Origin: a virus | Lineage: Duplodnaviria; Caudoviricetes | Virus record (IMG/VR): IMGVR_UViG_3300043395_001804 | Coordinates: 1 to 56,043 of that record | Reading direction: 5' to 3' (one strand) | DNA: 56,043 bases | In this document: positions 1 to 56,043 of the stretch, piece after piece | How the letters are laid out: each line of letters begins with the position of its first letter | How positions within the stretch are numbered: the stretch's first letter is position 1 | The notes under the pieces: generated by a model | Told to the model about the DNA's origin: nothing | Database searches by the model: none | The model's input: the letters and a program-made list of their open reading frames with translations, nothing else | Translations under genes and position numbers: made by a program

Positions 1-344
1 TTGTCTAGTGTGGCTAGTACTTCGTTCTCCGAACTTTCTTCGAAGTCTACTACCATTAAAGGGATACGTGGAGTCTTGGCCTTGAGAGCTTCATCTACTC
101 TCATGTGTCCATCAAGTAAGCGATTGGTTCTTACGTTGAAGAGAGCCATACCGAGATAGCCGAACTTTTCTTGAAAGGCTTTGTACGTGGCTCGTTGGCG
201 TTGAGAATGGATACGCCAGTTCTTAGGGTTGGGAGGTAGTTTACTAGGGTCTACTTCTCCCACGTACAGGTCAGTACCCTTTAGATGAATGAAGGTCTTC
301 AACCAAGGATACTGACTTTTGTACTTATCGATTAGTGTTGGCAT
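1..344 (-). CDS. ParB/Srx-like N-terminal domain protein (partial, runs off window start; not in ORF track)
   Basis: ATG at 344 opens MPTLIDKYK...LPPNPKNWRIH...RLLDGHMRV...EVLATLD with no stop before position 1; PNPxNxR and DGHxR are ParB-N motifs. Confidence 0.75.
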   Translation of the reverse strand, partial: MPTLIDKYKSQYPWLKTFIHLKGTDLYVGEVDPSKLPPNPKNWRIHSQRQRATYKAFQEKFGYLGMALFNVRTNRLLDGHMRVDEALKAKTPRIPLMVVDFEESSENEVLATLD

Positions 345-345
345 G

Positions 346-690
346 TTACAGTTTTACTGATGGGTCGGAAATTGGGACAATCTCAATCAGTAGTGTAAAC
401 GCCATGCTTTCTTTTGCAACCTTAGTAATTGAAAAAGTGAATCCTTCGATGTTACGTAGTCGCTGAAGTTCAGCAATTACTGTATCGATTGATTCTGGCT
501 TGGTATCGTATGGTTGATCGATAATCTGATTGTCGTTGCTTGCTAAGCTTAGTAGCTTATCGATCTGACCAATGATGCCAAGCTTAACTCCTTCACTTAG
601 CAGTTTGCTTTCCTTTAGCTGAACTTCGCTTATTGTTATTCCCACTCTTGGGTCTTCGATTTTCTCCAGCTTGGTTATTAGTCTTAACAC
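346..690 (-). CDS. hypothetical protein (start uncertain, overlaps primase 3' end)
   Basis: ORF fills the gap between the primase and ParB-like genes in the same orientation. Confidence 0.45.
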   Translation of the reverse strand: MLRLITKLEKIEDPRVGITISEVQLKESKLLSEGVKLGIIGQIDKLLSLASNDNQIIDQPYDTKPESIDTVIAELQRLRNIEGFTFSITKVAKESMAFTLLIEIVPISDPSVKL

Positions 691-2785
691 GAGTAGTCTC
701 CAAACATGCTATGAGGTCTTCACAAAGGGAATAAGTGTAAGTGTCTCGGCCTCGATTGCCGGACTTGTTGTTCTCTTTATCGTGGATGACGATATCGAGT
801 TGTTCTAGGTCAGTGAGGATTTGATGTACGCGAGTACTTGGAATCTTCAACGTATCGATGATGGACTTGCGAGTAACATTCTTGTGTTTATGGATGAAGT
901 TAATTACTTCGTAGTTGAGTCCTGGGCAAGAGTCGAAACCAATCTTACGAATGATAGCGTATGTTGCTTCGGATACAACCTTCTCGCCTCTAACGTGAGC
1001 TAGGGCATGGGCTAGGTTTTTGAACTGGAGAGATAGACGGGTAGCGACTGCGGCTCTTGGTCGGTAGATCATACCTTCGTTTCGGTCTTTCACTACTTCA
1101 GCTTGCAGTCTTGCGGCTACCTTAGCCAATGCCATGATCTTGTTACGGATTGGTATTGGTACTTCGGCTACGTTCTCTGGATTGAAAGTTTCGAACAAGT
1201 GTTTGTAGTATCCAAGCATTGTGTCGGATAGCTTCTTCTTGTTCTCTTTCTTCTGTCCCATGTTCTCCCATGCTTGGCTCATGTGTTCATCTTCATCGAA
1301 GTCGTTTCCTAAGAAGTCGATTCGCAAGAATCGCTCTCCCTTGGAAGCGTCATTGTGCTTGTAGATGATTGGTGTAACACCGGCGATGATGTTGAACTTG
1401 AAGTCAGTGGCTTCGTAGGACTTGCCGTTACCCCAAGTAATCTTTACGTAACCATCGTAGGCATCACGTAGTAAGTCCCATAGTTGTTGCTGTACTCCGT
1501 CTGGCATACCAAGTAGTACGGTCATATCTTTGATGAACAAAGTTTTCTCATTCATCTTATGAAGGGTCGATGCGTCTGAACCATCTGTGTTTCTCCATCC
1601 TGATACAAGCGATGTTGCAGTCAGCTTGGATACGTAATCGAAGTACTTGTTGTTACCACCGAATGCTTCGATTACTGTTGACTTACCGCATGATGCAGGG
1701 CCGACAACGAATAACCAAAGTGGTTCGCCTGGAAGACGTACTGAAAGTGATGTAGCAAGCATAGCATCGATTGTTTGTAGAATCGATCTGCTTGTGTATA
1801 AGCTTTCCTTGATACGTTTCTGGAAGGTAGAATAAGAAGTAACTGGTTCAATCGATTCAATGTCTGCATTGAACGTCTTCTTGACTTCGCTACCTTCTTC
1901 TTGTTCTAGTTCTTCTGTGTAGTCTTCTTCAGTTGTAGCTGCCATATCAAGAAGAACTGGTAGAACTTCTGTCTTGGTCTTAGCGTTAGTCCATACGTCC
2001 CTAACGTCTTTGAGTTCTACGTTTTTCTTGACTAGCTTTAGCTTTGATAGGGCTGATGATCCCCAATTAGCTATGCTGTATCTGAGTCCGATGCTACGTT
2101 TGCGTAGCACTTCGATACCTTGATCGCCACCTTGATCTTTGTCAAAGAAGAAGGTTAGATACTTGCCTTTGAATGATTTGTTCCAGGACTCTTTCCAGCA
2201 TGTTGCACCTGGAAGTCCAAGTATGGTAGGTGCTTCTTTACGCATTGCTCTAAAAGCTGCGTAAAGAGCAAGTGCGTCCCATTCTCCTTCTGTGACAAGG
2301 ATTTCGGGGTCGTACTGCTTCGTGTTGAATACCTTATAAAGCTGTAGATCAAAGCCTGGGGCTTTGAAGATTCTAAATCGATTCTTTGGGTTGAAGTTGT
2401 TAGGATCGAATGCACCCAAGTTAAGCAATTGGTTAGATCCGTAGTAGGGAACGTACCATCTTCCCGTATTTGGATTTCGATGCCAATTAGCAAGTTCAAA
2501 TACCTCACTTGGGATTCCTCTTTCCGTTTCAAGAAATTTGTAATCTTCTGGAGTAGTGAGAACTTTGAGGGCTTCGTGAAACTGCGTAATAAAAGTGTAA
2601 TAGTTACCCGACCTACTACATTTCTTACAGTTATATAGTCCACTTGTGTTATGGAAGTAGAAGTGATTAGCTTTTCCGCAATTTGCGAATGGGCAGTTGG
2701 CAACATGATTATCCTTTACTTGTTTCGTAGCTTCGACACCAAAGAATTTGTAAAAAGCAACTGGGTCTTGTTGTGCGTTAGGCAT
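593..2785 (-). CDS. DNA primase-helicase (Zn finger + TOPRIM + AAA+ ATPase + C-terminal winged helix)
   Basis: N-terminal CPFANC...H...CKKC Zn finger; TOPRIM EGEWD and FFFDKD; Walker A GPASCGKST, Walker B LFIKD. Confidence 0.85.
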   Translation of the reverse strand: MPNAQQDPVAFYKFFGVEATKQVKDNHVANCPFANCGKANHFYFHNTSGLYNCKKCSRSGNYYTFITQFHEALKVLTTPEDYKFLETERGIPSEVFELANWHRNPNTGRWYVPYYGSNQLLNLGAFDPNNFNPKNRFRIFKAPGFDLQLYKVFNTKQYDPEILVTEGEWDALALYAAFRAMRKEAPTILGLPGATCWKESWNKSFKGKYLTFFFDKDQGGDQGIEVLRKRSIGLRYSIANWGSSALSKLKLVKKNVELKDVRDVWTNAKTKTEVLPVLLDMAATTEEDYTEELEQEEGSEVKKTFNADIESIEPVTSYSTFQKRIKESLYTSRSILQTIDAMLATSLSVRLPGEPLWLFVVGPASCGKSTVIEAFGGNNKYFDYVSKLTATSLVSGWRNTDGSDASTLHKMNEKTLFIKDMTVLLGMPDGVQQQLWDLLRDAYDGYVKITWGNGKSYEATDFKFNIIAGVTPIIYKHNDASKGERFLRIDFLGNDFDEDEHMSQAWENMGQKKENKKKLSDTMLGYYKHLFETFNPENVAEVPIPIRNKIMALAKVAARLQAEVVKDRNEGMIYRPRAAVATRLSLQFKNLAHALAHVRGEKVVSEATYAIIRKIGFDSCPGLNYEVINFIHKHKNVTRKSIIDTLKIPSTRVHQILTDLEQLDIVIHDKENNKSGNRGRDTYTYSLCEDLIACLETTRVKTNNQAGENRRPKSGNNNKRSSAKGKQTAK

Positions 2786-3092
2786 TGGTTTTCCTTCGTA
2801 GGTTTTCTGGAATTGTTTGAAGTGCTGTTTTAACTAAATCTTCAGCAATGACAAACAGTTCATCATCGCTTATTTTGTCTATACCAATAGACTCAAAAGT
2901 TATTGGTATGTTATAGACAAATTTCTTGTGGTTTGTTTTACGTACTGTCCAACGTATATTAAACTTAGTACGTTCAATAGACGCAGTAATACAGCCAAAG
3001 TTTAGCTCTCTATGTACAACTCTTAGTACTATAGAGAATCGTAAAAACACTTTATCATAGTACTCTTTTGAAAGAGCTACTTTATTAAGCAT
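2778..3092 (-). CDS. hypothetical protein (start probably ATG 3092)
   Basis: Start overlaps the polymerase stop and end overlaps the primase start, consistent with translational coupling. Confidence 0.5.
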   Translation of the reverse strand: MLNKVALSKEYYDKVFLRFSIVLRVVHRELNFGCITASIERTKFNIRWTVRKTNHKKFVYNIPITFESIGIDKISDDELFVIAEDLVKTALQTIPENLRRKTNA

Positions 3093-5092
3093 TAGTTGTT
3101 TCTCCAATCTTGGAGTTTGATTGCCTGACTCCAATTGTCTTCGATGATTTCTGGTTTACAAATACACGGTACTCCATACTGCTTTCCTGCGTCTTGCATG
3201 ATAGTTGCTAAGTCTGATAACACCTTAACGATCCTTTCCCGCCCAAGCTTTTTCTGGAGAGAGAAAAGTAATTCGTCATGGATTTGTAGAATCAATGCGG
3301 CTTTACTTTTAGCTACGATGTTAGAGTAGTCGAAGTTTACTAAACGATTAGAGATTAAGTAACTGTCACAATTGGTTAAAGCTGTCTTGACGATATCGCC
3401 CTCGGTTCCTTGGACGATGTAATTTACTCCTGCGTAGGCTTTGCTTCGTTGAACGTGGAGTCGGTATCCACCGGCGGTTTCGACGTAGCCATGACGTTTG
3501 ACGAACGATACGGTTCTATCAATCGATTCCGTAACACAAGGAAATAGTGTCTGTACTCTTCGAAAGATTCCCTTGATTCCGCACGTTGCGTCGATCTTGC
3601 TTTCTCCTGCTCCGAATATGTATCCGAAGTTGACATTCTTTGCTACCCTCCGTTGTATCTTAGTTGGTTCATCGGTTTCAAAGATTTGCATAGCCATGTA
3701 GGTATGGAAATCGAAACCATCTTCAAACGCTTTAACTAGCTTTGGGTCTTTCGACCAGTAAGCAAAGATTCTAAGCTGTAATTGATCGTAGTCAATACTA
3801 GACCATATACGATCTTTGGTAGGGCCGAATACCTTACGGATGCAGTACGATGTAATGATGTTACCATTTTCATCAATACGTTCTTTGCCTTTGCTGATGT
3901 TCTGACCGTTAGGGTTTTCTGATGCTAAACGAGTAGTTGACGTACCTACTTGTTTGATGTTTGGTAGTAGTAAATAAACAGTACTACCGGATTTCTGTGT
4001 TCTGAATCGTATGTACGATTGTAGATAGTTGTTAGCTGCATTGACTTCACGGTACGCTATCATCGCGTCTACGAATTCAATTGCTGCTTTGGATTTCTTC
4101 TGGGTCTTGAGTTCTGGCAGTACGCTCTTATCAGTTGAGTCGTTTCCTGCATCGGTAAGTTTGACTGACTTGAATTTGAACTTGGTGAATAAGGCTTGGG
4201 ATAATTGTGGTGGGCTGTTGGGATTGAATTCGTTGTCGGATAGTAGTAATCGCATCTTAGCGACTAGACCAGCTTTGGTGCTCTCTGCTTCTTTAACTGC
4301 CTTGGGGAAGTGCGTATCGTGTATCGAGATTCCGCACTTGGTCATACGGTACAAAGGCATTACAACCTTTTGCTGTATCTCGTATGGCTTTAGTAAGTGC
4401 GTATTTACTTCGAATGTTTGTTCTTGGCGTATGAATAGTGCGGCTGTACGGATAGCGTCTTTGATCGCGTACTGCTTACATAGTTGCTTTCTAGGATCGG
4501 AGTCGGGAGCTAGTTGAGTTAGCCAAAAATCGCATTTGTGAAATCGATCTTTCTGTCCTGCGAGTTCTGGTAATCCTGCTTCTGCTAATCGTATCTTGCC
4601 TGACTCTGACTGAGGCTTGAACTGTCTACGTAACTCTTTGATGAAGTCATCTAGTTCTTTTTCGTCGTCGTCTAAGATATCGCAGTAGAGTAACGCTTGC
4701 TCTTTGAGTCCTAAAGGATCGCTTGAGTTTAGAACGTGTGCTCTAATCATTGTGTCATGATAATTGCAGTTATGCTCTAACTCGATTGGAAACGAGTTCC
4801 ATTCTGGAAGAGGGAGAAGAGAAAGCATGAACAGGTCAAAGTTCAAGTTATGGAATACTAGGGTCTTGAACGATGATACGTAGTTGTAAACCTGAGCTAG
4901 TGTTTTCTTAGACCAGTTAGGGGTTCGTGTGCGGGGATCTACGATGGCTTCCCAATACTTAGTTACTCCGTTGTTGTCGCATGTAGATATTGCGAATGCT
5001 TTGCAACCGTGGTGTCCGAATAGACCTGTTGTTTCTGTGTCGATTGCTAAGAATTTAGTGACTGCTTTGTATTTACGTACTGAAGTTGCCAT
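3092..5092 (-). CDS. polA: DNA polymerase, family A, with 3'-5' exonuclease
   Basis: ExoI DTETTG, ExoII HNLNFD, TTRLASENPN, motif A DYDQLQLR, motif B RRVAKNVNFGYIFG, motif C IHDEL. Confidence 0.95.
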   Translation of the reverse strand: MATSVRKYKAVTKFLAIDTETTGLFGHHGCKAFAISTCDNNGVTKYWEAIVDPRTRTPNWSKKTLAQVYNYVSSFKTLVFHNLNFDLFMLSLLPLPEWNSFPIELEHNCNYHDTMIRAHVLNSSDPLGLKEQALLYCDILDDDEKELDDFIKELRRQFKPQSESGKIRLAEAGLPELAGQKDRFHKCDFWLTQLAPDSDPRKQLCKQYAIKDAIRTAALFIRQEQTFEVNTHLLKPYEIQQKVVMPLYRMTKCGISIHDTHFPKAVKEAESTKAGLVAKMRLLLSDNEFNPNSPPQLSQALFTKFKFKSVKLTDAGNDSTDKSVLPELKTQKKSKAAIEFVDAMIAYREVNAANNYLQSYIRFRTQKSGSTVYLLLPNIKQVGTSTTRLASENPNGQNISKGKERIDENGNIITSYCIRKVFGPTKDRIWSSIDYDQLQLRIFAYWSKDPKLVKAFEDGFDFHTYMAMQIFETDEPTKIQRRVAKNVNFGYIFGAGESKIDATCGIKGIFRRVQTLFPCVTESIDRTVSFVKRHGYVETAGGYRLHVQRSKAYAGVNYIVQGTEGDIVKTALTNCDSYLISNRLVNFDYSNIVAKSKAALILQIHDELLFSLQKKLGRERIVKVLSDLATIMQDAGKQYGVPCICKPEIIEDNWSQAIKLQDWRNN

Positions 5093-5118
5093 GATTGTAC
5101 TTATTGTAGTAAGTCGAT

Positions 5119-5161
5119 AAAAAAACCAGTCATGCTAGACCGTGATATCTAGCATGACTGG
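5119..5161 (-). terminator. intrinsic terminator downstream of SSB-like gene
   Basis: 14-bp perfect stem CCAGTCATGCTAGA/TCTAGCATGACTGG followed by T7 on the - strand. Confidence 0.85.
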
Positions 5162-5267
5162 CTGAGGCAAGTTACCGTGTATGGCTACGGCAACTAAAGG
5201 TGAGTTGACTACAACTCGCATCGATTGATCGGATTGTATATTACAATTCGTTCCGATGCAAGAAGTT

Positions 5268-6110
5268 TTAGCCTACTTCTTGAACTTCGTCAAGTTTGAC
5301 GGTTAAGGCTTCTCCCTTGGAGTTCTTGGCCTTGAAGACCTTCTTCTTTTCGTCGTAGGACAGAAGAGTTACCTTACCTGCTTTTGACATCTTGGCGGTC
5401 TTTACAGTGGCCTTTTGCCCAACCCATTCGGAAGGTTCTTCAAGATTGTCTTCTTCATCGGAATCATCATCTGAATCGTCGTCTGAGCCTTCGTCGGAAT
5501 CATCAGAGTCTTCATCCGAATCGTCTTCGGAGTCGTCATCCGATTCTTCTTCATCTTCGTCCTGGTCTTCTTCGTCTTGATCTTCTGCGTCTTCGTCATC
5601 GAGTGGACGGTTGACGCGAACATCGATGCCGGTTTCAGAGTAACGAGAGATGGTGATCGATACCAAAGGCTTGTCAGTCTTGATCGTTTCGAACATTTCC
5701 TTCAAGGCATCAAGGCTGAGGTCATCAGTTTCGAAACCGAGATTCTGGAGAGTGAAAGACAAGTCCTTGTAGGCTTGTTCTTCAGTTCGCTTGCCTTGCT
5801 CAACCAAGCTAATGTACTTGGATGGAGTTTGACCTTTGCCGGTGTTGCCGGTGCAAACAAAGTTGAAGCTAACGTAGGGCTTCTTGTTCTTGTCAACACC
5901 GCAACGAGCAGCGGTACAACGTGCAGTTGTCGTAACCTTGCCTTCGATCTTCAACTTGAAGGCGGCGATGATTTCTTCAGGAGTAGTGAACCCCTTCGGT
6001 GCCTCTTCTTTACCGGCCTTCTTCAAGATCGAACCTTTGGTCTTGATCGCTTTGAAGAAGTCCGAAGAAGTATCTTTCTCGGTGCTCTTTGTGGTTGGTC
6101 GTGTAGCCAT
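5268..6110 (-). CDS. putative single-stranded DNA-binding protein with long Asp/Glu/Ser tract
   Basis: Next to Sak4-like ATPase and polymerase; beta-rich N-domain plus about 55-aa acidic stretch. Confidence 0.5.
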   Translation of the reverse strand: MATRPTTKSTEKDTSSDFFKAIKTKGSILKKAGKEEAPKGFTTPEEIIAAFKLKIEGKVTTTARCTAARCGVDKNKKPYVSFNFVCTGNTGKGQTPSKYISLVEQGKRTEEQAYKDLSFTLQNLGFETDDLSLDALKEMFETIKTDKPLVSITISRYSETGIDVRVNRPLDDEDAEDQDEEDQDEDEEESDDDSEDDSDEDSDDSDEGSDDDSDDDSDEEDNLEEPSEWVGQKATVKTAKMSKAGKVTLLSYDEKKKVFKAKNSKGEALTVKLDEVQEVG

Positions 6111-6124
6111 AGCTTTCTTTCCTT

Positions 6125-6143
6125 ATGCAATGCAGAATTTATT
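6125..6143 (+). promoter_or_regulatory. 19-bp dispersed box RTGCAATGYNGAATTTATT (copy 1 of about 11)
   Basis: ATGCAATGCAGAATTTATT; recurs at 14595, 23628, 23664(rc), 36703, 38354(rc), 38557, 44733, 48131, 52575, 54056. Confidence 0.8.
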
Positions 6144-6162
6144 AAACGTAACAACGAAGTAA

Positions 6163-7035
6163 CTACTCTTGGTCGCTGGACTCTACAATGATTCCAGTTT
6201 TGATTTGGTTTTCCCAGGCTTTGATAAGCGTTTCATAGCCTTTTGTCGGATCTTCTGGAAGGTAGAAAGCATTTAGCTGTTTACCTTTGACGTTGCAGAA
6301 TCTATCACGGACTCCGCACTTAGTCCAGATGGTGTCCCATCTACAGTGGACTGCTCGTTTGGTATTGTGGTAGCCAATGAAGAATGCAAAGTCCATTGCT
6401 TTCTTCAGCCACTCAAATACTGCTGATGGGCCTGAAGGACTGTAAATGTTTTCAGTTGTCCCTGTGTTGAGTTCTCCTTCTCGTTCTTTGGTGTGTGCTG
6501 TAAAGACTACTCCGAGTCTTGAATTGAACTTCAAGTTATTGAGTACTCTTTCAAACTCTTTGTTGATTTCGCCACGAGATGCCCCATAGTCTTTCTTAGG
6601 TACATGCTCCATTTGGTTCTCAAGACACCAATTGTTTTCACAAGCTTTGTAACACTCACTGATGTTATCGATACCAATAACTTTGATTGACTTGTCGGAC
6701 TCTGCTTGTTCAAGAAGCGTTGTAAACTTCTTCCAAGGATTCTCTTGACCTTGCTCCATTTCTGGAACAGAAGAGATTTTGAAGTCGATCTGTCTTGCTC
6801 TAATGTTTCGTCTTGCTGGTTCGAACTGGAAGATAACTGAGCCAGGAATCGAAGCCATTAGTGAGGACTTCCCTACACCTGCTGTACCATGCAGTAGTGT
6901 GTAGTAGTCGAAGAAGTCATCAGATGGTTCGTTGTACTCTTCTGGGCCTGGGATCTTCCATTCGGTCGAAGAAGCTTTACTAACAGTCTTGCTTTTTGTA
7001 GCGTTCGGGTTGACTCGCCGTACTCTTGTAGCCAT
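6163..7035 (-). CDS. AAA-family ATPase, Sak4-like single-strand annealing/recombination protein
   Basis: Walker A HGTAGVGKS, Walker B IGIDNI, FTAH motif; lies between nuclease and SSB-like genes. Confidence 0.75.
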   Translation of the reverse strand: MATRVRRVNPNATKSKTVSKASSTEWKIPGPEEYNEPSDDFFDYYTLLHGTAGVGKSSLMASIPGSVIFQFEPARRNIRARQIDFKISSVPEMEQGQENPWKKFTTLLEQAESDKSIKVIGIDNISECYKACENNWCLENQMEHVPKKDYGASRGEINKEFERVLNNLKFNSRLGVVFTAHTKEREGELNTGTTENIYSPSGPSAVFEWLKKAMDFAFFIGYHNTKRAVHCRWDTIWTKCGVRDRFCNVKGKQLNAFYLPEDPTKGYETLIKAWENQIKTGIIVESSDQE

Positions 7036-7070
7036 ACCTTCTATTCCTTTCGTTCGTTGAAGGGAATAGA

Positions 7071-7099
7071 AGTGTAAGTGAGCGATAGTTGAATGTCAA
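7071..7099 (-). promoter_or_regulatory. sigma70-type promoter
   Basis: - strand TTGACA-N17-TACACT upstream of the ATPase gene. Confidence 0.75.
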
Positions 7100-7123
7100 C
7101 AGGTACCCAGAAAAAATTTCCAA

Positions 7124-8182
7124 CTATTTTTTAGATGGTTTTTTCTTAGGTTTTTCTTCGCTTGTTGTTGATTCCTTCTTGACTTGGCCTTGCTCCCCTT
7201 GTAGTTCTGGGAAGCATGTTTCGATCTGATCTAATCCTAATTTTGATCCGCTTGTTACGTAATCGAAGTAGTCTCCTACGCCGATAGTCATTGGATCGAA
7301 GATTCCGAACGGATTTTGAAAGTGGTGAGGATTTGGTTTTCCCTGCTCGTCCACCCAGGGATTGAAAGGGTTTGATTTGATTGACTCCCACCATACTACT
7401 ACGCTTTCAATCATTGGAACCAATGTCCGATGATAGAAGTTGTTAATGTCTGATTGAGTCAGTTCAACTTCGTACCGTTTGAAGTAGTGAGACATTTCAT
7501 TATTTGCTAATGATGTATCTACGTCTTTGGCTACTTCATCATTGATACGTTGTAGGAACTCGTTATCCGATTCGTTCTCTCGTTGCTTCTGACCAGGACG
7601 ACGAATTACGTTGTATAGTACCCCGCCGATCTTCTGACCTTTGTAGTCTTGCGTCATTGAATAGACGTAGAGCATAGTTTGAAGATCGAACGGAAGAGTA
7701 GCTAAGATTTTGTTCTCATCGATATTGGTCTTAGTCTTGTTCTCTTGGAGCCATAACGCTCCTTTGCGTTTGAACATTTCATCGCGTCTACCACGTAGGC
7801 GAATGATTTTGCCAGTTGTAGTTGACTTGTATGGAATGTCGAAGACTTCTTCTTGAGCTACGTATTGGTGCTTCTCATTCGCGTAGTAGCGATTGTAGTG
7901 AGGAACAAGAATACATGCTTGCTTTACTAGCATTGGCTCCATTGAGGATGATTGATAGAACTTCAGTAATTGAGTAATTACTTGAGAAGTTGTCTTTCCT
8001 TGTGCTGTGTACTCTAAGGCTTTATGGAAGATCGTACCGAACTCCATAGCTTCTTTACGTTCAGAAGGGCGTAGACCTTCTACAGTTGCGATTCTGAAGC
8101 GTTCTCTACAGTTACGAAACTTGCAGAGAAGAGAGTACGATATTCCATCCTTGTATAAATCCCACGTTGGTTTCCTGTTCAT
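7124..8182 (-). CDS. PD-(D/E)XK exonuclease (PDDEXK_1/RecB-like); start probably ATG 8182
   Basis: SYS...C.ERF, FGTIFHKALE, RGRRD...QENKT, DLQTMLY motifs. Confidence 0.8.
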   Translation of the reverse strand: MNRKPTWDLYKDGISYSLLCKFRNCRERFRIATVEGLRPSERKEAMEFGTIFHKALEYTAQGKTTSQVITQLLKFYQSSSMEPMLVKQACILVPHYNRYYANEKHQYVAQEEVFDIPYKSTTTGKIIRLRGRRDEMFKRKGALWLQENKTKTNIDENKILATLPFDLQTMLYVYSMTQDYKGQKIGGVLYNVIRRPGQKQRENESDNEFLQRINDEVAKDVDTSLANNEMSHYFKRYEVELTQSDINNFYHRTLVPMIESVVVWWESIKSNPFNPWVDEQGKPNPHHFQNPFGIFDPMTIGVGDYFDYVTSGSKLGLDQIETCFPELQGEQGQVKKESTTSEEKPKKKPSKK

Positions 8183-8195
8183 GTTAATTATTGCC

Positions 8196-8699
8196 TCATA
8201 CATGCTTTTGAAGTAGTAATTTGGTTCTGGCTTTAGCAAGGTCTGACATAAAGATTTCGTATTTGTTTGGTAACTGGATATGTTGTACGTGTTGCTTTGT
8301 TAGAAACTTACTCACACTTGATCCAAGTGCAAATATGAGTTTCGGCTTTATAGTGTTTACTACCAGTTCGAAGTTTTGAAAGCAAGCCTTTCTTTGAGCT
8401 TGTGTAACTTTCTCGGTTTCTGTGTAACAAACTACTTGGTTGACCACCAAGTATTTTTCTGGAGGGAGAAGAGGGGAAATAAAGGTTTTGAAGTAAGAGC
8501 CAACTGATCCAGTCATCGGTTCGCTAACTACAGATTCGATATCGTTTGGTGTTTCATCGACGAACAGATATAGACCTTTTGGAAGTTTGGCTTTGAACAG
8601 TTTTTTGTCTAGTGGCTTCTCGTTCCCATTGCATAATTCGCAATTGCTACACTGTAGTATTTGACTACCAAGTGAGAGGGGAATACGAGGAAGGGTCAT
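8196..8699 (-). CDS. uracil-DNA glycosylase family 4-like protein, degenerate
   Basis: CxxCxLC, LFVDETP, EPMTGSVG, NQVVC, AC...IKPKLIFALG follow the UDG-4 pattern, but GEAPG and HPA motifs are altered. Confidence 0.6.
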   Translation of the reverse strand: MTLPRIPLSLGSQILQCSNCELCNGNEKPLDKKLFKAKLPKGLYLFVDETPNDIESVVSEPMTGSVGSYFKTFISPLLPPEKYLVVNQVVCYTETEKVTQAQRKACFQNFELVVNTIKPKLIFALGSSVSKFLTKQHVQHIQLPNKYEIFMSDLAKARTKLLLQKHV

Positions 8700-9345
8700 A
8701 GACTTCGTTGTATATTTTGTAACGGCCATAGATACCACCTGGGACTGATTTGTTTAGTTCTTCCCATTGAGACTTTGCAGGAATGCCCCAAAGATTACGC
8801 TCACCAGTTTTGTCAGCGTATGCTTTGATATCTGCTATCTCTTTAGGAGTAAAGAACCGTGGATCTGCAATTTTGTATTGCATACATAGTTCTCTAATTT
8901 CGTCTAAGGTCAGAGGTACTACTGCTCTGGTCTTTTCTCTACATGGATACTTTTGAGAGCAGTACTTGAGTGATAACAAGTATGGTTTGATCTGGGTATC
9001 GTAAAGTCTTCCATTGCGGAACTTATTACGGTACATGCCAATGGATAGTTTGCCAGAGGTTAGACCTCCACCAATCTTTAAGCCTGTCTTTGGATTGATA
9101 CCTTTGTCCTCATACTCTCTAGCCCAGTTAGCTAAGATTATTGAGTCGGTAAGAATCTTGTCGTATCTGCCAAGTATGGCGTTCTTCTCGTTTAGTTCGA
9201 ATAGAGCGTCGAACCATACTCCTTGTGTTAAGTTGGTGATGCGTCCACCTGTACCGTACTTTGGTCTTGGTAGCTTACGGTTCAGGATGGGCATTTCAGG
9301 ATCAAGAGACTGAGACAACATATAGTTAGCTTCGTCTTTGTACAT
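8665..9345 (-). CDS. hypothetical protein
   Basis: 226-aa ORF tightly packed in operon. Confidence 0.6.
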   Translation of the reverse strand: MYKDEANYMLSQSLDPEMPILNRKLPRPKYGTGGRITNLTQGVWFDALFELNEKNAILGRYDKILTDSIILANWAREYEDKGINPKTGLKIGGGLTSGKLSIGMYRNKFRNGRLYDTQIKPYLLSLKYCSQKYPCREKTRAVVPLTLDEIRELCMQYKIADPRFFTPKEIADIKAYADKTGERNLWGIPAKSQWEELNKSVPGGIYGRYKIYNEVYDPSSYSPLTW

Positions 9346-9347
9346 CG

Positions 9348-9737
9348 CTATTCACCTGCTTTGTCTTTGCGTTCCAGTGCGTCTTTGTCACTGTATTGAG
9401 TTGGGTATCGCTTCTCAAGTTTGCTGATGTTCTTGATAAGGATGAACTCTCTGGTCAAGTCAATTTCTTGACGAAGCATTTCCATGTAGAACTCAAGATC
9501 GCCAAGTTCTTCAACGATGTTATCGATATCAAGTTCTTTGTTGTAGATTGTTGTTTTCTTGATTGAATCAAGAAGTTCACCAGCTTCACCACAAATACCC
9601 ATAACTGCATGGATAAGCCCTGCTTTGGAAGCGTTGAACAGTGTAACGATTTCAGATGGTGATTTGGTTCGTGACTTTACGAACTTGGAGTACTTGTCAT
9701 CTAAGTTTGAACTGAATTGTTGTGACTCGTTTTTCAT
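9348..9737 (-). CDS. MazG-like nucleotide pyrophosphohydrolase
   Basis: GICGEAGELLD...IVEELGDLEFY...NISKLEKRYP. Confidence 0.85.
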   Translation of the reverse strand: MKNESQQFSSNLDDKYSKFVKSRTKSPSEIVTLFNASKAGLIHAVMGICGEAGELLDSIKKTTIYNKELDIDNIVEELGDLEFYMEMLRQEIDLTREFILIKNISKLEKRYPTQYSDKDALERKDKAGE

Positions 9738-9773
9738 TTGTTTATCGATGTTAGAGTTGTAGTCAACTAATAC

Positions 9774-10052
9774 TTAGCAGTCCCATTTACGTAGGGATTT
9801 ATTGATTCTGCTATTCGGATCTCTTGCAGTCTTGGGAGAAGTAAGCTTTGACTTCATACCTTTCATCCGACTACAGAACTTTTTTCGGCGGCCTGCGTCT
9901 GCTTTGGACTTCTTGGCTTGTTCCTTGCTTACGGGAGGTTTCAGGTTGGAACCTGGGTTCTCTCGTTCGTAGGACTTTCTGCCTTTTTCGTTCAGTCCTC
10001 CAGCGGCATTCTTGCCTTCTTTGCGTTGCCATGCGGCTGATTTTTTTGGCAT
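9774..10052 (-). CDS. small basic conserved phage protein
   Basis: AWQRKEGKN..GGLN.KGR.SY...RRKKFC.RM...SRINKSLRKWDC pattern familiar from many phages. Confidence 0.7.
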   Translation of the reverse strand: MPKKSAAWQRKEGKNAAGGLNEKGRKSYERENPGSNLKPPVSKEQAKKSKADAGRRKKFCSRMKGMKSKLTSPKTARDPNSRINKSLRKWDC

Positions 10053-10109
10053 GATGACTTAACTTTCTTGGGTTGTTGTTTGGTCTTCGAATGTTTGCAT
10101 CCACAAGAC

Positions 10110-10241
10110 TTACTTGCTTTTGCTTTTCGCTTTTCCATTTGATTTGCTCTTTGGTTTGGGTGATGCTTTCTTGCAACTATCGGGACTGTAGGGCTTCTTA
10201 CCCTTTACAGGCTCGTAGCCTTTCCAACATCGGTTCTTCAT
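10110..10241 (-). CDS. small basic protein, 43 aa (not in ORF track)
   Basis: MKNRCWKGYEPVKGKKPYSPDSCKK...; start overlaps upstream stop (ATGA). Confidence 0.6.
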   Translation of the reverse strand: MKNRCWKGYEPVKGKKPYSPDSCKKASPKPKSKSNGKAKSKSK

Positions 10242-10717
10242 CGAGACTTGCCTTTCTTTGCTTTGGCTTTGGCGTTGCCTTTGCTCATTCCTGCTTGGTT
10301 CATGGCAATTGCAACTGCTTGGTTCTGTGGTTTTCCTTTCTTCATTTCCTTACGGATGTTCTTGGAGATTTCCGCACGTGATTTTCCTGGTTCTAGTGGC
10401 ATCGTTCGATCCCTTTTGAATGGAGGTAAGTAGATTGTAACTGGCGTAGCTTTAATGTCAAGTAGCGATTTTCTAATCGCACTTCTGACAAATAGAAGTA
10501 GAAGACGGTCGTGTATCAAGTGTCCGTACTCTATGTATTCGGACGTACATTTGATAGCATGTACTACCGAGTCTATGTAGCGAATAGTTAGCTCTGGGCC
10601 TAACTGGTTTATCGTATGTACTACGCTACAGCAAGGACTATTCTGACTTTTGATTTCAATGAACCGACCGAGCGATTCTGCTAATTTAGTCCCTAAGTCT
10701 CTGTTATGATTTAACAT
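10238..10717 (-). CDS. hypothetical protein; C-terminal 54 aa (from ATG 10402) resemble a stand-alone small basic phage protein
   Basis: N-part LGTKLAESL...PCC...NQLGPE; C-part MPLEPGKSRAEISKNIRKEMKKGKPQNQAVAIAM. Confidence 0.55.
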   Translation of the reverse strand: MLNHNRDLGTKLAESLGRFIEIKSQNSPCCSVVHTINQLGPELTIRYIDSVVHAIKCTSEYIEYGHLIHDRLLLLFVRSAIRKSLLDIKATPVTIYLPPFKRDRTMPLEPGKSRAEISKNIRKEMKKGKPQNQAVAIAMNQAGMSKGNAKAKAKKGKSR

Positions 10718-11843
10718 TATTCTTTTCCATCTTTTGCTTAGTTGACAATGTTGCGTTGTCTATTCCTACGTTGTATCGGTATTTTAGTATTGCTTCTTTT
10801 TGTGCTTCATCATGGTATGGATGGTTAAGTCTCCATAGCTCCCAGTCTTCTCCAGCATTGTAGTGCTCGTAAATCATATCCCATCCAATTTGTAGAGCTT
10901 CGTTCTTCCAATTGATTTCATGCGTCTTATGAAAGAATAGAGGTTCTCCGAACCATTTCAATTCTACGTTCATTCGCCCTAAATGCCAAGGTATCCAATA
11001 GTCAAACATTGGTTGACCAATAGCGAAGTCTAAGTTCGGAAACTTTCCACAAAGTTCTTCTGGAAGAAGAAAAGCATCAATACCCCATCTTTCTATATCT
11101 CCATCCATTGGAGTGTCAATGAAGTTTCTTCGAATGCCAAGTGCAGGTGCTTGAGACATAAAAGAGTCTATTGGATGGTATATCTTTATGTCTGAGTTAA
11201 TTATTAGTTTGAAAGGTGTAGATACTTTAGCTGTGAGTAGGCTATGTATCTTTGGTGTTTGCTTATGGTAACGTAATGACGGTTCGCCTAGTTGAAATTC
11301 TACGTCTTTGAATATAGGCTTTAGTTGTTCAATTTCAGTATCTAGGTTTACTGATACTACATTAAAGCCACTACGTTGCCATGAGTTTAGACAATCTAGT
11401 TGAATATCTATGTTCGAATTATAGAACGATGTTACTATAGTAGCATCTCGTGACTTAGATACGATGTTGTCTTTTAAGTCTGGTCGCCAATAGAATAGTG
11501 CTTCATCTAAAGACCATGTAGGCTTTTGCAGCTTTAGGTTCACGAAGTTATGCAGTTCCCAACTCCAAGTGAAGTCTTCTAGTTCACCTAAGAATTTAGG
11601 TTGAACACTTTGTTTGAAGAACTGATAACCACTTGGGCAATTACACGATTTAGGAATGGTTGTTTCCCATTCGGCTAGCCATTCAGGAGTAAGTCTACGT
11701 TTAGTATGTAGTTTCTTCCAAGCAAGTCTACCAGATACTACAGTGGTATCGATGGTATTTTCATGCTGGACTATTGGGGTTGTTGTTAGCGATTTTTCGT
11801 TATGTTCTGAAGTTATCCAGAACAAAGGATGTTCAATGTCCAT
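10704..11843 (-). CDS. Erv1/Alr-like thiol oxidase domain fused to glycosyltransferase-like domain
   Basis: WKKLH...IPKSCNC...WSWELHNFVNLKLQKP (Erv pattern W..LH, Cys pair, HNxVN..L.KP); C-part INSDI...GIDAF...FDYW...FFH. Confidence 0.55.
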   Translation of the reverse strand: MDIEHPLFWITSEHNEKSLTTTPIVQHENTIDTTVVSGRLAWKKLHTKRRLTPEWLAEWETTIPKSCNCPSGYQFFKQSVQPKFLGELEDFTWSWELHNFVNLKLQKPTWSLDEALFYWRPDLKDNIVSKSRDATIVTSFYNSNIDIQLDCLNSWQRSGFNVVSVNLDTEIEQLKPIFKDVEFQLGEPSLRYHKQTPKIHSLLTAKVSTPFKLIINSDIKIYHPIDSFMSQAPALGIRRNFIDTPMDGDIERWGIDAFLLPEELCGKFPNLDFAIGQPMFDYWIPWHLGRMNVELKWFGEPLFFHKTHEINWKNEALQIGWDMIYEHYNAGEDWELWRLNHPYHDEAQKEAILKYRYNVGIDNATLSTKQKMEKNNVKS

Positions 11844-13048
11844 GTATCGTTTAACTCACCAAAGAGTAAAGTATGATTTTCTAAAGGCCGTACTAAATTC
11901 TTTCCCCTGTTTCTTTCGGTTATTTCAGAATAAAGACATTGGCCTATATCTACGTCATCTTCTGTAGTACAGTTTCCTATACTTGATCCGGTCAAATTTC
12001 CGAATCCAGGAAAGTCTGCTGGCGGGGATATCCAAGTACCATACGCTGGAGTTTCTTCAAACGTACCTCTACAGTTGCTCCATGCACTACAATTATAGTC
12101 TTGTAGTTCTACATAATCGTAGTATGCCAAGTCTGGATAGTCTCTATTTTTTCCACAGCATAAATCTTGGGTTCCTGGGAATAGACCTGAATTAAGTTCA
12201 GGGCCAAGCGTTACTGTAAATGGAACATTGTTACAGGATACGCTTTCAATGTTTGGAATGAACTTTGATCTCTGAATGCAGCGTACTCCATTTGGTATAT
12301 TAGGATCTTCATCTGGGTTTCCTTCTGTCCATACTGGATCTGGACACGATGGTACTGACGGGTAGGGTTCGGTTGAGTAATCCGATCCTGGCGTAAATGA
12401 GCCTCCCCCTGGTTGGCACACAGAACAAGCTCTTTCAACGTCTTGAGGTTCGCCACCTACAGGGTAAGTGATACAAGGTACTGAAAAGTAATTTATTTTT
12501 CCGTACCTATACTGGCATCTATTTTCTCTGTACTCAAAAAATCTTTGGTAAGTAAGACGAACATTTACGTCTATGCCGCATATAGTTTCTCCATAAACTA
12601 TTCTCTTACCTTGGCGTATATCTACTTCGAGATTCAAGTAACGAATAGCTGCTTTATAGCATCTTGATGCTACATATACACCGTTTCCCTCTATTCTGGA
12701 TAGAAGATAAGGAACAGGGTCGCTTCCTGGTACTTGGCAACAATAGTATTTGTCTGCTTTGATTTTGTCCCATAATCGTTCTTTCTCTTCCCAGGTACGT
12801 GTAAACGTATGGCCTACAGAGTTTGATAGATCAATTGGAGCACAACCAGATAGCCCACAGAATTCCAGATTATTAACTGTGCCGGGATTTCTGGAGTAAG
12901 AGATAGGAAATACTAAAGATTCTGCTGGATGGTTTCCAGTTATCGAAAGAGTTGTTGCACAAGGGGTCTTACCAAAACAGATGCAACCACAACCAACGGT
13001 TAGATCGTTACAACAGTCTTTACAACAAGTACAAGGATACCAACCCAT
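11813..13048 (-). CDS. cysteine-rich putative virion/tail protein
   Basis: About 29 Cys in 411 aa, N-terminus PCTCCKDCC; follows tail genes. Confidence 0.55.
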   Translation of the reverse strand: MGWYPCTCCKDCCNDLTVGCGCICFGKTPCATTLSITGNHPAESLVFPISYSRNPGTVNNLEFCGLSGCAPIDLSNSVGHTFTRTWEEKERLWDKIKADKYYCCQVPGSDPVPYLLSRIEGNGVYVASRCYKAAIRYLNLEVDIRQGKRIVYGETICGIDVNVRLTYQRFFEYRENRCQYRYGKINYFSVPCITYPVGGEPQDVERACSVCQPGGGSFTPGSDYSTEPYPSVPSCPDPVWTEGNPDEDPNIPNGVRCIQRSKFIPNIESVSCNNVPFTVTLGPELNSGLFPGTQDLCCGKNRDYPDLAYYDYVELQDYNCSAWSNCRGTFEETPAYGTWISPPADFPGFGNLTGSSIGNCTTEDDVDIGQCLYSEITERNRGKNLVRPLENHTLLFGELNDTWTLNILCSG

Positions 13049-13053
13049 AGTTA

Positions 13054-14583
13054 TTACTCGCAGTAAGGATTACCGTTACAGGTTTGACCAGAAGTCCAAG
13101 TACCACCGATCTTTTGACACGCTAACTGAGTTGTTTCTATGCAGTAACTTCTGGTAGGGCCGTTTTCGATTTTAAGTGATACACAGCATTTGCCTTGGGT
13201 TACTATAACTGCACCGCTTGGTGGGCATTCAGATTGAAGAATATGAAATCTACAATTTGATGCTTCTCTACTAACTAGGACTACCATTCCTGTTTTAGCT
13301 TCAGTGAATATCCCTGTTCTATCGAATACCGATGTAGATATTTCGACTAGCTTTCCATCCATGTTTAAGATTACCGCATTTGCCCCGTACTCTCCAGGTA
13401 TGTTAGTAGAAGCCATATTCGTTAGCAATACTGCTTTGTAGACTTTATCTGTTCCAGCTAAAGCATGTAACCATGATTGAGAGCTAGGCATTTCCCAAGG
13501 GATCGAACGTAGTCTAGTTCGAAGGCCGTACAGATTACTCTGGAAGTAGTAAGTAATCGATTGAATATCGTTAGTGATGCTGTCTGGTATTAAACCTTGA
13601 TATGTAACGTCGATTACTCTGAGTAGCCGAGTCTTGGCGTTAGGTTCAATATCAGTTGCGAATGAATTGACTTCTTCATCGCCGGAACCTGAATCTAGGT
13701 CTTCCGCTATATGATTGATAAGTGCGTATGGAACTACTACTTTGATATTTTGAATATCAGTGTTTGCGTTGATCGTCGATTTGTAAATGTTGTCCGAGAG
13801 TGTTATTGCTTTTGGTTCAGATTCGTAATACTTAGTTTTGCATGAACCAAATGGTACGCTATCATCCATTGCTTCGCAGTCTCTATCGTCTTTAATAACT
13901 ACTTTATAGCTTAAAGCTTTAGCTAGACTGAATGACTTATTGTAGAGTAATTGAGAGTTACTTGGAAAAGTGAATTTCGCGTCGGTCAGCTTTGGCAACG
14001 ATTCTCCTGGAGGGAGAAATACAGTAAAGAAGTTAGACGCTGCGATGTACGCTAAGTACTCGATTAGTGGTACGTCTGAAATTACGTGCTGATTAAAGAT
14101 TTGAGGAATACGGAGTTTTGGGTTCTCGTCTTTGAACTCGCTTACTAAGTCTGAGTAAGTTTGGTACTGCTTATAGACTCGGTTGTGCTTGTGGTACTTA
14201 CTTGCTGTATGCTCTAGTTCAATTATAAGAATGCGAGAGCCATCCTGACCTGATACGCCAGTTGGGTAGATCGGAGACATAATTACAGCGGTACTAATTA
14301 TGTCTAAGTTAGCAAACTCTTTAATATTGTTGCTGTCTTCGATTATGAGTTTAGCTTTTCGGTTATCGGTGTTTGGTGTTCCGATAATCTCGATCCATTC
14401 TTTTTCCGATACTAGAAACTTGCCGTAGCTTCGATTAGGAAATGCTTGCCAAGTGAAGAAGTTTACGTCTTCAAGAGCGATACCGATACGTGCAAGATGC
14501 TCGGCTAGGTACGTGTGGTCTTTGACTTGAATGTACTTAGTTGCTTGAGCAGGTCTAGTATCGGTTATCGCTATCTTGAACAC
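13054..14583 (-). CDS. putative tail/baseplate protein with C-terminal Cys-rich repeat
   Basis: C-terminal GKCC...C.ETTQLAC..IGGTW.SGQTC...PYC motif; structural region. Confidence 0.5.
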   Translation of the reverse strand: MFKIAITDTRPAQATKYIQVKDHTYLAEHLARIGIALEDVNFFTWQAFPNRSYGKFLVSEKEWIEIIGTPNTDNRKAKLIIEDSNNIKEFANLDIISTAVIMSPIYPTGVSGQDGSRILIIELEHTASKYHKHNRVYKQYQTYSDLVSEFKDENPKLRIPQIFNQHVISDVPLIEYLAYIAASNFFTVFLPPGESLPKLTDAKFTFPSNSQLLYNKSFSLAKALSYKVVIKDDRDCEAMDDSVPFGSCKTKYYESEPKAITLSDNIYKSTINANTDIQNIKVVVPYALINHIAEDLDSGSGDEEVNSFATDIEPNAKTRLLRVIDVTYQGLIPDSITNDIQSITYYFQSNLYGLRTRLRSIPWEMPSSQSWLHALAGTDKVYKAVLLTNMASTNIPGEYGANAVILNMDGKLVEISTSVFDRTGIFTEAKTGMVVLVSREASNCRFHILQSECPPSGAVIVTQGKCCVSLKIENGPTRSYCIETTQLACQKIGGTWTSGQTCNGNPYCE

Positions 14584-14611
14584 GGTATACCTCTGTGCAA
14601 TGTGGAATTTA

Positions 14612-15886
14612 TTAGACGGTTAAGCCGGTGTCTTCTTCAGTCTGACTTACTAGGTCTGTAGTTCCGCCTTTAGGTATTTGATTGATGTTCTGTTCGATCT
14701 CTGCATCCTCAAGAGATACACGTTCAACAGAGTATTTGGTTGTCTGGAAATTTACCAGTACTAGGTATTTGAGTACTTGAATATCAAAGTCGTAAATGAC
14801 TTCATCGGAAAGATGGGCTAGAGTACTGTAGTAGAGCATCATAGGAACTTTACGTCCTGTTGCTGAACCCATAGTGTTATCGCCTTGGGATTCTGCTACT
14901 TCAGGAGGAATGCCTAGAGCTTCTAGGATTTCGTATCGAAGCTCTCTTGGGTACTCCATAAGACCATTTGGAGTGATGTTCGCTGCTGGTGGAGTGTAGG
15001 CCCACTTCTGTTGACCTGATGAAGCGTTAATGTCATCTGGGAAGACTCTGTAGCCACCAGTACGGAGATTAGACATCATACGTACTGCTAGATCGAGATT
15101 ATCGATTTCAGTAGTGCCTACTTTGGTTTTGCCGATTGGGTAACGCATTTCGCCACCATCAAAGGCATTCTTGATAAACCATGTACGTCGAATGTCTCTA
15201 GCTCCATAGCATACGTAGGATTCGTGCCAAGGAATGCTACACCATTCAAGACGAGATTGGCCGTAGGTACTGTTGTGTTTACGGTTATGCAAGTGCCACA
15301 GTACTTTGGGGAACAGAAGGTCTTTCCCGTTTGGATGATCTACGATGCCTTTGATATGAGCACCGACTAGCTTTTGATCTAAGAAGAGTGGACGTACTGA
15401 GTCAGTTGAGTAAAGCTTTAAGTAGTCGTACTGTACTTGCTTTTCTTCATTGACTTTGTAGACAACTTGGTTACATGAGAAGCCCCATTCGATACAGGTT
15501 AGGGCTTCATCGAGTCCACGAGTCCAGAAGCGTTTCAGAGTTTTTAGAATGAACTCTTCAACTTTGGGATCATCAGCGGATACTTTATACATGAAGTTAG
15601 CACCATTGGCTTTTAACAAGTCAATAAGTGCTGGACTCTTACTTTTCTCTGCTGACATAAAGACAGTGTTGTATTGAATTGGGCCTTTGAGCATTTGAAG
15701 GCCGAATCGAATACGTCCATCCCGCATCATTACTGGGATCGTAGTACGGTTGAACATCGGAATGTTATGGCCGTACTGAGGATCGTACAAGGGCAATGGA
15801 GAGTTGTTTGCAATCGTATCAATAGGATTGCTCGCATAGGTGCTGAGCATCTGTTGGACGTTTGATGTTGGCTTTCTATGCGACAT
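14612..15886 (-). CDS. portal protein (DUF935/Mu gp29-like)
   Basis: 424 aa; WGFSCNQVVY, YGQSRLEWCSIPW, EILEALGIP, GSATG patterns typical of this portal family. Confidence 0.7.
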   Translation of the reverse strand: MSHRKPTSNVQQMLSTYASNPIDTIANNSPLPLYDPQYGHNIPMFNRTTIPVMMRDGRIRFGLQMLKGPIQYNTVFMSAEKSKSPALIDLLKANGANFMYKVSADDPKVEEFILKTLKRFWTRGLDEALTCIEWGFSCNQVVYKVNEEKQVQYDYLKLYSTDSVRPLFLDQKLVGAHIKGIVDHPNGKDLLFPKVLWHLHNRKHNSTYGQSRLEWCSIPWHESYVCYGARDIRRTWFIKNAFDGGEMRYPIGKTKVGTTEIDNLDLAVRMMSNLRTGGYRVFPDDINASSGQQKWAYTPPAANITPNGLMEYPRELRYEILEALGIPPEVAESQGDNTMGSATGRKVPMMLYYSTLAHLSDEVIYDFDIQVLKYLVLVNFQTTKYSVERVSLEDAEIEQNINQIPKGGTTDLVSQTEEDTGLTV

Positions 15887-15888
15887 AA

Positions 15889-16403
15889 CTATTTGTTCCT
15901 ACTGTTATCGATTGTTTCTTGCATCATCCATCTATCTTGAATCCGTAACGCTGCTTTGTGGTCTTCGAAGGCTGTGTAGTGGATTGCGTAAATGTTAGAA
16001 GCACTGATTACTTCTAACTCTTGTAATCGTTCCCTAGCCTGAAGCATCGGCATCACAAGACTGAGAAGCCTTAGTTGTCTTGCTCCCCATCCTGCGGGGA
16101 GTCCATAGAATCTGACGGACTCAGCGATGGGTAAGACTTTTTTTTGATGTCTACCAACATATCGTTGGCTTGAGCATAGAGAGCTAGAGCAACGGATTTG
16201 TGCTTGATGCCGAATCCGTACTTAGACTCTAGCTTGTCTACAACTAAGTCCCAGAAGTCGTCTAAGCCAAGCTTCTCGGATTCGTTGATTGCGTTTTGAC
16301 GAATGAGTACAACGTCAAGACAATCAACCTTGCCAAGAACTTTGTCACCGTCCTTGACTACGATTTCGCATTCTTCATCTGTTGGTAATTGGAATTCTGC
16401 CAT
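15889..16403 (-). CDS. tail assembly chaperone pair: 110-aa product (16071..16403) and about 171-aa -1 frameshift product ending at 15889
   Basis: Slippery A AAA AAG at 16143-16137; -1 frame open for 82 codons to TAG at 15891-15889, filling the gap up to the portal start. Confidence 0.75.
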
Positions 16404-16436
16404 CGCTAAACCTTTTTCTGGAAAGAGGAAAAGAAA

Positions 16437-18851
16437 CTATGCGTAGTAATTTGCTCTATTGGCTTCAAATGAAATGTTAGCACAAGACGGATCACCTTTC
16501 AAGGCATAGGTAATGTCCCAAACTCCACGGAAGATCGGTAAGTCTGCGGATTTTCCTACTTGATAGCAAGTGTAGTTGCCTTCTCCGACTCTGTAAGCTT
16601 GTATTGTAATTGCTCCACCACCAGAGCCAGTACCGGCGTTTCTACAACCTACTAGGGTTGGACAGGGTACTGGATATCCGACTCGTAGAGCTTGGCCTGT
16701 AAATTGTACATAAGTAGTAACATTTCCGAATACTTGTACGTCACTGTATTCGTAGCCCGATGTTGTTGGCTCTGCATTGTTGTTACCGTTGATGTTGAAT
16801 ACTCTAGCATCCCTGCTTGTAGTTGCTGGTACAGCGGTTGTAGCTCTACTAGCAATAAGCTGCGGTTGAATGCTTGGGAATAGTACGCTGTTCTCATTAC
16901 GTCTTAGTTTGAACTTGGTGTCGTAGGATATCCAGGTTTGAGAAGGATTGACGTTCTTCAGATACGTAGAGTCGTTAGTTGGATCGTAAGACTTGTATGG
17001 TGACGTACTAAAATTTGATGTTGGCAATCCAGGTACGTCTTTCAAAGGAGCGTTACCACCCCATGCCTGATCTATGTTTTCTGGAAAGGGAAAGTTAAGA
17101 TTGCCGAATGTTTCCAAGTGAGCATTACGTCTGCGTTCAGCAAGTGTATGTGTGTTAGCTGAGTCAACATTATCGTAATCGAATGTAGCATTTGAGGATA
17201 CGATACTGCGTTCAGGGTTACGTGGGCCTGCATCATTTGAGAATCTATTTGGATTCCAACCATCGTAAGGGTTGAATACCATATCGTACCCAGGTAGTAG
17301 AGGGCCTCGATAACCAAATACATTCTGGGCATTAGCCATGTATTCGCGTGAGATACCCCATTGATTGCCGTAGCTTTGAGGTATTGCGTTGAATACGTGT
17401 TGCTGATTCGCTACTGTTATTGGCACTTTGCCTAAGTCTGCTGGCAGTACTTGGCCGTTCCATGCAATTGAGACTGGATAGAACAATCCAGTACTTACAA
17501 ACAAAGCGTTCAAGTTGGTAATTACTAGGTACTTGAGTGTGAATGAACATTCACGATTGTAAATGTTTTCTTTGATTGAAATGTTATGCAATAAGTGTCT
17601 ACGTTCTGCTCCCGTAGCTGCTACGTCTTGAATAGCTCCACTTAGAGCATCTTTGGTCTTTAGATTGACTTCATTTTGAAATGGAAGAGTACCGGCCATA
17701 CGTTGACGACATATCGTCATCATTGCTAACCATGCCCATCCTTTCCATACACCAGGACGTACAGTGAATGTACCTTCGAATACGTTGTTCCATGTTAAGA
17801 ATCCAGAGCCTTCGAATACATCGCCACCGAGTAAGCTAGACGATACTGAGTGCGATACGTCTGCTTTGAGGATGTTTGGAAGTATTGGGTTGTCGCTCTT
17901 AATTTCTCTATCGACGATTGTGTATTCGATAGATCGTTTGTTCTTCTTGAATTTGTACTTTTGAGTACGAGTAAAGCCAAGTGGGTGTAGAGGCTCAAAG
18001 TAGTGTGTAAGTACTTGAAGCAATCTTGGAATTGCAGTTGGAGATTCTTTTAAGCGATTGACTAGAGCACCTGTACCTACAAACTCTAGTTCGCCTGTTA
18101 GGGTCATAACGGCTGTACCGTCTTCGTCTATTTCGAACTCTTGTTCTTCAGTATGAGATAGTAAGTAGTTACTTACTTGACCACCTGAGTTACTTTGTTC
18201 GGGTGCAATATCGAAGATAGTATTTATGTAGTTGTTGACAATATCTGTGATTGTCTGAGCACCTGCATAAACTCTAGTTTGTCCTGTAAGTGCTCCTTGT
18301 TCTACAGTTCTTCCACCAAGATTGTTAGAAGTTTGTTGTTCTTGTTCTGGATTATCGAAACTGCCTGATTTGGTTTTGACTGGGCCTGTAGCGATGTTGA
18401 ATACGCATCGCCATTTGCATCGTACTGCGTTGTTGCCAGCTAAAGGTTCCCATGTAAGGACTTCGGGGAATGGGCCTTCGAAGATATTGAATGGTACGTG
18501 TCGTAGAGCGTTATTTACTCCAACTGTGTTGGTTACTGCTCTACCAATTATGTTCATTTCTGTACCCATACCGTGGTAGTACAGTTTCAGTTCTTTGTTC
18601 GGTGCTTGAAGTTCTTCATGGATTTTGTCCATTTGCTTATCAACACCAGTGTACAGAGGATCAGTGACGGTTACTGTCTCTGTAGTGATGATGAAGTCTA
18701 CTTCTAGTGTACATCTTACGTACTTAACTACTAGATTGTCTTCAGTGTAGACGTTCTGTTTGTTAAGTGTTACTTTTGAAAATGCGTGAAATAAGTAGTT
18801 ACCGTATTTGACTTGTTCGTATCGACATACTGGTTGTGGTTCATCTGGCAT
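16437..18851 (-). CDS. putative minor tail protein
   Basis: 804 aa directly downstream of tape-measure-like gene. Confidence 0.55.
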   Translation of the reverse strand: MPDEPQPVCRYEQVKYGNYLFHAFSKVTLNKQNVYTEDNLVVKYVRCTLEVDFIITTETVTVTDPLYTGVDKQMDKIHEELQAPNKELKLYYHGMGTEMNIIGRAVTNTVGVNNALRHVPFNIFEGPFPEVLTWEPLAGNNAVRCKWRCVFNIATGPVKTKSGSFDNPEQEQQTSNNLGGRTVEQGALTGQTRVYAGAQTITDIVNNYINTIFDIAPEQSNSGGQVSNYLLSHTEEQEFEIDEDGTAVMTLTGELEFVGTGALVNRLKESPTAIPRLLQVLTHYFEPLHPLGFTRTQKYKFKKNKRSIEYTIVDREIKSDNPILPNILKADVSHSVSSSLLGGDVFEGSGFLTWNNVFEGTFTVRPGVWKGWAWLAMMTICRQRMAGTLPFQNEVNLKTKDALSGAIQDVAATGAERRHLLHNISIKENIYNRECSFTLKYLVITNLNALFVSTGLFYPVSIAWNGQVLPADLGKVPITVANQQHVFNAIPQSYGNQWGISREYMANAQNVFGYRGPLLPGYDMVFNPYDGWNPNRFSNDAGPRNPERSIVSSNATFDYDNVDSANTHTLAERRRNAHLETFGNLNFPFPENIDQAWGGNAPLKDVPGLPTSNFSTSPYKSYDPTNDSTYLKNVNPSQTWISYDTKFKLRRNENSVLFPSIQPQLIASRATTAVPATTSRDARVFNINGNNNAEPTTSGYEYSDVQVFGNVTTYVQFTGQALRVGYPVPCPTLVGCRNAGTGSGGGAITIQAYRVGEGNYTCYQVGKSADLPIFRGVWDITYALKGDPSCANISFEANRANYYA

Positions 18852-18879
18852 AGTATATTTACCTTAGTTGTTGAGTGTG

Positions 18880-21800
18880 CTATTTTCTAGGATCATTCTT
18901 CATAAACTCTTCTTCGTAATCTGGAAGTTGAGTTGATCTACCAAGTAGCCAATCCAATAAAGTGCTCATACCTTTCGCAATTGTTTGGACACCCTTTGCT
19001 AAAGGTTCAACAAATGCGTACATTAACTTGAATATAAGTGTTCCAAAAATAGTTAGCATTCTCAATAGCATAACGATTATACTTAAAGAATCTACCAGTA
19101 TTTGGATAAGTGGCCCTGCTTGATCGAAAAGGTCTACACCTAAGTTGTACAACTGTCTACTTAATAAGTTAGAAGATTGTTGGTAGTTTGCTAAAGATGC
19201 TCCTCTTGAATTTGCTATCTCCATGTTGTTGACTAAGTTTTTTAACTTATTATCAATGTCTGAAAGTATCAAGTCTGGAGAGAATGCTTCTACATTCTTT
19301 GAAGTGTTATCAGCAATTTCAGCTAAGTAAGAAGCACTTAGAGTAACTCCTGCTACTATTAGACCTACTGGGCCTGCTACTGCTCCTGCTGCTCCTGTTG
19401 CTCCAGAAGCTAGACCCATACTTGCTGCTCCTTGTGCTGCGTATCCGGCTAGCCCAATTGTTGAAGCAGTATTAGAAGCTTGTCCAAAGATTTGACCTGG
19501 GCGTACCCCACTTTTCGTAGATGCTGCTACTAAAGTCTTACCTACTGCGTTTATTGACGCTTCAGCTATTTTGAAGTTCTTGATAGCTTGGATATCAATA
19601 CCCGCATTTTGAGATAGTAGACCAATGTTGGCTCGGCTTGGTGGAATCTCTTCCCCGTCTGGGCCGAATCCTATTGGTGGATTAGTACCACCACCCCCAC
19701 CACCTTTGCCACCTTTTCCTGCGAATGGATCGAAAGCTATATTTAACGGTTGAGGTTCTCTCTCTGGTTTACCATAGAAGTTCTTTGGAGCGTTCTTTGG
19801 TCTAAATGCTTCTGGCTTGAATGTGCCTTGACCTTCTTGGTATGCGGCCATTATCTCTTCAGGGGATAGTTCTGATTCGAATGAAGCTGAAGCCATGAAC
19901 TCTTCGAACTTCTTGTCGTAGGCTATCTTAGCCATAGCGTCTAAGTCACGCTTATTTAGTTTGCCTCTGTTTGTCTCAACATAAGTCTTAGCTGCCTCAA
20001 ATGCTTCTACGTTGGCTAACTCTTTGTACTTCTTAGTAACAAAGGATTTGAATTCACGTTGGAATTGCTTAACTGTTCTATCCTCGTCCTTCTGTTGCAT
20101 TTCAAGTTCTTCGATATCCCGATCAATTTTGCCTTGTGCAAAACCACGAATAGCACTTTCAGGAATCTCAGTACGAATTGACTCTGCTATTTCGCTATAC
20201 GATTGTTGAGTCTTTTCACGTACAGTTTGTACTCTTCTCAGTACTTGGCGTAACAATCCAAGTTTTTCTTGATCTATATTTTCGGATTCTGATACTTTAT
20301 CTATGTAATCCTTAATTCTAGCTTCTAAAGTATTAGACGGATTCTCTAGGTTTGTCCTAAAACTCTTTGCGGAACTTGTTGCAGAAGCTACCTTTTCGTC
20401 CACCAACTTCTGAGTGTCTTCGAAGTCCTTGATTCGCCTACCCGCCTCAAAAGTTCTCTGGAGGGAAGAAGGAAGCGTAGATTCTTTAGCAGTAAATAGC
20501 TTTGATTCAAATGAGCGTTCAAGATTCTCTACTTGTGCTACGAGTACGCGATAGTACTCTTGCTCTGATATGAACCCTTGCATGAATTGATTGTAAGCAT
20601 CTTCGCCATCGTCGCCTTCTCCGTCATCGCCGGTTGGTGGTGCTTTGGGTGTCTTGGGTGGTTTCTTACCTCCACCACCGGACATAGCCTTATTGATGCT
20701 CTCTGCGGCTGATTGTGCAGCTTGCTCTACGTTAGTTACGATTGCATCTTTTAGCTTTTTCTTAGCATCTTTTGTCTTGGTAGCAACTACTGGTTCTGCT
20801 GGTTGACCAGGGGACTCTTGGGTGTAATTGAATAGATTGTCCTTGGCTTCAACTACTGGTTGAACTGCTTGTTCTACTTCTTTAGCTATTGGCTCTGGCT
20901 TTTCTAAAGCATTAGCTATAGATTCAGAAGCAGATGTTTGAGCGTCAACAGTCTTTAGTGGATCGGACACCGGAAATGGAATTTCTCCTTCTGTCTCTCC
21001 AAGAAGACTTGACGGCCATTTTTTTACTCGGTCAAAAGACTTTTGGTCTGATTGCTGATCCCATCGAATCGGCCCGCGAAGTACAACTGGCATTGATGTG
21101 GCTCCAAGATTCTTTAGAGCCATTGCACGATGTCGCCCTTCATGACCAGTAACTTTTGCTTTGCCGGTTTTTTGGTCAATCTCAAATCCTAGATGGGGAA
21201 GGGAACTAAACTTTTCCCCTCTCTCTAAAACTCCAGCAACAGTCTTAGTTTTTTCAGGGGAGATGTCAGCCGCCCCTTCACTTCCAAGTTTTTCTGCCAT
21301 TTGTAAAAATTGATCTGGCTGCATTCTGATTACAGTTAAACGAGACTTGTATTCAGATGCTTCTTGGTTTGCTTTTTCAATAGCTTTTGGGTCGAAGTAA
21401 TCTTCGCCTTTTACTTGTGCTTTTGTTTGTGCATTAGCTACTGAAGTCTCTGGAAAAGAAGATAAATCAGCTTTTGTTTTCTTTGAACGAGACTTTGGCT
21501 TTAGTGTTTCGGTCTGTGCTTGTTCTGTGATTGGAGATTCAGCTTCTACAACTGGAGTTTCTTCAATCGTAGATTGTTGAGTTTGGCTAGTTGACTCTTT
21601 TTCTGTATTAAAGATTAAATCATGTAAGAAACTTAGAGCGTTTACTTGGGTAGGTACGAAACTTAGGGGCTTTACTTGAGAAGGAATCTCTTGAGCTATA
21701 GACTGCTTATGCTGTCTAGCTAGTTCATTGAACTGCTGTATTTCTTTGTTCTGCTTTTCAGATGCTTCCACGCTCTTAGATAGCCTCTTAGTGTTAGCTA

Positions 21801-22407
21801 AGTCTTTACCTTTACGAATAGCTTTTGCTCGTTTATCTCTCTCAGATTCTCCTGCTTCTGTATCTTCGAAGATTTGTTCAGTTACAACTGGAGTTTGTAC
21901 TTGTTCAGTAGTTGGAGCTTGTACAGTCTCAGTACTAGCAGCTAATTGAGCTAATGCGTTCTCTCTTTCTTTCAGTAGAGACTCAAGAGCTTTAGCTACT
22001 CTTTCGTTCATACGTCTTTTATTTTGGTTAGGCTTATTGCGATTCTCTTCAATAGTTTGAAAAGACTTGCCTTTGAAGCCTACACCCTTTTGTACGTAGA
22101 GTGCTCCTTTGGACATTAAAGCTCTTAGTTCTTTACTGATTTTGACTTTAGAAGAGTCTAGCTCAGTAAGTAACTCTTTAGTATTTGCTGCTTTACCTGA
22201 TACGTACTTATCTAGTGCGGATTGCTGAGTCTTTGTCTTTGAGTCAGTTTTAGCTCTTGCTTCAGATTCAGTCTTAGACTTGAGAGCTTCGGTATCTAGC
22301 TTCTCTTGTGCTTTGCTAGGCTTGGACTCGACTTGGTTCTCGTTCTCTGGCTTCTCTGGGTTGTTGTCGCCTTTGAAGTTGATATTGATATCGATTGAGT
22401 TAGCCAT
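18880..22407 (-). CDS. tape-measure-like protein with internal ParB-like domain
   Basis: Longest ORF, follows tail tube gene; starts ANSIDININFKG; helical, C-terminal Gly/Ala-rich and hydrophobic helices; GHEGRHRAMAL motif. Confidence 0.6.
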   Translation of the reverse strand: MANSIDININFKGDNNPEKPENENQVESKPSKAQEKLDTEALKSKTESEARAKTDSKTKTQQSALDKYVSGKAANTKELLTELDSSKVKISKELRALMSKGALYVQKGVGFKGKSFQTIEENRNKPNQNKRRMNERVAKALESLLKERENALAQLAASTETVQAPTTEQVQTPVVTEQIFEDTEAGESERDKRAKAIRKGKDLANTKRLSKSVEASEKQNKEIQQFNELARQHKQSIAQEIPSQVKPLSFVPTQVNALSFLHDLIFNTEKESTSQTQQSTIEETPVVEAESPITEQAQTETLKPKSRSKKTKADLSSFPETSVANAQTKAQVKGEDYFDPKAIEKANQEASEYKSRLTVIRMQPDQFLQMAEKLGSEGAADISPEKTKTVAGVLERGEKFSSLPHLGFEIDQKTGKAKVTGHEGRHRAMALKNLGATSMPVVLRGPIRWDQQSDQKSFDRVKKWPSSLLGETEGEIPFPVSDPLKTVDAQTSASESIANALEKPEPIAKEVEQAVQPVVEAKDNLFNYTQESPGQPAEPVVATKTKDAKKKLKDAIVTNVEQAAQSAAESINKAMSGGGGKKPPKTPKAPPTGDDGEGDDGEDAYNQFMQGFISEQEYYRVLVAQVENLERSFESKLFTAKESTLPSSLQRTFEAGRRIKDFEDTQKLVDEKVASATSSAKSFRTNLENPSNTLEARIKDYIDKVSESENIDQEKLGLLRQVLRRVQTVREKTQQSYSEIAESIRTEIPESAIRGFAQGKIDRDIEELEMQQKDEDRTVKQFQREFKSFVTKKYKELANVEAFEAAKTYVETNRGKLNKRDLDAMAKIAYDKKFEEFMASASFESELSPEEIMAAYQEGQGTFKPEAFRPKNAPKNFYGKPEREPQPLNIAFDPFAGKGGKGGGGGGTNPPIGFGPDGEEIPPSRANIGLLSQNAGIDIQAIKNFKIAEASINAVGKTLVAASTKSGVRPGQIFGQASNTASTIGLAGYAAQGAASMGLASGATGAAGAVAGPVGLIVAGVTLSASYLAEIADNTSKNVEAFSPDLILSDIDNKLKNLVNNMEIANSRGASLANYQQSSNLLSRQLYNLGVDLFDQAGPLIQILVDSLSIIVMLLRMLTIFGTLIFKLMYAFVEPLAKGVQTIAKGMSTLLDWLLGRSTQLPDYEEEFMKNDPRK

Positions 22408-22440
22408 GAGTCTGTCCGAGAATGCAAGAAGTGTTTCGGT

Positions 22441-22474
22441 AAAAGCAAATAGCCTAGCACTGGGCTAGGCTATT
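22441..22474 (-). terminator. intrinsic terminator after tail tube gene
   Basis: 11-bp stem AATAGCCTAGC/GCTAGGCTATT followed by TGCTTTT on the - strand. Confidence 0.6.
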
Positions 22475-22506
22475 ATGATCTGTTTCTGTGGATTGTGCAA
22501 GAAACA

Positions 22507-23052
22507 TTACGGAGCTTGAGCAGCTACAGTGTAGTAGCTCATAGCTGCATCGCATGGCGGGAACGATCCAGCAGGATAGCCTGATGGGATAACTCCAGTT
22601 GACCAAGATGGAAGAATGTGCATTGTGATTGGGATTCTTCGCAAGCTTGATGCAAACTTAACCGCAACTGGATCGGTTGCCAGTACTGCTTTACCGAATG
22701 TGATCGAGTTGTACGCTACGTCTGCGGAGGTTCCAGCACAAGGGGTAAGAATCAATGAAGAAGCAAAGCTGCTAATCAGTTGCCCTGCATGACTTTTAAC
22801 TGCCCCGTCTACAATTGGGCTGTTCCCAGACCATCCCCAAATCAAATTGGTGATTGCTGCAAAGTTTGCCTCAGTTAGAACGAATCGAATCGACATATCG
22901 ATACCTTGGTGAACTGCGTCAACAAGTCCTCGATACTGGTCAACTCGGATCTCTTCTTGGATACGATTGAAAGACAGTTCGAAACCATCTTCAGTAGTTC
23001 CAAGTGGTAATGCGTTAAACGTAGCGGAATACGCACCTGCAATGAATGTCAT
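22507..23052 (-). CDS. major tail tube protein
   Basis: LGTTEDGFELSF...EEIRVDQY..LVD pattern; 181 aa; upstream of tape measure. Confidence 0.65.
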   Translation of the reverse strand: MTFIAGAYSATFNALPLGTTEDGFELSFNRIQEEIRVDQYRGLVDAVHQGIDMSIRFVLTEANFAAITNLIWGWSGNSPIVDGAVKSHAGQLISSFASSLILTPCAGTSADVAYNSITFGKAVLATDPVAVKFASSLRRIPITMHILPSWSTGVIPSGYPAGSFPPCDAAMSYYTVAAQAP

Positions 23053-23612
23053 AGTGTCCTAAGCTCCTGTTCCAATTGTAGTTGGTTTCTAACGGTTTTG
23101 CGTTGTTTGAGCATTGTACTGAACTCTTGAATCTTTGTCAAAAGTTTGTCAATGTCCTCAACACTGGTTGGGATATCGGATGTTGGCAACTCTTTCTTGA
23201 TCCCTTCGATCTGTGCCTTGAACGAGTTTTGGGGATCTTCTTCGTCCTCAAAGTCAACGGTTTTCATAAACTCTTCAAGAGAGCCTAGCTCCTGCCTAGC
23301 CAAGTTCGTCTTTTGATTCGACTCCAACCATTGATTGCATTTGTAGCACGTAGATGCTTCTGGGTATGTCGTAACAACTCTTGCTTTTGACGAAGAATTA
23401 CAAGCTGTTACCCATTCCTGTCCTGGGGTCATCTTCAAAGCAAAACTGGTTCCGTTCTTGCTGTAAAGTTTATGAGTGGGTGCTTGCTCTTTTGGGAGCA
23501 GCAAGCAAATACTAACTAACTGAGTCATTACCGCACTTTCGCAGCATTCAGCCAGTCGTTGGGACGGGTGGTAAGTGTCTTTGTTGCACTTCGAACATCG
23601 GAATTTGAACAT
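23049..23612 (-). CDS. Zn-finger-like hypothetical protein (start ATG 23612)
   Basis: CSKC, CC, CYKC motifs; AGAAGGA RBS upstream of ATG. Confidence 0.55.
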   Translation of the reverse strand: MFKFRCSKCNKDTYHPSQRLAECCESAVMTQLVSICLLLPKEQAPTHKLYSKNGTSFALKMTPGQEWVTACNSSSKARVVTTYPEASTCYKCNQWLESNQKTNLARQELGSLEEFMKTVDFEDEEDPQNSFKAQIEGIKKELPTSDIPTSVEDIDKLLTKIQEFSTMLKQRKTVRNQLQLEQELRTL

Positions 23613-23627
23613 GAGGCATATCCTTCT

Positions 23628-23682
23628 ATGCAATGTGGAATTTATTACGGTCGGCAACTAGCTAATAAATTCAGCATTGCAC
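23628..23682. promoter_or_regulatory. inverted pair of 19-bp boxes
   Basis: ATGCAATGTGGAATTTATT-N17-AATAAATTCAGCATTGCAC. Confidence 0.75.
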
Positions 23683-24279
23683 GCCATAGATCCTGGAGGG
23701 GGAAAGGAAACGTCCGGTGTAGGTGTGGCCTGCCGGTCGGTCGGAGTCGCTCATATCGGCAGACGAGAAGTAATCAGCTTGTCTAGGCATTGGTTCTGCA
23801 TCTGCTCCTATGTATTCGAATCCATCGATAATGTCTACACCATCAGTAAGAATATCATATATTCTATTACTATATGGTTTATAATTCTTTCTTAGGTACT
23901 CTTGAACTACCATATTCTTACTACTGTTTGTTCTACTTATAGTAGTAATTACTAAATCTTTAATTAGATTTAGAGAAGTATATTCATCGTTCATGTAACT
24001 AATAAGACGATCTGTAGGTGCTAATCTAGTTCTAGCACCGCATACTACGTCAAAGCCTACTCTATCATAGACATAGTTCTTAGGCCCACCTTCTGATCTT
24101 ACTTCTGCGTAGTTCGATCTTGACTGAGGATGGATAAGAATGAAGAACTGTCCAACTGTTGGGGGAGGCTGGTCGTATGCAGTTACGTAGATGCAATCTT
24201 TGTTGAGTTTGGGAATGTCCATCAATGGAGAGTCACAGAGCACGTTCTTGACTAATTCTAGTATTGTCTTCTCAAACAT
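23671..24279 (-). CDS. putative tail terminator/completion protein
   Basis: Position between neck and tail tube genes; 202 aa. Confidence 0.45.
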   Translation of the reverse strand: MFEKTILELVKNVLCDSPLMDIPKLNKDCIYVTAYDQPPPTVGQFFILIHPQSRSNYAEVRSEGGPKNYVYDRVGFDVVCGARTRLAPTDRLISYMNDEYTSLNLIKDLVITTISRTNSSKNMVVQEYLRKNYKPYSNRIYDILTDGVDIIDGFEYIGADAEPMPRQADYFSSADMSDSDRPAGHTYTGRFLSPSRIYGVQC

Positions 24280-24289
24280 TTATCTTTCC

Positions 24290-24922
24290 TTATTCCAGAG
24301 AACCAGGGGGTGCAGGGGGTGGTAACTCTCTTAGTTGTTTTCTTCTGTCATACTCTTGTCTGACACGTTCAATTCTTCGTCTAGCTGCTTGTCTACGTTT
24401 GACTTCTCTTCTGTTCCAGTAGTTGGATAGAACTGGAAGAGACTTTTGAATTGCATCTGAAATCAAAGCTTCATCAGCTACGAAGATTTGTCGTTTTCTG
24501 TCTACGTCATCTGCATAAGGAACTGTTACCTCAAAGTGAATCGACTCAAGGTCTACCCTAACTATCTGGTCTTTGTTTCGTGGAACATAGACACCATTAC
24601 GAAACCATCCTGGTTTGAGGGCTTCAAGTAATCGTCTAGTTCTGATGTTGATTGCAATAGCACCAGCATATCGGTAATTGAGTCGTTTCTTCAGGTCTAT
24701 GGTCTTTTGGCTAAGCGGTTTCCATCTGTTACCATAGCTGTCAACTGCTTCCATTCTCCGATATGCTGGTACTCTTGCTTTCTGTAAAAAGGCTTGGTAG
24801 TTGAGCTTGACTACGTTGTATAGGATCAAGTTCAACGCAAAGTACTTGAATGCGTCATCCATTTTGTGTGGCTCTACACCACCTTCATGAGCTAGCAAAT
24901 CAAGTACGTGTCTTACAGCCAT
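24290..24922 (-). CDS. putative virion morphogenesis (neck/tail completion, Mu gpG-like) protein
   Basis: GNRWKPLSQKTI..K...RTRRL motif; position after head-tail adaptor. Confidence 0.55.
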   Translation of the reverse strand: MAVRHVLDLLAHEGGVEPHKMDDAFKYFALNLILYNVVKLNYQAFLQKARVPAYRRMEAVDSYGNRWKPLSQKTIDLKKRLNYRYAGAIAINIRTRRLLEALKPGWFRNGVYVPRNKDQIVRVDLESIHFEVTVPYADDVDRKRQIFVADEALISDAIQKSLPVLSNYWNRREVKRRQAARRRIERVRQEYDRRKQLRELPPPAPPGSLE

Positions 24923-25413
24923 AGGAACGGGATCATTCTGCTTAGGAACTGATTTCCAACAGTACGGTTAGAAGTGATTACGTCAACTCGGATTGGACTG
25001 TATGGGAAACGATTATCAGAGGATACGTTCTGGAATACTACTAAAGTATTACCTGAACGTGGTAGTTCTGATAGGAATGCGTCACCAGTTGCAATTTGGT
25101 CTAAGTCGGTAAGTGCTTCTACGTATTGTTCTGCGTACAGTGAAGGATTACCTCTACGAATAGATAAGAGATAGCAACCGATGATAGTTGCTATCTCTCT
25201 AATTCTTGGAGAGTCTTTCAGGTTGATATCATCGAAGCTCTTATTGAGTACTTGTTTGATTCGACCTGTAGCTCGTTCGCAAATTTCGTAGATGACTTCA
25301 TCATTGTCAGCAACATCGTCTGTATGGAGCAATGATCCATCTTCCGAGATAAGTCTTTGAATCTCGTCTTCGGAAGTAAACAGATACGGATATCTCTGAC
25401 CTGATAGCGTCAT
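24913..25413 (-). CDS. head-tail adaptor (DUF1320/Mu gp36-like)
   Basis: IATIIGCYLL..RR...YVEALTDLDQIATG pattern; directly after major capsid gene. Confidence 0.65.
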   Translation of the reverse strand: MTLSGQRYPYLFTSEDEIQRLISEDGSLLHTDDVADNDEVIYEICERATGRIKQVLNKSFDDINLKDSPRIREIATIIGCYLLSIRRGNPSLYAEQYVEALTDLDQIATGDAFLSELPRSGNTLVVFQNVSSDNRFPYSPIRVDVITSNRTVGNQFLSRMIPFLWL

Positions 25414-25416
25414 AGG

Positions 25417-26589
25417 TTACAATCCACTTCGCCAGACGTTAGCCCAAATAACAGCTTGTGGCTGTGGAAGGATTGGAACGTAGTTCAGAAGCATCTTGAT
25501 ATCGAACCGTGGAGGATCGATTTCGCGGGTACGCCACTGATACAATCCAGTAACCGTCTTGACTTCGCTCATGACGTTCTCTGCGACTGGTTCCATGCAA
25601 GTACCGAAGCCTACCCAATCTCCAGGGGGAGGAACGATCAGAGCATATCCATCTGGAATCAAAGCACTCCAGTTAGACACACTGACTTGATTGGCGTAGT
25701 CAGGTACAACATTGTTGAGTACAAGACCTTCATTGTAGATATGAAAATTGTACTGTGGCAATGCTCGGAACTGAACCGTGTATGGGCCACTGGTTGGAGG
25801 CTCGTCACCACGAACTTCACGGTTGGTAAGGCTATCGAAGATACGGTAAGCCGTACCACCGACCTTAGCCAACTGGGTGTTGTTGAACAGGTGCTTTCCA
25901 GTGTTCCCGTTCATGATGATATCAGTAGGCTGATAACCGCTAACACGAGCAGCTTGCACACTGATTTCGTTCAGGTGATCGAGAATAGGAGCAGCAGGAT
26001 CGTTCCATGCTTCACCAGCACCGATGATGCCACCAAGATCGCCTTTGTTGCTAGCCGGAATGAGGTACTCATTCTTGTGGATAGCATTCGCATCGGTCAG
26101 TTCGCAGAGTCGGAACGCTTCACCGTCTTGCTTGATACCGAAGCCACCTTGGAACATCTTAGCAACCATCCATTCAACGGAGTTGGTTACTTGAGTCTTC
26201 AGGTGCTTCATCTGCATAGCGATGTAGCGTTGTCCAGTAGCATCGACTTTGGTATTCAAACCAAAGCTACCAAGTTGACGGGTCATGAAGACCTTTTCAT
26301 CAGCAATGGTAGTCTTGATGTTGGTTCGGAATACTGCGGCCATTGCAGTACCAACAGGCTTTTGGCCTACGGATACTGGTGGAGCCATTGGAGCAGTCAT
26401 CGGAGCCAGTGTACGAGTATTGGCTACTAGATCGTAACCGAAGACACGTTGCTGACTTGCAATGACTGGGGTATCAGTTGGTGCAAGCTTAAAGTATCGT
26501 TGAAAGAACGATGCTGATGTATGCAGTTGCTCGTAAAGTCGAGCAATCTGTGGTACTCGCATCAACTGATCGTAGGACATTCCTGGCAT
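25417..26589 (-). CDS. major capsid protein (lambda E-like, HK97 fold)
   Basis: 390 aa; EWMVAKMFQGG, WNDPAAPILDHL, VPILPQP motifs; follows protease and decoration genes. Confidence 0.8.
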   Translation of the reverse strand: MPGMSYDQLMRVPQIARLYEQLHTSASFFQRYFKLAPTDTPVIASQQRVFGYDLVANTRTLAPMTAPMAPPVSVGQKPVGTAMAAVFRTNIKTTIADEKVFMTRQLGSFGLNTKVDATGQRYIAMQMKHLKTQVTNSVEWMVAKMFQGGFGIKQDGEAFRLCELTDANAIHKNEYLIPASNKGDLGGIIGAGEAWNDPAAPILDHLNEISVQAARVSGYQPTDIIMNGNTGKHLFNNTQLAKVGGTAYRIFDSLTNREVRGDEPPTSGPYTVQFRALPQYNFHIYNEGLVLNNVVPDYANQVSVSNWSALIPDGYALIVPPPGDWVGFGTCMEPVAENVMSEVKTVTGLYQWRTREIDPPRFDIKMLLNYVPILPQPQAVIWANVWRSGL

Positions 26590-26639
26590 GTTAAAGTCTC
26601 TCTTTCTTTTTGTTCTGTAATGAAGGAATCAACTAGCTA

Positions 26640-27470
26640 CTAGGTAGCAATCGTTGGGGTTTGAGCTTCCCAAAGCATTGGGATAACGAGCCACTTGGTT
26701 CCAGTTCCGATGACTCGGAACGAACCACCAACTTTCTCGGATGCTGTGCTAAGAGCAACAGAGTCAGCAGCAATGTCGTTGTAGACAACAAGAATATCAG
26801 TTGTTGCACAAGTGATAGTCATGTTCTGGTCAACAGCATTGTAGAAGGTGTACTCAAGTCCACGCTTTGGAGTAGCTGGAAGAGTGAAGGTGATTGCTCC
26901 TGTACCGTTGGTAACGAAGAGTTGACCAGCTTCGGATTCAAGCAAGGTCTTGTCAGCAGTAACAAGGTTGGAGACTTGACCAGGGACGTAACCAGCAGGA
27001 TCGTCATCGAATCGGAAGGCCATAGCCATTTGACGACGAATGACGTACTCAAGGGCATGGCCTACGATACCGTCACTGGTCGAAGAAGCGATAACCAAAC
27101 CAGTAGCTTTGACGCAACCAGCAAAGAGAATGTAACCCATGTAACGATCTTGATCGCTTCCCATGAGTTGCATTTTCTGAGCACTCATAAGAACGCCAAC
27201 GATCTTTTGGGTTCCATCTGTGGCATCTGGGTTCCATTGCTTCAGCTTGCCAGCATCAGCACCGGAAGTAACCTTACCGAGCAACAAGCCAGGACGAAGA
27301 ACATCGGTGAAGTTGGTGTTACCAGCATCACGCGAAGAACCGTCAATGACAGTTGCCAAGTAGATTTGTTGGTCAAGACGACCCCAAGTAATGTTGGTGG
27401 AGTTAACGACTTCCTGGAACGGAGTCATATAGTTTCCAGGCAGTACTCCGAACATATCGAAACTGAACAT
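26640..27470 (-). CDS. head decoration protein with C-terminal extension
   Basis: LRPGLLLGKVT..GK.KQW...ATDG....VGVL motif; C-terminal TFTLPA beta domain. Confidence 0.7.
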   Translation of the reverse strand: MFSFDMFGVLPGNYMTPFQEVVNSTNITWGRLDQQIYLATVIDGSSRDAGNTNFTDVLRPGLLLGKVTSGADAGKLKQWNPDATDGTQKIVGVLMSAQKMQLMGSDQDRYMGYILFAGCVKATGLVIASSTSDGIVGHALEYVIRRQMAMAFRFDDDPAGYVPGQVSNLVTADKTLLESEAGQLFVTNGTGAITFTLPATPKRGLEYTFYNAVDQNMTITCATTDILVVYNDIAADSVALSTASEKVGGSFRVIGTGTKWLVIPMLWEAQTPTIAT

Positions 27471-27521
27471 AAATTTGTTTCCTTGTTATTGGATTGCTGT
27501 TGGTTGAATCAGTTTGAAGTA

Positions 27522-28754
27522 CTAGACCAAAGAGGCCATATACTTAGCCATATCGTCGATTTCTTTTTGATCGACGTTATCATCGTCAAGATTGCCCATT
27601 GTCAATCCAGAGACTTCTGGTTGCGTTGGTGCTGGCATGGATTCAAGAGACATCAGAAGCGTTTCCACAACTGGAGTAACGATTTGATTGTCCTTGAATT
27701 CGATGTTGTACGAGTCAGCTTGTGGGTACAACTGAGCATCGGCAAAAGCCTTGGTAGTACGACCTGTTGCAACCAAGTTATCGATACGGCCTCGATAACC
27801 CTTACGTCGATCCAGTTGCATTTGGTTTTGCATGGCAGACATAATGAGAAGATTTTGACTTCCCGCCTTATCTGCTTCTGGAGAAGAAGAGAAATCTTCT
27901 CTTGCGTAGGGCTTGTTCGTCTTGGGATTAACAATCTTGCCGTTAATCAAGGCATCGACCTGGGTAGGATCAAGGTGCGACATTAGTAGTGGCTCCACTT
28001 TGAAAGAATCGGGTTTGACACCTGAAGCGTCTTCAGAGTTCAACAATTGGTATTGCCCAACTGCAATAGACAAATTTTCTGCAAGATTGTCAATAGTTGT
28101 ACTGGCAGGTAAAAACAATTTGCAGACATTTTTTAAGTCTAGTATCAGTTGAGACAGACTTGAAGAATTTTGTTCCGATTCTTCTTCGGTGTCATCTTGC
28201 TCAGATTCTTCAACCATATTGGACATAACCAAGTGAACATCGTTGCTATTTTGTAGCTTGAAGTTCTCTTGGTTCAGTTCAATTGGGTGAGTAACCAAAG
28301 CGATGTGCATGATGCCTTCTTCGAGTAGTTCTTCTTTGTCTACTCCAGAAGTAATTGGAAGGTTCTTGCGAGTGTAGATCGAAGTGTCTTTGACCAAGGT
28401 TCCGATCTTGCCAGCAGGAGTATTTGGGTCGTTTGGATCACCAGGAGCGTCAATCGTTCCTACAAGAGCCATCTTTCCATTGTCTAGGGTCTTGGCTACT
28501 AGACTGTCCCAGAAACCAGCATTCACTGTTGCGTCTTCTAGTAGTCCATTGTCACCAGTAGATAGGGCTGTGATATCGAAGTCGTGCTTCCAAGGGCCAG
28601 GGATCTTCATTCCTTTGGCTTTCATCTTTTGGAACGTATCACTCAACTTTTGAAGACGTTCAGGAGTGACTTCAACGAATTCGTATTTCTTAGTTGCTTC
28701 GTTCCATTGTCGGAACTTACCTTGGGTCAAGACAGTCTTTTCGAACTTTGGCAT
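27522..28754 (-). CDS. prohead protease/scaffold protein (Mu gpI-like)
   Basis: VTPERLQKL..TF..M, HIALVTHP motifs; acidic helical C-terminus; upstream of capsid genes. Confidence 0.65.
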   Translation of the reverse strand: MPKFEKTVLTQGKFRQWNEATKKYEFVEVTPERLQKLSDTFQKMKAKGMKIPGPWKHDFDITALSTGDNGLLEDATVNAGFWDSLVAKTLDNGKMALVGTIDAPGDPNDPNTPAGKIGTLVKDTSIYTRKNLPITSGVDKEELLEEGIMHIALVTHPIELNQENFKLQNSNDVHLVMSNMVEESEQDDTEEESEQNSSSLSQLILDLKNVCKLFLPASTTIDNLAENLSIAVGQYQLLNSEDASGVKPDSFKVEPLLMSHLDPTQVDALINGKIVNPKTNKPYAREDFSSSPEADKAGSQNLLIMSAMQNQMQLDRRKGYRGRIDNLVATGRTTKAFADAQLYPQADSYNIEFKDNQIVTPVVETLLMSLESMPAPTQPEVSGLTMGNLDDDNVDQKEIDDMAKYMASLV

Positions 28755-30694
28755 TAGCTTATTCTCCTAGTTACGTCACGTTTCACAATGAATTTGTCTG
28801 ACTCATGTAGCATGATTGTACGACCTGCTACGTTTACACCTTTCAGATCATAGTTGTAATTGTTGCCGGTGTCAATGAATTGGGTAACTGACTCGTCTAC
28901 TTGAATTGTTATGTTGCTACCACTAACAGTCAAGGATGCTAATAACGGGTCAGTAGCAGTCTTCTTATTAGCGATTATTAGACCACCATTCAAAGCAATA
29001 AGTAGATCGCTCTGAGATTCGTCATCGCTTTGACGTTTACGTAGACAGAACCAAATTTGGTTATACGGAGTAAGATCACCAAGATTCTGAATTTGGAATG
29101 ACCAGAACGTACCTCGGTATACTAACAGTTCATCTAGTGCAAATGCTGTGTTCTGTAGTACTGCGGGTACGGTTACTGTAGCGATTACAGTTCCACCACC
29201 ACCTGATGGAGCTAGACTAAGAGCATTTACAGTCCATCTTACTAATGATGTACCTGAACCAACTAGCATTGTAGCTAAGTCAGTAACGAGTTGGGCTAGT
29301 GCTACTGGCACTCTTGTTAGTAATGCTGAAAGACTAGTATTGGTGTCGTTGAGTGTCTTGCCGACTGTACCTGGGGTGACGTACCCTGTGTGAACTGTAC
29401 CTAGTAAGTCTGCTGAAATGGTGTCGTAAACTGTTGATTCAAACGATGCTGGATGAATCGAATTTGGTTGAGTTTCATGTACATCAGCAGCTATATGGTG
29501 AGCACCAGTAATTGCTACAGTACGTTGATTGTCATTACTGATAACCCAACGATCTCCAAATGAACCACTAGCCCAACCACCACCAGGCATCGAGTTCATT
29601 ACTAGGTTTCGAGTTGTATTGGGTAAAGTTCCCAATGTTGCTTCTTTAGCAAGAATCGTCGATGCTTCGATTTGAACAAGAGTCGGTTTCAGTGACAAGT
29701 CGGAGCTTATTTGAGCAAGTATAGTTGATTGATCGAAGTCAACTACTGCTCCTGCCCAGATAGCATATCGAGCTTCGGTACTGGTTGTTCCACTACATTC
29801 GATCCGCAGGCTTTCTCTGGGGTGGGAAGCTGTAACAGTATAGGTAAATCGGTATCGTCCAACACTGGGGTTGGTGACTGCTGATAAGTTTGTGGAACGG
29901 TCAGTACCCGTAGAATTCGTAGCTGTGACTGTAGGTGCTGCATCCAGATTAACCAACTTGCCTTCATCATCGTTGACAACAAGAGTGAACTCATAAACTG
30001 ATGATCCGATTTCTGGGGCTTCGAGGACTGCTGAGCCGAACACGTTGCATTTGGCTGATAGGTTGTTGAGTCCAGTGATTGCTCCGAGGATTGAGTTGGT
30101 ACTGGTTGCGATACTAGCATCAAGGAAGTTGAGTCTTGCATCGGTAGTAAGGAGTGGGTTGGTTGGGATAGCTGCGATTGAAGCATTTAAGTAGTTCAAT
30201 CGACTATCAGTTGTAAGGAGGGGGTTTGTTGGAATCGAGTTGACGCTTGTTTGTGTAGCTCTACTAGCAACTGTTGTTTCATTGGCAACTGATGCAGGGA
30301 ACGTAACAGCAGCAGAAGCATTAGCGGTTTGCCCTGCAATCTTAGTTACATTTGCATCGATGTTTCGATTTTCAATCGAGAACGTCCGAAGGATCGTTCG
30401 AGTCAGGTCTTTTCCGTCTACTGTACCTGCTGTGAAAACAATGTCGTAATCCTTGCCGACTTCATACACCGCATCGGAAGTATCGATAACAAGTTCGTGC
30501 AAGCCTGCTTTGGAGTCATAATCAACGGTTGGTTGCGTGATTCCTGTTACAGTGATTTCAGTCGCAGAATCTTTATAGACTGCAACTGTTGGGTTGATTG
30601 ATGGGGTTGTTGGCAAAAGTGCTTGACTGAACGTGTTGAACTTTACACGAACAGTCTGTCCTTTTTTGAAATCTCCAAGATATTTATCTGACAT
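28754..30694 (-). CDS. virion structural/fibre protein
   Basis: 646 aa, Thr/Ala/Ser-rich; tandem 22-aa repeat IPTNPLLTTDxRLNxLxASI. Confidence 0.55.
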   Translation of the reverse strand: MSDKYLGDFKKGQTVRVKFNTFSQALLPTTPSINPTVAVYKDSATEITVTGITQPTVDYDSKAGLHELVIDTSDAVYEVGKDYDIVFTAGTVDGKDLTRTILRTFSIENRNIDANVTKIAGQTANASAAVTFPASVANETTVASRATQTSVNSIPTNPLLTTDSRLNYLNASIAAIPTNPLLTTDARLNFLDASIATSTNSILGAITGLNNLSAKCNVFGSAVLEAPEIGSSVYEFTLVVNDDEGKLVNLDAAPTVTATNSTGTDRSTNLSAVTNPSVGRYRFTYTVTASHPRESLRIECSGTTSTEARYAIWAGAVVDFDQSTILAQISSDLSLKPTLVQIEASTILAKEATLGTLPNTTRNLVMNSMPGGGWASGSFGDRWVISNDNQRTVAITGAHHIAADVHETQPNSIHPASFESTVYDTISADLLGTVHTGYVTPGTVGKTLNDTNTSLSALLTRVPVALAQLVTDLATMLVGSGTSLVRWTVNALSLAPSGGGGTVIATVTVPAVLQNTAFALDELLVYRGTFWSFQIQNLGDLTPYNQIWFCLRKRQSDDESQSDLLIALNGGLIIANKKTATDPLLASLTVSGSNITIQVDESVTQFIDTGNNYNYDLKGVNVAGRTIMLHESDKFIVKRDVTRRIS

Positions 30695-30696
30695 AA

Positions 30697-31842
30697 TTAT
30701 CCTATCAAAATGTTATCGATTGGAGAGTAAGAACCACCACCACTCGTTACCCACGCTTCGGTTGTAGTTACTGAATTGGCTTTTCTGAAAACAAACTTGC
30801 CTAAGTCCCATCGTGCCAATGAGGAAATTATTATGTCGCCAGTTGTGTCTATGGCTAAAACAACATTAGGGGTTCCAGTACCCGTCAATTGCGAAATGGT
30901 TCCGGTGCCAATCATGCGAATCTCCCCGTTTCCGGTAAGAACCGGATTAGACGATTGATTGTACGCAAGGTTCCCACCTATGCAGAGAGCTTTCCCATTT
31001 ATGGTTTGTGTTACCGATCCTCCAGCCGTTAGCAAGTTCCCTGAACATACTAAATTTGATGAAAGAGTTAGGGTAAATGCCGATGCAAATAATATGTCCT
31101 TGAACTCAAGTGTACTTGTGTCAAATGTGCAATTACCGGCTATAGCTATTTGATGCGTTCCAGCAAAAGTTACCGTTCCACTTAAATAACGAATTGTCGC
31201 ATTAGAACCACCGACTCTTAGCAAGCAACCGGAAGCAAATGTGAAATTGCCGTCAAAGTCTATCGGGTTACGAATAGACCCAGCGGTGTGTGAAGCTGCT
31301 GTGAATGTCCCACCTGTAATTCTTAGCGTTGTCGTCCCTGACAAAGTACCACTGGTAAATGGTGTTGTGATACCACCAGAGCAAGTTAAAGTGTTTCCGT
31401 TTATTATTAGGTTACTCGTACCGCTTGCTCCGAGATTAAAAAGTCCACTAACAGTCCAATTGTCAGCAAGCGTATATGTGGTAGAAACATTTAAGTTAAA
31501 TGTATTCGGCCACGACCTTCCGTTGCTTGTCAAAGTCGAAGCACCATTGATCGTTAGGGCTCCTGTTCCACTAATGCCCATATTTGCAGAAAGTGTGACA
31601 TTGCCAGAAACCGTAATGGCGAATGTCATTGTGATCGTGTTTGAATAGCCTGTGAAATTGAGACTAAGTGCAACACGGTTTGAAGCATTGACCGTACAGT
31701 TAGGAGAGTTATTATCAAAAAATACTGCGTCGGCTGCGGTAGGTATGGTAGCACCACCAGCACCACCAGAAGTAGCTGACCAATTATTTGTGTTACCCCA
31801 GTTGTTGTCTACACCACCACTTATGAAGTATCTGTCTGCCAT
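30697..31842 (-). CDS. Gly/Thr/Asn-rich beta-helix-like virion protein
   Basis: NNWGNTNNWSATSGGAGGATIPTAADAVFFD N-terminus and repetitive beta-strands. Confidence 0.55.
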   Translation of the reverse strand: MADRYFISGGVDNNWGNTNNWSATSGGAGGATIPTAADAVFFDNNSPNCTVNASNRVALSLNFTGYSNTITMTFAITVSGNVTLSANMGISGTGALTINGASTLTSNGRSWPNTFNLNVSTTYTLADNWTVSGLFNLGASGTSNLIINGNTLTCSGGITTPFTSGTLSGTTTLRITGGTFTAASHTAGSIRNPIDFDGNFTFASGCLLRVGGSNATIRYLSGTVTFAGTHQIAIAGNCTFDTSTLEFKDILFASAFTLTLSSNLVCSGNLLTAGGSVTQTINGKALCIGGNLAYNQSSNPVLTGNGEIRMIGTGTISQLTGTGTPNVVLAIDTTGDIIISSLARWDLGKFVFRKANSVTTTEAWVTSGGGSYSPIDNILIG

Positions 31843-32345
31843 TACAGTACCGGCTCAGGGCCGACCCCATCGTAGTTTGTCCAGGCTTCTTTGTAGGCTT
31901 GGATTCGATCCCAAGCCTGTTCCTCTCGCAGTTCTTTTAAGTCTGCGAGCTTCATGTTTTTGATAGTAATATCAATTAGTTCTTTTGTTGTTTCGATACC
32001 AGCATCTTCTAGCATCGAAACATAGTGTATTCCAAGATCAGCAAGTTGTTGGCAAACTGGATTATTGAATCCTCGTAAGACAGTGTTTACTGGATCATCA
32101 CCAATTTCAAGCCCATCACCAGCAGCAAGATCAACTACCCATTGACATTTGTTTTGTGCTAGGTAGTTGAAGAAATTATCGACTTGATCCCACCCAATGA
32201 GTTTAGCGAGATCAATTGACTTCCACTTGCGAGTATCGGCTTTTTTGACTGTCTTTTGAGTCAAATCTTGCCACACCTTTTCTGGGGTGGAAGTTCGCCA
32301 ATCTGGAATAGATTGGATTAGTTGATTAAGCACTTGCTGACTCAT
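31842..32345 (-). CDS. hypothetical protein (start probably ATG 32345)
   Basis: AGGA RBS upstream; start overlaps upstream stop. Confidence 0.55.
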   Translation of the reverse strand: MSQQVLNQLIQSIPDWRTSTPEKVWQDLTQKTVKKADTRKWKSIDLAKLIGWDQVDNFFNYLAQNKCQWVVDLAAGDGLEIGDDPVNTVLRGFNNPVCQQLADLGIHYVSMLEDAGIETTKELIDITIKNMKLADLKELREEQAWDRIQAYKEAWTNYDGVGPEPVL

Positions 32346-32500
32346 TACCACCATCCTTTGGTCAAAGTGCGAATTGCTTCGACGATGACTTCGCACAAGT
32401 AAACGATAATTGCAAAAAAGACTACAGCAAGAAATAATACTGGAAAAAAGAATATGGCAATAAGCCATACCCAAGCTCCACCAGTTGTATCAGGTTTCAT
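32345..32500 (-). CDS. small membrane protein
   Basis: Long hydrophobic segment WVWLIAIFFFPVLFLAVVFFAIIVYL. Confidence 0.45.
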   Translation of the reverse strand: MKPDTTGGAWVWLIAIFFFPVLFLAVVFFAIIVYLCEVIVEAIRTLTKGWW

Positions 32501-32510
32501 GCTATACGCC

Positions 32511-32819
32511 TTATCTGTGAAGTTCGATACCACCACGACGAGCACGCATTCGATTGGCTTTTCGATCTTTGAAGAACTTGATAAGGGTTAGAATCAAGTT
32601 GACAATCGTTAAGATCGTCATTGGATCGATTCCAGCTAGTTCTTTGTCGTTTTCAATTTCGCTACGAAGTTCAGCTATTTGAACTTCGCGTTCTGCCTTG
32701 GTCTTACCAGTTACTCGGCTAGAGTACTTGTTGACCAATTTGATAACAAGTCTCTGATCGCGTACCTTGAGACTTGTTGGAACGTCTTGGAGAAGGGTAT
32801 CTTCGGCATCGCTATTCAT
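32511..32819 (-). CDS. hypothetical protein with C-terminal amphipathic helix
   Basis: IDPMTILTIVNLILTLIKFF segment; lysis-cassette position. Confidence 0.5.
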   Translation of the reverse strand: MNSDAEDTLLQDVPTSLKVRDQRLVIKLVNKYSSRVTGKTKAEREVQIAELRSEIENDKELAGIDPMTILTIVNLILTLIKFFKDRKANRMRARRGGIELHR

Positions 32820-33234
32820 GTTTATGGCCTCTGCTGATTGAATCGATTTTGCTGTCTTGAAGCTTCATGTGCGTATCTAGGTTTTCAACCTTGTCGTCAA
32901 GGTTATCCACTTTTTTTTCGATTGTGTCAAGTCTTTGAGTGTTGATTATCTGTGTGGCAGACATTTGGGTTAGAGACTTGGCTACCTCAGTCATTGTTTC
33001 TCCCATTGCACCTAAAGTTTTGTCTACTTTGTCTAAGTGGGATTCCATGACTTTCATTCCTCTATCTCTGAATGGAATGACTACTTCTTTCCCAATCCAA
33101 GAACTCAATTTCCATACACCCATTGCGATAACGAAGACTATCAGGAGTAGTACGCCTGTTATGGTGTACTTGTCTTCGATAAGGAACCTATGGGCTTGGT
33201 CTGCTATCTCGGTTTGGGAAAGCAAGTAAATCAT
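32812..33234 (-). CDS. holin-like or spanin-like membrane protein
   Basis: One N-terminal TM helix plus coiled coil; next to peptidase gene. Confidence 0.45.
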   Translation of the reverse strand: MIYLLSQTEIADQAHRFLIEDKYTITGVLLLIVFVIAMGVWKLSSWIGKEVVIPFRDRGMKVMESHLDKVDKTLGAMGETMTEVAKSLTQMSATQIINTQRLDTIEKKVDNLDDKVENLDTHMKLQDSKIDSISRGHKHE

Positions 33235-33250
33235 TTAATAACTTTCTAGG

Positions 33251-34291
33251 TTATAGAAGGGGTACGGAATCGGGCAAGTCAATTTCGCCTATTGCTTGAA
33301 CTGTTACCAGCTTACGTGAGTACCATTTTGATACTTCTTCAACTGGTATGTTATAGATGATGTTTGGCCCCCAAGACTCGTTTGAGAGTCTTATGTAGAC
33401 CTTACCATCTGATGCAGTAAAGTAACCTTGGAAACTCATGTTGTGTCCCCATGAGTCTCTTGGGTTCTGAGCGTGAATTGGGAAACCGTCTTTGTGCTCT
33501 CCGATCTTGTAGATAGCGATACCAGAGCAAACTGACATTGGTTTGAATTGCTTATGCAATGCAAGGTGCGTATCAATGTCGGTTACTTTAGGAGACTCTA
33601 GCAATCTAAAGTCGGTGAATGGAAGAAGAGTATCTAAGAATTCCCAGTTCTGGAATCTTCGGTACACAGAGTTGTCTTGAGGTTCTGGGAAGTCCTTATC
33701 TCCAACAACATTGAGCTTGGTAAGAATCTCCAAGAGTTTTCCGTTATTGCACAGGATTACTCCGTCCTTGATAAGTGACTCGTACTGGACTTCGCACCAA
33801 GAACCGTCACTACCTTTAAGCTTTCCTCTACGACGACCACAACCATAGCTGAATGGTGCATAGAAAGATAAGTTGTTAGTACTGAATTCGTTACGTCCTA
33901 GTAACTCTTCAGCGTCTCCTTTGACAACTACTTCGTAGAGTGCTCTACGTGTCCAAGGTCGGAATGTATTTGATATGACGCAAGATCCGGTCTTTTGAGG
34001 TAGCCATGCCAAACGTCTTCCGTAGATCATTTCATCGATAAGCGTTAGATCGTATGAGTCAGCAGCGTAACCTTTGGAGTCATGCAGCTTACGAAGACGA
34101 TCCATCATAGGATTGTTGACTTCAACCGAATCTCTAGCTCGATATGCTACGGGCATATCTGAGGCTAACTTATCGAATAGACGGGATTCGTGATCGTGAC
34201 GTTTATCGATTGGGGTAGTGTCGTCGTCACCCCAACCCATAGGCCCACGTACTAAATGAATATCTGAATCTGGAACTGATTGATTAGTCAT
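33251..34291 (-). CDS. papain-like (clan CA) cysteine peptidase, candidate lysin
   Basis: QKTGSCV (oxyanion Q, catalytic C), WGHNM (His), NESWG (Asn). Confidence 0.65.
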   Translation of the reverse strand: MTNQSVPDSDIHLVRGPMGWGDDDTTPIDKRHDHESRLFDKLASDMPVAYRARDSVEVNNPMMDRLRKLHDSKGYAADSYDLTLIDEMIYGRRLAWLPQKTGSCVISNTFRPWTRRALYEVVVKGDAEELLGRNEFSTNNLSFYAPFSYGCGRRRGKLKGSDGSWCEVQYESLIKDGVILCNNGKLLEILTKLNVVGDKDFPEPQDNSVYRRFQNWEFLDTLLPFTDFRLLESPKVTDIDTHLALHKQFKPMSVCSGIAIYKIGEHKDGFPIHAQNPRDSWGHNMSFQGYFTASDGKVYIRLSNESWGPNIIYNIPVEEVSKWYSRKLVTVQAIGEIDLPDSVPLL

Positions 34292-34293
34292 GT

Positions 34294-35037
34294 TTAGTTC
34301 TCCAAGCCTGTTGCTATTGCAGAGAGATACAGAGCGTAGTCCATCCTAGATAACGGCCATCTTGAACGTAGGTCTGCATTTAGATTCTCAAACAACGTGG
34401 AGTACTTCGGACTGTCTGAACCAAGTAGCTTGGCTTTCGAATCCGTAATCAGCGTGGTAGCGTCATTGATAGTAGCAATTGGAGAATCTGTCAACAATTT
34501 TGAGGCTTGTCGGTATAAGGCTCCTAGCTCTTTTCTCTTTTCCAGTGATTTTGACCAGTCCTTAGTGCGTTTTCCGATGTTGTTGAATTGGTCATCTGGA
34601 ACGGTATTTGGGCTAGGTGACGGGTCTGGAGTCGGAGTAGGATCGGGAGGAACTACGTCACCAAGATCGACTACTAGGTTCTTTTCTTCAATGCCACGTT
34701 CTGGATCGAATGCAGTTACATCTACAGCGTATTTACCACTACCTAGAAGAATGTATTCGGTTTCGGATAGCTTAACCACTATCGTAGATTCGAAGAGGTT
34801 CTGTCTAGCTCGTACTCTTACGAACTTGTAATCAGTTGTAACAGTTAGAAACGCTGCCGGTTGGAATGCTGGCTTGCTACCTTCGTTGTCGAATACAACA
34901 AAGCTTTGGATGACTTTCGGATTCTTTACTCCAGAAAGTACTTGTGTCTTAGTTACTGCAACTTCTAATTCTGCAATAGCTAATTTATTCAGCATTGCAG
35001 ACATTAGGAATGGGATCAAAAGTAGTCGATAGAACAT
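34294..35037 (-). CDS. exported protein with Pro-rich linker (start ATG 35037)
   Basis: N-terminal hydrophobic signal; PPDPTPTPDPSPSP linker. Confidence 0.55.
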   Translation of the reverse strand: MFYRLLLIPFLMSAMLNKLAIAELEVAVTKTQVLSGVKNPKVIQSFVVFDNEGSKPAFQPAAFLTVTTDYKFVRVRARQNLFESTIVVKLSETEYILLGSGKYAVDVTAFDPERGIEEKNLVVDLGDVVPPDPTPTPDPSPSPNTVPDDQFNNIGKRTKDWSKSLEKRKELGALYRQASKLLTDSPIATINDATTLITDSKAKLLGSDSPKYSTLFENLNADLRSRWPLSRMDYALYLSAIATGLEN

Positions 35038-35047
35038 TAGTTCGCTC

Positions 35048-36692
35048 CTAGAGAAAGAAACCGGAATCGTTGAAAGACTTTGGATAGCCAAGGTTCATCT
35101 GTAGCAGTTGAGGTACGTAGGCATTTAGTGAGTCTGCCGATACGGAATTCGCCTGAAACATAGGATCGTAACCTTGACCTTCCCAGGTAACATCATTGCA
35201 AGCATCGGAAAGTGTGTCAACAATATCATCTGTCATACCTGGATGTCCAGTCCAGGTAAATACTTCGTCCATGCACTCTTTGAGCCATGCTGCTTCTTCA
35301 GGTAAGTAAATGCGATTGTTACGCATTCGAAGTTGAGCATTCAAAGAATTTTGGATTTTATCTTTAGCTTTCGGGTTGGGTACTACGTTAAGACCGTAGT
35401 TAGCTGCTAACTGGGCAGGGCCGATACCTAGACCGTTAGTCTCCATTTTGACGTATTGAGGTTTCCATACTTTATAGATATCGCATAGAACCTTAACGCA
35501 TTCTGGAATTTCAGCACGCATACGCTTCATGTAGAGCCATAGTAGCTTGTAGTCATGAGTAAGACCCCAAACAGAATAGACTGTATGGGACATACCGTTA
35601 CGTGTTGTAGACTGATCGATGATGCCTTCTTTGACTGTTGCAGCAGAGTCAGCAGTCATGAAGACTTTCTTCAAGTCTTTGTAGTGAATACCTATTTCGT
35701 TGATAACGAAGTACTCGCCTTTGGATTTATAGAATCTAACGTCTTGGACTCTGAAGCGTGAATCAGGAGAAGCGTCCCAATCGCCATGCTCTAATTGAAG
35801 CTTACGTACTTCATCTAGTTCTTGGAGAGATTGACGATACGATCTTTGATCGATGTATTCGTTATCTCGTAAAGAAGACGGTACGAATGGTTTGTTAGGA
35901 TTACGACCTACCCAACGAATACGCTTAGAAACAGCCTTAGTTTCGTGGTCTACTACATCGTAAAGTTCTTTCTCAATTTGGTATCTATTCTTTATCCAGA
36001 GGTGTCCTGGGCCGCCTGGGTTACACGACATTCGAAAGCGAATAGGAATAGACTTATACATTTGACAGATGCTACAGTTATCCATGTAGTTTGGAACCAT
36101 TTCACCGCTTTTAGGATCTTTCTTTAGCTTGTGCTTTGGACAGACCTTTTTACGAAGACGGGAAAAGAGATATCTAGGAGCTTGGTCGTTTTCAAAGTGT
36201 CCAGCTTCGTCGATTGCAGCAAATTGGAATTCTGCCCCTTGGTAGCGTTCTTCAACTCGGTAATCACCAAGATAGCCGAACTGAAGCTTCGCGTAAGGGC
36301 CAGGAGTTCCATCAGGCCAAGTCGTATCGAAGTAGTACGTATGTTCGTCTGGTGAGTAATGGGCGGTTTTAACGCCACGTAGCCACTGAGAAGCACGATC
36401 CAATAGAGCTTCGTTCTGCTTCAACTCTACGAGAGTTCGACGAAGGATTAGAGCAGAGTACCCAGGGGTATCTGCAAACTGCAATGCTGCCATTAGGAGA
36501 ACGTCTGATTTGCCTTTTGCCCCCTACAACCCAACCCTCTTTCTGGAAGAGAGAAGAGAAAACGTAGGGGGCTTAAACGCCTCCCCCTGCTGCCCCGCCA
36601 AACAATGCGTCTAGGTGGGGAAGCAGGAGGAACTGTAACTGAGTGGCGAATGGCTTGTGCGGAATATACTGGGAGCACCAGGGGATACGCAT
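35048..36692 (-). CDS. terL: terminase large subunit, interrupted in Walker A by a 67-nt insert (36512-36578)
   Basis: ATG 36692 gives MRIPW...DALFGGAAGGG then GTT TAA; another frame resumes GKSDVLLMAALQ...IDEA (Walker B), SCNPGG, nuclease TADSA, ETNG, TDDIVD. Confidence 0.9.
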
Positions 36693-36719
36693 GAATACCT
36701 CTATGCAATGCTGAATTTA

Positions 36720-37193
36720 TTAAGCGAAGTGAAGTCTACAAGCTTCACAGATTAGTACTGAGTCTGCGGTGATAGGACTTAGATTAGGTGCTCTAGTGAG
36801 CCTAGAGGCTAGTACGAGCATCTTGTCTTTGTCACTACCTGGGGCGTTTACTAACTTCTTCCATTGAACAGGAGTTGGATACCAGAAAGACGTTACACCT
36901 TTGGCATGTAACATGCCTTTGATAAGTCCGAACTGTTCATGAAGACTTGCTATGGCTTTAGTGCCTTTGCTGAACATCATTGGGCGTTCAATGGTGATGA
37001 AGCACTCGGACTTACTACATAGATCAGATAGTAGATTGAACATTTCTGGTTCTAAGATAGTTCGTTGCCGAGTTTCGTCACCATGACGTTTATGAAACGG
37101 ATAGATAGCCCAGTAAGGCTTCGATCCTGGTAACTTTGATTGGACGGTTAATGCACCTTTTTGGCCTAAGTCGATACCGATGTAGCGAATCAT
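36720..37193 (-). CDS. RuvC-like Holliday junction resolvase
   Basis: IGIDLGQKG, TIERP, PVQWKK, ADSVLI. Confidence 0.75.
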   Translation of the reverse strand: MIRYIGIDLGQKGALTVQSKLPGSKPYWAIYPFHKRHGDETRQRTILEPEMFNLLSDLCSKSECFITIERPMMFSKGTKAIASLHEQFGLIKGMLHAKGVTSFWYPTPVQWKKLVNAPGSDKDKMLVLASRLTRAPNLSPITADSVLICEACRLHFA

Positions 37194-37387
37194 GGAAATT
37201 TGATTCCGTACTTCTCAAACGTGGATTTGTGTCTACGTACTAAGTAGTTTTGGTAGTACCCGTCAAACCATGCTTTGCGTTCATCGGGTCTTTTGTCGTA
37301 ACGATCTGGACATTTTGATGATTTGCCTTGTTCTTCGGCTTTCTTACCGGCTTCAAAGGCTTTTTTGACTTCTTCTGGCTTAGACAT
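37190..37387 (-). CDS. Rmf/CrpP-fold small protein (ribosome modulation factor-like); start ATG 37387
   Basis: AFEAGKKA...G....CP..Y......RKAWFDGY pattern. Confidence 0.5.
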   Translation of the reverse strand: MSKPEEVKKAFEAGKKAEEQGKSSKCPDRYDKRPDERKAWFDGYYQNYLVRRHKSTFEKYGIKFP

Positions 37388-37392
37388 TGAAG

Positions 37393-37692
37393 CTAGTCCG
37401 GTTTGTGGATCATGGCATCGTAGCAATCTCCTACTAACTTGGTGAGATACAGAGCGTTATCGATCTCACTTTGAGCTAGTTGGGACTTACGAGCCATGAT
37501 TGACACGTTACCGTGGTTATCAAGTATCTTTGTCATGAAAACTGAGAAGGCTTGTAGCTGCATCTTTTGTTTCATAGTAGTTACTTCAGATGCAAATGCT
37601 GTTGAATCCAGTTCTGGTCTGGAATCAAGCTCTGAGTCACCGAGCATATCGGCTACTGACTTGATATCACGGTTTTTTGGTTTCTGAGTCAT
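37393..37692 (-). CDS. hypothetical protein
   Basis: Packed ORF in terminase operon. Confidence 0.5.
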   Translation of the reverse strand: MTQKPKNRDIKSVADMLGDSELDSRPELDSTAFASEVTTMKQKMQLQAFSVFMTKILDNHGNVSIMARKSQLAQSEIDNALYLTKLVGDCYDAMIHKPD

Positions 37693-38344
37693 TGAAGTTC
37701 CTTTGCAATTGGAGTATTTGGTCTAGTTCCATAGTCTTTTGGGCTAGTGGCCCAGGTAAAGCTGGTGCAGTATGAGTAATACCATGCTTTTCAAGTAAGT
37801 CAACTGGCTTTTCTTGCCTATCAACCTTAACTGTGAGTAAATCATTGTCGATAATCTCGTTCAAGTCACAGCCTTGTTCGCGTAGTCTACGCAATGCAGT
37901 CATGAAGTCAGCAGTAACATCGAGTGTTTCTTTAGCTACTTTGTTGCCTTCAGACGACTCTTCGCTCCAATCGTCACCTAGCATCCTAGCAGGCCCACGA
38001 GTTAGGAAGAACTTAGGGTCTACTTGAGCTACTTTAGATTCAGCTAATCCTTTAGCTACTGCCCAACCCTTAGCTAAGTGTTTCCATAGTCTAACTTCAG
38101 GCATGTATGGTGCATCTTCTTCATGCTCCTTACCTCTTTTCACCCAGTTAATGAACCGTTGAGCAGGGATACCTAGTGCAGATGCAATGGCCGACATAGA
38201 GAAGCCTACGGATGCCATTTCTTCAGACTTCTGCATCGCTATGAAGTCTGCCAAAAATAACTCTACTTCAGTTAAATCTTTAGTAGTAGCAGGTAAATTT
38301 TCATCAATAACTAAGTCTGGTTTTTTCGACCGTTTTCTTGTCAT
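37667..38344 (-). CDS. putative terminase small subunit (HTH)
   Basis: GFSMSAIASALGIPAQRFINWVKRG helix-turn-helix; first gene of the packaging operon. Confidence 0.55.
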   Translation of the reverse strand: MTRKRSKKPDLVIDENLPATTKDLTEVELFLADFIAMQKSEEMASVGFSMSAIASALGIPAQRFINWVKRGKEHEEDAPYMPEVRLWKHLAKGWAVAKGLAESKVAQVDPKFFLTRGPARMLGDDWSEESSEGNKVAKETLDVTADFMTALRRLREQGCDLNEIIDNDLLTVKVDRQEKPVDLLEKHGITHTAPALPGPLAQKTMELDQILQLQRNFNDSETKKP

Positions 38345-38411
38345 TTTGAGGCTAATAAATTCCGCATTGCATAGCGGGCTACGGGTACTGAAAAAATTTT
38401 TCGGACGGCCC

Positions 38412-38439
38412 TTGCGACCGTTTAGTAACTAGCTATACT
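38412..38439 (+). promoter_or_regulatory. possible sigma70 promoter
   Basis: TTGCGA-N16-TATACT. Confidence 0.4.
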
Positions 38440-38524
38440 TAGTACTACAATGGGTAAGGAAAGGTACTATTTACTTACTTACTAATAACTTATTTATTTT
38501 TATAAAAAGTTACTAAAGCAGTAC

Positions 38525-38554
38525 TTGACAGCTACATACCGCATCTACTATACT
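38525..38554 (+). promoter_or_regulatory. sigma70 promoter of rightward operon, immediately followed by a 19-bp box
   Basis: TTGACA-N18-TATACT; box at 38557-38575 covers the predicted start site. Confidence 0.7.
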
Positions 38555-38642
38555 GGATGCAATGCAGAATTTATAGCGTACTCCGACCGAGTACTCCAAA
38601 ATAGTTATGGAAAACCATCTACCTTTCACTAAGGATTAGAAG

Positions 38643-38852
38643 ATGCTAGTTCTCTCTCGAAGAATAGGCGAACGAATTGTCATCGGTGATGACATTGTTA
38701 TTCAGATAACCGATATAGACTTTAGAGCAGGTAAGGTCAAAGTTGGTATCGATGCTCCACAAGGAGTTAGGGTAGATCGAGAAGAAGTTAGGATAGCGAT
38801 CAATAGAAATAAGGCTAAAGCAAATGACTTCATCAAAGCAAAGAATGATTAA
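38643..38852 (+). CDS. csrA: carbon storage regulator CsrA
   Basis: MLVLSRRIGERIVIGDDI...KVKVGIDAP..VRVDREEV. Confidence 0.92.
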   Translation: MLVLSRRIGERIVIGDDIVIQITDIDFRAGKVKVGIDAPQGVRVDREEVRIAINRNKAKANDFIKAKND

Positions 38853-39069
38853 CTGTGCTGATTGTGGTAAGGAAACAACCTACAATCGAAACAGAGGTAA
38901 GATTTGCTGGAAGTGTAAAGATATTAGATACAGCAAACGTACAACTGAGACACTTGCAGAACCACAACGCTGTCCGACCTGTGGTAAGAAGATAGTTATA
39001 GTTCCATGTATCGCGTGTAGCATGGTTAACAATGTCAAGAAGTCTAAGAAAGGAATTGCCAATGGCTAG
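38845..39069 (+). CDS. small Zn-finger protein
   Basis: CADC, CWKC, CPTC, CIAC. Confidence 0.55.
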   Translation: MINCADCGKETTYNRNRGKICWKCKDIRYSKRTTETLAEPQRCPTCGKKIVIVPCIACSMVNNVKKSKKGIANG

Positions 39070-39391
39070 TAAGAAACCAACTGTGTACGATATGGGTGTC
39101 CTATCCGTAGTAGATACGTTTATAAATAACGTATTTGAGTACGAATCAATACAAATTCAGAAAGTTACTAACGGAGTAGTACGTATGGTAGTACTGAAAA
39201 ACGTACTTACCAAGATGGGAGCTTCGCCGTACCGATGCGGAGTCAAGTTCGATGAAGTACGTATTCACCATGATGGTACTGTGACACTGGTAAACAATAA
39301 GCAAACCGTTACTCGCAGATTGGTGTTTTCATTTTCTCCTTATCTACTTCCAGAAAAAGGGGTGCAGGGGAATGCCGAAGAAGTACAGTAA
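39062..39391 (+). CDS. hypothetical protein
   Basis: AAGGA RBS; packed in operon. Confidence 0.5.
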   Translation: MASKKPTVYDMGVLSVVDTFINNVFEYESIQIQKVTNGVVRMVVLKNVLTKMGASPYRCGVKFDEVRIHHDGTVTLVNNKQTVTRRLVFSFSPYLLPEKGVQGNAEEVQ

Positions 39392-39533
39392 GAAAGAACT
39401 TGAAATACTCAAGAAGATCAAAGTTAAAAAGAAGACTGTTAGTACTGATACCTGTATAGCTTGTGGTGGTACAGGTATATCATCATCGGGTTCGCGTTGT
39501 CATCCTTGTTCTGGAAGAGGAAAAAAGAAATGA
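39372..39533 (+). CDS. small basic protein with DnaJ-type Zn finger, 53 aa (not in ORF track)
   Basis: CIACGGTG and CHPCSGRG repeats; stop overlaps next ATG. Confidence 0.65.
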   Translation: MPKKYSKKELEILKKIKVKKKTVSTDTCIACGGTGISSSGSRCHPCSGRGKKK

Positions 39534-40117
39534 GTAACTTCAAAGAAGGTGATCCAGTTATTATCAATTCACCCCATTCTGTATGGAATGGATATAGAGG
39601 TATAGTAGCTAACATCAATGATGATAGCAACAAAGCAGATATCAGGTGCGTAGTATGCTCAAGGGACAAAACCTTTACTCTTGGAGTATATCCGTTCAGC
39701 TTACTAAAGCTTGATACACAAGCTATTGTAGAGCAACACGGAGCTACGTTGTCTCAACCAACTGTAGGCAACGTACCAATCAATAACGTAGGGCTACAAA
39801 CGCATATCGAAGCTCGGTTCGATTGTGTTGATCCAGTTGTAATGAAGCTCCTAGCTGAATGCCGTGGCTTTGGAGTCAATAAGTACGGCGAACACAGTCA
39901 TAAGAAGATACCAGTATCAGATCATTTGAACCATGCGATAAATCATATCAATGAACATCGTAGGAATGATAAGTCTGAGCTACACTTGGTAAATGCGATG
40001 TGCAGATTGATGTTTGCCATATCGCAGTTACATGAGCAAGGTCAGTATGTAGATACGTACTGGCATCCAGATACGCTACCCAAACCTGTTCCTGGAGAGA
40101 AGAAAGAAAATGAATAA
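39530..40117 (+). CDS. dATP/dGTP diphosphohydrolase-like (DUF5664) domain protein with N-terminal KOW/SH3-like domain
   Basis: RFDCVDP...LAE...FGVNKYG....K......HLNHA..H......D...HL.NA.CRLMF. Confidence 0.65.
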   Translation: MSNFKEGDPVIINSPHSVWNGYRGIVANINDDSNKADIRCVVCSRDKTFTLGVYPFSLLKLDTQAIVEQHGATLSQPTVGNVPINNVGLQTHIEARFDCVDPVVMKLLAECRGFGVNKYGEHSHKKIPVSDHLNHAINHINEHRRNDKSELHLVNAMCRLMFAISQLHEQGQYVDTYWHPDTLPKPVPGEKKENE

Positions 40118-40298
40118 GCGTAAGTTAGTTGATCGTTTGATTAAGGCTATCACTCGATATGAGAGTGAGTACAACCTGTTAGACGATTCTCAGAAACCAG
40201 AGTACTACGAAAGGATACGTACACTACGTAGTAATCTGTTAGGTCTAGTTGGAACGAACCATCCATTCTTTTCTGAAGTAAGAAGGAGAAAGAAGTAA
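40110..40298 (+). CDS. hypothetical protein
   Basis: Overlapping start/stop with neighbours. Confidence 0.5.
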   Translation: MNKRKLVDRLIKAITRYESEYNLLDDSQKPEYYERIRTLRSNLLGLVGTNHPFFSEVRRRKK

Positions 40299-41167
40299 TG
40301 AGTAACACTAAGCCTGATACTCCAATTTGGGTACTATGTACTACTCTTGGAGATATTACAGATGGTCAAGTAAACATAAAAGTTCATCATCATGGTGCGA
40401 ACTTCTACGCACACTTAGAAGATTGTAAACTTGATGATCCATCAGATACGTTACCTAGTCCTGTTACTAAAGCTAAGAAAGTAAGATACAAGAGAAACAA
40501 AATGAAAGTTGGTGATAAAGTTTTGGTTGAGTGCGAAGTAGTTGAAGCTCCTGGAGCTTCTAATTGTAAGGTTCATAACGAATGCGTAGGTTCATTTTGG
40601 GTAGCTAATAAATTCTGCAAACCCATCGAATCCGAACCAGTTGAGCAAACTAAGTTTGTTCATCGTCCAGAACTAGGCGATACAGTTGTTTTCCCAAATG
40701 GACTACGGATTGTAGTACACGATAACAATGAGCAAGGCTTTACAGTTGTACAAGACGCTCCTGAGTCTGAAGCAGTTGAGCAAGCTAATACTATCAAGTT
40801 CAAAGTTGGCGATCCTGTTATAACTTGGGATGGAAGAAAAGGAATTGTTACCGATATATATGCGGCTAGTGAACATTCGATCAGAGTTATGCTCAATCCG
40901 TTCAGCTTTGTGCATTGCAAACCGACTCAGGTTACTCGTGGTACACCTGAGATAGACAGTTCTATGCGACAATTGAACTGGAATGAAGTTATACAGGACG
41001 GTGATGTATTAGTAACTATCAATGATCGTTACGCAGGTTACAAACAGCCATTAACTATCTATGCAATAGATAGTATTGGAAAGAGAGTTGATGATGCTTT
41101 CTCTAAGGGAAAGAAGCTAGGTCTTACTAAACTATTCTACAGACGAATTGAGAAAGGAACTAAGTAA
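40298..41167 (+). CDS. hypothetical protein with repeated KVGD SH3-like modules
   Basis: MKVGDKV, LGDTV, FKVGDPV repeats. Confidence 0.55.
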   Translation: MSNTKPDTPIWVLCTTLGDITDGQVNIKVHHHGANFYAHLEDCKLDDPSDTLPSPVTKAKKVRYKRNKMKVGDKVLVECEVVEAPGASNCKVHNECVGSFWVANKFCKPIESEPVEQTKFVHRPELGDTVVFPNGLRIVVHDNNEQGFTVVQDAPESEAVEQANTIKFKVGDPVITWDGRKGIVTDIYAASEHSIRVMLNPFSFVHCKPTQVTRGTPEIDSSMRQLNWNEVIQDGDVLVTINDRYAGYKQPLTIYAIDSIGKRVDDAFSKGKKLGLTKLFYRRIEKGTK

Positions 41168-41394
41168 TGTATAAGATTCAATGGAGCCTGCCACACGACG
41201 AACATCAGAGGGTGTTCATACTTGTTCCAGATGTAGACACACTGTACGAAGTTTACCACGTACTTAGAAAGAGCGATCAAGTTACTAACTTAGTAGTCTC
41301 TAACCTAAGCGGTGACGTAATCAATATGAAAGAAGGATTAGCTAATGTTGCTACTCAAGGTACGTGTTCAAGAATTGTAAAGACTTGGAGATAG
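41167..41394 (+). CDS. hypothetical protein
   Basis: TAATG coupling with upstream gene. Confidence 0.5.
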   Translation: MYKIQWSLPHDEHQRVFILVPDVDTLYEVYHVLRKSDQVTNLVVSNLSGDVINMKEGLANVATQGTCSRIVKTWR

Positions 41395-41397
41395 ATA

Positions 41398-41976
41398 ATG
41401 GCTAACTCAATACATTCAATCAGAGTTATAGATGGAGACACAGTAGAAGCTATGGTAGCTGGTACTGAGTTCTTCAAGAATGATTACAAGCTACTTAGTA
41501 TCCGTATCTATGGTGTCGATACTCCAGAGAAGAGTACTCTAGCTGGTAAGCTAGTCAAACAAGTAGTGATACAGACCTTGGCTAGCTATAAGCAACCAAT
41601 GGTCATATATGCTACTGAAGATAAGTTCTCTGGTCGTGGAGTAGGAGACATAGTAGATGGGCCTAATCAGACTTGGCCTACACTTGGTAAGTTCCTGTTC
41701 GAACACGGACTTGCTAGAGCTTACTATGGTGGTGCTAAGAAACCTTGGACTGATAAAGAACTTCTGGAGGTAGAAAAGAAATGTAGTCTACTACTGCCAG
41801 AGTACCATGACGAACAGATACGAGTAGCTACTATTAGTAACGATCAGCAGTACAGCTTAGAGCAAGAACGATCCAGTGTAGTGTACTATGGTACTGGGAG
41901 TATTAGACAAGCATCAGCCTTTGAAGTGACAAAGATGCCTAGTGTACAAGAGTGGCTAGAGTCACCACAGTTCTAA
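41398..41976 (+). CDS. thermonuclease (SNase-like)
   Basis: RVIDGDTV, IRIYGVDTPE, DKFSGR, GLARAY motifs. Confidence 0.8.
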   Translation: MANSIHSIRVIDGDTVEAMVAGTEFFKNDYKLLSIRIYGVDTPEKSTLAGKLVKQVVIQTLASYKQPMVIYATEDKFSGRGVGDIVDGPNQTWPTLGKFLFEHGLARAYYGGAKKPWTDKELLEVEKKCSLLLPEYHDEQIRVATISNDQQYSLEQERSSVVYYGTGSIRQASAFEVTKMPSVQEWLESPQF

Positions 41977-42011
41977 CTCTTACTCTCTACTCCAGAAGAA
42001 CATAGCGAATA

Positions 42012-42037
42012 GCTCAGTAGCGATACTGGGCTTTTTT
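42012..42037 (+). terminator. intrinsic terminator of rightward operon
   Basis: AGCTCAGTA-gcga-TACTGGGCT hairpin followed by T run. Confidence 0.75.
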
Positions 42038-42273
42038 CGTATCTATATCTGATATACCGAGTAGATACTCAAAGGATAGCAGTACCGTTCAGAGCATTGA
42101 GTAACACTATACTACTTAATACTGCTAAGCACTACATAGAACTACTTAGTAGTACATAGCTACATCTATATGTATATCCATATAGCTAAATAGTATCTAG
42201 CTACAATCAAGGGGTAGTCATCTATAGACTACTACAGCTAATCAGTAAAGTAGTAGTTGCAGGACATATATGA

Positions 42274-42373
42274 AAAAGGGATGTAACTACACTTTAGCAG
42301 TAACGGGACGTTTATCTGCGAAAAGGGATGCAACTAAATAATAAGAGACATATAGGTAAAAAAGGGATGTAGC
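42274..42373 (+). repeat. three direct repeats AAAAGGGATGYA in noncoding convergence region
   Basis: Copies at 42274, 42321, 42360. Confidence 0.7.
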
Positions 42374-42663
42374 GGTACCATATGGGAGCCGGTACTTAGC
42401 ATAGCGTTGTGATTCGTTCATACTACGAACTGAAAAAAAACAGCATCATACTACGCACTGTTACGCCGCCCCTATGCCTGGATTGTGCATCCAAGCTACA
42501 GAGTGTTATATAATACGGGGTAACTATGATATACTTATGATATATCAATGATATGCTTGAACGATCAAGGGAGCGAGATACCATTACAATTTGATAGGTG
42601 AAACGCCTATTATATTTCACCTATCATCTAAGATATAATACAGTCTACCCTTGTAATGGGTGG

Positions 42664-43719
42664 CTATTCGGTTACTGGTTCTGATTCTGCTTTGGTGGAT
42701 TCATAGTATTTAGAAATACCATCTACCTTAACGGGTAGGTTTTGCTTAAGGGTTGGTAGGTTCTTGTCGTTGTAGACTGCATCGATCAAAGCAAGCCATG
42801 CAGGATAATCCTGTTCGATATCTGCCTTGGGTTGTGTGATGGTTCGGAATGCTTCCCAAGTCTTGGCTACCTTGCTGGCTTGCTGGTCAAGTGCATCGAT
42901 GAGTTTTCCGAGTTCGGTTTCGTCATCGCTACCAAGTATATCGAAAATCGCTACTGCGATAATTCCCAAGATCCTGTACTGGTCATTCCCCCATGCCTTG
43001 GAAGTCGGGCTAGCTATTTTCCAAGCCTCGAAAATTTGTAGTAGGCTCTTCATCGATTCGCCATGCTGTTCGAATGCAATGGTCCACACTGGGGCTAAGG
43101 TTCCATCACTCCATTGGGAAGCGGATTGATGCGGGGTCAGGATTGCTCCGTTCCAAGTCTCCCCTGCTTTACCGCCGCCCTTCACCGATTTGTTTTTAGC
43201 TCGGAGTCTGACAAGTTGGCCGGTTGTGGATTGCCATTGGCTCCAGTCCCGATATTCTTCGCTTTGCATCACTCGTAGCTCGTCGGTGCTGTCTCGTTTC
43301 TTGCCGGTTTGGTCGAAGCCACCCATTGAAGCCGAGCGGTCGCTAAACAATACATCGACGGTACCTGATTCGCCTAAGTCGATTCGTCGGAGAATGAAAC
43401 GGCTACGATGCCCTCCATCACCAGCACAGGTGCGGGACGTGTCAACCCCGCAGATTACAACCCTTCCTAGGTCGGGGTCATAGTCTGCGAGAGTCGGGCA
43501 GTTACGGGCAAGGTCCCTCGCGTTAGTCGTGTTTTCGGGACGATTGCCGTCGATTGTCATCGTATTGGGGTCGATGCCGGTGGCTTCAATCCAAGCGTCT
43601 CGGTCTGATGGTCCGATGGTCACTCGTACAGTAACGCCGATGAATGCAGTCGGGTTTTTCTTCAGTGCATTCCATACACTAGTAAAGCTGGTGACGATTG
43701 TGGTTGCGGTCTTCTTCAT
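42664..43719 (-). CDS. hypothetical protein with ParB/DGQHR-like motif
   Basis: NRPEN and GDGGHRSR motifs; higher GC than the rest of the genome. Confidence 0.5.
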   Translation of the reverse strand: MKKTATTIVTSFTSVWNALKKNPTAFIGVTVRVTIGPSDRDAWIEATGIDPNTMTIDGNRPENTTNARDLARNCPTLADYDPDLGRVVICGVDTSRTCAGDGGHRSRFILRRIDLGESGTVDVLFSDRSASMGGFDQTGKKRDSTDELRVMQSEEYRDWSQWQSTTGQLVRLRAKNKSVKGGGKAGETWNGAILTPHQSASQWSDGTLAPVWTIAFEQHGESMKSLLQIFEAWKIASPTSKAWGNDQYRILGIIAVAIFDILGSDDETELGKLIDALDQQASKVAKTWEAFRTITQPKADIEQDYPAWLALIDAVYNDKNLPTLKQNLPVKVDGISKYYESTKAESEPVTE

Positions 43720-43858
43720 GGTCTAAGATCCTCTGGCCTTCTGGCCTCGTGTTTGCATTACTGGGAATCGTCGGTAATGCTTCGACGTTTGCCGAATGTG
43801 GCAAGGGATCAGGGGTAGAGTCGAACTACCCTCAAGCCGTTCTGATCCTTGGTTGGGG

Positions 43859-44062
43859 TTACTGGTGTCCGCACTGGTTACAATATCCGTCTTCGTCGCA
43901 GTTCTCTAAGTGGTTCGGGCAGTCCTTGATGTTTAGGATTCGGTGTAGTTCGTTGATTCTCTGAACTGCTTCCTTCACTACGTTTTTTAGTACGTGGTTC
44001 TCCGATTCCAAATGGAGCACGTATTGAACGATTTGTTCAAAGTCTTCTTTCGCTACCTTCAT
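43859..44062 (-). CDS. small coiled-coil/Zn-ribbon protein (start ATG 44062)
   Basis: AGGA RBS; C-terminal C.......C....YCNQCG. Confidence 0.5.
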   Translation of the reverse strand: MKVAKEDFEQIVQYVLHLESENHVLKNVVKEAVQRINELHRILNIKDCPNHLENCDEDGYCNQCGHQ

Positions 44063-44144
44063 CTCGTCTTGTCCTATTCTATCGGTGTTTGTTCGTCCAG
44101 TTGGGGGACGGTTCCCTAGTTGGGACGATTCCCAACTATGCAAT

Positions 44145-44172
44145 ACTTTAGCAAGTATCGACTAGTTGGCAA
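44145..44172 (-). promoter_or_regulatory. possible sigma70 promoter
   Basis: - strand TTGCCA-N16-TAAAGT with TG extension. Confidence 0.45.
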
Positions 44173-44559
44173 GCCCAACTATAGGATACTTAGAATTTTT
44201 TTCGAGATTCTTTTTTTCCGGTTCTCTGTCTCTGTCTTCTCTGTCTCTGTTCGGTGCTCGATCATGGTATGGAATCGGCCTAGAATCAGTTTTCCTAATG
44301 GTCGCTGGAAAGCCCCTAGAATCGATTCTAAATGGGGTCTAATCGTTGGGGGGTGTTTGGACGGGTACGGGGTCGGAAGCGGTCTAAAGCGAAGCTAGGG
44401 CCGTTGGCATCGATGCCAACACCCTCCAACACCCCCAACACTCCGAAGGCTGAAATACCCCTCTCCAGAGGGGGGGCAGGGTTAGCTAGTATGGGGTATA
44501 GATAGACACGTATAGAAAGAGCCTCAGACTAGAGGGGATAGATGCTGAGCCTACGCGCT

Positions 44560-44715
44560 CTTGAGTGTATAAGCGAACCATTGAAGGGTTATGGGCTGAG
44601 CATCGGCCCGCACACTTGAGTCCTCAAGCACCATCTATTTAGAGTACAGATGGTACTATGCAATCATGATAGTAGATATGGGTTGCCAAGCCGAGCACGC
44701 ACTTGAACCCTCAAG
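44560..44715. promoter_or_regulatory. three palindromic CTTGA-N4-TCAAG boxes
   Basis: 44560 (imperfect), 44615, 44702; two more imperfect copies at 52545 and 52597. Confidence 0.65.
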
Positions 44716-44749
44716 CATCGATCTATATAGTTATGCAATGCTGAATTTA

Positions 44750-45049
44750 TTAGATGGATGTCAGTACTACCAATGTATCTGTTACTTCTTGGATATCCCT
44801 TAGCAACTTGATTGGGGATAACCAATTGTGTTTGTGTAGTAGATTCCATTTGATAGTTCTTTGTCCTAATTTTGATACGTTGTAATCGATGCCAAGTAGT
44901 TCAATTGTTCGATCAAGTACTAAGTAATAGTTACCTACATCGAACAGCACCGCTACCTTTAGTTCTTTCTGGAGAGGAAGAAGAGATAAGGTGCTGTCTT
45001 CTGTGATTAGTACTTTGAAGGGCCAATCTTTGCTAGTTGCTGTTGGCAT
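44750..45049 (-). CDS. hypothetical protein
   Basis: Packed ORF in leftward early region. Confidence 0.5.
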   Translation of the reverse strand: MPTATSKDWPFKVLITEDSTLSLLPLQKELKVAVLFDVGNYYLVLDRTIELLGIDYNVSKLGQRTIKWNLLHKHNWLSPIKLLRDIQEVTDTLVVLTSI

Positions 45050-45497
45050 TACTACTGTAGTATTCGATCAAGTGGTCAATTCGTCGAAGTGCTTCGTTGT
45101 AACCTTGCTCTTGGGTACAGCAAGAATAGCCAGGGAAGTCTTCATCGTACTCGAATTGTATTGTTGATTTAATTAAACGGTTACTATCTTCATCACCCCC
45201 ATACGGTGTGAATAGCCATTCACTTTCTTTCCAAGTGAGTCCTAACCATTCAGCAGCGTTGTCCCAACAGTCTCTAGTTGGTTTACTGGTTGTTGATAGT
45301 GCAACTGCGAATCCTGCTACACAAGCACAAGTGCCACAGTTATGAGTAAGAACTTCTGGTGCTGAAGCAGGGAGAATAAACCCCTGATACTTTGCTTCAC
45401 CAGTTTCTCTATCTGTGAAGTAGTTTGCATAGTTGAAGTTCTCTTCGAAGTTGATAATTGCCATACGTACTTGTTTGAGTCGTTCTACATTAGCCAT
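45033..45497 (-). CDS. hypothetical protein
   Basis: CGTCACVAG motif, A..WLGLT..E..WLF pattern familiar from phage early proteins. Confidence 0.6.
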   Translation of the reverse strand: MANVERLKQVRMAIINFEENFNYANYFTDRETGEAKYQGFILPASAPEVLTHNCGTCACVAGFAVALSTTSKPTRDCWDNAAEWLGLTWKESEWLFTPYGGDEDSNRLIKSTIQFEYDEDFPGYSCCTQEQGYNEALRRIDHLIEYYSSNANSN

Positions 45498-45503
45498 GAT
45501 TTG

Positions 45504-45758
45504 TTAAGCCTTATCTGAGAGTGGATTGTATTGATTCGTTATTCTAGCTTTTCTTGTAGCTAGAATTTGTTGCTTGTTTACTGTACGCCAATAATCTTTG
45601 TATATCTCTGATGGAAGATATGATGGATTTGTAATCATAATTCTTACATTACACGAATGGCATCGCCAACAAGGACTCCTATCAATAGGAGATTCTATAA
45701 CTAATGTATCTTTACAGAAAGAACATACCAAAGAATTGTTTGATTGAGCATCTGACAC
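45504..45758 (-). CDS. Zn-ribbon hypothetical protein
   Basis: CSFC and CHSC. Confidence 0.45.
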   Translation of the reverse strand: MSDAQSNNSLVCSFCKDTLVIESPIDRSPCWRCHSCNVRIMITNPSYLPSEIYKDYWRTVNKQQILATRKARITNQYNPLSDKA

Positions 45759-45769
45759 TAGACTAAGCC

Positions 45770-46054
45770 TTATTTGAAACGTGATAGGAACCTAGATACT
45801 TCTGGACTGTTGCTGATTTCTTCGATTGTGAATGCGGTGCTAAAGCACACTGAGCATTTGAATGGACTGCCTTTGTAGAGCGAGTTGTGATACCATACGT
45901 AGTAGGTATCATCTTCCAATTCAATATGCAGTTCACCATGAGGAGCTTGATGGGTAACAGTTTTGGTTAGTGTGATAATTGCTTTAAGTGGTAATCGTCT
46001 TGGTTGTTTGAATGCACCATTTGGATCTTCTTCGGGTAAGTCTTCGATATTCAT
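45770..46054 (-). CDS. hypothetical protein
   Basis: ATGA overlap with upstream gene. Confidence 0.45.
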   Translation of the reverse strand: MNIEDLPEEDPNGAFKQPRRLPLKAIITLTKTVTHQAPHGELHIELEDDTYYVWYHNSLYKGSPFKCSVCFSTAFTIEEISNSPEVSRFLSRFK

Positions 46055-46500
46055 GATAAGTATGGGGAACCTGGGCCTAGTGATAAGGGTTTGCTCTTGG
46101 TACGTTTACAGTGGCATATCTGGGTGTTGTCACCATAGGTAACACCATGCCAGTAGTAGCCTTCAAATACGAACCAACAATCGTATCTGACTCCTGCTAT
46201 GTTGTGTTTGCCATAACTGGTATGGCATTTGAATTGAAGTGTACCAGGCCAGTTTGATACTGTACCAGCAGTAAGTCTGCCTGAGGGTTGTTTTGCTTTG
46301 CTTGCTGGTTCACAATTCAGGTAGAGTGTGATCTTACCGTCTTGCCGCATACGTTCTTTGTCGAGAACTGCACAGCAATCATAACAGATTCGATTGTTGT
46401 CTTTGTCGAGTCCGTACCCTGCACTGATACTTTCTGGAGGGGAGAAAATATCCTTATTGCATCGAGTACACGTTGCTACTTTAACTGTCATTTGTGACAT
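46051..46500 (-). CDS. hypothetical protein with Zn-finger-like N-terminus
   Basis: CTRC...ICYDC. Confidence 0.55.
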   Translation of the reverse strand: MSQMTVKVATCTRCNKDIFSPPESISAGYGLDKDNNRICYDCCAVLDKERMRQDGKITLYLNCEPASKAKQPSGRLTAGTVSNWPGTLQFKCHTSYGKHNIAGVRYDCWFVFEGYYWHGVTYGDNTQICHCKRTKSKPLSLGPGSPYLS

Positions 46501-46705
46501 CGGTTTGATCCTTCTGTTTGATGTAGTATCTACCATCTTCGTCTATAACTGCGGTTTCTTCTGGTTTATGCTTCGGTCTACCAATGGCTATTTCACCATC
46601 ATCTACCTTTCTTATAACATCTTTATCTGTGAATCTTAGTTTTGCGTAGTACCTGAAAGCACTACCCCAAGTTGCAAAGTGATTAGTGCCGTACCTTGTT
46701 GCCAT
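46481..46705 (-). CDS. hypothetical protein
   Basis: GGAG RBS; packed ORF. Confidence 0.5.
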   Translation of the reverse strand: MATRYGTNHFATWGSAFRYYAKLRFTDKDVIRKVDDGEIAIGRPKHKPEETAVIDEDGRYYIKQKDQTDVTNDS

Positions 46706-46835
46706 GTTCTGTAAACTCCACTGAGTATTCGAAACGGGATGGGTCTAACTTGCTTGGTGTTGCTTTGAGTGTTATTCCAACTGACTGACAACCCATGAGG
46801 GTTGCCAGTGTGAGTAGTAGTAGCATCCTTGCCAT
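46683..46835 (-). CDS. small lipoprotein, 50 aa (not in ORF track)
   Basis: MARMLLLLTLATLMGC signal with lipobox; AGGA RBS. Confidence 0.55.
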   Translation of the reverse strand: MARMLLLLTLATLMGCQSVGITLKATPSKLDPSRFEYSVEFTEHGNKVRH

Positions 46836-46846
46836 GATTGGTTATC

Positions 46847-47245
46847 CTATGATTGTTTGAGGTATGATGCAGCAGCAAACTTAGCATTTTTCCAAGTTGT
46901 CTTGTTCACTCTCTTACTGAGAATTACTTTGATCTGGTCTTGGAGTTCATGAGGCGTTAAACCTTGGTTCTCCATAGCAACTTTGAGTGGTGCTGGATAG
47001 TTGTCGAAGAGTACCTTTGCTGCTTCGATTGTGGACTTCAAGGTTACTTGACCACAGAGCATGATAGCCCATCCAGTGTGCTTGTGGGTGATGGTGTATC
47101 TACGCTTCTTTTCGTCTTCGTACCCTGGGGTGATGTTGACAATGAACGGTGTTCCTGGAACTGACCAACTAACTGCCTGATATGTATCAAGCTTTTTCGT
47201 TTTGGTATTGAGTGTCTTAATTGTTGTGATCTTGCTACTTGCCAT
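46847..47245 (-). CDS. hypothetical protein
   Basis: GGAG RBS; packed ORF. Confidence 0.55.
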   Translation of the reverse strand: MASSKITTIKTLNTKTKKLDTYQAVSWSVPGTPFIVNITPGYEDEKKRRYTITHKHTGWAIMLCGQVTLKSTIEAAKVLFDNYPAPLKVAMENQGLTPHELQDQIKVILSKRVNKTTWKNAKFAAASYLKQS

Positions 47246-47594
47246 TGTTGTTGTCTCCGAAGTAAGTGATTGATACTTTGATTCTTGGATCGTTCAGGTA
47301 CTTCATTACCTTCTTGTTGTTACGATTCATCCAAGCATTGTATGATGCTTTGGCTTTTGCGTATGCTGGTCCTGGTTTGACTTGATCTTGGCAAGATTGA
47401 TGGACGTAGTCACCACTGAGTAGTACTATTGAATCTCTGTAGTCTTTGGACACTACCCCAATATGCTCTACGTGAACTTCTCCAGCATGAGCATGGTAGT
47501 CTTCGGGGTAGCGTGTTTCTTCTCTACATACCTTACCACAGTACCAGCAATTGACTCTTACAATTACTGGTTCGGATTGTTTGCGTTTAGCCAT
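47235..47594 (-). CDS. hypothetical protein
   Basis: CWYC...H..C; AGGA RBS. Confidence 0.55.
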   Translation of the reverse strand: MAKRKQSEPVIVRVNCWYCGKVCREETRYPEDYHAHAGEVHVEHIGVVSKDYRDSIVLLSGDYVHQSCQDQVKPGPAYAKAKASYNAWMNRNNKKVMKYLNDPRIKVSITYFGDNNNGK

Positions 47595-47600
47595 GATTGA

Positions 47601-48116
47601 TTATCCTAGCTTTACATCAGCGTAGTCAACGAATGAGATTAACATGATACTGAGTTCGGTTACACGAAGCGATTCGGTATCCATTGGTCTACCAGTATCG
47701 TCATAGGTCAATGAGTCTTCATCGTAGTCCTTCAGGTCTGGTTCTTGAATCAGACACGAATCAGTTTCATTTAGAAATTCGCTGTATGCTTCTTGCATTG
47801 AGTCTGCTGTTACTAAGTAGTGTGGTGGGAACGCACAGTCAGCATTGACACAAAGGTAAAGGCCGTACATTGAATCAAAGTCTGAATGATTGACAAAGTA
47901 GCTACCCATATCGATATGGACAAATATGCGATCTTTAAGTATGTCGTAAACAATTGGATCGCTACATGCGTCAACTTCATGCTTGAACAATGTAGCCAAG
48001 TACAGCGTTGTGTTCTTGTTGAGAGGGTCTTGACCTTTGGGGTACAAGATCATCATACGGATCAGATGGCCATTGATATTGCCTGGAACTGGAATTCGAG
48101 TGTTTGAAACTGTCAT
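47601..48116 (-). CDS. hypothetical protein
   Basis: AAGGA RBS directly after 19-bp box at 48131. Confidence 0.55.
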   Translation of the reverse strand: MTVSNTRIPVPGNINGHLIRMMILYPKGQDPLNKNTTLYLATLFKHEVDACSDPIVYDILKDRIFVHIDMGSYFVNHSDFDSMYGLYLCVNADCAFPPHYLVTADSMQEAYSEFLNETDSCLIQEPDLKDYDEDSLTYDDTGRPMDTESLRVTELSIMLISFVDYADVKLG

Positions 48117-48152
48117 GAATGTATATCCTTATGCAATGTGGAATTTAATAAA

Positions 48153-48272
48153 CTACCAAAGGTAACATGCTGAGATTGTTGTACTAACTATGAAGACAAA
48201 TACTCCGAAGAGAAACATGCCTTCAATGAATTCATCTTCGTACCATTCACCGTTATTGTCGTTGAAGCTCAT
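48153..48272 (-). CDS. small membrane peptide, 39 aa (not in ORF track)
   Basis: MSFNDNNGEWYEDEFIEGMFLFGVFVFIVSTTISACYLW; ATGA overlap. Confidence 0.4.
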   Translation of the reverse strand: MSFNDNNGEWYEDEFIEGMFLFGVFVFIVSTTISACYLW

Positions 48273-48493
48273 GAGTTGGTTCCCCAAGTTTGAACTACGC
48301 CACCAATTGACTCTCCGTCTACTGCAAGTTCATCGTCTTCAGTAAACACCATAAGGCATCTGATATGCTCATACTGCTTGTACAGTGTGTCAAGAATACG
48401 ATCTGGTGTACACCGTATGTTGACACGAATACTATGGAAGACACCACTTGAATTGGTATGTCTTCCAATGAAATAGCAATTGTAAACATTCAT
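48269..48493 (-). CDS. hypothetical protein
   Basis: Follows helicase stop by 1 nt. Confidence 0.5.
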   Translation of the reverse strand: MNVYNCYFIGRHTNSSGVFHSIRVNIRCTPDRILDTLYKQYEHIRCLMVFTEDDELAVDGESIGGVVQTWGTNS

Positions 48494-48494
48494 G

Positions 48495-50063
48495 TTACTC
48501 TTCTCCTAGTTCTTCGGATTCGGTACTGGTTCCGTTGCATGGAATCAAGGTCATTGATTGCTTGCTACGGGTTAGAGCTACGTACTCTAGGTTGGACTCT
48601 TGCATTCGTTCCCATTGCTTCTTAGCCATTGGGTGTGGAAGATTGGAAGTGCCGTAAATGATTGTTCTGTTGTGCTCCAAGCCTTTGCTGGAGTGGATAG
48701 ATGATAGCTTGATTGCTGTCTTGTAGGCAGGATCTTTGGCTGATTCATCTGGCTTCTTGAACTCTTCGTCTAAGAAGTCGTGTACTTCTTTGACTGTACT
48801 GAACTTGCTGTTGTCGTACAGTTCAAGGATACACTCTCTGTAATCCATGAGGACTGCCTTAGCCATTGGACTTGGGCAACGTGTGATTGCTTTGTCCATC
48901 TTGGTATCGAACTGTTGTCGCCATGAACCGTCAAAGCTGCCTTTGAGATTCCAACCAATGAGAGACTTCATTGCTGAAGCGATTCCTTCTGATGCGAAGA
49001 AGACAACCTTTTGATTGCTGATTTCTTTACGCATCCTCAAGAAGTGTCGGATCAGTGGAGCATTGGTACGAGACATAATCAATACTCCGTCTTCGGGTAG
49101 TTGATCGTACTCGATACCATCTGCGTTTAGGATCTCTCCTGGTGGGCAGTCTGGACGATCTTTGATATCGGGTACGATTGCCCTAGCCATATCCAAGTGA
49201 GTGCTTGGGCATCGCCAACAGCAAGTAAGTGGAAGCTGTACTGCCTGAGTCTTTTCCTGGAGAAGAGAAAGAGAATTAGACATCGAGCCGTTGAAGGCAT
49301 AGATAGCTTGCCTGTCATCACCTACTGCGATGATGCGATTACCCCATTGAAGGGCAAGAGCCATGCGTAGTGGGTTGGTGTCCTGTGCTTCGTCAACGAA
49401 TAGATTGTCAACTGAGCCAGCACCCCATCCATTGATGTAGGGTAGCCAGAGCATCATATCGAAGTTGTAGTTGAATCCAGTACCATACTTGCCTTTGGTA
49501 CGTTCAGCACAGAGTTGGAGTACTCGTACTGCGTGTTCTACTACTTCTTCAACAGTGCATTCCATTTCGAGTCTGCCATACTCAGCATCACGCAGAATGG
49601 TCAAGGCATCGTCAAGGCTAATGTCTGGCTTGGCTGCCATAGTCATGAGCCATGAGACTGCTTTCTCGATACTGGATTGCAGTTTGTACTCGTTGGCTTG
49701 GGTTGGCTTGTTGCCACGGAATGCAACGGTTTGGATACGTTCACGCATACCGAAACCGCCTTTGTCCATCCATGAGCCTTTGGGCATAAGAGCCATACCG
49801 AACTTATGGAAGGTGCTGGCTTGACGGCCTGAGCCAAGACGTTCTGCCATTTCCTCTGCTGGTGCTTTGTTGAAGCATAGGATAACGCTGTCACGTGGAG
49901 CAATGGCTTCAATGGTGCTGGACTTGCCAGTACCGGCACGAGCTACGACGATGATATTGTTGTCGGTGCTTAGAGCATCCTTGATTGCGGATTGCTCTGC
50001 TGTCAAAGTGTGTCCGGTCTTCTTGGCCTTGGTTACGGTCTTGGTTGCTTTGCGAACTGGCAT
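48495..50063 (-). CDS. UvrD/Rep-like superfamily 1 helicase
   Basis: ARAGTGKS, TFH, VDEAQD, VGDDRQAIYAF, SIHSSKGLE, YVALTR. Confidence 0.9.
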   Translation of the reverse strand: MPVRKATKTVTKAKKTGHTLTAEQSAIKDALSTDNNIIVVARAGTGKSSTIEAIAPRDSVILCFNKAPAEEMAERLGSGRQASTFHKFGMALMPKGSWMDKGGFGMRERIQTVAFRGNKPTQANEYKLQSSIEKAVSWLMTMAAKPDISLDDALTILRDAEYGRLEMECTVEEVVEHAVRVLQLCAERTKGKYGTGFNYNFDMMLWLPYINGWGAGSVDNLFVDEAQDTNPLRMALALQWGNRIIAVGDDRQAIYAFNGSMSNSLSLLQEKTQAVQLPLTCCWRCPSTHLDMARAIVPDIKDRPDCPPGEILNADGIEYDQLPEDGVLIMSRTNAPLIRHFLRMRKEISNQKVVFFASEGIASAMKSLIGWNLKGSFDGSWRQQFDTKMDKAITRCPSPMAKAVLMDYRECILELYDNSKFSTVKEVHDFLDEEFKKPDESAKDPAYKTAIKLSSIHSSKGLEHNRTIIYGTSNLPHPMAKKQWERMQESNLEYVALTRSKQSMTLIPCNGTSTESEELGEE

Positions 50064-50091
50064 TGTGACTTCTCCTGAAGTAGATAGATGA

Positions 50092-50526
50092 TTAAACGGG
50101 CCATACGTAGTCAGGTTTGTTTAGGGGAACTGGCCCCCAATTGTACTGACTGTAAAACTCTGGGTATTTGAATAACAGGTTTTGTTGGTGTGAGTAACAC
50201 ACTCTTGATAACAGGTCTTTGTCATCGAACCAAGGTGGAAGTATGACGTTGCCACGTGCATCTTCGATGATTGCTTTGAAGTATTTAATAAGTGGTTTGG
50301 ATTTGATTGGGTCGATCCAACAATTGCGAAGTAGTTGGCTCATACCGTGTAGGCAGTATTGGGCTAGTGCTGGTTCGTAACCACGAAACATTTTGGATGC
50401 AGGGTGATTAGGCCAGCCACCATTGAGCAATGTCTTGGCTTCTCGCCATATTTGATTGCCCATACGTGACTTGTCCAAGCATCGGATCGACTTAGACAAG
50501 TCTGGGTAAGGTAGGAATACTTGCAT
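50092..50526 (-). CDS. pyrimidine dimer DNA glycosylase-like protein (MSMEG_6728/DenV-related)
   Basis: MQVFLPY...LDKSRMGNQ..EA...GW.NHPA..M...SHQ.NLL.K.PEFY...YVWP. Confidence 0.8.
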   Translation of the reverse strand: MQVFLPYPDLSKSIRCLDKSRMGNQIWREAKTLLNGGWPNHPASKMFRGYEPALAQYCLHGMSQLLRNCWIDPIKSKPLIKYFKAIIEDARGNVILPPWFDDKDLLSRVCYSHQQNLLFKYPEFYSQYNWGPVPLNKPDYVWPV

Positions 50527-50819
50527 CAGTCTTTCTCAGGTTGTTTGAGGCTTTCTATCCTAGTAATAGCATCACAAAGCATGTCTCTTTCAAATACAAG
50601 TGTATCGCTTATTGGCCCATAGACTGCTTCAATTGATGGCAGTTTGATTTTGAGCAATCTTTGCACGTGGATACCGTGTAGGCAATTGATTAGAAGTCCC
50701 ATCTTCAAAGAATCAGGAACGTCAAGTTCAATTTGTTTTATCTGTTCTTCAATTGCATTGAAGATGTTTTCTACGGGTTTCCTAAGTTCGTTCATGATAT
50801 GATCTGACATACTTTGCAT
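50526..50819 (-). CDS. hypothetical protein
   Basis: AGGAG RBS before ATG 50819. Confidence 0.5.
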   Translation of the reverse strand: MQSMSDHIMNELRKPVENIFNAIEEQIKQIELDVPDSLKMGLLINCLHGIHVQRLLKIKLPSIEAVYGPISDTLVFERDMLCDAITRIESLKQPEKD

Positions 50820-50821
50820 TG

Positions 50822-51172
50822 CTATTCTCCTAGCTCGATTGTGTGCATTTTGAAAGTGAAGATGTAGTTGCATCCTGAAAGTCGAATCATGTTAAGATTG
50901 TCGGCTTTCCATTCGATGCCACGTTTTTCTTTCAAGTAATTAAGGTACTGTTCGAGATTGTAAATCATTGTCAGTTCTTCTTTGAGAAGAGTTGTAACAT
51001 ACTTGGTTCTTTTGAATGGTGGTTTGAAGTCTGCTGGAGCGTCTTGATGGTATGAGAATGTTTTGAGACATTCACTCTTACCGTTATCAACCAATGCGAA
51101 CTGGATACGTGATCCTCTAACATTGGCTGGTGGTAGGTACTTGGTGGTGATGTACATGATTAGGCTTTCCAA
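50822..51172 (-). CDS. hypothetical protein
   Basis: ITTKYLPP.N.RGSRI motif familiar from phage early genes. Confidence 0.55.
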   Translation of the reverse strand: MESLIMYITTKYLPPANVRGSRIQFALVDNGKSECLKTFSYHQDAPADFKPPFKRTKYVTTLLKEELTMIYNLEQYLNYLKEKRGIEWKADNLNMIRLSGCNYIFTFKMHTIELGE

Positions 51173-51711
51173 AGGTTAGAGTCTGGGAACTTTTCTTTAG
51201 CGTGTTGTAGCGAGTAGTACACTACTTCTTGATTGGTTTGATCGTATCCATGAACTATTTGCTTATCTAAGCAATAGTAGTAGGTATCGTGAAGATAGTC
51301 TTTGAAGTTTGAATCGTTGTATCTTCTGCGATGTGAATTGTCGTTGAACCTTCCAGTTTTGAGATCGATATGAATTCCGGTGTAAGACAAGAAAGTTGGA
51401 GTAGCGATTACTTTCCAGTCACAAGACCAACCATCATAGAAACCATCTTCGTTCATGTGATGGAAGTCAAAGGTCAGTATGATCTTGTCTGGTTGAGACT
51501 TGTCTAAGTCGATCTTGGTTCCTGAGTCGATGCCTGAGCCACGTGGTAGGAATGACTCAAGCTGCTGTACTCTGTCAGACTTGCCGTTCTGTTTGTAGCA
51601 ATGCAACGCTTCTGCAATTGCATTGACAAGAGATAGTGAACGGCCTAGTACGATTACTGGTTGCTGTGTTTGCACGATTTGTTTTCCTTCATGAAGAATT
51701 TTGTCATCCAA
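51160..51711 (-). CDS. hypothetical protein
   Basis: LPRGSGIDSG...FHHMNEDGFYDGW motif. Confidence 0.6.
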   Translation of the reverse strand: MDDKILHEGKQIVQTQQPVIVLGRSLSLVNAIAEALHCYKQNGKSDRVQQLESFLPRGSGIDSGTKIDLDKSQPDKIILTFDFHHMNEDGFYDGWSCDWKVIATPTFLSYTGIHIDLKTGRFNDNSHRRRYNDSNFKDYLHDTYYYCLDKQIVHGYDQTNQEVVYYSLQHAKEKFPDSNLWKA

Positions 51712-51863
51712 GTACGGACTCGGTTATGTCGATCTGGAAGATTCCAATATACGTCCCATGTTTTTTCTTTTGTTGATTGTTTGTAATTCAAGTCTCTTGG
51801 GTTGTCACTCAGAAAATTCAAAAACATGCGTTTCCTAATTTTCAATGCTTGGCGACGTTTCAT
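51654..51863 (-). CDS. hypothetical protein
   Basis: AAGGA RBS. Confidence 0.45.
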   Translation of the reverse strand: MKRRQALKIRKRMFLNFLSDNPRDLNYKQSTKEKTWDVYWNLPDRHNRVRTWMTKFFMKENKSCKHSNQ

Positions 51864-51879
51864 TTAGAGTATCCTTTGA

Positions 51880-52227
51880 CTAAACGTATTGGAACTGAGA
51901 AGTGGGCTGTTCTACTTGACCTGGTTCGGCAAGTGGATAGCGATTTAGGAACTGCATCAAGGCTCTCTTGGATTGAACCTTGGAAGTGCCATAAGCGATG
52001 ATGTAGTTGCTGTCTCTGTCAGTCTTGTTGAAGTAACAACGAATCAGAACTCCGTCAATTGATGTTGATGGTGGAGCGTTGTGATTCCATTCATCATAGT
52101 TGAGTTTGACTACCATTGTTTTTGCGTTTACGTTCTCAGTCAAACATTTGTGCTGACTGATTCTGCGTAGTGGGTTCTGCTCTGCTTCGATACGGCAAGC
52201 AATGTAGACTTGCATAAGCAATGCCAT
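51880..52227 (-). CDS. hypothetical protein, first gene of early operon
   Basis: AAGGA RBS downstream of promoter at 52364-52392. Confidence 0.5.
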   Translation of the reverse strand: MALLMQVYIACRIEAEQNPLRRISQHKCLTENVNAKTMVVKLNYDEWNHNAPPSTSIDGVLIRCYFNKTDRDSNYIIAYGTSKVQSKRALMQFLNRYPLAEPGQVEQPTSQFQYV

Positions 52228-52363
52228 AACTAAAATCCTTTATGTTTGCTAGTTGCAATTGTAATTCGAAACAAGCTTGCAACTATTAAGCTTGCATCGA
52301 TGCGATTCTATTGTTCGCAAAATCGGCACTGTCTCATTTTGAGATTTTTCTGCCGCATGTCTG

Positions 52364-52392
52364 ATTGTATCGTATTTATCGGATACTTGCAA
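52364..52392 (-). promoter_or_regulatory. sigma70 promoter of early leftward operon
   Basis: - strand TTGCAA-N17-TACAAT; the -35 lies within the palindrome ATACTTGCAAGTAT; A/T tract upstream. Confidence 0.75.
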
Positions 52393-52630
52393 GTATATCT
52401 TAACTAAAATCGGAAAAAATTTTTTGCCGATAGAATCGGATTCCCAGTAGAAGAGGAACCGCACGCGACGGGCGTACACACACCCACCCCCGCCTATACA
52501 TATATGTACGTGCGTAGATATTACGTAGATACGTAGTAGGCTCGCTTGAGCGTTCAACCGGATGGTATATGTCTATGCAATGTAGAATTTATTGTGCTTG
52601 AGCGAACAAGCACTATATTTCTCTGGAGAG

Positions 52631-52718
52631 AGAAGAAAAGAAAAGAAAAGAACCTAGATCAATATGCTTTCGCGTTCTACCGTTGTCCGTCCCATTACTA
52701 CGGCATACTGATCTAGGT
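52631..52718 (-). terminator. long hairpin with pyrimidine tail after tRNA cluster
   Basis: ACCTAGATCA-x-TATGC/GCATA-x-TGATCTAGGT stem followed by TCTTTTCTTTTCTTTT. Confidence 0.5.
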
Positions 52719-52723
52719 CTTAG

Positions 52724-52797
52724 CTTGCCTGACCGGAGTTGAACCGGCAACTACACTTTAGAAGGGTGTTGCTTTTCCTGGATTAAGCTACAGGCAA
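52724..52797 (-). tRNA. tRNA-Arg(UCU)
   Basis: Acceptor TTGCCTG/CAGGCAA, D stem GCTT/AAGC, anticodon loop CT-TCT-AA (one C.A mismatch), T arm GCCGG-TTCAACT-CCGGT; no encoded CCA. Confidence 0.8.
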
Positions 52798-52804
52798 GGT
52801 TAAG

Positions 52805-52892
52805 AGGATCGGCCAGGAATTATCATTAACCTGGAAGCTCTCTGATGGGTCATGACTCCCAAAAGGAACACTTAGCCGTTAGACACCGATCC
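52805..52892 (-). ncRNA. aberrant tRNA-like element
   Basis: Acceptor GGATCGG/CCGATCC and T-like stem CCAGG/CCTGG with 12-nt loop; central TGGG-AGTCATGA-CCCA hairpin. Confidence 0.45.
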
Positions 52893-52893
52893 A

Positions 52894-52949
52894 AAGAGTA
52901 GTGTGGGATTCGAACCCACCATGAACTAAGTCACCGGCCTGTCTACTCT
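52894..52949 (-). ncRNA. miniature tRNA-like element lacking D arm (about 56 nt)
   Basis: Acceptor AGAGTAG/CTACTCT and canonical T arm GTGGG-TTCGAAT-CCCAC. Confidence 0.5.
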
Positions 52950-52980
52950 CGTAACTAAAGTAGTTACCACTTGACAAAGA

Positions 52981-53460
52981 TTAGTCGCACAAGATTGTAG
53001 CGAACCAACCGTAGGTACGTAGGCTACGATTGTAACCATACTGAACTGATTGTTCGCGTCTAGGTCGGTTTGAGTAACAGCACCTACGCAATGCGTCTTC
53101 TGGAGAGACAGAAGAGAAGCCTACTCCTTCATATCGAGCACCACCAAGGGAGCCTCCTACGTGACGCATAACGCCTTGGGCTACTTGTTGTGTAGTCTTT
53201 AGTGCGGCTACTCCTGTACTTCGAACTGGTTGAACTTCTTGGAAGTACTGGACTACGTTTTGCGTAGGCTGTACTACCACTTCACTTACCACAGTTCGTA
53301 CTGGTGTGAAGCTTGGTACTGGATCGCTGAAAGTTGGTGCCGATTCGACTAGCATTGGTGCTGATTTGTAGCATCGACCTGTTGTGCATTGTTGTGCGAA
53401 ACTGGTAATGCTTAATAGTACTGTGATAAGTACTGCAACGATGATGGTTGGAAACTTCAT
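52981..53460 (-). CDS. secreted protein of planctomycete type
   Basis: Signal peptide ending SFA-QQC; CTTGRC; C-terminal HVGG...YEGVGFS..SP..AL..CCY. Confidence 0.6.
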   Translation of the reverse strand: MKFPTIIVAVLITVLLSITSFAQQCTTGRCYKSAPMLVESAPTFSDPVPSFTPVRTVVSEVVVQPTQNVVQYFQEVQPVRSTGVAALKTTQQVAQGVMRHVGGSLGGARYEGVGFSSVSPEDALRRCCYSNRPRREQSVQYGYNRSLRTYGWFATILCD

Positions 53461-53525
53461 GCTAAACTCTCCCTGGAGGATGAAAAGATAAACGGTACTA
53501 ACGGTTTGAACTACTGTGCGGTGTC

Positions 53526-53954
53526 TTATGGGTAGTTACGATCTTCGTCGTCTTCAAGTTCGATCATCGCATCGGTATCTTGCATAGGTTCTTCGGTTTG
53601 ATCGTCACCGAAGACTGGTACGTTGTTGTCGTTTTGTGCTGTGAAGAATTGATCGTACAATGATCCTGCTTGCTTCAGAATGATCTGCTTCAGCATTGGA
53701 TCAACTACAACGTCTGGGCCTGGAAGATCGATTGGTTGAATGTACTTGTCGTACATATCGCTTACCAATTTCAGTACGTCCTCTTTCTTGACGTTCTTGA
53801 GGTCGCTGTTCTTGATAGCTTCTTTGACTACATCAAGAAACCATTCTTTGATCCGTTCAACTGTTTTGTTGACGCTACCTTGAGATACACTCAAGTGTTT
53901 GTCCATGAACTCTTGCATCGAGTTCAGGTCTTGATTTTCAAATGCTGCGGTCAT
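53526..53954 (-). CDS. hypothetical protein
   Basis: AAGGA RBS; PIDLPGPDVVVDPML motif. Confidence 0.6.
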   Translation of the reverse strand: MTAAFENQDLNSMQEFMDKHLSVSQGSVNKTVERIKEWFLDVVKEAIKNSDLKNVKKEDVLKLVSDMYDKYIQPIDLPGPDVVVDPMLKQIILKQAGSLYDQFFTAQNDNNVPVFGDDQTEEPMQDTDAMIELEDDEDRNYP

Positions 53955-53992
53955 TGTAGCAGTCCTTGTAACTAAGGGATAGATGGTATATG

Positions 53993-54048
53993 AAAAACCC
54001 CTTCAGCATCTAGTCGTGTGTCCGTTTAGACTTGTATGCTGAAGGGGT
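53993..54048 (-). terminator. intrinsic terminator
   Basis: ACCCCTTCAGCAT/ATGCTGAAGGGGT stem followed by T run on the - strand. Confidence 0.6.
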
Positions 54049-54072
54049 AGTGTTACTGCAAAGCAGAATTTA

Positions 54073-54459
54073 TTAAGCCAAAGCTGGCTCAAGTTCTTGG
54101 GACTTTTGAGCCTTCTTCTTTGCAGGCTTCGCGGTCTTCTTCGAAGTAGCCTTACTTGCCTTGGCTTGCTTTGCTGGTTTGGCTTGCTTGGTGTCTTCAG
54201 AAGACTTTGAACGATCTCGCCCAAACTTGCTGAACTTGAATTCAGGATTGGACTTGGTGAACTTCTCAACGAGTGCGGTTGCTTCGGTCTTCAAGGCTTT
54301 GGCTAGTGGGCCTTTACCTTCCCAGGCCAAAGCAATCAGGGTAGCCATTGCTGACTCTTGCAGGGTATCGCCTTGAAGCTTGACTGCTTGAACTGGAATA
54401 TGGCTTCCATTGATGAACTTACGTGCCTTTGGGTGTCCGAATGGTTTGGTAACGATCAT
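54073..54459 (-). CDS. basic protein with Lys/Ala-rich histone H1-like tail (start ATG 54459)
   Basis: AAGGAG RBS; KQAKPAKQAKASKATSKKTAKPAKKK. Confidence 0.6.
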   Translation of the reverse strand: MIVTKPFGHPKARKFINGSHIPVQAVKLQGDTLQESAMATLIALAWEGKGPLAKALKTEATALVEKFTKSNPEFKFSKFGRDRSKSSEDTKQAKPAKQAKASKATSKKTAKPAKKKAQKSQELEPALA

Positions 54460-54463
54460 GGTG

Positions 54464-54703
54464 TTACGGTGTTCTCCTTTTTGCTTGGAACATAGTGTTG
54501 GTCTTACCTCTGCCTGTGTTGATCGCAATGTCTTTCTTGGCGTACTTCGTGTTACGTGCTACTGCTCCCTTGCTGGCAATCTCGGATCGGCGTTGTGCTG
54601 AGAGCTTCTTAGCTCTTGCTGGCCCACCCTTCTTACCACCTGATGAACCAAGAATTGCTGCGGCCTTGTTCATGGCTTTGGTCTGTAACGGTTTTTTTGC
54701 CAT
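54464..54703 (-). CDS. small basic protein with GGKKGG..RA.KL...RRSEIA motif
   Basis: Motif common in small phage and bacterial DNA-associated proteins; GGAG RBS. Confidence 0.65.
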   Translation of the reverse strand: MAKKPLQTKAMNKAAAILGSSGGKKGGPARAKKLSAQRRSEIASKGAVARNTKYAKKDIAINTGRGKTNTMFQAKRRTP

Positions 54704-54726
54704 TTTACTACTCCGTAAATGGATTG

Positions 54727-55242
54727 TTATTTCTTACGTCTTGAAGAGTTTGTTCGGTTGGACTGTCCTTCCGATTGTCCCTTCTGTTTCGCTCGCCATG
54801 CTCGCTTACGTATGGCTGCCGGTGTCTGACTATACTCTCTCGGTTTGGATTTGGCAACTGACTTTTTACTACCAGTTGATGAATTCTTGGATTTTTTTGT
54901 TGTGGTCTTTTTTGGGCCTTTACTACCGAACAATGAACGGCCTTTCTTTGACTTGCTTACGTTTACTATCTTTGGGCCTTGATTGATCTTAACTGCTTTC
55001 GCTCGGCTTGCTGGCTTCTTAACTCGGCGGCCTCTGATACGTTGTATCTCTTTCTGGTCGCGGCCTTGTTTCTTTGCTTGCTCTGCTTGTAACTCTCTAG
55101 CTGATTTGCTTTCTTGCTCTTGAGCTAGTTGTCGATTAGTTTCTTTTATGCCTTTGCCTTTCTTCTTGGTCTTACCTTTTCGACCTTTAGCATTGTAGCC
55201 TTTAGCTACGTCTAGCTTTACACGTACATTTGAAGTTGCCAT
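54727..55242 (-). CDS. very basic Lys/Arg-rich protein
   Basis: AGGAG RBS; composition. Confidence 0.55.
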   Translation of the reverse strand: MATSNVRVKLDVAKGYNAKGRKGKTKKKGKGIKETNRQLAQEQESKSARELQAEQAKKQGRDQKEIQRIRGRRVKKPASRAKAVKINQGPKIVNVSKSKKGRSLFGSKGPKKTTTKKSKNSSTGSKKSVAKSKPREYSQTPAAIRKRAWRAKQKGQSEGQSNRTNSSRRKK

Positions 55243-55253
55243 TTAGTTAGCTC

Positions 55254-56043
55254 CTATTTATAGCGTTTACGTTTGACGGTTACGATCTGTGGTAAAAAGA
55301 TTAGTTGAGTCTTACCTTTCTTTAGGTCACCTAGCATGTACTTTTGTTTCTCTTCTCCTGCGTAGAGAACCATGCAAACTGGTTTGCATACTTCTATGAT
55401 TTTGTTGATCCATTCTACTACACCTTTAGCTGCTCTTGCTTCTTGGGTACGACATTGAACTGCTAGAGTTGCCTTAGTTGGGAGAGTCTCTAATGAGTAC
55501 TTGGTTGAAAGAGTGTATGGAGGCCCATCCAAGATTGGGACGTTAGGAATTACTTTGAGTCCTGCATCTTGCCATAGACGGGTACACCATCTAGCTCGGT
55601 ATAGGTTCCAAATGTTCTTTGCTAAAGGCCAGTGTGTGTAGCATGAGAAGTCTGGGCCAATCAAACAACGTGGGTTCATGTTGATTGCCCATTCTACGAA
55701 TTCTGCTGCTTGGTTGTAAACGCATTCAAACTTATGGTCTTCAGTGTAAAAGCCGATACAGCCTGGATCGTATTCGTCTGAGAAACTTTGGCTGTAACAG
55801 TGGTAGGCTTGCTCTGCTGGGTCGTCTGGGTAAGTGCATGTTGGGGCTAGGTCTGGTGTTGCTAGGTTCTCCTTGCTGAGTTCAGGGATACCTAGTTCTG
55901 TTAGACCATCGTATAGAATTGCTGGATTGATGAATGTCTGGATAGGCCCATCCTTCCAAGCGGATTCATAATGATCTGTTGGTACTGATTCATCTTCTTC
56001 GCTACCCTCAGATTCTTCTGGAGAGGGAGAAGAAGAATCTTGG
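55254..56043 (-). CDS. DUF4417-like protein (partial; frame open to window end, longer than the ORF-track entry)
   Basis: GIPEL...GFYTEDHKFE...PDFSCY..WP....IWNLYRARW....WQDAGLKVIPNV; no stop between 56042 and 55257. Confidence 0.7.
   Translation of the reverse strand, partial: QDSSSPSPEESEGSEEDESVPTDHYESAWKDGPIQTFINPAILYDGLTELGIPELSKENLATPDLAPTCTYPDDPAEQAYHCYSQSFSDEYDPGCIGFYTEDHKFECVYNQAAEFVEWAINMNPRCLIGPDFSCYTHWPLAKNIWNLYRARWCTRLWQDAGLKVIPNVPILDGPPYTLSTKYSLETLPTKATLAVQCRTQEARAAKGVVEWINKIIEVCKPVCMVLYAGEEKQKYMLGDLKKGKTQLIFLPQIVTVKRKRYK

Follow-up and report, generated by a model that had tools for sequence, protein, structure and literature searches.

The window, the whole 56,043-nt stretch of phage DNA that was analysed, raises the question of why one purine-rich signal recurs along a single strand approximately every 3 kb, also within essential genes. 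The signal consists of a few pyrimidines, CTG and at least 10 purines. The original prediction had listed 20 copies on the + strand, all of which carry CTGGA and an unbroken purine run, and had proposed a strand-polar cis signal that is under selection and overlies coding sequence, a view borne out by codon shuffles, relatives, an invariant core and the accommodation of the motif in DNA polymerase. Searching for CTGG with seven or more purines behind it gives 20 hits on the + strand and three on the - strand (12784-12794, 34535-34545 and 44458-44468), or 20 and two when at least eight purines are required. Dinucleotide-preserving shuffles (n=100) gave 3.30 +/- 1.85 occurrences on both strands together, with a maximum of 10 and an observed value of 23. 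Synonymous-codon shuffles within genes (n=300; 49,215 bases shuffled, three intergenic copies held fixed) gave 5.49 +/- 1.42 on the + strand (maximum 11), against the observed 20, and the motif is thus above codon-preserving expectation; the - strand gave 2.62 +/- 1.16, with three observed.

Plain CTGGA occurs 102 times on the + strand and 68 times on the - strand, and the strand skew resides in the extended degenerate motif. Among purine runs of at least 10, 20 of 44 on the + strand begin GGA after CT, compared with two of 39 on the - strand. The run after the 102 + strand CTGGA words, counted from the second G, reaches at most seven in 82 and at least 10 in 20, with none at 8 or 9, and this bimodality sets the 20 copies apart as a distinct class. 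Only 3-5 bases of the motif are fixed, and the remainder is purine/pyrimidine composition. The most biased positions of the run are +11 and +12, equivalent to sites 9-10 after CTG, where A is present in 16 and 17 of the 20 copies, respectively, and a weak C-rich box lies at -12.

Seventeen of the 20 copies are located within ORFs, 15 of them antisense in - strand ORFs, with codon phases 0, 1 and 2 represented by two, four and nine copies. Two lie antisense in PolA: the copy at 3254-3268, near the C-terminus, where the - strand encodes LFSLQKK immediately after the HDE motif, is kept in all four alignable relatives, and the copy at 4804-4825, in the exonuclease part, encodes SLLPLP, a six-residue insertion relative to a distant PolA, and is kept in three of five. 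The polymerase accommodates the motif by insertion and by recoding beside the HDE motif. Further copies are antisense in the UDG-like ORF 8196-8738 (8459-8479), ORF 10704-11843 (11060-11074), ORF 13054-14583 (14007-14019, kept in 4/4 alignable relatives), ORF 16437-18851 (17081-17094), ORF 18880-22407 (20458-20475 and 21450-21462), ORF 27522-28754 (27878-27894, kept in 2/4), ORF 44750-45049 (44969-44986), ORF 46051-46536 (46434-46448), a UvrD-like helicase gene (49257-49275) and a DUF4417 ORF (56018-56037, 6 nt from the contig end). One copy occupies the 3' end of ORF 23671-24279 (23693-23710, kept in 5/5), and a weak copy that lacks a T-run (32440-32452, PWM 12.9) is not alignable in relatives. 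The copies at 39511-39530 and 40092-40110 lie on the coding strand of a + strand gene module, and their purine runs are also the ribosome-binding sites before the ATGs at 39531 and 40110. Three copies are intergenic: 16418-16436, between ORFs 16071-16403 and 16437-18851 and kept in 5/5; 36543-36562; and 52623-52652, beside tRNA-Arg, with the longest purine run (28 nt). Three of 20 is no enrichment of intergenic copies, as the shuffled codons leave approximately 12% of the genome uncovered.

The copy at 36543 occupies the loop of a conserved hairpin (36519-36572), the stem of which shows compensatory TAC/GTA to TGC/GCA changes in two relatives (G001 and G002). In 6/6 genomes, the - strand, which is the mRNA-sense strand, folds more stably (-34 to -37 vs -20 to -25 kcal/mol). 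The original prediction had placed this loop in an insert within terL, but the hairpin lies in intergenic DNA upstream of the terL ORF; no insert was found within terL, and the upstream ORF 36720-37193 matches RuvC-like resolvases rather than terminase. The reversed copies named earlier at 34541, 39349 and 41991 are present, with PWM scores of 12.9 at 34545, 23.6 at 39353 and 9.0 at 41995. The strong one (39326-39375, - strand, CTGGA at 39353-39349) has its run broken by a T, sits back-to-back with copy 39511 on the non-coding strand of its own gene, and has orthologues in four relatives (G001 29817, G004 7428, G006 53238 and G008 17359). No such back-to-back pair was observed in the distant lineages.

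In six close relatives, the motif occurs on the corresponding strand and at mostly orthologous positions; strand counts in relatives are 19:1, 20:0, 9:0, 15:2 and 21:4. The original prediction had required conservation in related phages; of the 51 orthologous places that could be aligned across five relatives, 47 keep the motif. The CTGGA core is identical at 70/70 aligned bases, compared with 80% identity in the flanks, and the changes within the purine run are seven transitions and no transversions, i.e. purine to purine only. Distant uncultured phages of the same lineage possess a pyrimidine run, CTG and at least nine purines in lineage-specific variants, and each lineage has its own preferred run sequence. 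The invariant part across lineages is C-T-G at the pyrimidine-to-purine junction (CTGGA, CTGGG, CTGAAAG), with TTG in its place in two lineages (L112 and L092). The signal is retained in genomes whose primases are 27-56% identical and whose GC contents span 38-64%. On the primase tree, 26 of 37 loci in one half have at least three non-coding-strand copies (140 non-coding vs 42 coding), whereas only three of 39 do so in the other half (28 vs 37). The distant genomes also have capsid, terminase and other genes in common, so that the motif tracks the whole lineage and not the primase alone. This lineage comprises uncultured phages of about 45-60 kb and has no cultured member. The motif is thus genuine and selected, keeps one polarity throughout the genome and occurs across a lineage of phages encoding a primase-helicase.

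Oppositely transcribed gene blocks separate a DNA signal from a feature of genes. In eight genomes, such blocks hold 13 copies in the genome-wide orientation, compared with 1.2 expected from chance coding-strand hits (a count that includes one artefact of ORF calling, the copy at 27878 of G000, and four non-independent genomes, those of the window's clade), and one reversed copy, compared with seven expected if the motif followed genes. This marks the motif as a signal at the DNA level, serving a one-directional process, and not as an RNA or protein feature; of the functions originally proposed, replication direction and protein loading fit this orientation, whereas an mRNA signal does not. 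At four-fold sites, the motif strand is richer in G than in C whichever way the genes run (+0.37 and +0.09, the + gene sample comprising 101 G+C sites). Such a composition would be expected of a strand that is more often single-stranded, but the skew is weak evidence, its intergenic value being only +0.04. Gaps between copies range from 581 to 4877 bp, and the evenness of the spacing is significant only in the window genome (P ~1e-4, compared with 0.04-0.4 in three relatives, G001, G002 and G004). Relatives contain motif-free stretches of 8.8-13.8 kb, and G016 has a stretch of ~25 kb with a single forward copy by one search pattern. Copy 27878 is the last before a motif-poor stretch of head genes, and a motif-poor stretch adjoins terL. 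With 17 of the 20 copies inside ORFs and 15 antisense, the copies are not placed as promoters or terminators would be; promoter-like places are held by a separate 19-mer element, and no RNA polymerase was found among the window ORFs scanned.

Two explanations fit these data poorly. If a host or phage RNA-binding protein bound or cleaved mRNA at a pyrimidine tract followed by (U)CCAG and A's, the predominance of antisense copies would be accounted for, since the mRNA then carries the pyrimidine version. Such a site would also suit the mRNA-sense stability and compensatory changes of the hairpin at 36543, and the reversed copy 39353, which is likewise on the non-coding strand of its gene. However, an RNA signal should not keep its genome-wide orientation in oppositely transcribed modules (13 vs 1), the copies fall mid-gene in all three phases with no intergenic enrichment, and neither a general folding excess around copies (P=0.29 and 0.48) nor arm covariation was found. 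This reading is already disfavoured and is highly improbable. The motif could also be functionless, either a side effect of composition or codon bias or else the passively inherited footprint of a small repeated insertion that has spread. The - strand genes do favour pyrimidine-ending codons (C3 0.25 vs G3 0.15), and one PolA copy resembles an 18-nt insertion, but shuffles that keep codon usage give 5.5 copies and not 20. The invariant core, the absence of transversions from the run, the bimodal run lengths and the persistence of lineage-specific variants across divergent primases and GC contents likewise speak against lack of function, a reading that is largely refuted and very unlikely to be correct.

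The candidate reader of the motif is encoded at 593-2785 on the - strand and fuses a DnaG-type primase (Zn ribbon and Toprim) to an MCM-like helicase of the P-loop AAA+ type, with a winged helix at the C-terminus. The ORF has a Zn_ribbon_DnaG match (E 3e-4, below the Pfam cut-off) and a Walker A motif, and its Atlas neighbours carry Toprim_2. In its AF2 model (pLDDT 90), the N-terminal part matches T7 gp4, Twinkle and T4 gp61, and the C-terminal part matches MCM subunits. The window thus encodes a DnaG/T7-like primase domain, as expected if the copies are priming sites.

We favour, with a probability of roughly 40%, the reading that the copies may be dispersed strand-specific priming (single-strand initiation) signals for this primase-helicase, with d(CTG) as the start trinucleotide; we infer both priming as the process and its register. 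The enzyme would read the motif on the strand left single-stranded in one-directional replication. In the favoured register, the motif strand would be the template, d(CTG) would be the initiation trinucleotide with a cryptic G, and the primer would begin pppAG and copy the T/C-run. The 3' purine run of at least 10 nt would then be the platform that the primase needs, one that cannot pair with itself and offers no pyrimidine for a primer start. In an alternative mirror register, the pyrimidine strand would be copied, and the purine run would itself be the primer. [quoted passage not shown] For T7 primase, the cited section of PMC12839067 reports that the 10 nt 3' of the recognition site govern binding, that C at sites 9-10 abolishes it, and that the 3' flank prefers A/T, not purines. 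The run in the window is never 8-9 nt long, and its strongest bias, towards A, falls on these sites 9-10.

Priming does not account for a run made strictly of purines, for the C-rich box at -12 or for reversed copy 39353, which is conserved, and the link to the primase is circumstantial. The favoured register also sends forks head-on into nearly all transcription, unlike in T7. The motif-free stretches in relatives, together with the single-copy stretch of G016, imply that the motif is not needed for every Okazaki fragment. More broadly, the lineage might hard-wire where discontinuous (or complementary-strand) DNA synthesis begins, in a composite code of pyrimidine run, d(CTG) and at least 10 purines that recurs every few kb on one strand and is read by a primase/helicase/winged-helix fusion, a tentative proposal; that essential proteins, DNA polymerase among them, have in addition been recoded or given insertions to carry such a code is, taken jointly with it, a possibility of the same tentative order.

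Priming sites of known primases resemble the motif in part. Those of DnaG and of T7 gp4, 5'-(G/T)2GTC-3', share a three-base core with a central pyrimidine and ~10 nt of 3' context, one strand is used per fork, and the active sites proposed for T7 primase lie ~1-6 kb apart, compared with 0.6-4.9 kb here (PMC2978363 and PMC12839067, in the sections cited). Here, by contrast, the context consists strictly of purines above a threshold length, and the copies are conserved at orthologous places lineage-wide and forced into coding sequence; no hard-wired, genome-wide polar set of such signals was found in the literature searched. Single-strand initiation (ssi) signals of the phage G4 origin type and the mitochondrial light-strand origin start complementary-strand synthesis strand-specifically once a strand is exposed, and one motif copy likewise lies in a conserved hairpin loop; a replicon has only one or a few such structured elements, whereas 15-25 mostly unstructured copies are spread genome-wide here. 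The retroviral polypurine tract, an unbroken run of 10-20 purines that defines the primer for second-strand synthesis, would fit the mirror register, but it works via RNase H resistance in reverse transcription, and no reverse transcriptase was found among the window ORFs scanned.

The main rival to priming, unlikely in our view, is that a phage nicking system recognises the copies and that packaged DNA carries localized interruptions of the motif strand, as in T5/BF23, phiKMV-like and tf/LUZ24-like phages. According to the cited part of PMC3517423, these phages have about 4-14 nick sites per genome, of a function given there as unknown; in tf, 14 nicks and all consensus sites lie on one strand, phiKMV-like nicks fall on the non-coding strand at a bipartite consensus, and site positions are similar among LUZ24-group relatives. 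The motif resembles them in its 20 window copies on one strand, the non-coding one, in its conserved places and in an uneven distribution in relatives. The window also has a family A polymerase, as do the nicked phages, and candidate nucleases (SNase-like, PD-(D/E)XK, RuvC-like and DUF4417). However, the known consensuses (TACT/RTGMC, CGACxxxxxCCTA/CTCCGG and R/GCGCRGG) are specific 7-19-mers in the same part of PMC3517423, whereas the motif has a core of 3-5 nt and a degenerate, length-thresholded run, with no specific consensus of at least 7 nt. Strong copies also occur on the opposite strand at a conserved place, and contig ends lie within 60 nt of copies in five of 41 cases, compared with 2.6 expected, which is not a significant enrichment (P=0.12) and is a weak proxy for nicks. 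Less probable still is a polar signal that might load or orient a translocase on duplex DNA, either the MCM-like helicase via its winged helix or the packaging/ejection machinery, in the manner of KOPS (FtsK) and SRS (SpoIIIE). Both of these are purine-rich; FtsK reads KOPS via a winged helix, the fold in which the primase-helicase also ends, and phage P4 alpha binds its origin via a C-terminal domain. The uniform orientation regardless of gene direction and the lineage-own run sequences, as expected of co-evolving protein recognition, would agree with such a role. KOPS, SRS and Chi share the polarity, the richness in purines or G and the excess on one strand, but they are exact words of 5-8 nt without a length-thresholded degenerate run, and on a bidirectionally replicated chromosome they change orientation at origin and terminus; here the orientation is uniform, and the exact word CTGGA is not itself comparably skewed (102 vs 68). 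The motif-poor stretch by terL has no obvious rationale under packaging, and terminases are not known to require guidance by sequence.

Few polar DNA words are spread over whole genomes, and every type known so far (Chi, KOPS/SRS, phage nick sites and primase sites) has exposed some DNA-handling machinery. The present motif is unusual in being largely a matter of purine/pyrimidine composition with a length threshold, in keeping its orthologous places down to ~30% protein identity and in overriding protein-coding constraints, those of the polymerase included. If the priming reading holds as a hard-wired code, the choice of priming sites would be a genome-encoded, evolvable trait and not the statistical use of frequent trinucleotides, and how a primase chooses its sites on a real genome could be tested directly, both the enzyme and the 30-nt signal being defined. 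If the copies are instead nick marks, they would extend unexplained localized nicks to a new abundant environmental phage group with a recognisable sequence signature. Under either reading, the motif would be a simple metagenome diagnostic for the lineage.

Two copies have additional sequence features beside them. Copy 44969 is flanked in the window by an inverted repeat (44944-44951 and 44990-44997), the stem of which is poorly kept in G001 and G004, and copy 23693 lies 12 nt past a + strand copy of the 19-mer element.

All 20 + strand positions put forward in the original prediction carry CTGGA followed by an unbroken purine run, and copies of the motif are named here by the coordinate of their CTGGA. 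CTGG followed by at least seven purines occurs 20 times on the + strand and three times on the - strand of the window, against 3.3 ± 1.85 on both strands summed (maximum 10) in 100 dinucleotide shuffles. The codon-preserving control proposed with the prediction bears it out: in 300 synonymous-codon shuffles, performed within genes, with proteins and codon usage preserved and the three intergenic copies left in place, the expectation is 5.5 ± 1.4 (maximum 11) on the + strand and 2.6 ± 1.2 on the - strand, and the excess is therefore confined to one strand and not due to codon choice. Plain k-mer asymmetry scans were swamped by coding bias and gave no information on the motif. Among the 102 CTGGA pentamers of the + strand, the purine run counted from the second G is at most 7 nt in 82 and at least 10 nt in 20, and is never 8 or 9 nt; the 20 long-run copies are a separate class. 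Of the purine runs of at least 10 nt, 20 of 44 on the + strand begin with GGA after CT, vs 2 of 39 on the - strand. T precedes the core at -2 in 17 of the 20 copies and at -1 in 15, C stands at -12 in 15, and the strongest positions for A along the purine run are +11 (16/20) and +12 (17/20). Fifteen copies lie antisense within - strand ORFs (2, 4 and 9 in the different phases), two lie in the small + strand module, and three are intergenic, so that intergenic DNA is not enriched. Copies in the window are spaced more evenly than expected at random (P ~1e-4), with a coefficient of variation of 0.43 and gaps of up to 4,877 bp, a feature significant in this genome only and rejected as a general property.

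Five relatives found through the family A DNA polymerase (PolA, 3092-5092) share the polarity, with forward:reverse counts of 19:1, 0:20, 0:9, 15:2 and 7:4, and a sixth has 21:4. Unrelated records met by chance show background counts, such as 3:4 in 133 kb, and a more distant PolA relative, L027, is without the motif. Conservation in relatives, another check proposed at the outset, is upheld at 47 of 51 alignable places, defined as 600-bp stretches around a copy that aligned to the relative. Against the relative G001, 14 of 20 sites are alignable; the flanks are 80% identical and the core is identical at 70 of 70 bases, and the run has changed by seven transitions and no transversions, compared with 696 and 534 in the flanks. 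Against G004, 11 of 20 sites are alignable; 52 of 55 core bases are unchanged there, and transitions:transversions are 9:3 in the run and 452:533 in the flanks. These comparisons indicate that the motif is under selection. Coding sequence has also yielded to it, as in PolA, where copy 4804 encodes SLLPLP opposite a six-residue gap in a distant PolA, and where at copy 3254 the stretch following the catalytic HDE becomes LLFSLQKK. The C-rich box around -12 is conserved at orthologous sites no better than its flanks (0.81 vs 0.80; 0.66 vs 0.75), and was rejected as part of the motif and kept as a weak feature. The reversed copy 39353 and copy 39511 form a back-to-back pair, separated by 158 bp in the window and by 124-152 bp in G001, G004 and the further relative G006; the pair was rejected as an origin mark, being conserved solely in the clade of the window.

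The orientation of copies in oppositely transcribed gene blocks bears on the kind of process that reads the motif. Nearly all long ORFs of the window are on the - strand, with the + strand module at ~38.6-42.0 kb. Across eight genomes, 13 copies in such inverted blocks keep the genome-wide orientation, vs 1.2 expected from chance coding-strand hits; one of the 13 (copy 27878) is an artefact, and four of the genomes belong to the window's clade and do not count as independent. The artefact arose from a spurious 441-codon ORF (26661-27986, +), antisense to two real - strand genes, which gave the wrong strand in the automatic strand map. The genomes G016, G018 and G019 contribute one, two and three copies by themselves. 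Just one copy in the inverted blocks keeps its orientation relative to the genes, vs seven expected if orientation followed them. In G016 (L146-L148), a distant relative with a complete genome, a structural-gene block at ~14.5-39.4 kb holds five reversed copies and one forward copy, against 17 forward and two reversed elsewhere; this may be a genuine strand switch or may reflect chance hits, which are commoner on the coding strand, where the reversed copies sit.

A general hairpin was rejected: 95-nt segments spanning the copies show no stronger folding than 300 random segments (means -19.2 vs -20.1 on the + strand, P=0.29; -18.8 vs -17.8 on the - strand, P=0.48). Pairing of the T/C run with the purine run was likewise rejected, as 109 distinct copies showed no covariation in any register, the one nominal arm-covariation hit involving a fixed G. 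Given the inverted-block orientation, the absence of intergenic enrichment, of extra folding and of arm covariation, it is concluded that whatever reads the motif acts on DNA and runs in a single direction along the whole genome. The RNA signal offered as one option in the original prediction is accordingly unlikely, since copies in inverted blocks keep the genome-wide orientation (13 vs 1). Against both an RNA signal and a passive by-product stand this orientation, the synonymous-codon shuffles, the conservation of the core and the distant carriers described below, making each of the two highly improbable.

Copy 36543 alone has a conserved enclosing stem, a stem at copy 44969 being specific to the window genome. 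The hairpin, at 36519-36572, has a conserved 9-bp GC-rich stem and a 36-nt loop, shows compensatory changes in relatives, and is much more stable on the - (mRNA-sense) strand. It lies between a RuvC-like gene and the large terminase gene terL (35048-36493), and the earlier placement of this copy in a terL insert is not supported; the hairpin may belong to the leader of terL or have a part in packaging.

The motif extends well beyond this clade, to distant loci reached through the primase (593-2785, -), which has hundreds of homologues, all uncultured. An alignment of 16 of them led to 77 viral loci, many of which carry a short pyrimidine run, CTG and at least nine purines on the strand opposite the primase gene, at primase identities of 27-56% and GC contents of 38-64%. 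Non-coding:coding counts of CTGG with at least seven purines are 9:3 in L079, 7:0 in L094, 9:1 in L100, 11:1 in L102 and 5:1 in L099, and L106, with the variant core CTGAAAGAG, has 6:0 for YYCTG with at least nine purines. Whole distant records confirm the polarity (forward:reverse 14:4, 2:15, 0:12 and 8:2). Lineage-specific versions include YYC-CTG-GGARRRAG, Y-CTG-AAAGARRR, TTTT-CTG-GAAGAGAAR and TT-TTG-GAAGAAAA, and all share only C/T-T-G at the pyrimidine-to-purine junction. On a primase tree built with FastTree, with carriers defined by at least three non-coding-strand copies, one half contains 26 carriers among 37 loci (140 non-coding vs 42 coding copies in 635 kb) and the other three among 39 (28 vs 37 in 690 kb); in the carrier-rich half, runs are shorter (7-8 nt) in two subclades. 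Distant carriers have capsid, terminase and recombination genes in common with the window, so the motif marks a coherent phage lineage and is not attributable to the primase alone, and a tie to the replication module alone was rejected because capsid and terminase genes are also shared. Unrelated to the motif, the palindrome TGATATATCA occurs 42 times in 22 kb of locus L097 and nine times in L106, and L097 contains a tandem array built on AGAGCAAT.

The motif belongs with the strand-polar DNA signals for DNA-processing machines, and is tentatively explained as a dispersed priming signal, with a probability of about 0.4. Bacterial DnaG initiates at the middle base of d(CTG), d(CTA) or d(TTA) with pppAG primers (PMC2978363), and C/T-T-G, the invariant part here, matches that initiation trinucleotide pattern. 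For T7 primase, PMC12839067 states that binding is governed by the 10 nt 3' of the recognition site, that the dinucleotide at sites 9-10 is critical, with C there abolishing binding, and that proposed active sites lie ~1-6 kb apart. The run threshold of ~10 nt, the strongest bias at sites 9-10 after CTG, and the gaps of 0.6-4.9 kb between copies agree with a priming signal. A cryptic two-base element, GA after G, used by the T7-like plant primase (PMC5737085) shows that longer recognition cores exist. In one register the motif strand would be the template; in the mirror register the pyrimidine strand would be copied and the purine run would itself serve as primer. The mirror register fits the conservation pattern equally well, and would make replication co-directional with transcription. 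Composition weakly favours the motif strand as template: G exceeds C on it at four-fold sites in both gene orientations (+0.37 and +0.09), but intergenic GC skew is only +0.04; the skew pattern of T7, used as calibration, differs. A homopurine run cannot pair with itself and is said to bind SSB poorly, so it would be a natural landing pad. Priming is opposed by relatives with motif-free stretches of 8.8-13.8 kb over head genes, by the ~25-kb stretch of G016 with a single forward copy, and by a purine-only rule that differs from the T7 preference; it also leaves over the reversed copy 39353, a motif-poor stretch beside terL, the hairpin at 36543 and the weak C-rich box.

The candidate reader is the primase itself. 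A family scan finds a DnaG-type zinc ribbon in it, and Toprim_2, Zn_ribbon_DnaG and MarR/IclR-type HTH domains occur among its Atlas neighbours. GPASCGKS is its Walker A motif, and its C-terminal stretch matches Lrs14/Sta1 winged-helix regulators (E ~2e-6, under curated cut-offs). An AlphaFold model computed from 76 homologues has a mean pLDDT of 90; Foldseek matches it over ~440 columns with MCM2-7 subunits (lowest E 9e-10) and, over its N-terminal part, with Twinkle, T7 gp4 and the T4 primosome. These matches make the protein a four-part fusion of DnaG zinc ribbon, Toprim, MCM-like AAA+ helicase and winged helix, an architecture that presumably resembles phage P4 alpha. The family is large and found in uncultured phages only, and some homologues of ~1000 residues carry intein domains (PF14890).

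Nick sites are a doubtful alternative to priming. In phage tf, all 14 nicks and every consensus site lie on one strand, at places common to relatives, and phiKMV-type nicks lie in the non-coding strand within a bipartite consensus; nicks of neither kind have a known function (PMC3517423). The pattern here matches this; known nick consensuses, however, are far less degenerate than the present signal, and contig ends, taken as a proxy for breaks, are not significantly enriched near copies (5 of 41 ends within 60 nt where 2.6 are expected, P=0.12, and none of 32 for the primase group that is poor in the motif). By analogy with KOPS and SRS, the motif might orient or load a helicase or other translocase, which would fit both its polarity and the winged helix of the primase-helicase; this is quite unlikely. 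A literature search, with most subscription journals outside its scope, found no polar pyrimidine-CTG-polypurine motif described in phage genomes.

A different element, the 19-mer TAATAAATTCNGCATTGCA, sits at the promoter-like positions. It has 13 matches in the window at up to three mismatches (0.07 expected), mostly ~15 nt upstream of - strand start codons, and may be a phage promoter or leader element. Matches lie on the - strand at 6126-6144, 9010-9028, 14596-14614, 23629-23647, 36704-36722, 38558-38576, 44734-44752, 48132-48150, 52576-52594 and 54057-54075, and on the + strand at 23663-23681, 34981-34999 and 38353-38371. A possible association with the motif was set aside; by hand count, three of the ten - strand 19-mers have a copy within 250 nt upstream. 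Exact 19-mers also occur in relatives; those in far larger unrelated contigs sit in a stretch near-identical among six of seven aligned, the seventh sharing the 19-mer alone, and the near-identical surroundings suggest that these matches are coincidental.

The window is an entire IMG/VR virus record of 56,043 bp, with an estimated completeness of 99%, and is classed as linear. Both contig ends, 1 and 56043, fall within one ORF, so the record is a permuted circle cut at one point; between them relatives hold ~200 bp absent or diverged in the record, and the break beside copy 56018 is where this sequence goes unmatched. No cultured relative was matched by a 24-kb DNA query or by head protein and primase queries, and PolA is at most 24% identical to that of any deposited phage. 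Family scans also identify the major head protein (25417-26589), Sak4-like and PD-(D/E)XK recombination proteins, a UvrD-like helicase and MazG. A nucleotide- and base-handling set comprises a dATP/dGTP diphosphohydrolase N-terminal domain (39531-40117, +), a MazG-like pyrophosphatase (9348-9737, -), a UDG-superfamily protein (8196-8738, -) and a T4 endoV-like pyrimidine-dimer glycosylase (50092-50526, -). A tRNA-Arg with anticodon TCT (52723-52797, -) is the sole Rfam or ARAGORN match in the window, the Rfam scan returning nothing else. A 69-residue CsrA homologue (38643-38852, +; TIGR00202, E 4e-17, just under the curated cut-off) lies downstream of a near-consensus sigma-70 promoter, TTGACA-18-TATACT, at 38525-38554.

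Follow-up and report, generated by a model that had tools for sequence, protein, structure and literature searches.

Results

Organization of the interrupted terL locus

The window analysed here, a 56,043-nucleotide stretch of Caudoviricetes DNA (IMG/VR record IMGVR_UViG_3300043395_001804), is a 99% complete phage genome in which the gene for the terminase large subunit (terL) is present once, and a second copy was rejected. This gene, on the minus strand, is interrupted after codon 7 of its P-loop (…GGAAGGG / KS…) by 67 nt at 36578-36512, and the strand reads GGC GGG GCA GCA GGG GGA GGC / GTT TAA GCCCCCTAC ... GTAGGGGGC AAAA GGC / AAA TCA GAC. Because homologues without the interruption read ...LDALFGGAAGGGKSDVLLMAALQ... 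at the terL P-loop, excision of 36578-36512 rebuilds the Walker A motif; the first-pass annotation, which had described a 67-nt gap splitting this motif, matches the minus strand exactly, and the uninterrupted homologues confirm the motif it had restored.

Exon 1 (36579..36692, minus strand) comprises 38 codons from the ATG to P-loop codon 7 (MRIPWCSQYIPHKPFATQLQFLLLPHLDALFGGAAGGG), the final one being the proposed take-off codon, GGC at 36581-36579. The coding gap (36512..36578, minus strand) contains, in this order, GUU, UAA, a hairpin, AAAA and a second GGC. Its in-frame UAA (36573..36575) lies one sense codon (GUU, 36578-36576) past the take-off codon and closes an upstream ORF of 39 aa (36692..36573, minus strand) that ends ...LDALFGGAAGGGV*. 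The hairpin has a basal stem with a 5′ arm, GCCCCCUAC(G), at 36563..36572 and a 3′ arm, (U)GUAGGGGGC, at 36519..36528, the latter including a Shine-Dalgarno-like (SD-like) AGGGGG (36525-36520) and a cognate 'decoy' GGC; the upper hairpin (36540..36562) carries a pyrimidine tract and CUUCCAGAAA, one copy of a motif dispersed in this phage, all again on the minus strand. The second GGC (36512..36514, minus strand), the proposed landing codon, is followed by AAA, the Lys codon of GKS. Exon 2 (35048..36511, minus strand) runs from KSDVLLMAALQ... to the stop and encodes the rest of the ATPase and the nuclease domain; within it, the downstream ORF of 481 aa (36493..35048, minus strand) matches from its first Met (36493) PHROG 979, terminase large subunit (1.1e-36).

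A RuvC-like resolvase gene lies immediately upstream of terL and is also present in relatives without the insert, and a Pfam search of six neighbouring ORFs at E 0.01 gave no match. A PDB sequence search and blastn were likewise negative. The relatives on genome contigs are at most 39% identical and come from many phyla, and the matches among cultured phages (≤37%) are mixed bacterial and archaeal. An Rfam E-value scan of 301 nt on both strands returned seven sub-threshold matches, the best at 22.3 bits where the gathering score is 61, and no intron or ribozyme among them, and no RtcB or Rnl2-type RNA ligase domain was found in the window genome.

Inserts at the same site in related phages

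The insert is no assembly artefact, the possibility that had to be checked for: contigs of three other studies contain it gap-free, and no insert-free joint was seen in the contigs from the four runs searched, where a minority form could escape because contigs drop rare variants. The sequencing runs listed as containing the stretch are 24 DNA runs from 14 studies, with no RNA run among them. A search for inserts at the same site in related terL genes, suggested in the first-pass annotation, yielded seven distinct gap variants of 61, 64, 64, 64, 66, 67 and 67 nt. They occur in L002-L006, L045, L046 and L049, whose close relatives are uninterrupted, and beyond these a pattern scan of viral contigs (24 stretches, 5 of them terL and 19 due to chance) and protein-guided scans detected no further insert-bearing loci. 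The carriers form a group of freshwater phages with complete, widespread genomes and a single terL; two of the insert-bearing relatives are 100% complete genomes with terminal repeats. A covariance model of the insert (R1), applied to six genomes, detects a single full copy in each and elsewhere weak matches of at most 19 bits.

Among the seven insert-bearing variants, pS in exon 1 is 0.40-0.77 and pN 0.02-0.07 (0.04 and 0, respectively, for the near-identical pair L002/L003), while pS in exon 2 is 0.54-0.82. The six codons ahead of the first ATG in exon 2, KSDVLL, have undergone synonymous changes only. On these comparisons, purifying selection acts on both terL exons as far as the junction, and the low pN of exon 1 together with the synonymous-only changes in KSDVLL implies that both frames are translated right up to it. 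Seven variants at one site, selection on both exons, a conserved hairpin and independent assemblies thus bear out the earlier argument against random decay, and the view that full-length TerL would require either recoding or RNA excision is much strengthened.

The gap leads gene callers to truncate TerL in this phage group, to forms of 474-487 aa. Among the best 120 homologues listed, 11 start at the Met equivalent to 36493 and 13 are mis-started at or through the gap site; truncated homologues known as protein sequences are P0002, P0007-P0010, P0013, P0021, P0075, P0080, P0087 and P0101. Searching with the 39-aa exon 1 peptide retrieved one small-ORF relative only, since ORFs of this size are rarely called.

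Insert-free terL alleles occur within the clade, as placed on a quick IQ-TREE tree of the relatives. The insert of the window is near-identical to one in a phage with only 80% TerL identity and lies within a recombination patch, which shows that it is laterally mobile. Over ±1.5 kb around the site, relatives without the insert are collinear, and therefore no endonuclease gene came with it. In four relatives (L041, L053, L054 and L148), an intein separates K from S of GKS, 3 nt downstream of the insert site, and one of these, L148, a relative of P0075, has its intein instead of the hairpin insert. A LAGLIDADG-like domain was detected in L053 at 29 bits, above the cut-off, and in L054 at 17.8 bits, below it.

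Conserved codons and signals in the gap

All variants share one plan: GGY-GUU-UAR, a stable hairpin, a G-run, a second GGY and then AAR. The matching of the two GGC codons noted in the window extends to all seven variants as a GGY/GGY match, the take-off and landing codons being GGC/GGC in two variants, GGC/GGU in four and GGU/GGU in one, pairs that a single tRNA would read in each case; in nine uninterrupted relatives, all four GGN codons are used for the same Gly. The direct repeat previously given as AGGC is present in the window and shrinks to GGC or GG in the others. The sense codon described between take-off codon and stop is GUU in every variant, which this phage uses commonly (17.7 per 1000), and the stop itself, UAA or UAG, is retained in 7/7 despite a 1-nt indel directly after it. 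P0121, a more distant variant known as protein only, ends ...GGAAGGGR*, likewise with one sense codon and then a stop.

On the landing side, all seven variants have GGGGG, C, a 4-nt A/U-rich spacer and GGY. This G-run 5 nt before GGY, noted in the window as an SD-like AGGGGG at that distance from the second GGC, resembles, together with its A/U-rich 5-nt spacer, an initiation region. The 3′ half of every gap also contains two to three cognate GGY triplets, one of them 7 nt before the productive site, where landing would yield a dead-end frame.

Gap length is 1 mod 3 in six of the seven variants, and a rule to that effect is rejected by the 66-nt gap of L049 (0 mod 3), which has in-frame TAA and TAG. 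The +1 frame contains TAG in 4/7 variants and is open across the gap in L002, L003 and L004. Neither read-through nor a single frameshift can therefore account for the set as a whole, in agreement with what had been concluded for the window, where frame 0 ends at the TAA and the downstream frame has a TAG four codons before the second GGC.

Structure of the hairpin

The 9-bp stem proposed earlier has exact 9-nt arms at 36564-36572 and 36519-36527, found nowhere else in the window. Folded alone, the insert of the window reaches -30.4 kcal/mol (z -4.15), a stability attained by 0/200 shuffles; in a 101-nt context, z is only -1.35. The hairpin is stable in all seven variants (z -3.75 to -5.08) and forms one long stem of 19-23 pairs and about -31 kcal/mol that spans nearly the whole gap. 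Its base lies at fixed distances from the junctions: 5-6 nt from the 5′ one and 7 nt from the 3′ one. Of the cells of helix 1 in the variant alignment, 98.6% are paired; L002/L003 show a double change from A-U to G-C, and L004 and L006 have G-U wobbles. Covariation, at two pairs with double changes from seven sequences, is thin. The apical loop CCAGARA is retained in 7/7, and in each variant the 5′ arm could instead pair with the end of exon 1 to give another hairpin on the 5′ side (-10.6 to -17.8 kcal/mol). The sense strand folds 5-14 kcal/mol more strongly than the antisense strand and includes 2-4 G-U pairs, which points to RNA, not DNA, as the level at which the structure acts.

The dispersed motif reported earlier, a pyrimidine tract with TTCCAGAR, has six occurrences in the window, each of them on the minus strand; the reversed control has one. 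It was rejected as a hairpin family: its five other sites have z values of -0.09 to +1.50 relative to shuffles, and the R1 hits outside the full copy are the weak ones given above.

Discussion

Proposed bypassing of the gap

Our tentative interpretation, which we hold with slightly less than even confidence, is that the only terL of these phages carries a functional, laterally exchanged coding gap, and that full-length TerL would be produced by programmed translational bypassing from GGY to GGY. The best reading of the gap is that it is passed by a Gly-tRNA bypass that is different from, and non-homologous to, that of T4 gene 60. On reaching GGC, the Gly codon that closes exon 1, the ribosome would meet a hairpin that starts 5-6 nt further on and may stall normal translocation, the next-but-one codon being a stop. 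The peptidyl-tRNA-Gly, which would read both GGC and GGU, could then release the take-off codon while the gap crosses the decoding centre unread. Base pairs between the C-rich 5′ arm and the G-rich tail of exon 1, as the latter exits, might assist this passage, and the G-run might serve as an internal Shine-Dalgarno sequence. Re-pairing of the tRNA at the second GGY would let decoding restart at AAA, yielding ...GGAAGGG-KS.... A likely benefit is protection: in relatives, LAGLIDADG endonucleases of inteins home 3 nt further downstream, and the insert would disrupt their target; that the insert 'gates' TerL production, as first suggested, is speculation.

Several observations count against bypassing. 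The A-site codon at take-off is GUU, neither a stop nor a rare codon, and the part of the gap that would be scanned holds cognate GGY in every variant. Threading, or hopping with, a 20-bp hairpin would be hard for a 70S ribosome. No nascent-peptide signal is identifiable, because exon 1 is identical in relatives that do not have the insert, and a hop would not require the 1 mod 3 length of 6/7 gaps.

Alternative explanations

An RNA-level excision, in effect a very small intron, is rather unlikely in our estimation and yet the most serious competitor. The base of the hairpin would bring the two GGY triplets together, and an endonuclease, of the host or an unrecognised one of the phage, with a ligase, or else a novel self-cleaving fold, would remove the 61-67 nt from the mRNA before ordinary translation. 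It agrees with a structure that is conserved and sense-strand-specific, with an apical CCAGARA that could be a putative protein-binding site and with junctions fixed relative to the stem base; moreover, splicing would be indifferent to the GGY decoys and to the sense codon that precedes the stop, and the site is a hotspot of self-removing elements, the inteins. Gap bases 1-4 (GUUU) can pair with exon 2 bases 1-4 (AAAU/AAGU) in 7/7, a pairing at the gap ends that we take to be loosely bulge-helix-bulge-like. A drawing of the type GGY / GUUU:AAAU / GGY, after the two 3-nt bulges with a 4-bp helix between them that mark the archaeal motif, is possible for all variants, with a 2x4 internal loop separating the main stem; however, a true bulge-helix-bulge would also have an outer exon-exon helix, which is missing, and nothing indicates an archaeal host. 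To our knowledge, no class of bacterial or phage introns is as small as 61-67 nt, a length far below the self-splicing intron sizes known to us. Rfam gave no curated family match that would assign the gap to group I/II introns or known ribozymes, its hits being sub-threshold noise, and no RtcB or other RNA ligase domain was found in the genome for the joining step. The conserved stop and the GGY in the last three bases of the gap would also be without an obvious role in splicing.

Precise deletion at the DNA level, in which hairpin-mediated slippage between the GGY repeats would generate a minority of insert-free genomes that supply TerL in trans, is very unlikely. An inverted repeat flanked by direct repeats of 2-4 nt is a classic deletion substrate, insert-free alleles do occur in the clade, and a RuvC-like resolvase gene is the immediate upstream neighbour. 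Yet that gene is shared with insert-free relatives, the direct repeat is merely 2-3 nt in 5/7 variants, and no insert-free joint appeared in the contigs of the four runs (with the proviso on rare variants given above). Besides, revertants would be expected to sweep, whereas the insert persists across lineages with pS >0.5.

Still less probable is that no fusion occurs, that is, that terL is inactive or works in two pieces, so that the phages would need a helper or use a P-loop-less TerL from Met 36493. The 474-487-aa forms given by gene callers and the homologues that start at this Met would fit. Against this stand the purifying selection on exon 1 and on KSDVLL, which has no start codon of its own, the position of the split between Gly and Lys of GxxxxGKS, and the complete, widespread genomes with one terL each. 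The least probable reading, a +1 frameshift before the stop that would have the insert translated as a 21-22-aa P-loop insertion, has the 1 mod 3 lengths and three open +1 frames on its side and is largely refuted by the TAG in the +1 frame of four variants and by L049. The lack of a conserved peptide across variants and the destruction of the P-loop that it would entail also count against it.

Comparison with known systems

The comparison with T4 gene 60 made in the first-pass annotation stands for the matched codons, the nearby stop and the SD-like element; the GUU before the stop, the GGY decoys and the single long hairpin depart from it. The likeness to gene 60 lies in a non-coding block within an essential phage gene, Gly codons at take-off and landing that match and share one tRNA, a stop close to the take-off codon, possibly mRNA structure there, an SD-like triplet 5-7 nt ahead of landing and a mobile, patchy distribution. 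Natural GGU/GGC take-off/landing pairs are described there among gene 60 cassettes, and the gene 60 insert is reported to disrupt a homing-endonuclease target and so to block MobA (bioRxiv 10.1101/2022.08.31.505936). The two systems differ in host gene (a topoisomerase there, the terL P-loop here, with no sequence similarity), in gap length (50 or 20 nt as against 61-67 nt), in structure (a compact tetraloop stem-loop as against 19-23 pairs) and in that, unlike gene 60 with MobA, the terL insert has no linked endonuclease gene within 1.5 kb.

TerL P-loop inteins at the classic Lys/Ser-Thr site share the hotspot with the hairpin insert; according to PMC5050341, such inteins splice and their endonucleases cut intein-free alleles. 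In contrast to them, the insert has stops in frame 0 and, at 61-67 nt, cannot encode an intein, so its removal would have to take place at the level of RNA or the ribosome.

'Byp' elements, which are short mobile structured inserts in coding sequences that ribosomes skip between matched codons, are eukaryotic and mitochondrial, measure 27-55 nt and occur in many copies per genome, as against one copy per phage genome here. In the CaMV 35S leader shunt, a short ORF terminates just ahead of a strong hairpin's base, and decoding is taken up again right behind the hairpin; that process involves 40S scanning and re-initiation with separate products, whereas in terL one polypeptide must continue. 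In Streptomyces phage Hau3, the large terminase gene has frame-disrupting non-coding blocks for which bypassing was proposed, and the block flanks abut in relatives as they do for the terL gap; those blocks are of 7-10 nt, begin with UUA, a rare codon, and are linked to the availability of tRNA in the host (PMC10732093, which also mentions the 'byp' elements of Magnusiomyces capitatus mitochondria). The terL gap differs in its 61-67-nt hairpin, its P-loop site and the lack of a rare codon.

A more specific form of the bypassing interpretation, doubtful in our view, is that the insert is a new, non-homologous mobile 'bypass cassette', whose hairpin mimics the phage's own intercistronic layout, which ribosomes cross, and which has spread through anti-homing immunity. 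The layout copied would be a stop, a pyrimidine tract with CCAGAAA, an SD-like G-run and a spacer, with Gly replacing the start codon. Rather than scanning linearly, 70S ribosomes with peptidyl-tRNA-Gly would probably skip the folded helix, and the cassette would have spread by recombination because it immunizes the P-loop codons of TerL against intein homing endonucleases.

We found no literature description of a coding gap in the terL P-loop, with the reservation that more cases may appear in the supplements to the gene 60 preprint and to PMC10732093. For long-range bypassing, experimental proof in phages so far comes essentially from a single family, that of T4 gene 60 with its homologues; besides it there are the byps of yeast mitochondria and a 10-nt case, as yet unproven, in the terminase of a Streptomyces phage. 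If bypassing is true, the terL insert would be an independent cassette of different architecture that would reveal which bypass rules hold generally, and a second natural system for peptidyl-tRNA retention during mRNA movement. If RNA excision is true, none of the intron-like elements known from protein genes of phages would be as small. By either mechanism, the insert would represent a third way, beside inteins and introns, for selfish or defensive DNA to reside in the most conserved codons of an essential gene.

Results

A coding gap in the P-loop of terL

The phage genome (56,043 bp, rated 99% complete) carries its large terminase subunit gene, terL, on the minus strand in two pieces: a 39-aa ORF (36692..36573) ending ...LDALFGGAAGGGV*, and a 481-aa ORF (36493..35048) that begins MAALQ... 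and matches PHROG 979 (terminase large subunit, 1.1e-36). Because homologues without an interruption read through ...LDALFGGAAGGGKSDVLLMAALQ... across Walker A, it follows that 67 nt (36578-36512) separate the seventh Walker A codon (GGC) from the Lys codon (AAA). In frame 0, exon 1 continues for one extra codon (GUU) to a UAA stop, and the downstream frame contains a UAG four codons 5′ of the second GGC. Since tblastn searches of the window with two full-length homologues matched this locus only, it is the phage's single terL copy.

The insert is not an assembly artefact. Logan contigs from sequencing runs of three other studies carry it without gaps or joints: with 0 differences in X4 (record 5), without any difference inside the insert in X5 (record 8), where the full 701 nt is spanned, and with a single T-to-C change (mRNA sense) within the pyrimidine tract in X8 (record 10); a fourth run, X11, had no coverage of the insert, and the listed runs included none of RNA. 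The RuvC-like Holliday-junction resolvase gene directly upstream (36720-37193, minus strand; PHROG 159, 2.9e-06) is not linked to the insert, because insert-free relatives have it too. The only tRNA gene of the genome is a tRNA-Arg (anticodon TCT; 52723-52797, minus strand), and a 192-aa endonuclease-like ORF (41398-41976, plus strand; PHROG 452, 4.8e-10; Pfam SNase 20.4 bits, slightly below the cut-off) sits within a plus-strand gene block at 38.8-42 kb.

The insert recurs among related phages

The first-pass annotation proposed looking for inserts at the same terL site in relatives, and these exist: the identical site is occupied in five IMG/VR contigs (L002-L006) and three metagenome contigs (L045, L046, L049), giving, with the window, seven distinct variants of 61, 64, 64, 64, 66, 67 and 67 nt. 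Gap length is 1 mod 3 in six of the seven, L049 (66 nt) being the exception, and single indels between variants are not multiples of three (e.g. -1 at UAAG/UAG plus -2 elsewhere). Among 16 further loci inspected, three carried the insert, nine were uninterrupted (L043, L044, L047, L048, L050, L051, L052, L055, L007), three contained an intein (L041, L053, L054) and one could not be assigned. In the last, the IMG/VR contig L040 (TerL identity 57%), the TerL match begins only at query residue 92 and the sequence upstream is apparently unrelated; this gene may likewise be interrupted, perhaps by an intein at another position.

In a quick maximum-likelihood tree of 48 rows, all insert-bearing rows fall within one 21-row clade (support 100), where they are interleaved with uninterrupted ones, so that the label requires at least three changes. 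Over the 1.5 kb to either side, the window and its insert-free relatives are collinear and differ in length by the 67 nt alone; within this span no endonuclease gene accompanies the insert. Among the best 120 TerL homologues, two read through the insert and 11 begin exactly at the Met just 3′ of the P-loop (P0002, P0007-P0010, P0013, P0021, P0075, P0080, P0087, P0101; identity down to 35%); a separately called 39-aa ORF, P0121, ends ...GGAAGGGR*, again with a stop after one sense codon. Interruptions at this site, whether coding gaps or other, may extend far beyond the seven DNA-level variants.

Conserved anatomy and a dispersed motif

All seven variants share GGY and GUU followed by UAA or UAG, a stop that survives a 1-nt indel. 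In each, a hairpin comes next, with basal stem GCCCCCUAC/GUAGGGGGC and, above it, pyrimidine-rich and purine-rich strands that pair with each other under the loop CCAGARA. The G-run of its 3′ arm leads through C and four A/U-rich nucleotides to a terminal GGY followed by AAR. Predicted fold energies range from -29.9 to -33.7 kcal/mol (z -3.75 to -5.08), and the sense strand, with 2-4 G-U pairs, exceeds the antisense in stability by 5-14 kcal/mol, which points to a structure of the mRNA. On the alignment 93.6% of cells are paired, against 53-62% with the partner slid. Helix 1 is 98.6% paired, with three substitutions giving G-U and one double change from A-U to G-C; covariation support, coming from only seven related sequences, is modest. 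Searches of six genomes with a covariance model of the alignment found a single strong copy per genome, and an Rfam scan gave nothing above noise.

A motif that combines a pyrimidine tract with TTCCAGAR is dispersed through the genome in a strand-specific manner, and the upper half of the window hairpin is one of its copies, bearing out the earlier observation that the gap loop holds the phage's own motif. Its six strict copies lie on the minus strand (4802-4817, 11058-11073, 16416-16431, 17079-17094, 36541-36556, 39509-39524), with looser copies at 1825, 6260, 6767 and 21455 on the same strand and at 24293 and 39348 on the plus strand. Strict counts on the gene strand were 6, 5, 6, 0 and 3 in genomes G000 (this phage), G001, G002, G003 and G005, and reversed-pattern controls gave 1, 0, 0, 1 and 0; TTCCAGA has 27 occurrences where Markov-2 simulations give 12.8±3.4. 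Some copies fall within long ORFs (DNA polymerase, Sak4). Because several others follow a stop codon and precede the SD and start of the next gene (e.g. 16416-16431), the gap looks like an intercistronic junction of this phage in which a Gly codon takes the place of the start codon. Promoter, translation enhancer and processing site are all conceivable roles for the motif.

Exchange between lineages and selection on both exons

The window TerL clusters with L002/L003 (92% identity), from whose inserts its own differs at 19-20 of 63 sites, yet only 3 of 67 sites differ from the insert of L005, though the TerL proteins are 80% identical. The 54 nt of exon 1 and the 23 nt of exon 2 that adjoin the insert are identical in window and L005; elsewhere the two differ by ~19%. 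This patch of near-identity (36489-36632, insert included) is a recombination patch, and it indicates that recent gene conversion moved the insert between lineages. The insert was exchanged along with short flanks, as likewise happens in intron or intein homing.

Leaving out the near-identical pair L002/L003, pS among insert-bearing variants was 0.40-0.77 in exon 1 and 0.54-0.82 in exon 2, with pN of 0.02-0.07 and 0.035-0.11, respectively. KSDVLL, the six codons from the junction to the first in-frame start codon, shows synonymous changes only. Both frames must therefore be translated right up to the junction, which rules out both decay of terL, already doubted in the first-pass annotation, and a TerL starting at Met 36493. 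Inserts diverge between variants by 0.03-0.32 per site, less than the flanking gene does at its synonymous sites.

Discussion

How full-length TerL might be made

Simple recoding fails, as had been argued for read-through and frameshifting from the window alone, because the 66-nt gap of L049 holds an in-frame UAA and UAG and the +1 frame has a UAG in four of the seven variants; a read-through product would also place 21-22 unconserved residues within GxxxxGKS. We tentatively favour translational bypassing, at slightly less than an even chance: ribosomes would hop from the GGY take-off codon to the GGY landing codon. Both this codon pair and the stop are present in all seven variants; in uninterrupted relatives the same Gly codon is any of the four GGN, and natural gene 60 cassettes use GGU/GGC pairs as well (bioRxiv 10.1101/2022.08.31.505936). 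The landing site, moreover, looks like an initiation region, and the hairpin begins 9-10 nt from the take-off codon's first base, a position at which it would obstruct translocation. In all variants the C-rich 5′ arm can alternatively pair with the G-rich end of exon 1, and this second hairpin fits the idea that pairing of exiting mRNA drives bypassing (bioRxiv 10.1101/2024.12.09.627546). Against bypassing, GUU is a common rather than rare codon, the 3′ half of each gap offers two or three cognate GGY triplets, and so large and stable a hairpin is an obstacle.

The main rival is RNA-level excision of the gap, at about one chance in four. The genome encodes no RtcB or Rnl2-type domain, which we count in favour of bypassing. 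DNA-level deletion, a non-fused product and frameshifting jointly take up the remaining probability. Literature relatives of the phenomenon are the gene 60 family, a 10-nt bypassing candidate in the Hau3 terminase (PMC10732093) and the yeast mitochondrial byps; our literature searches turned up no account of a coding gap at the terL P-loop.

A possible shield against inteins

In four loci (L041, L053, L054, L148) an intein separates the Lys from the Ser of GKS (…GGGK/Q…THN/S…), 3 nt downstream of the insert site. The inteins of L053 and L054 are 363 and 378 aa long, with a LAGLIDADG-like domain (LAGLIDADG_3) scoring 29 and 17.8 bits, respectively (cut-off 22.5). All start with Gln rather than Cys or Ser, which suggests class 3. 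The position between Lys and Thr/Ser is described as the classic P-loop intein site of TerL, whose intein endonucleases cleave intein-free alleles (PMC5050341), and the gene 60 preprint reports that the T4 bypass insert guards against MobA nicking (bioRxiv 10.1101/2022.08.31.505936). By analogy, we infer that the terL insert may shield the P-loop codons from intein endonucleases.
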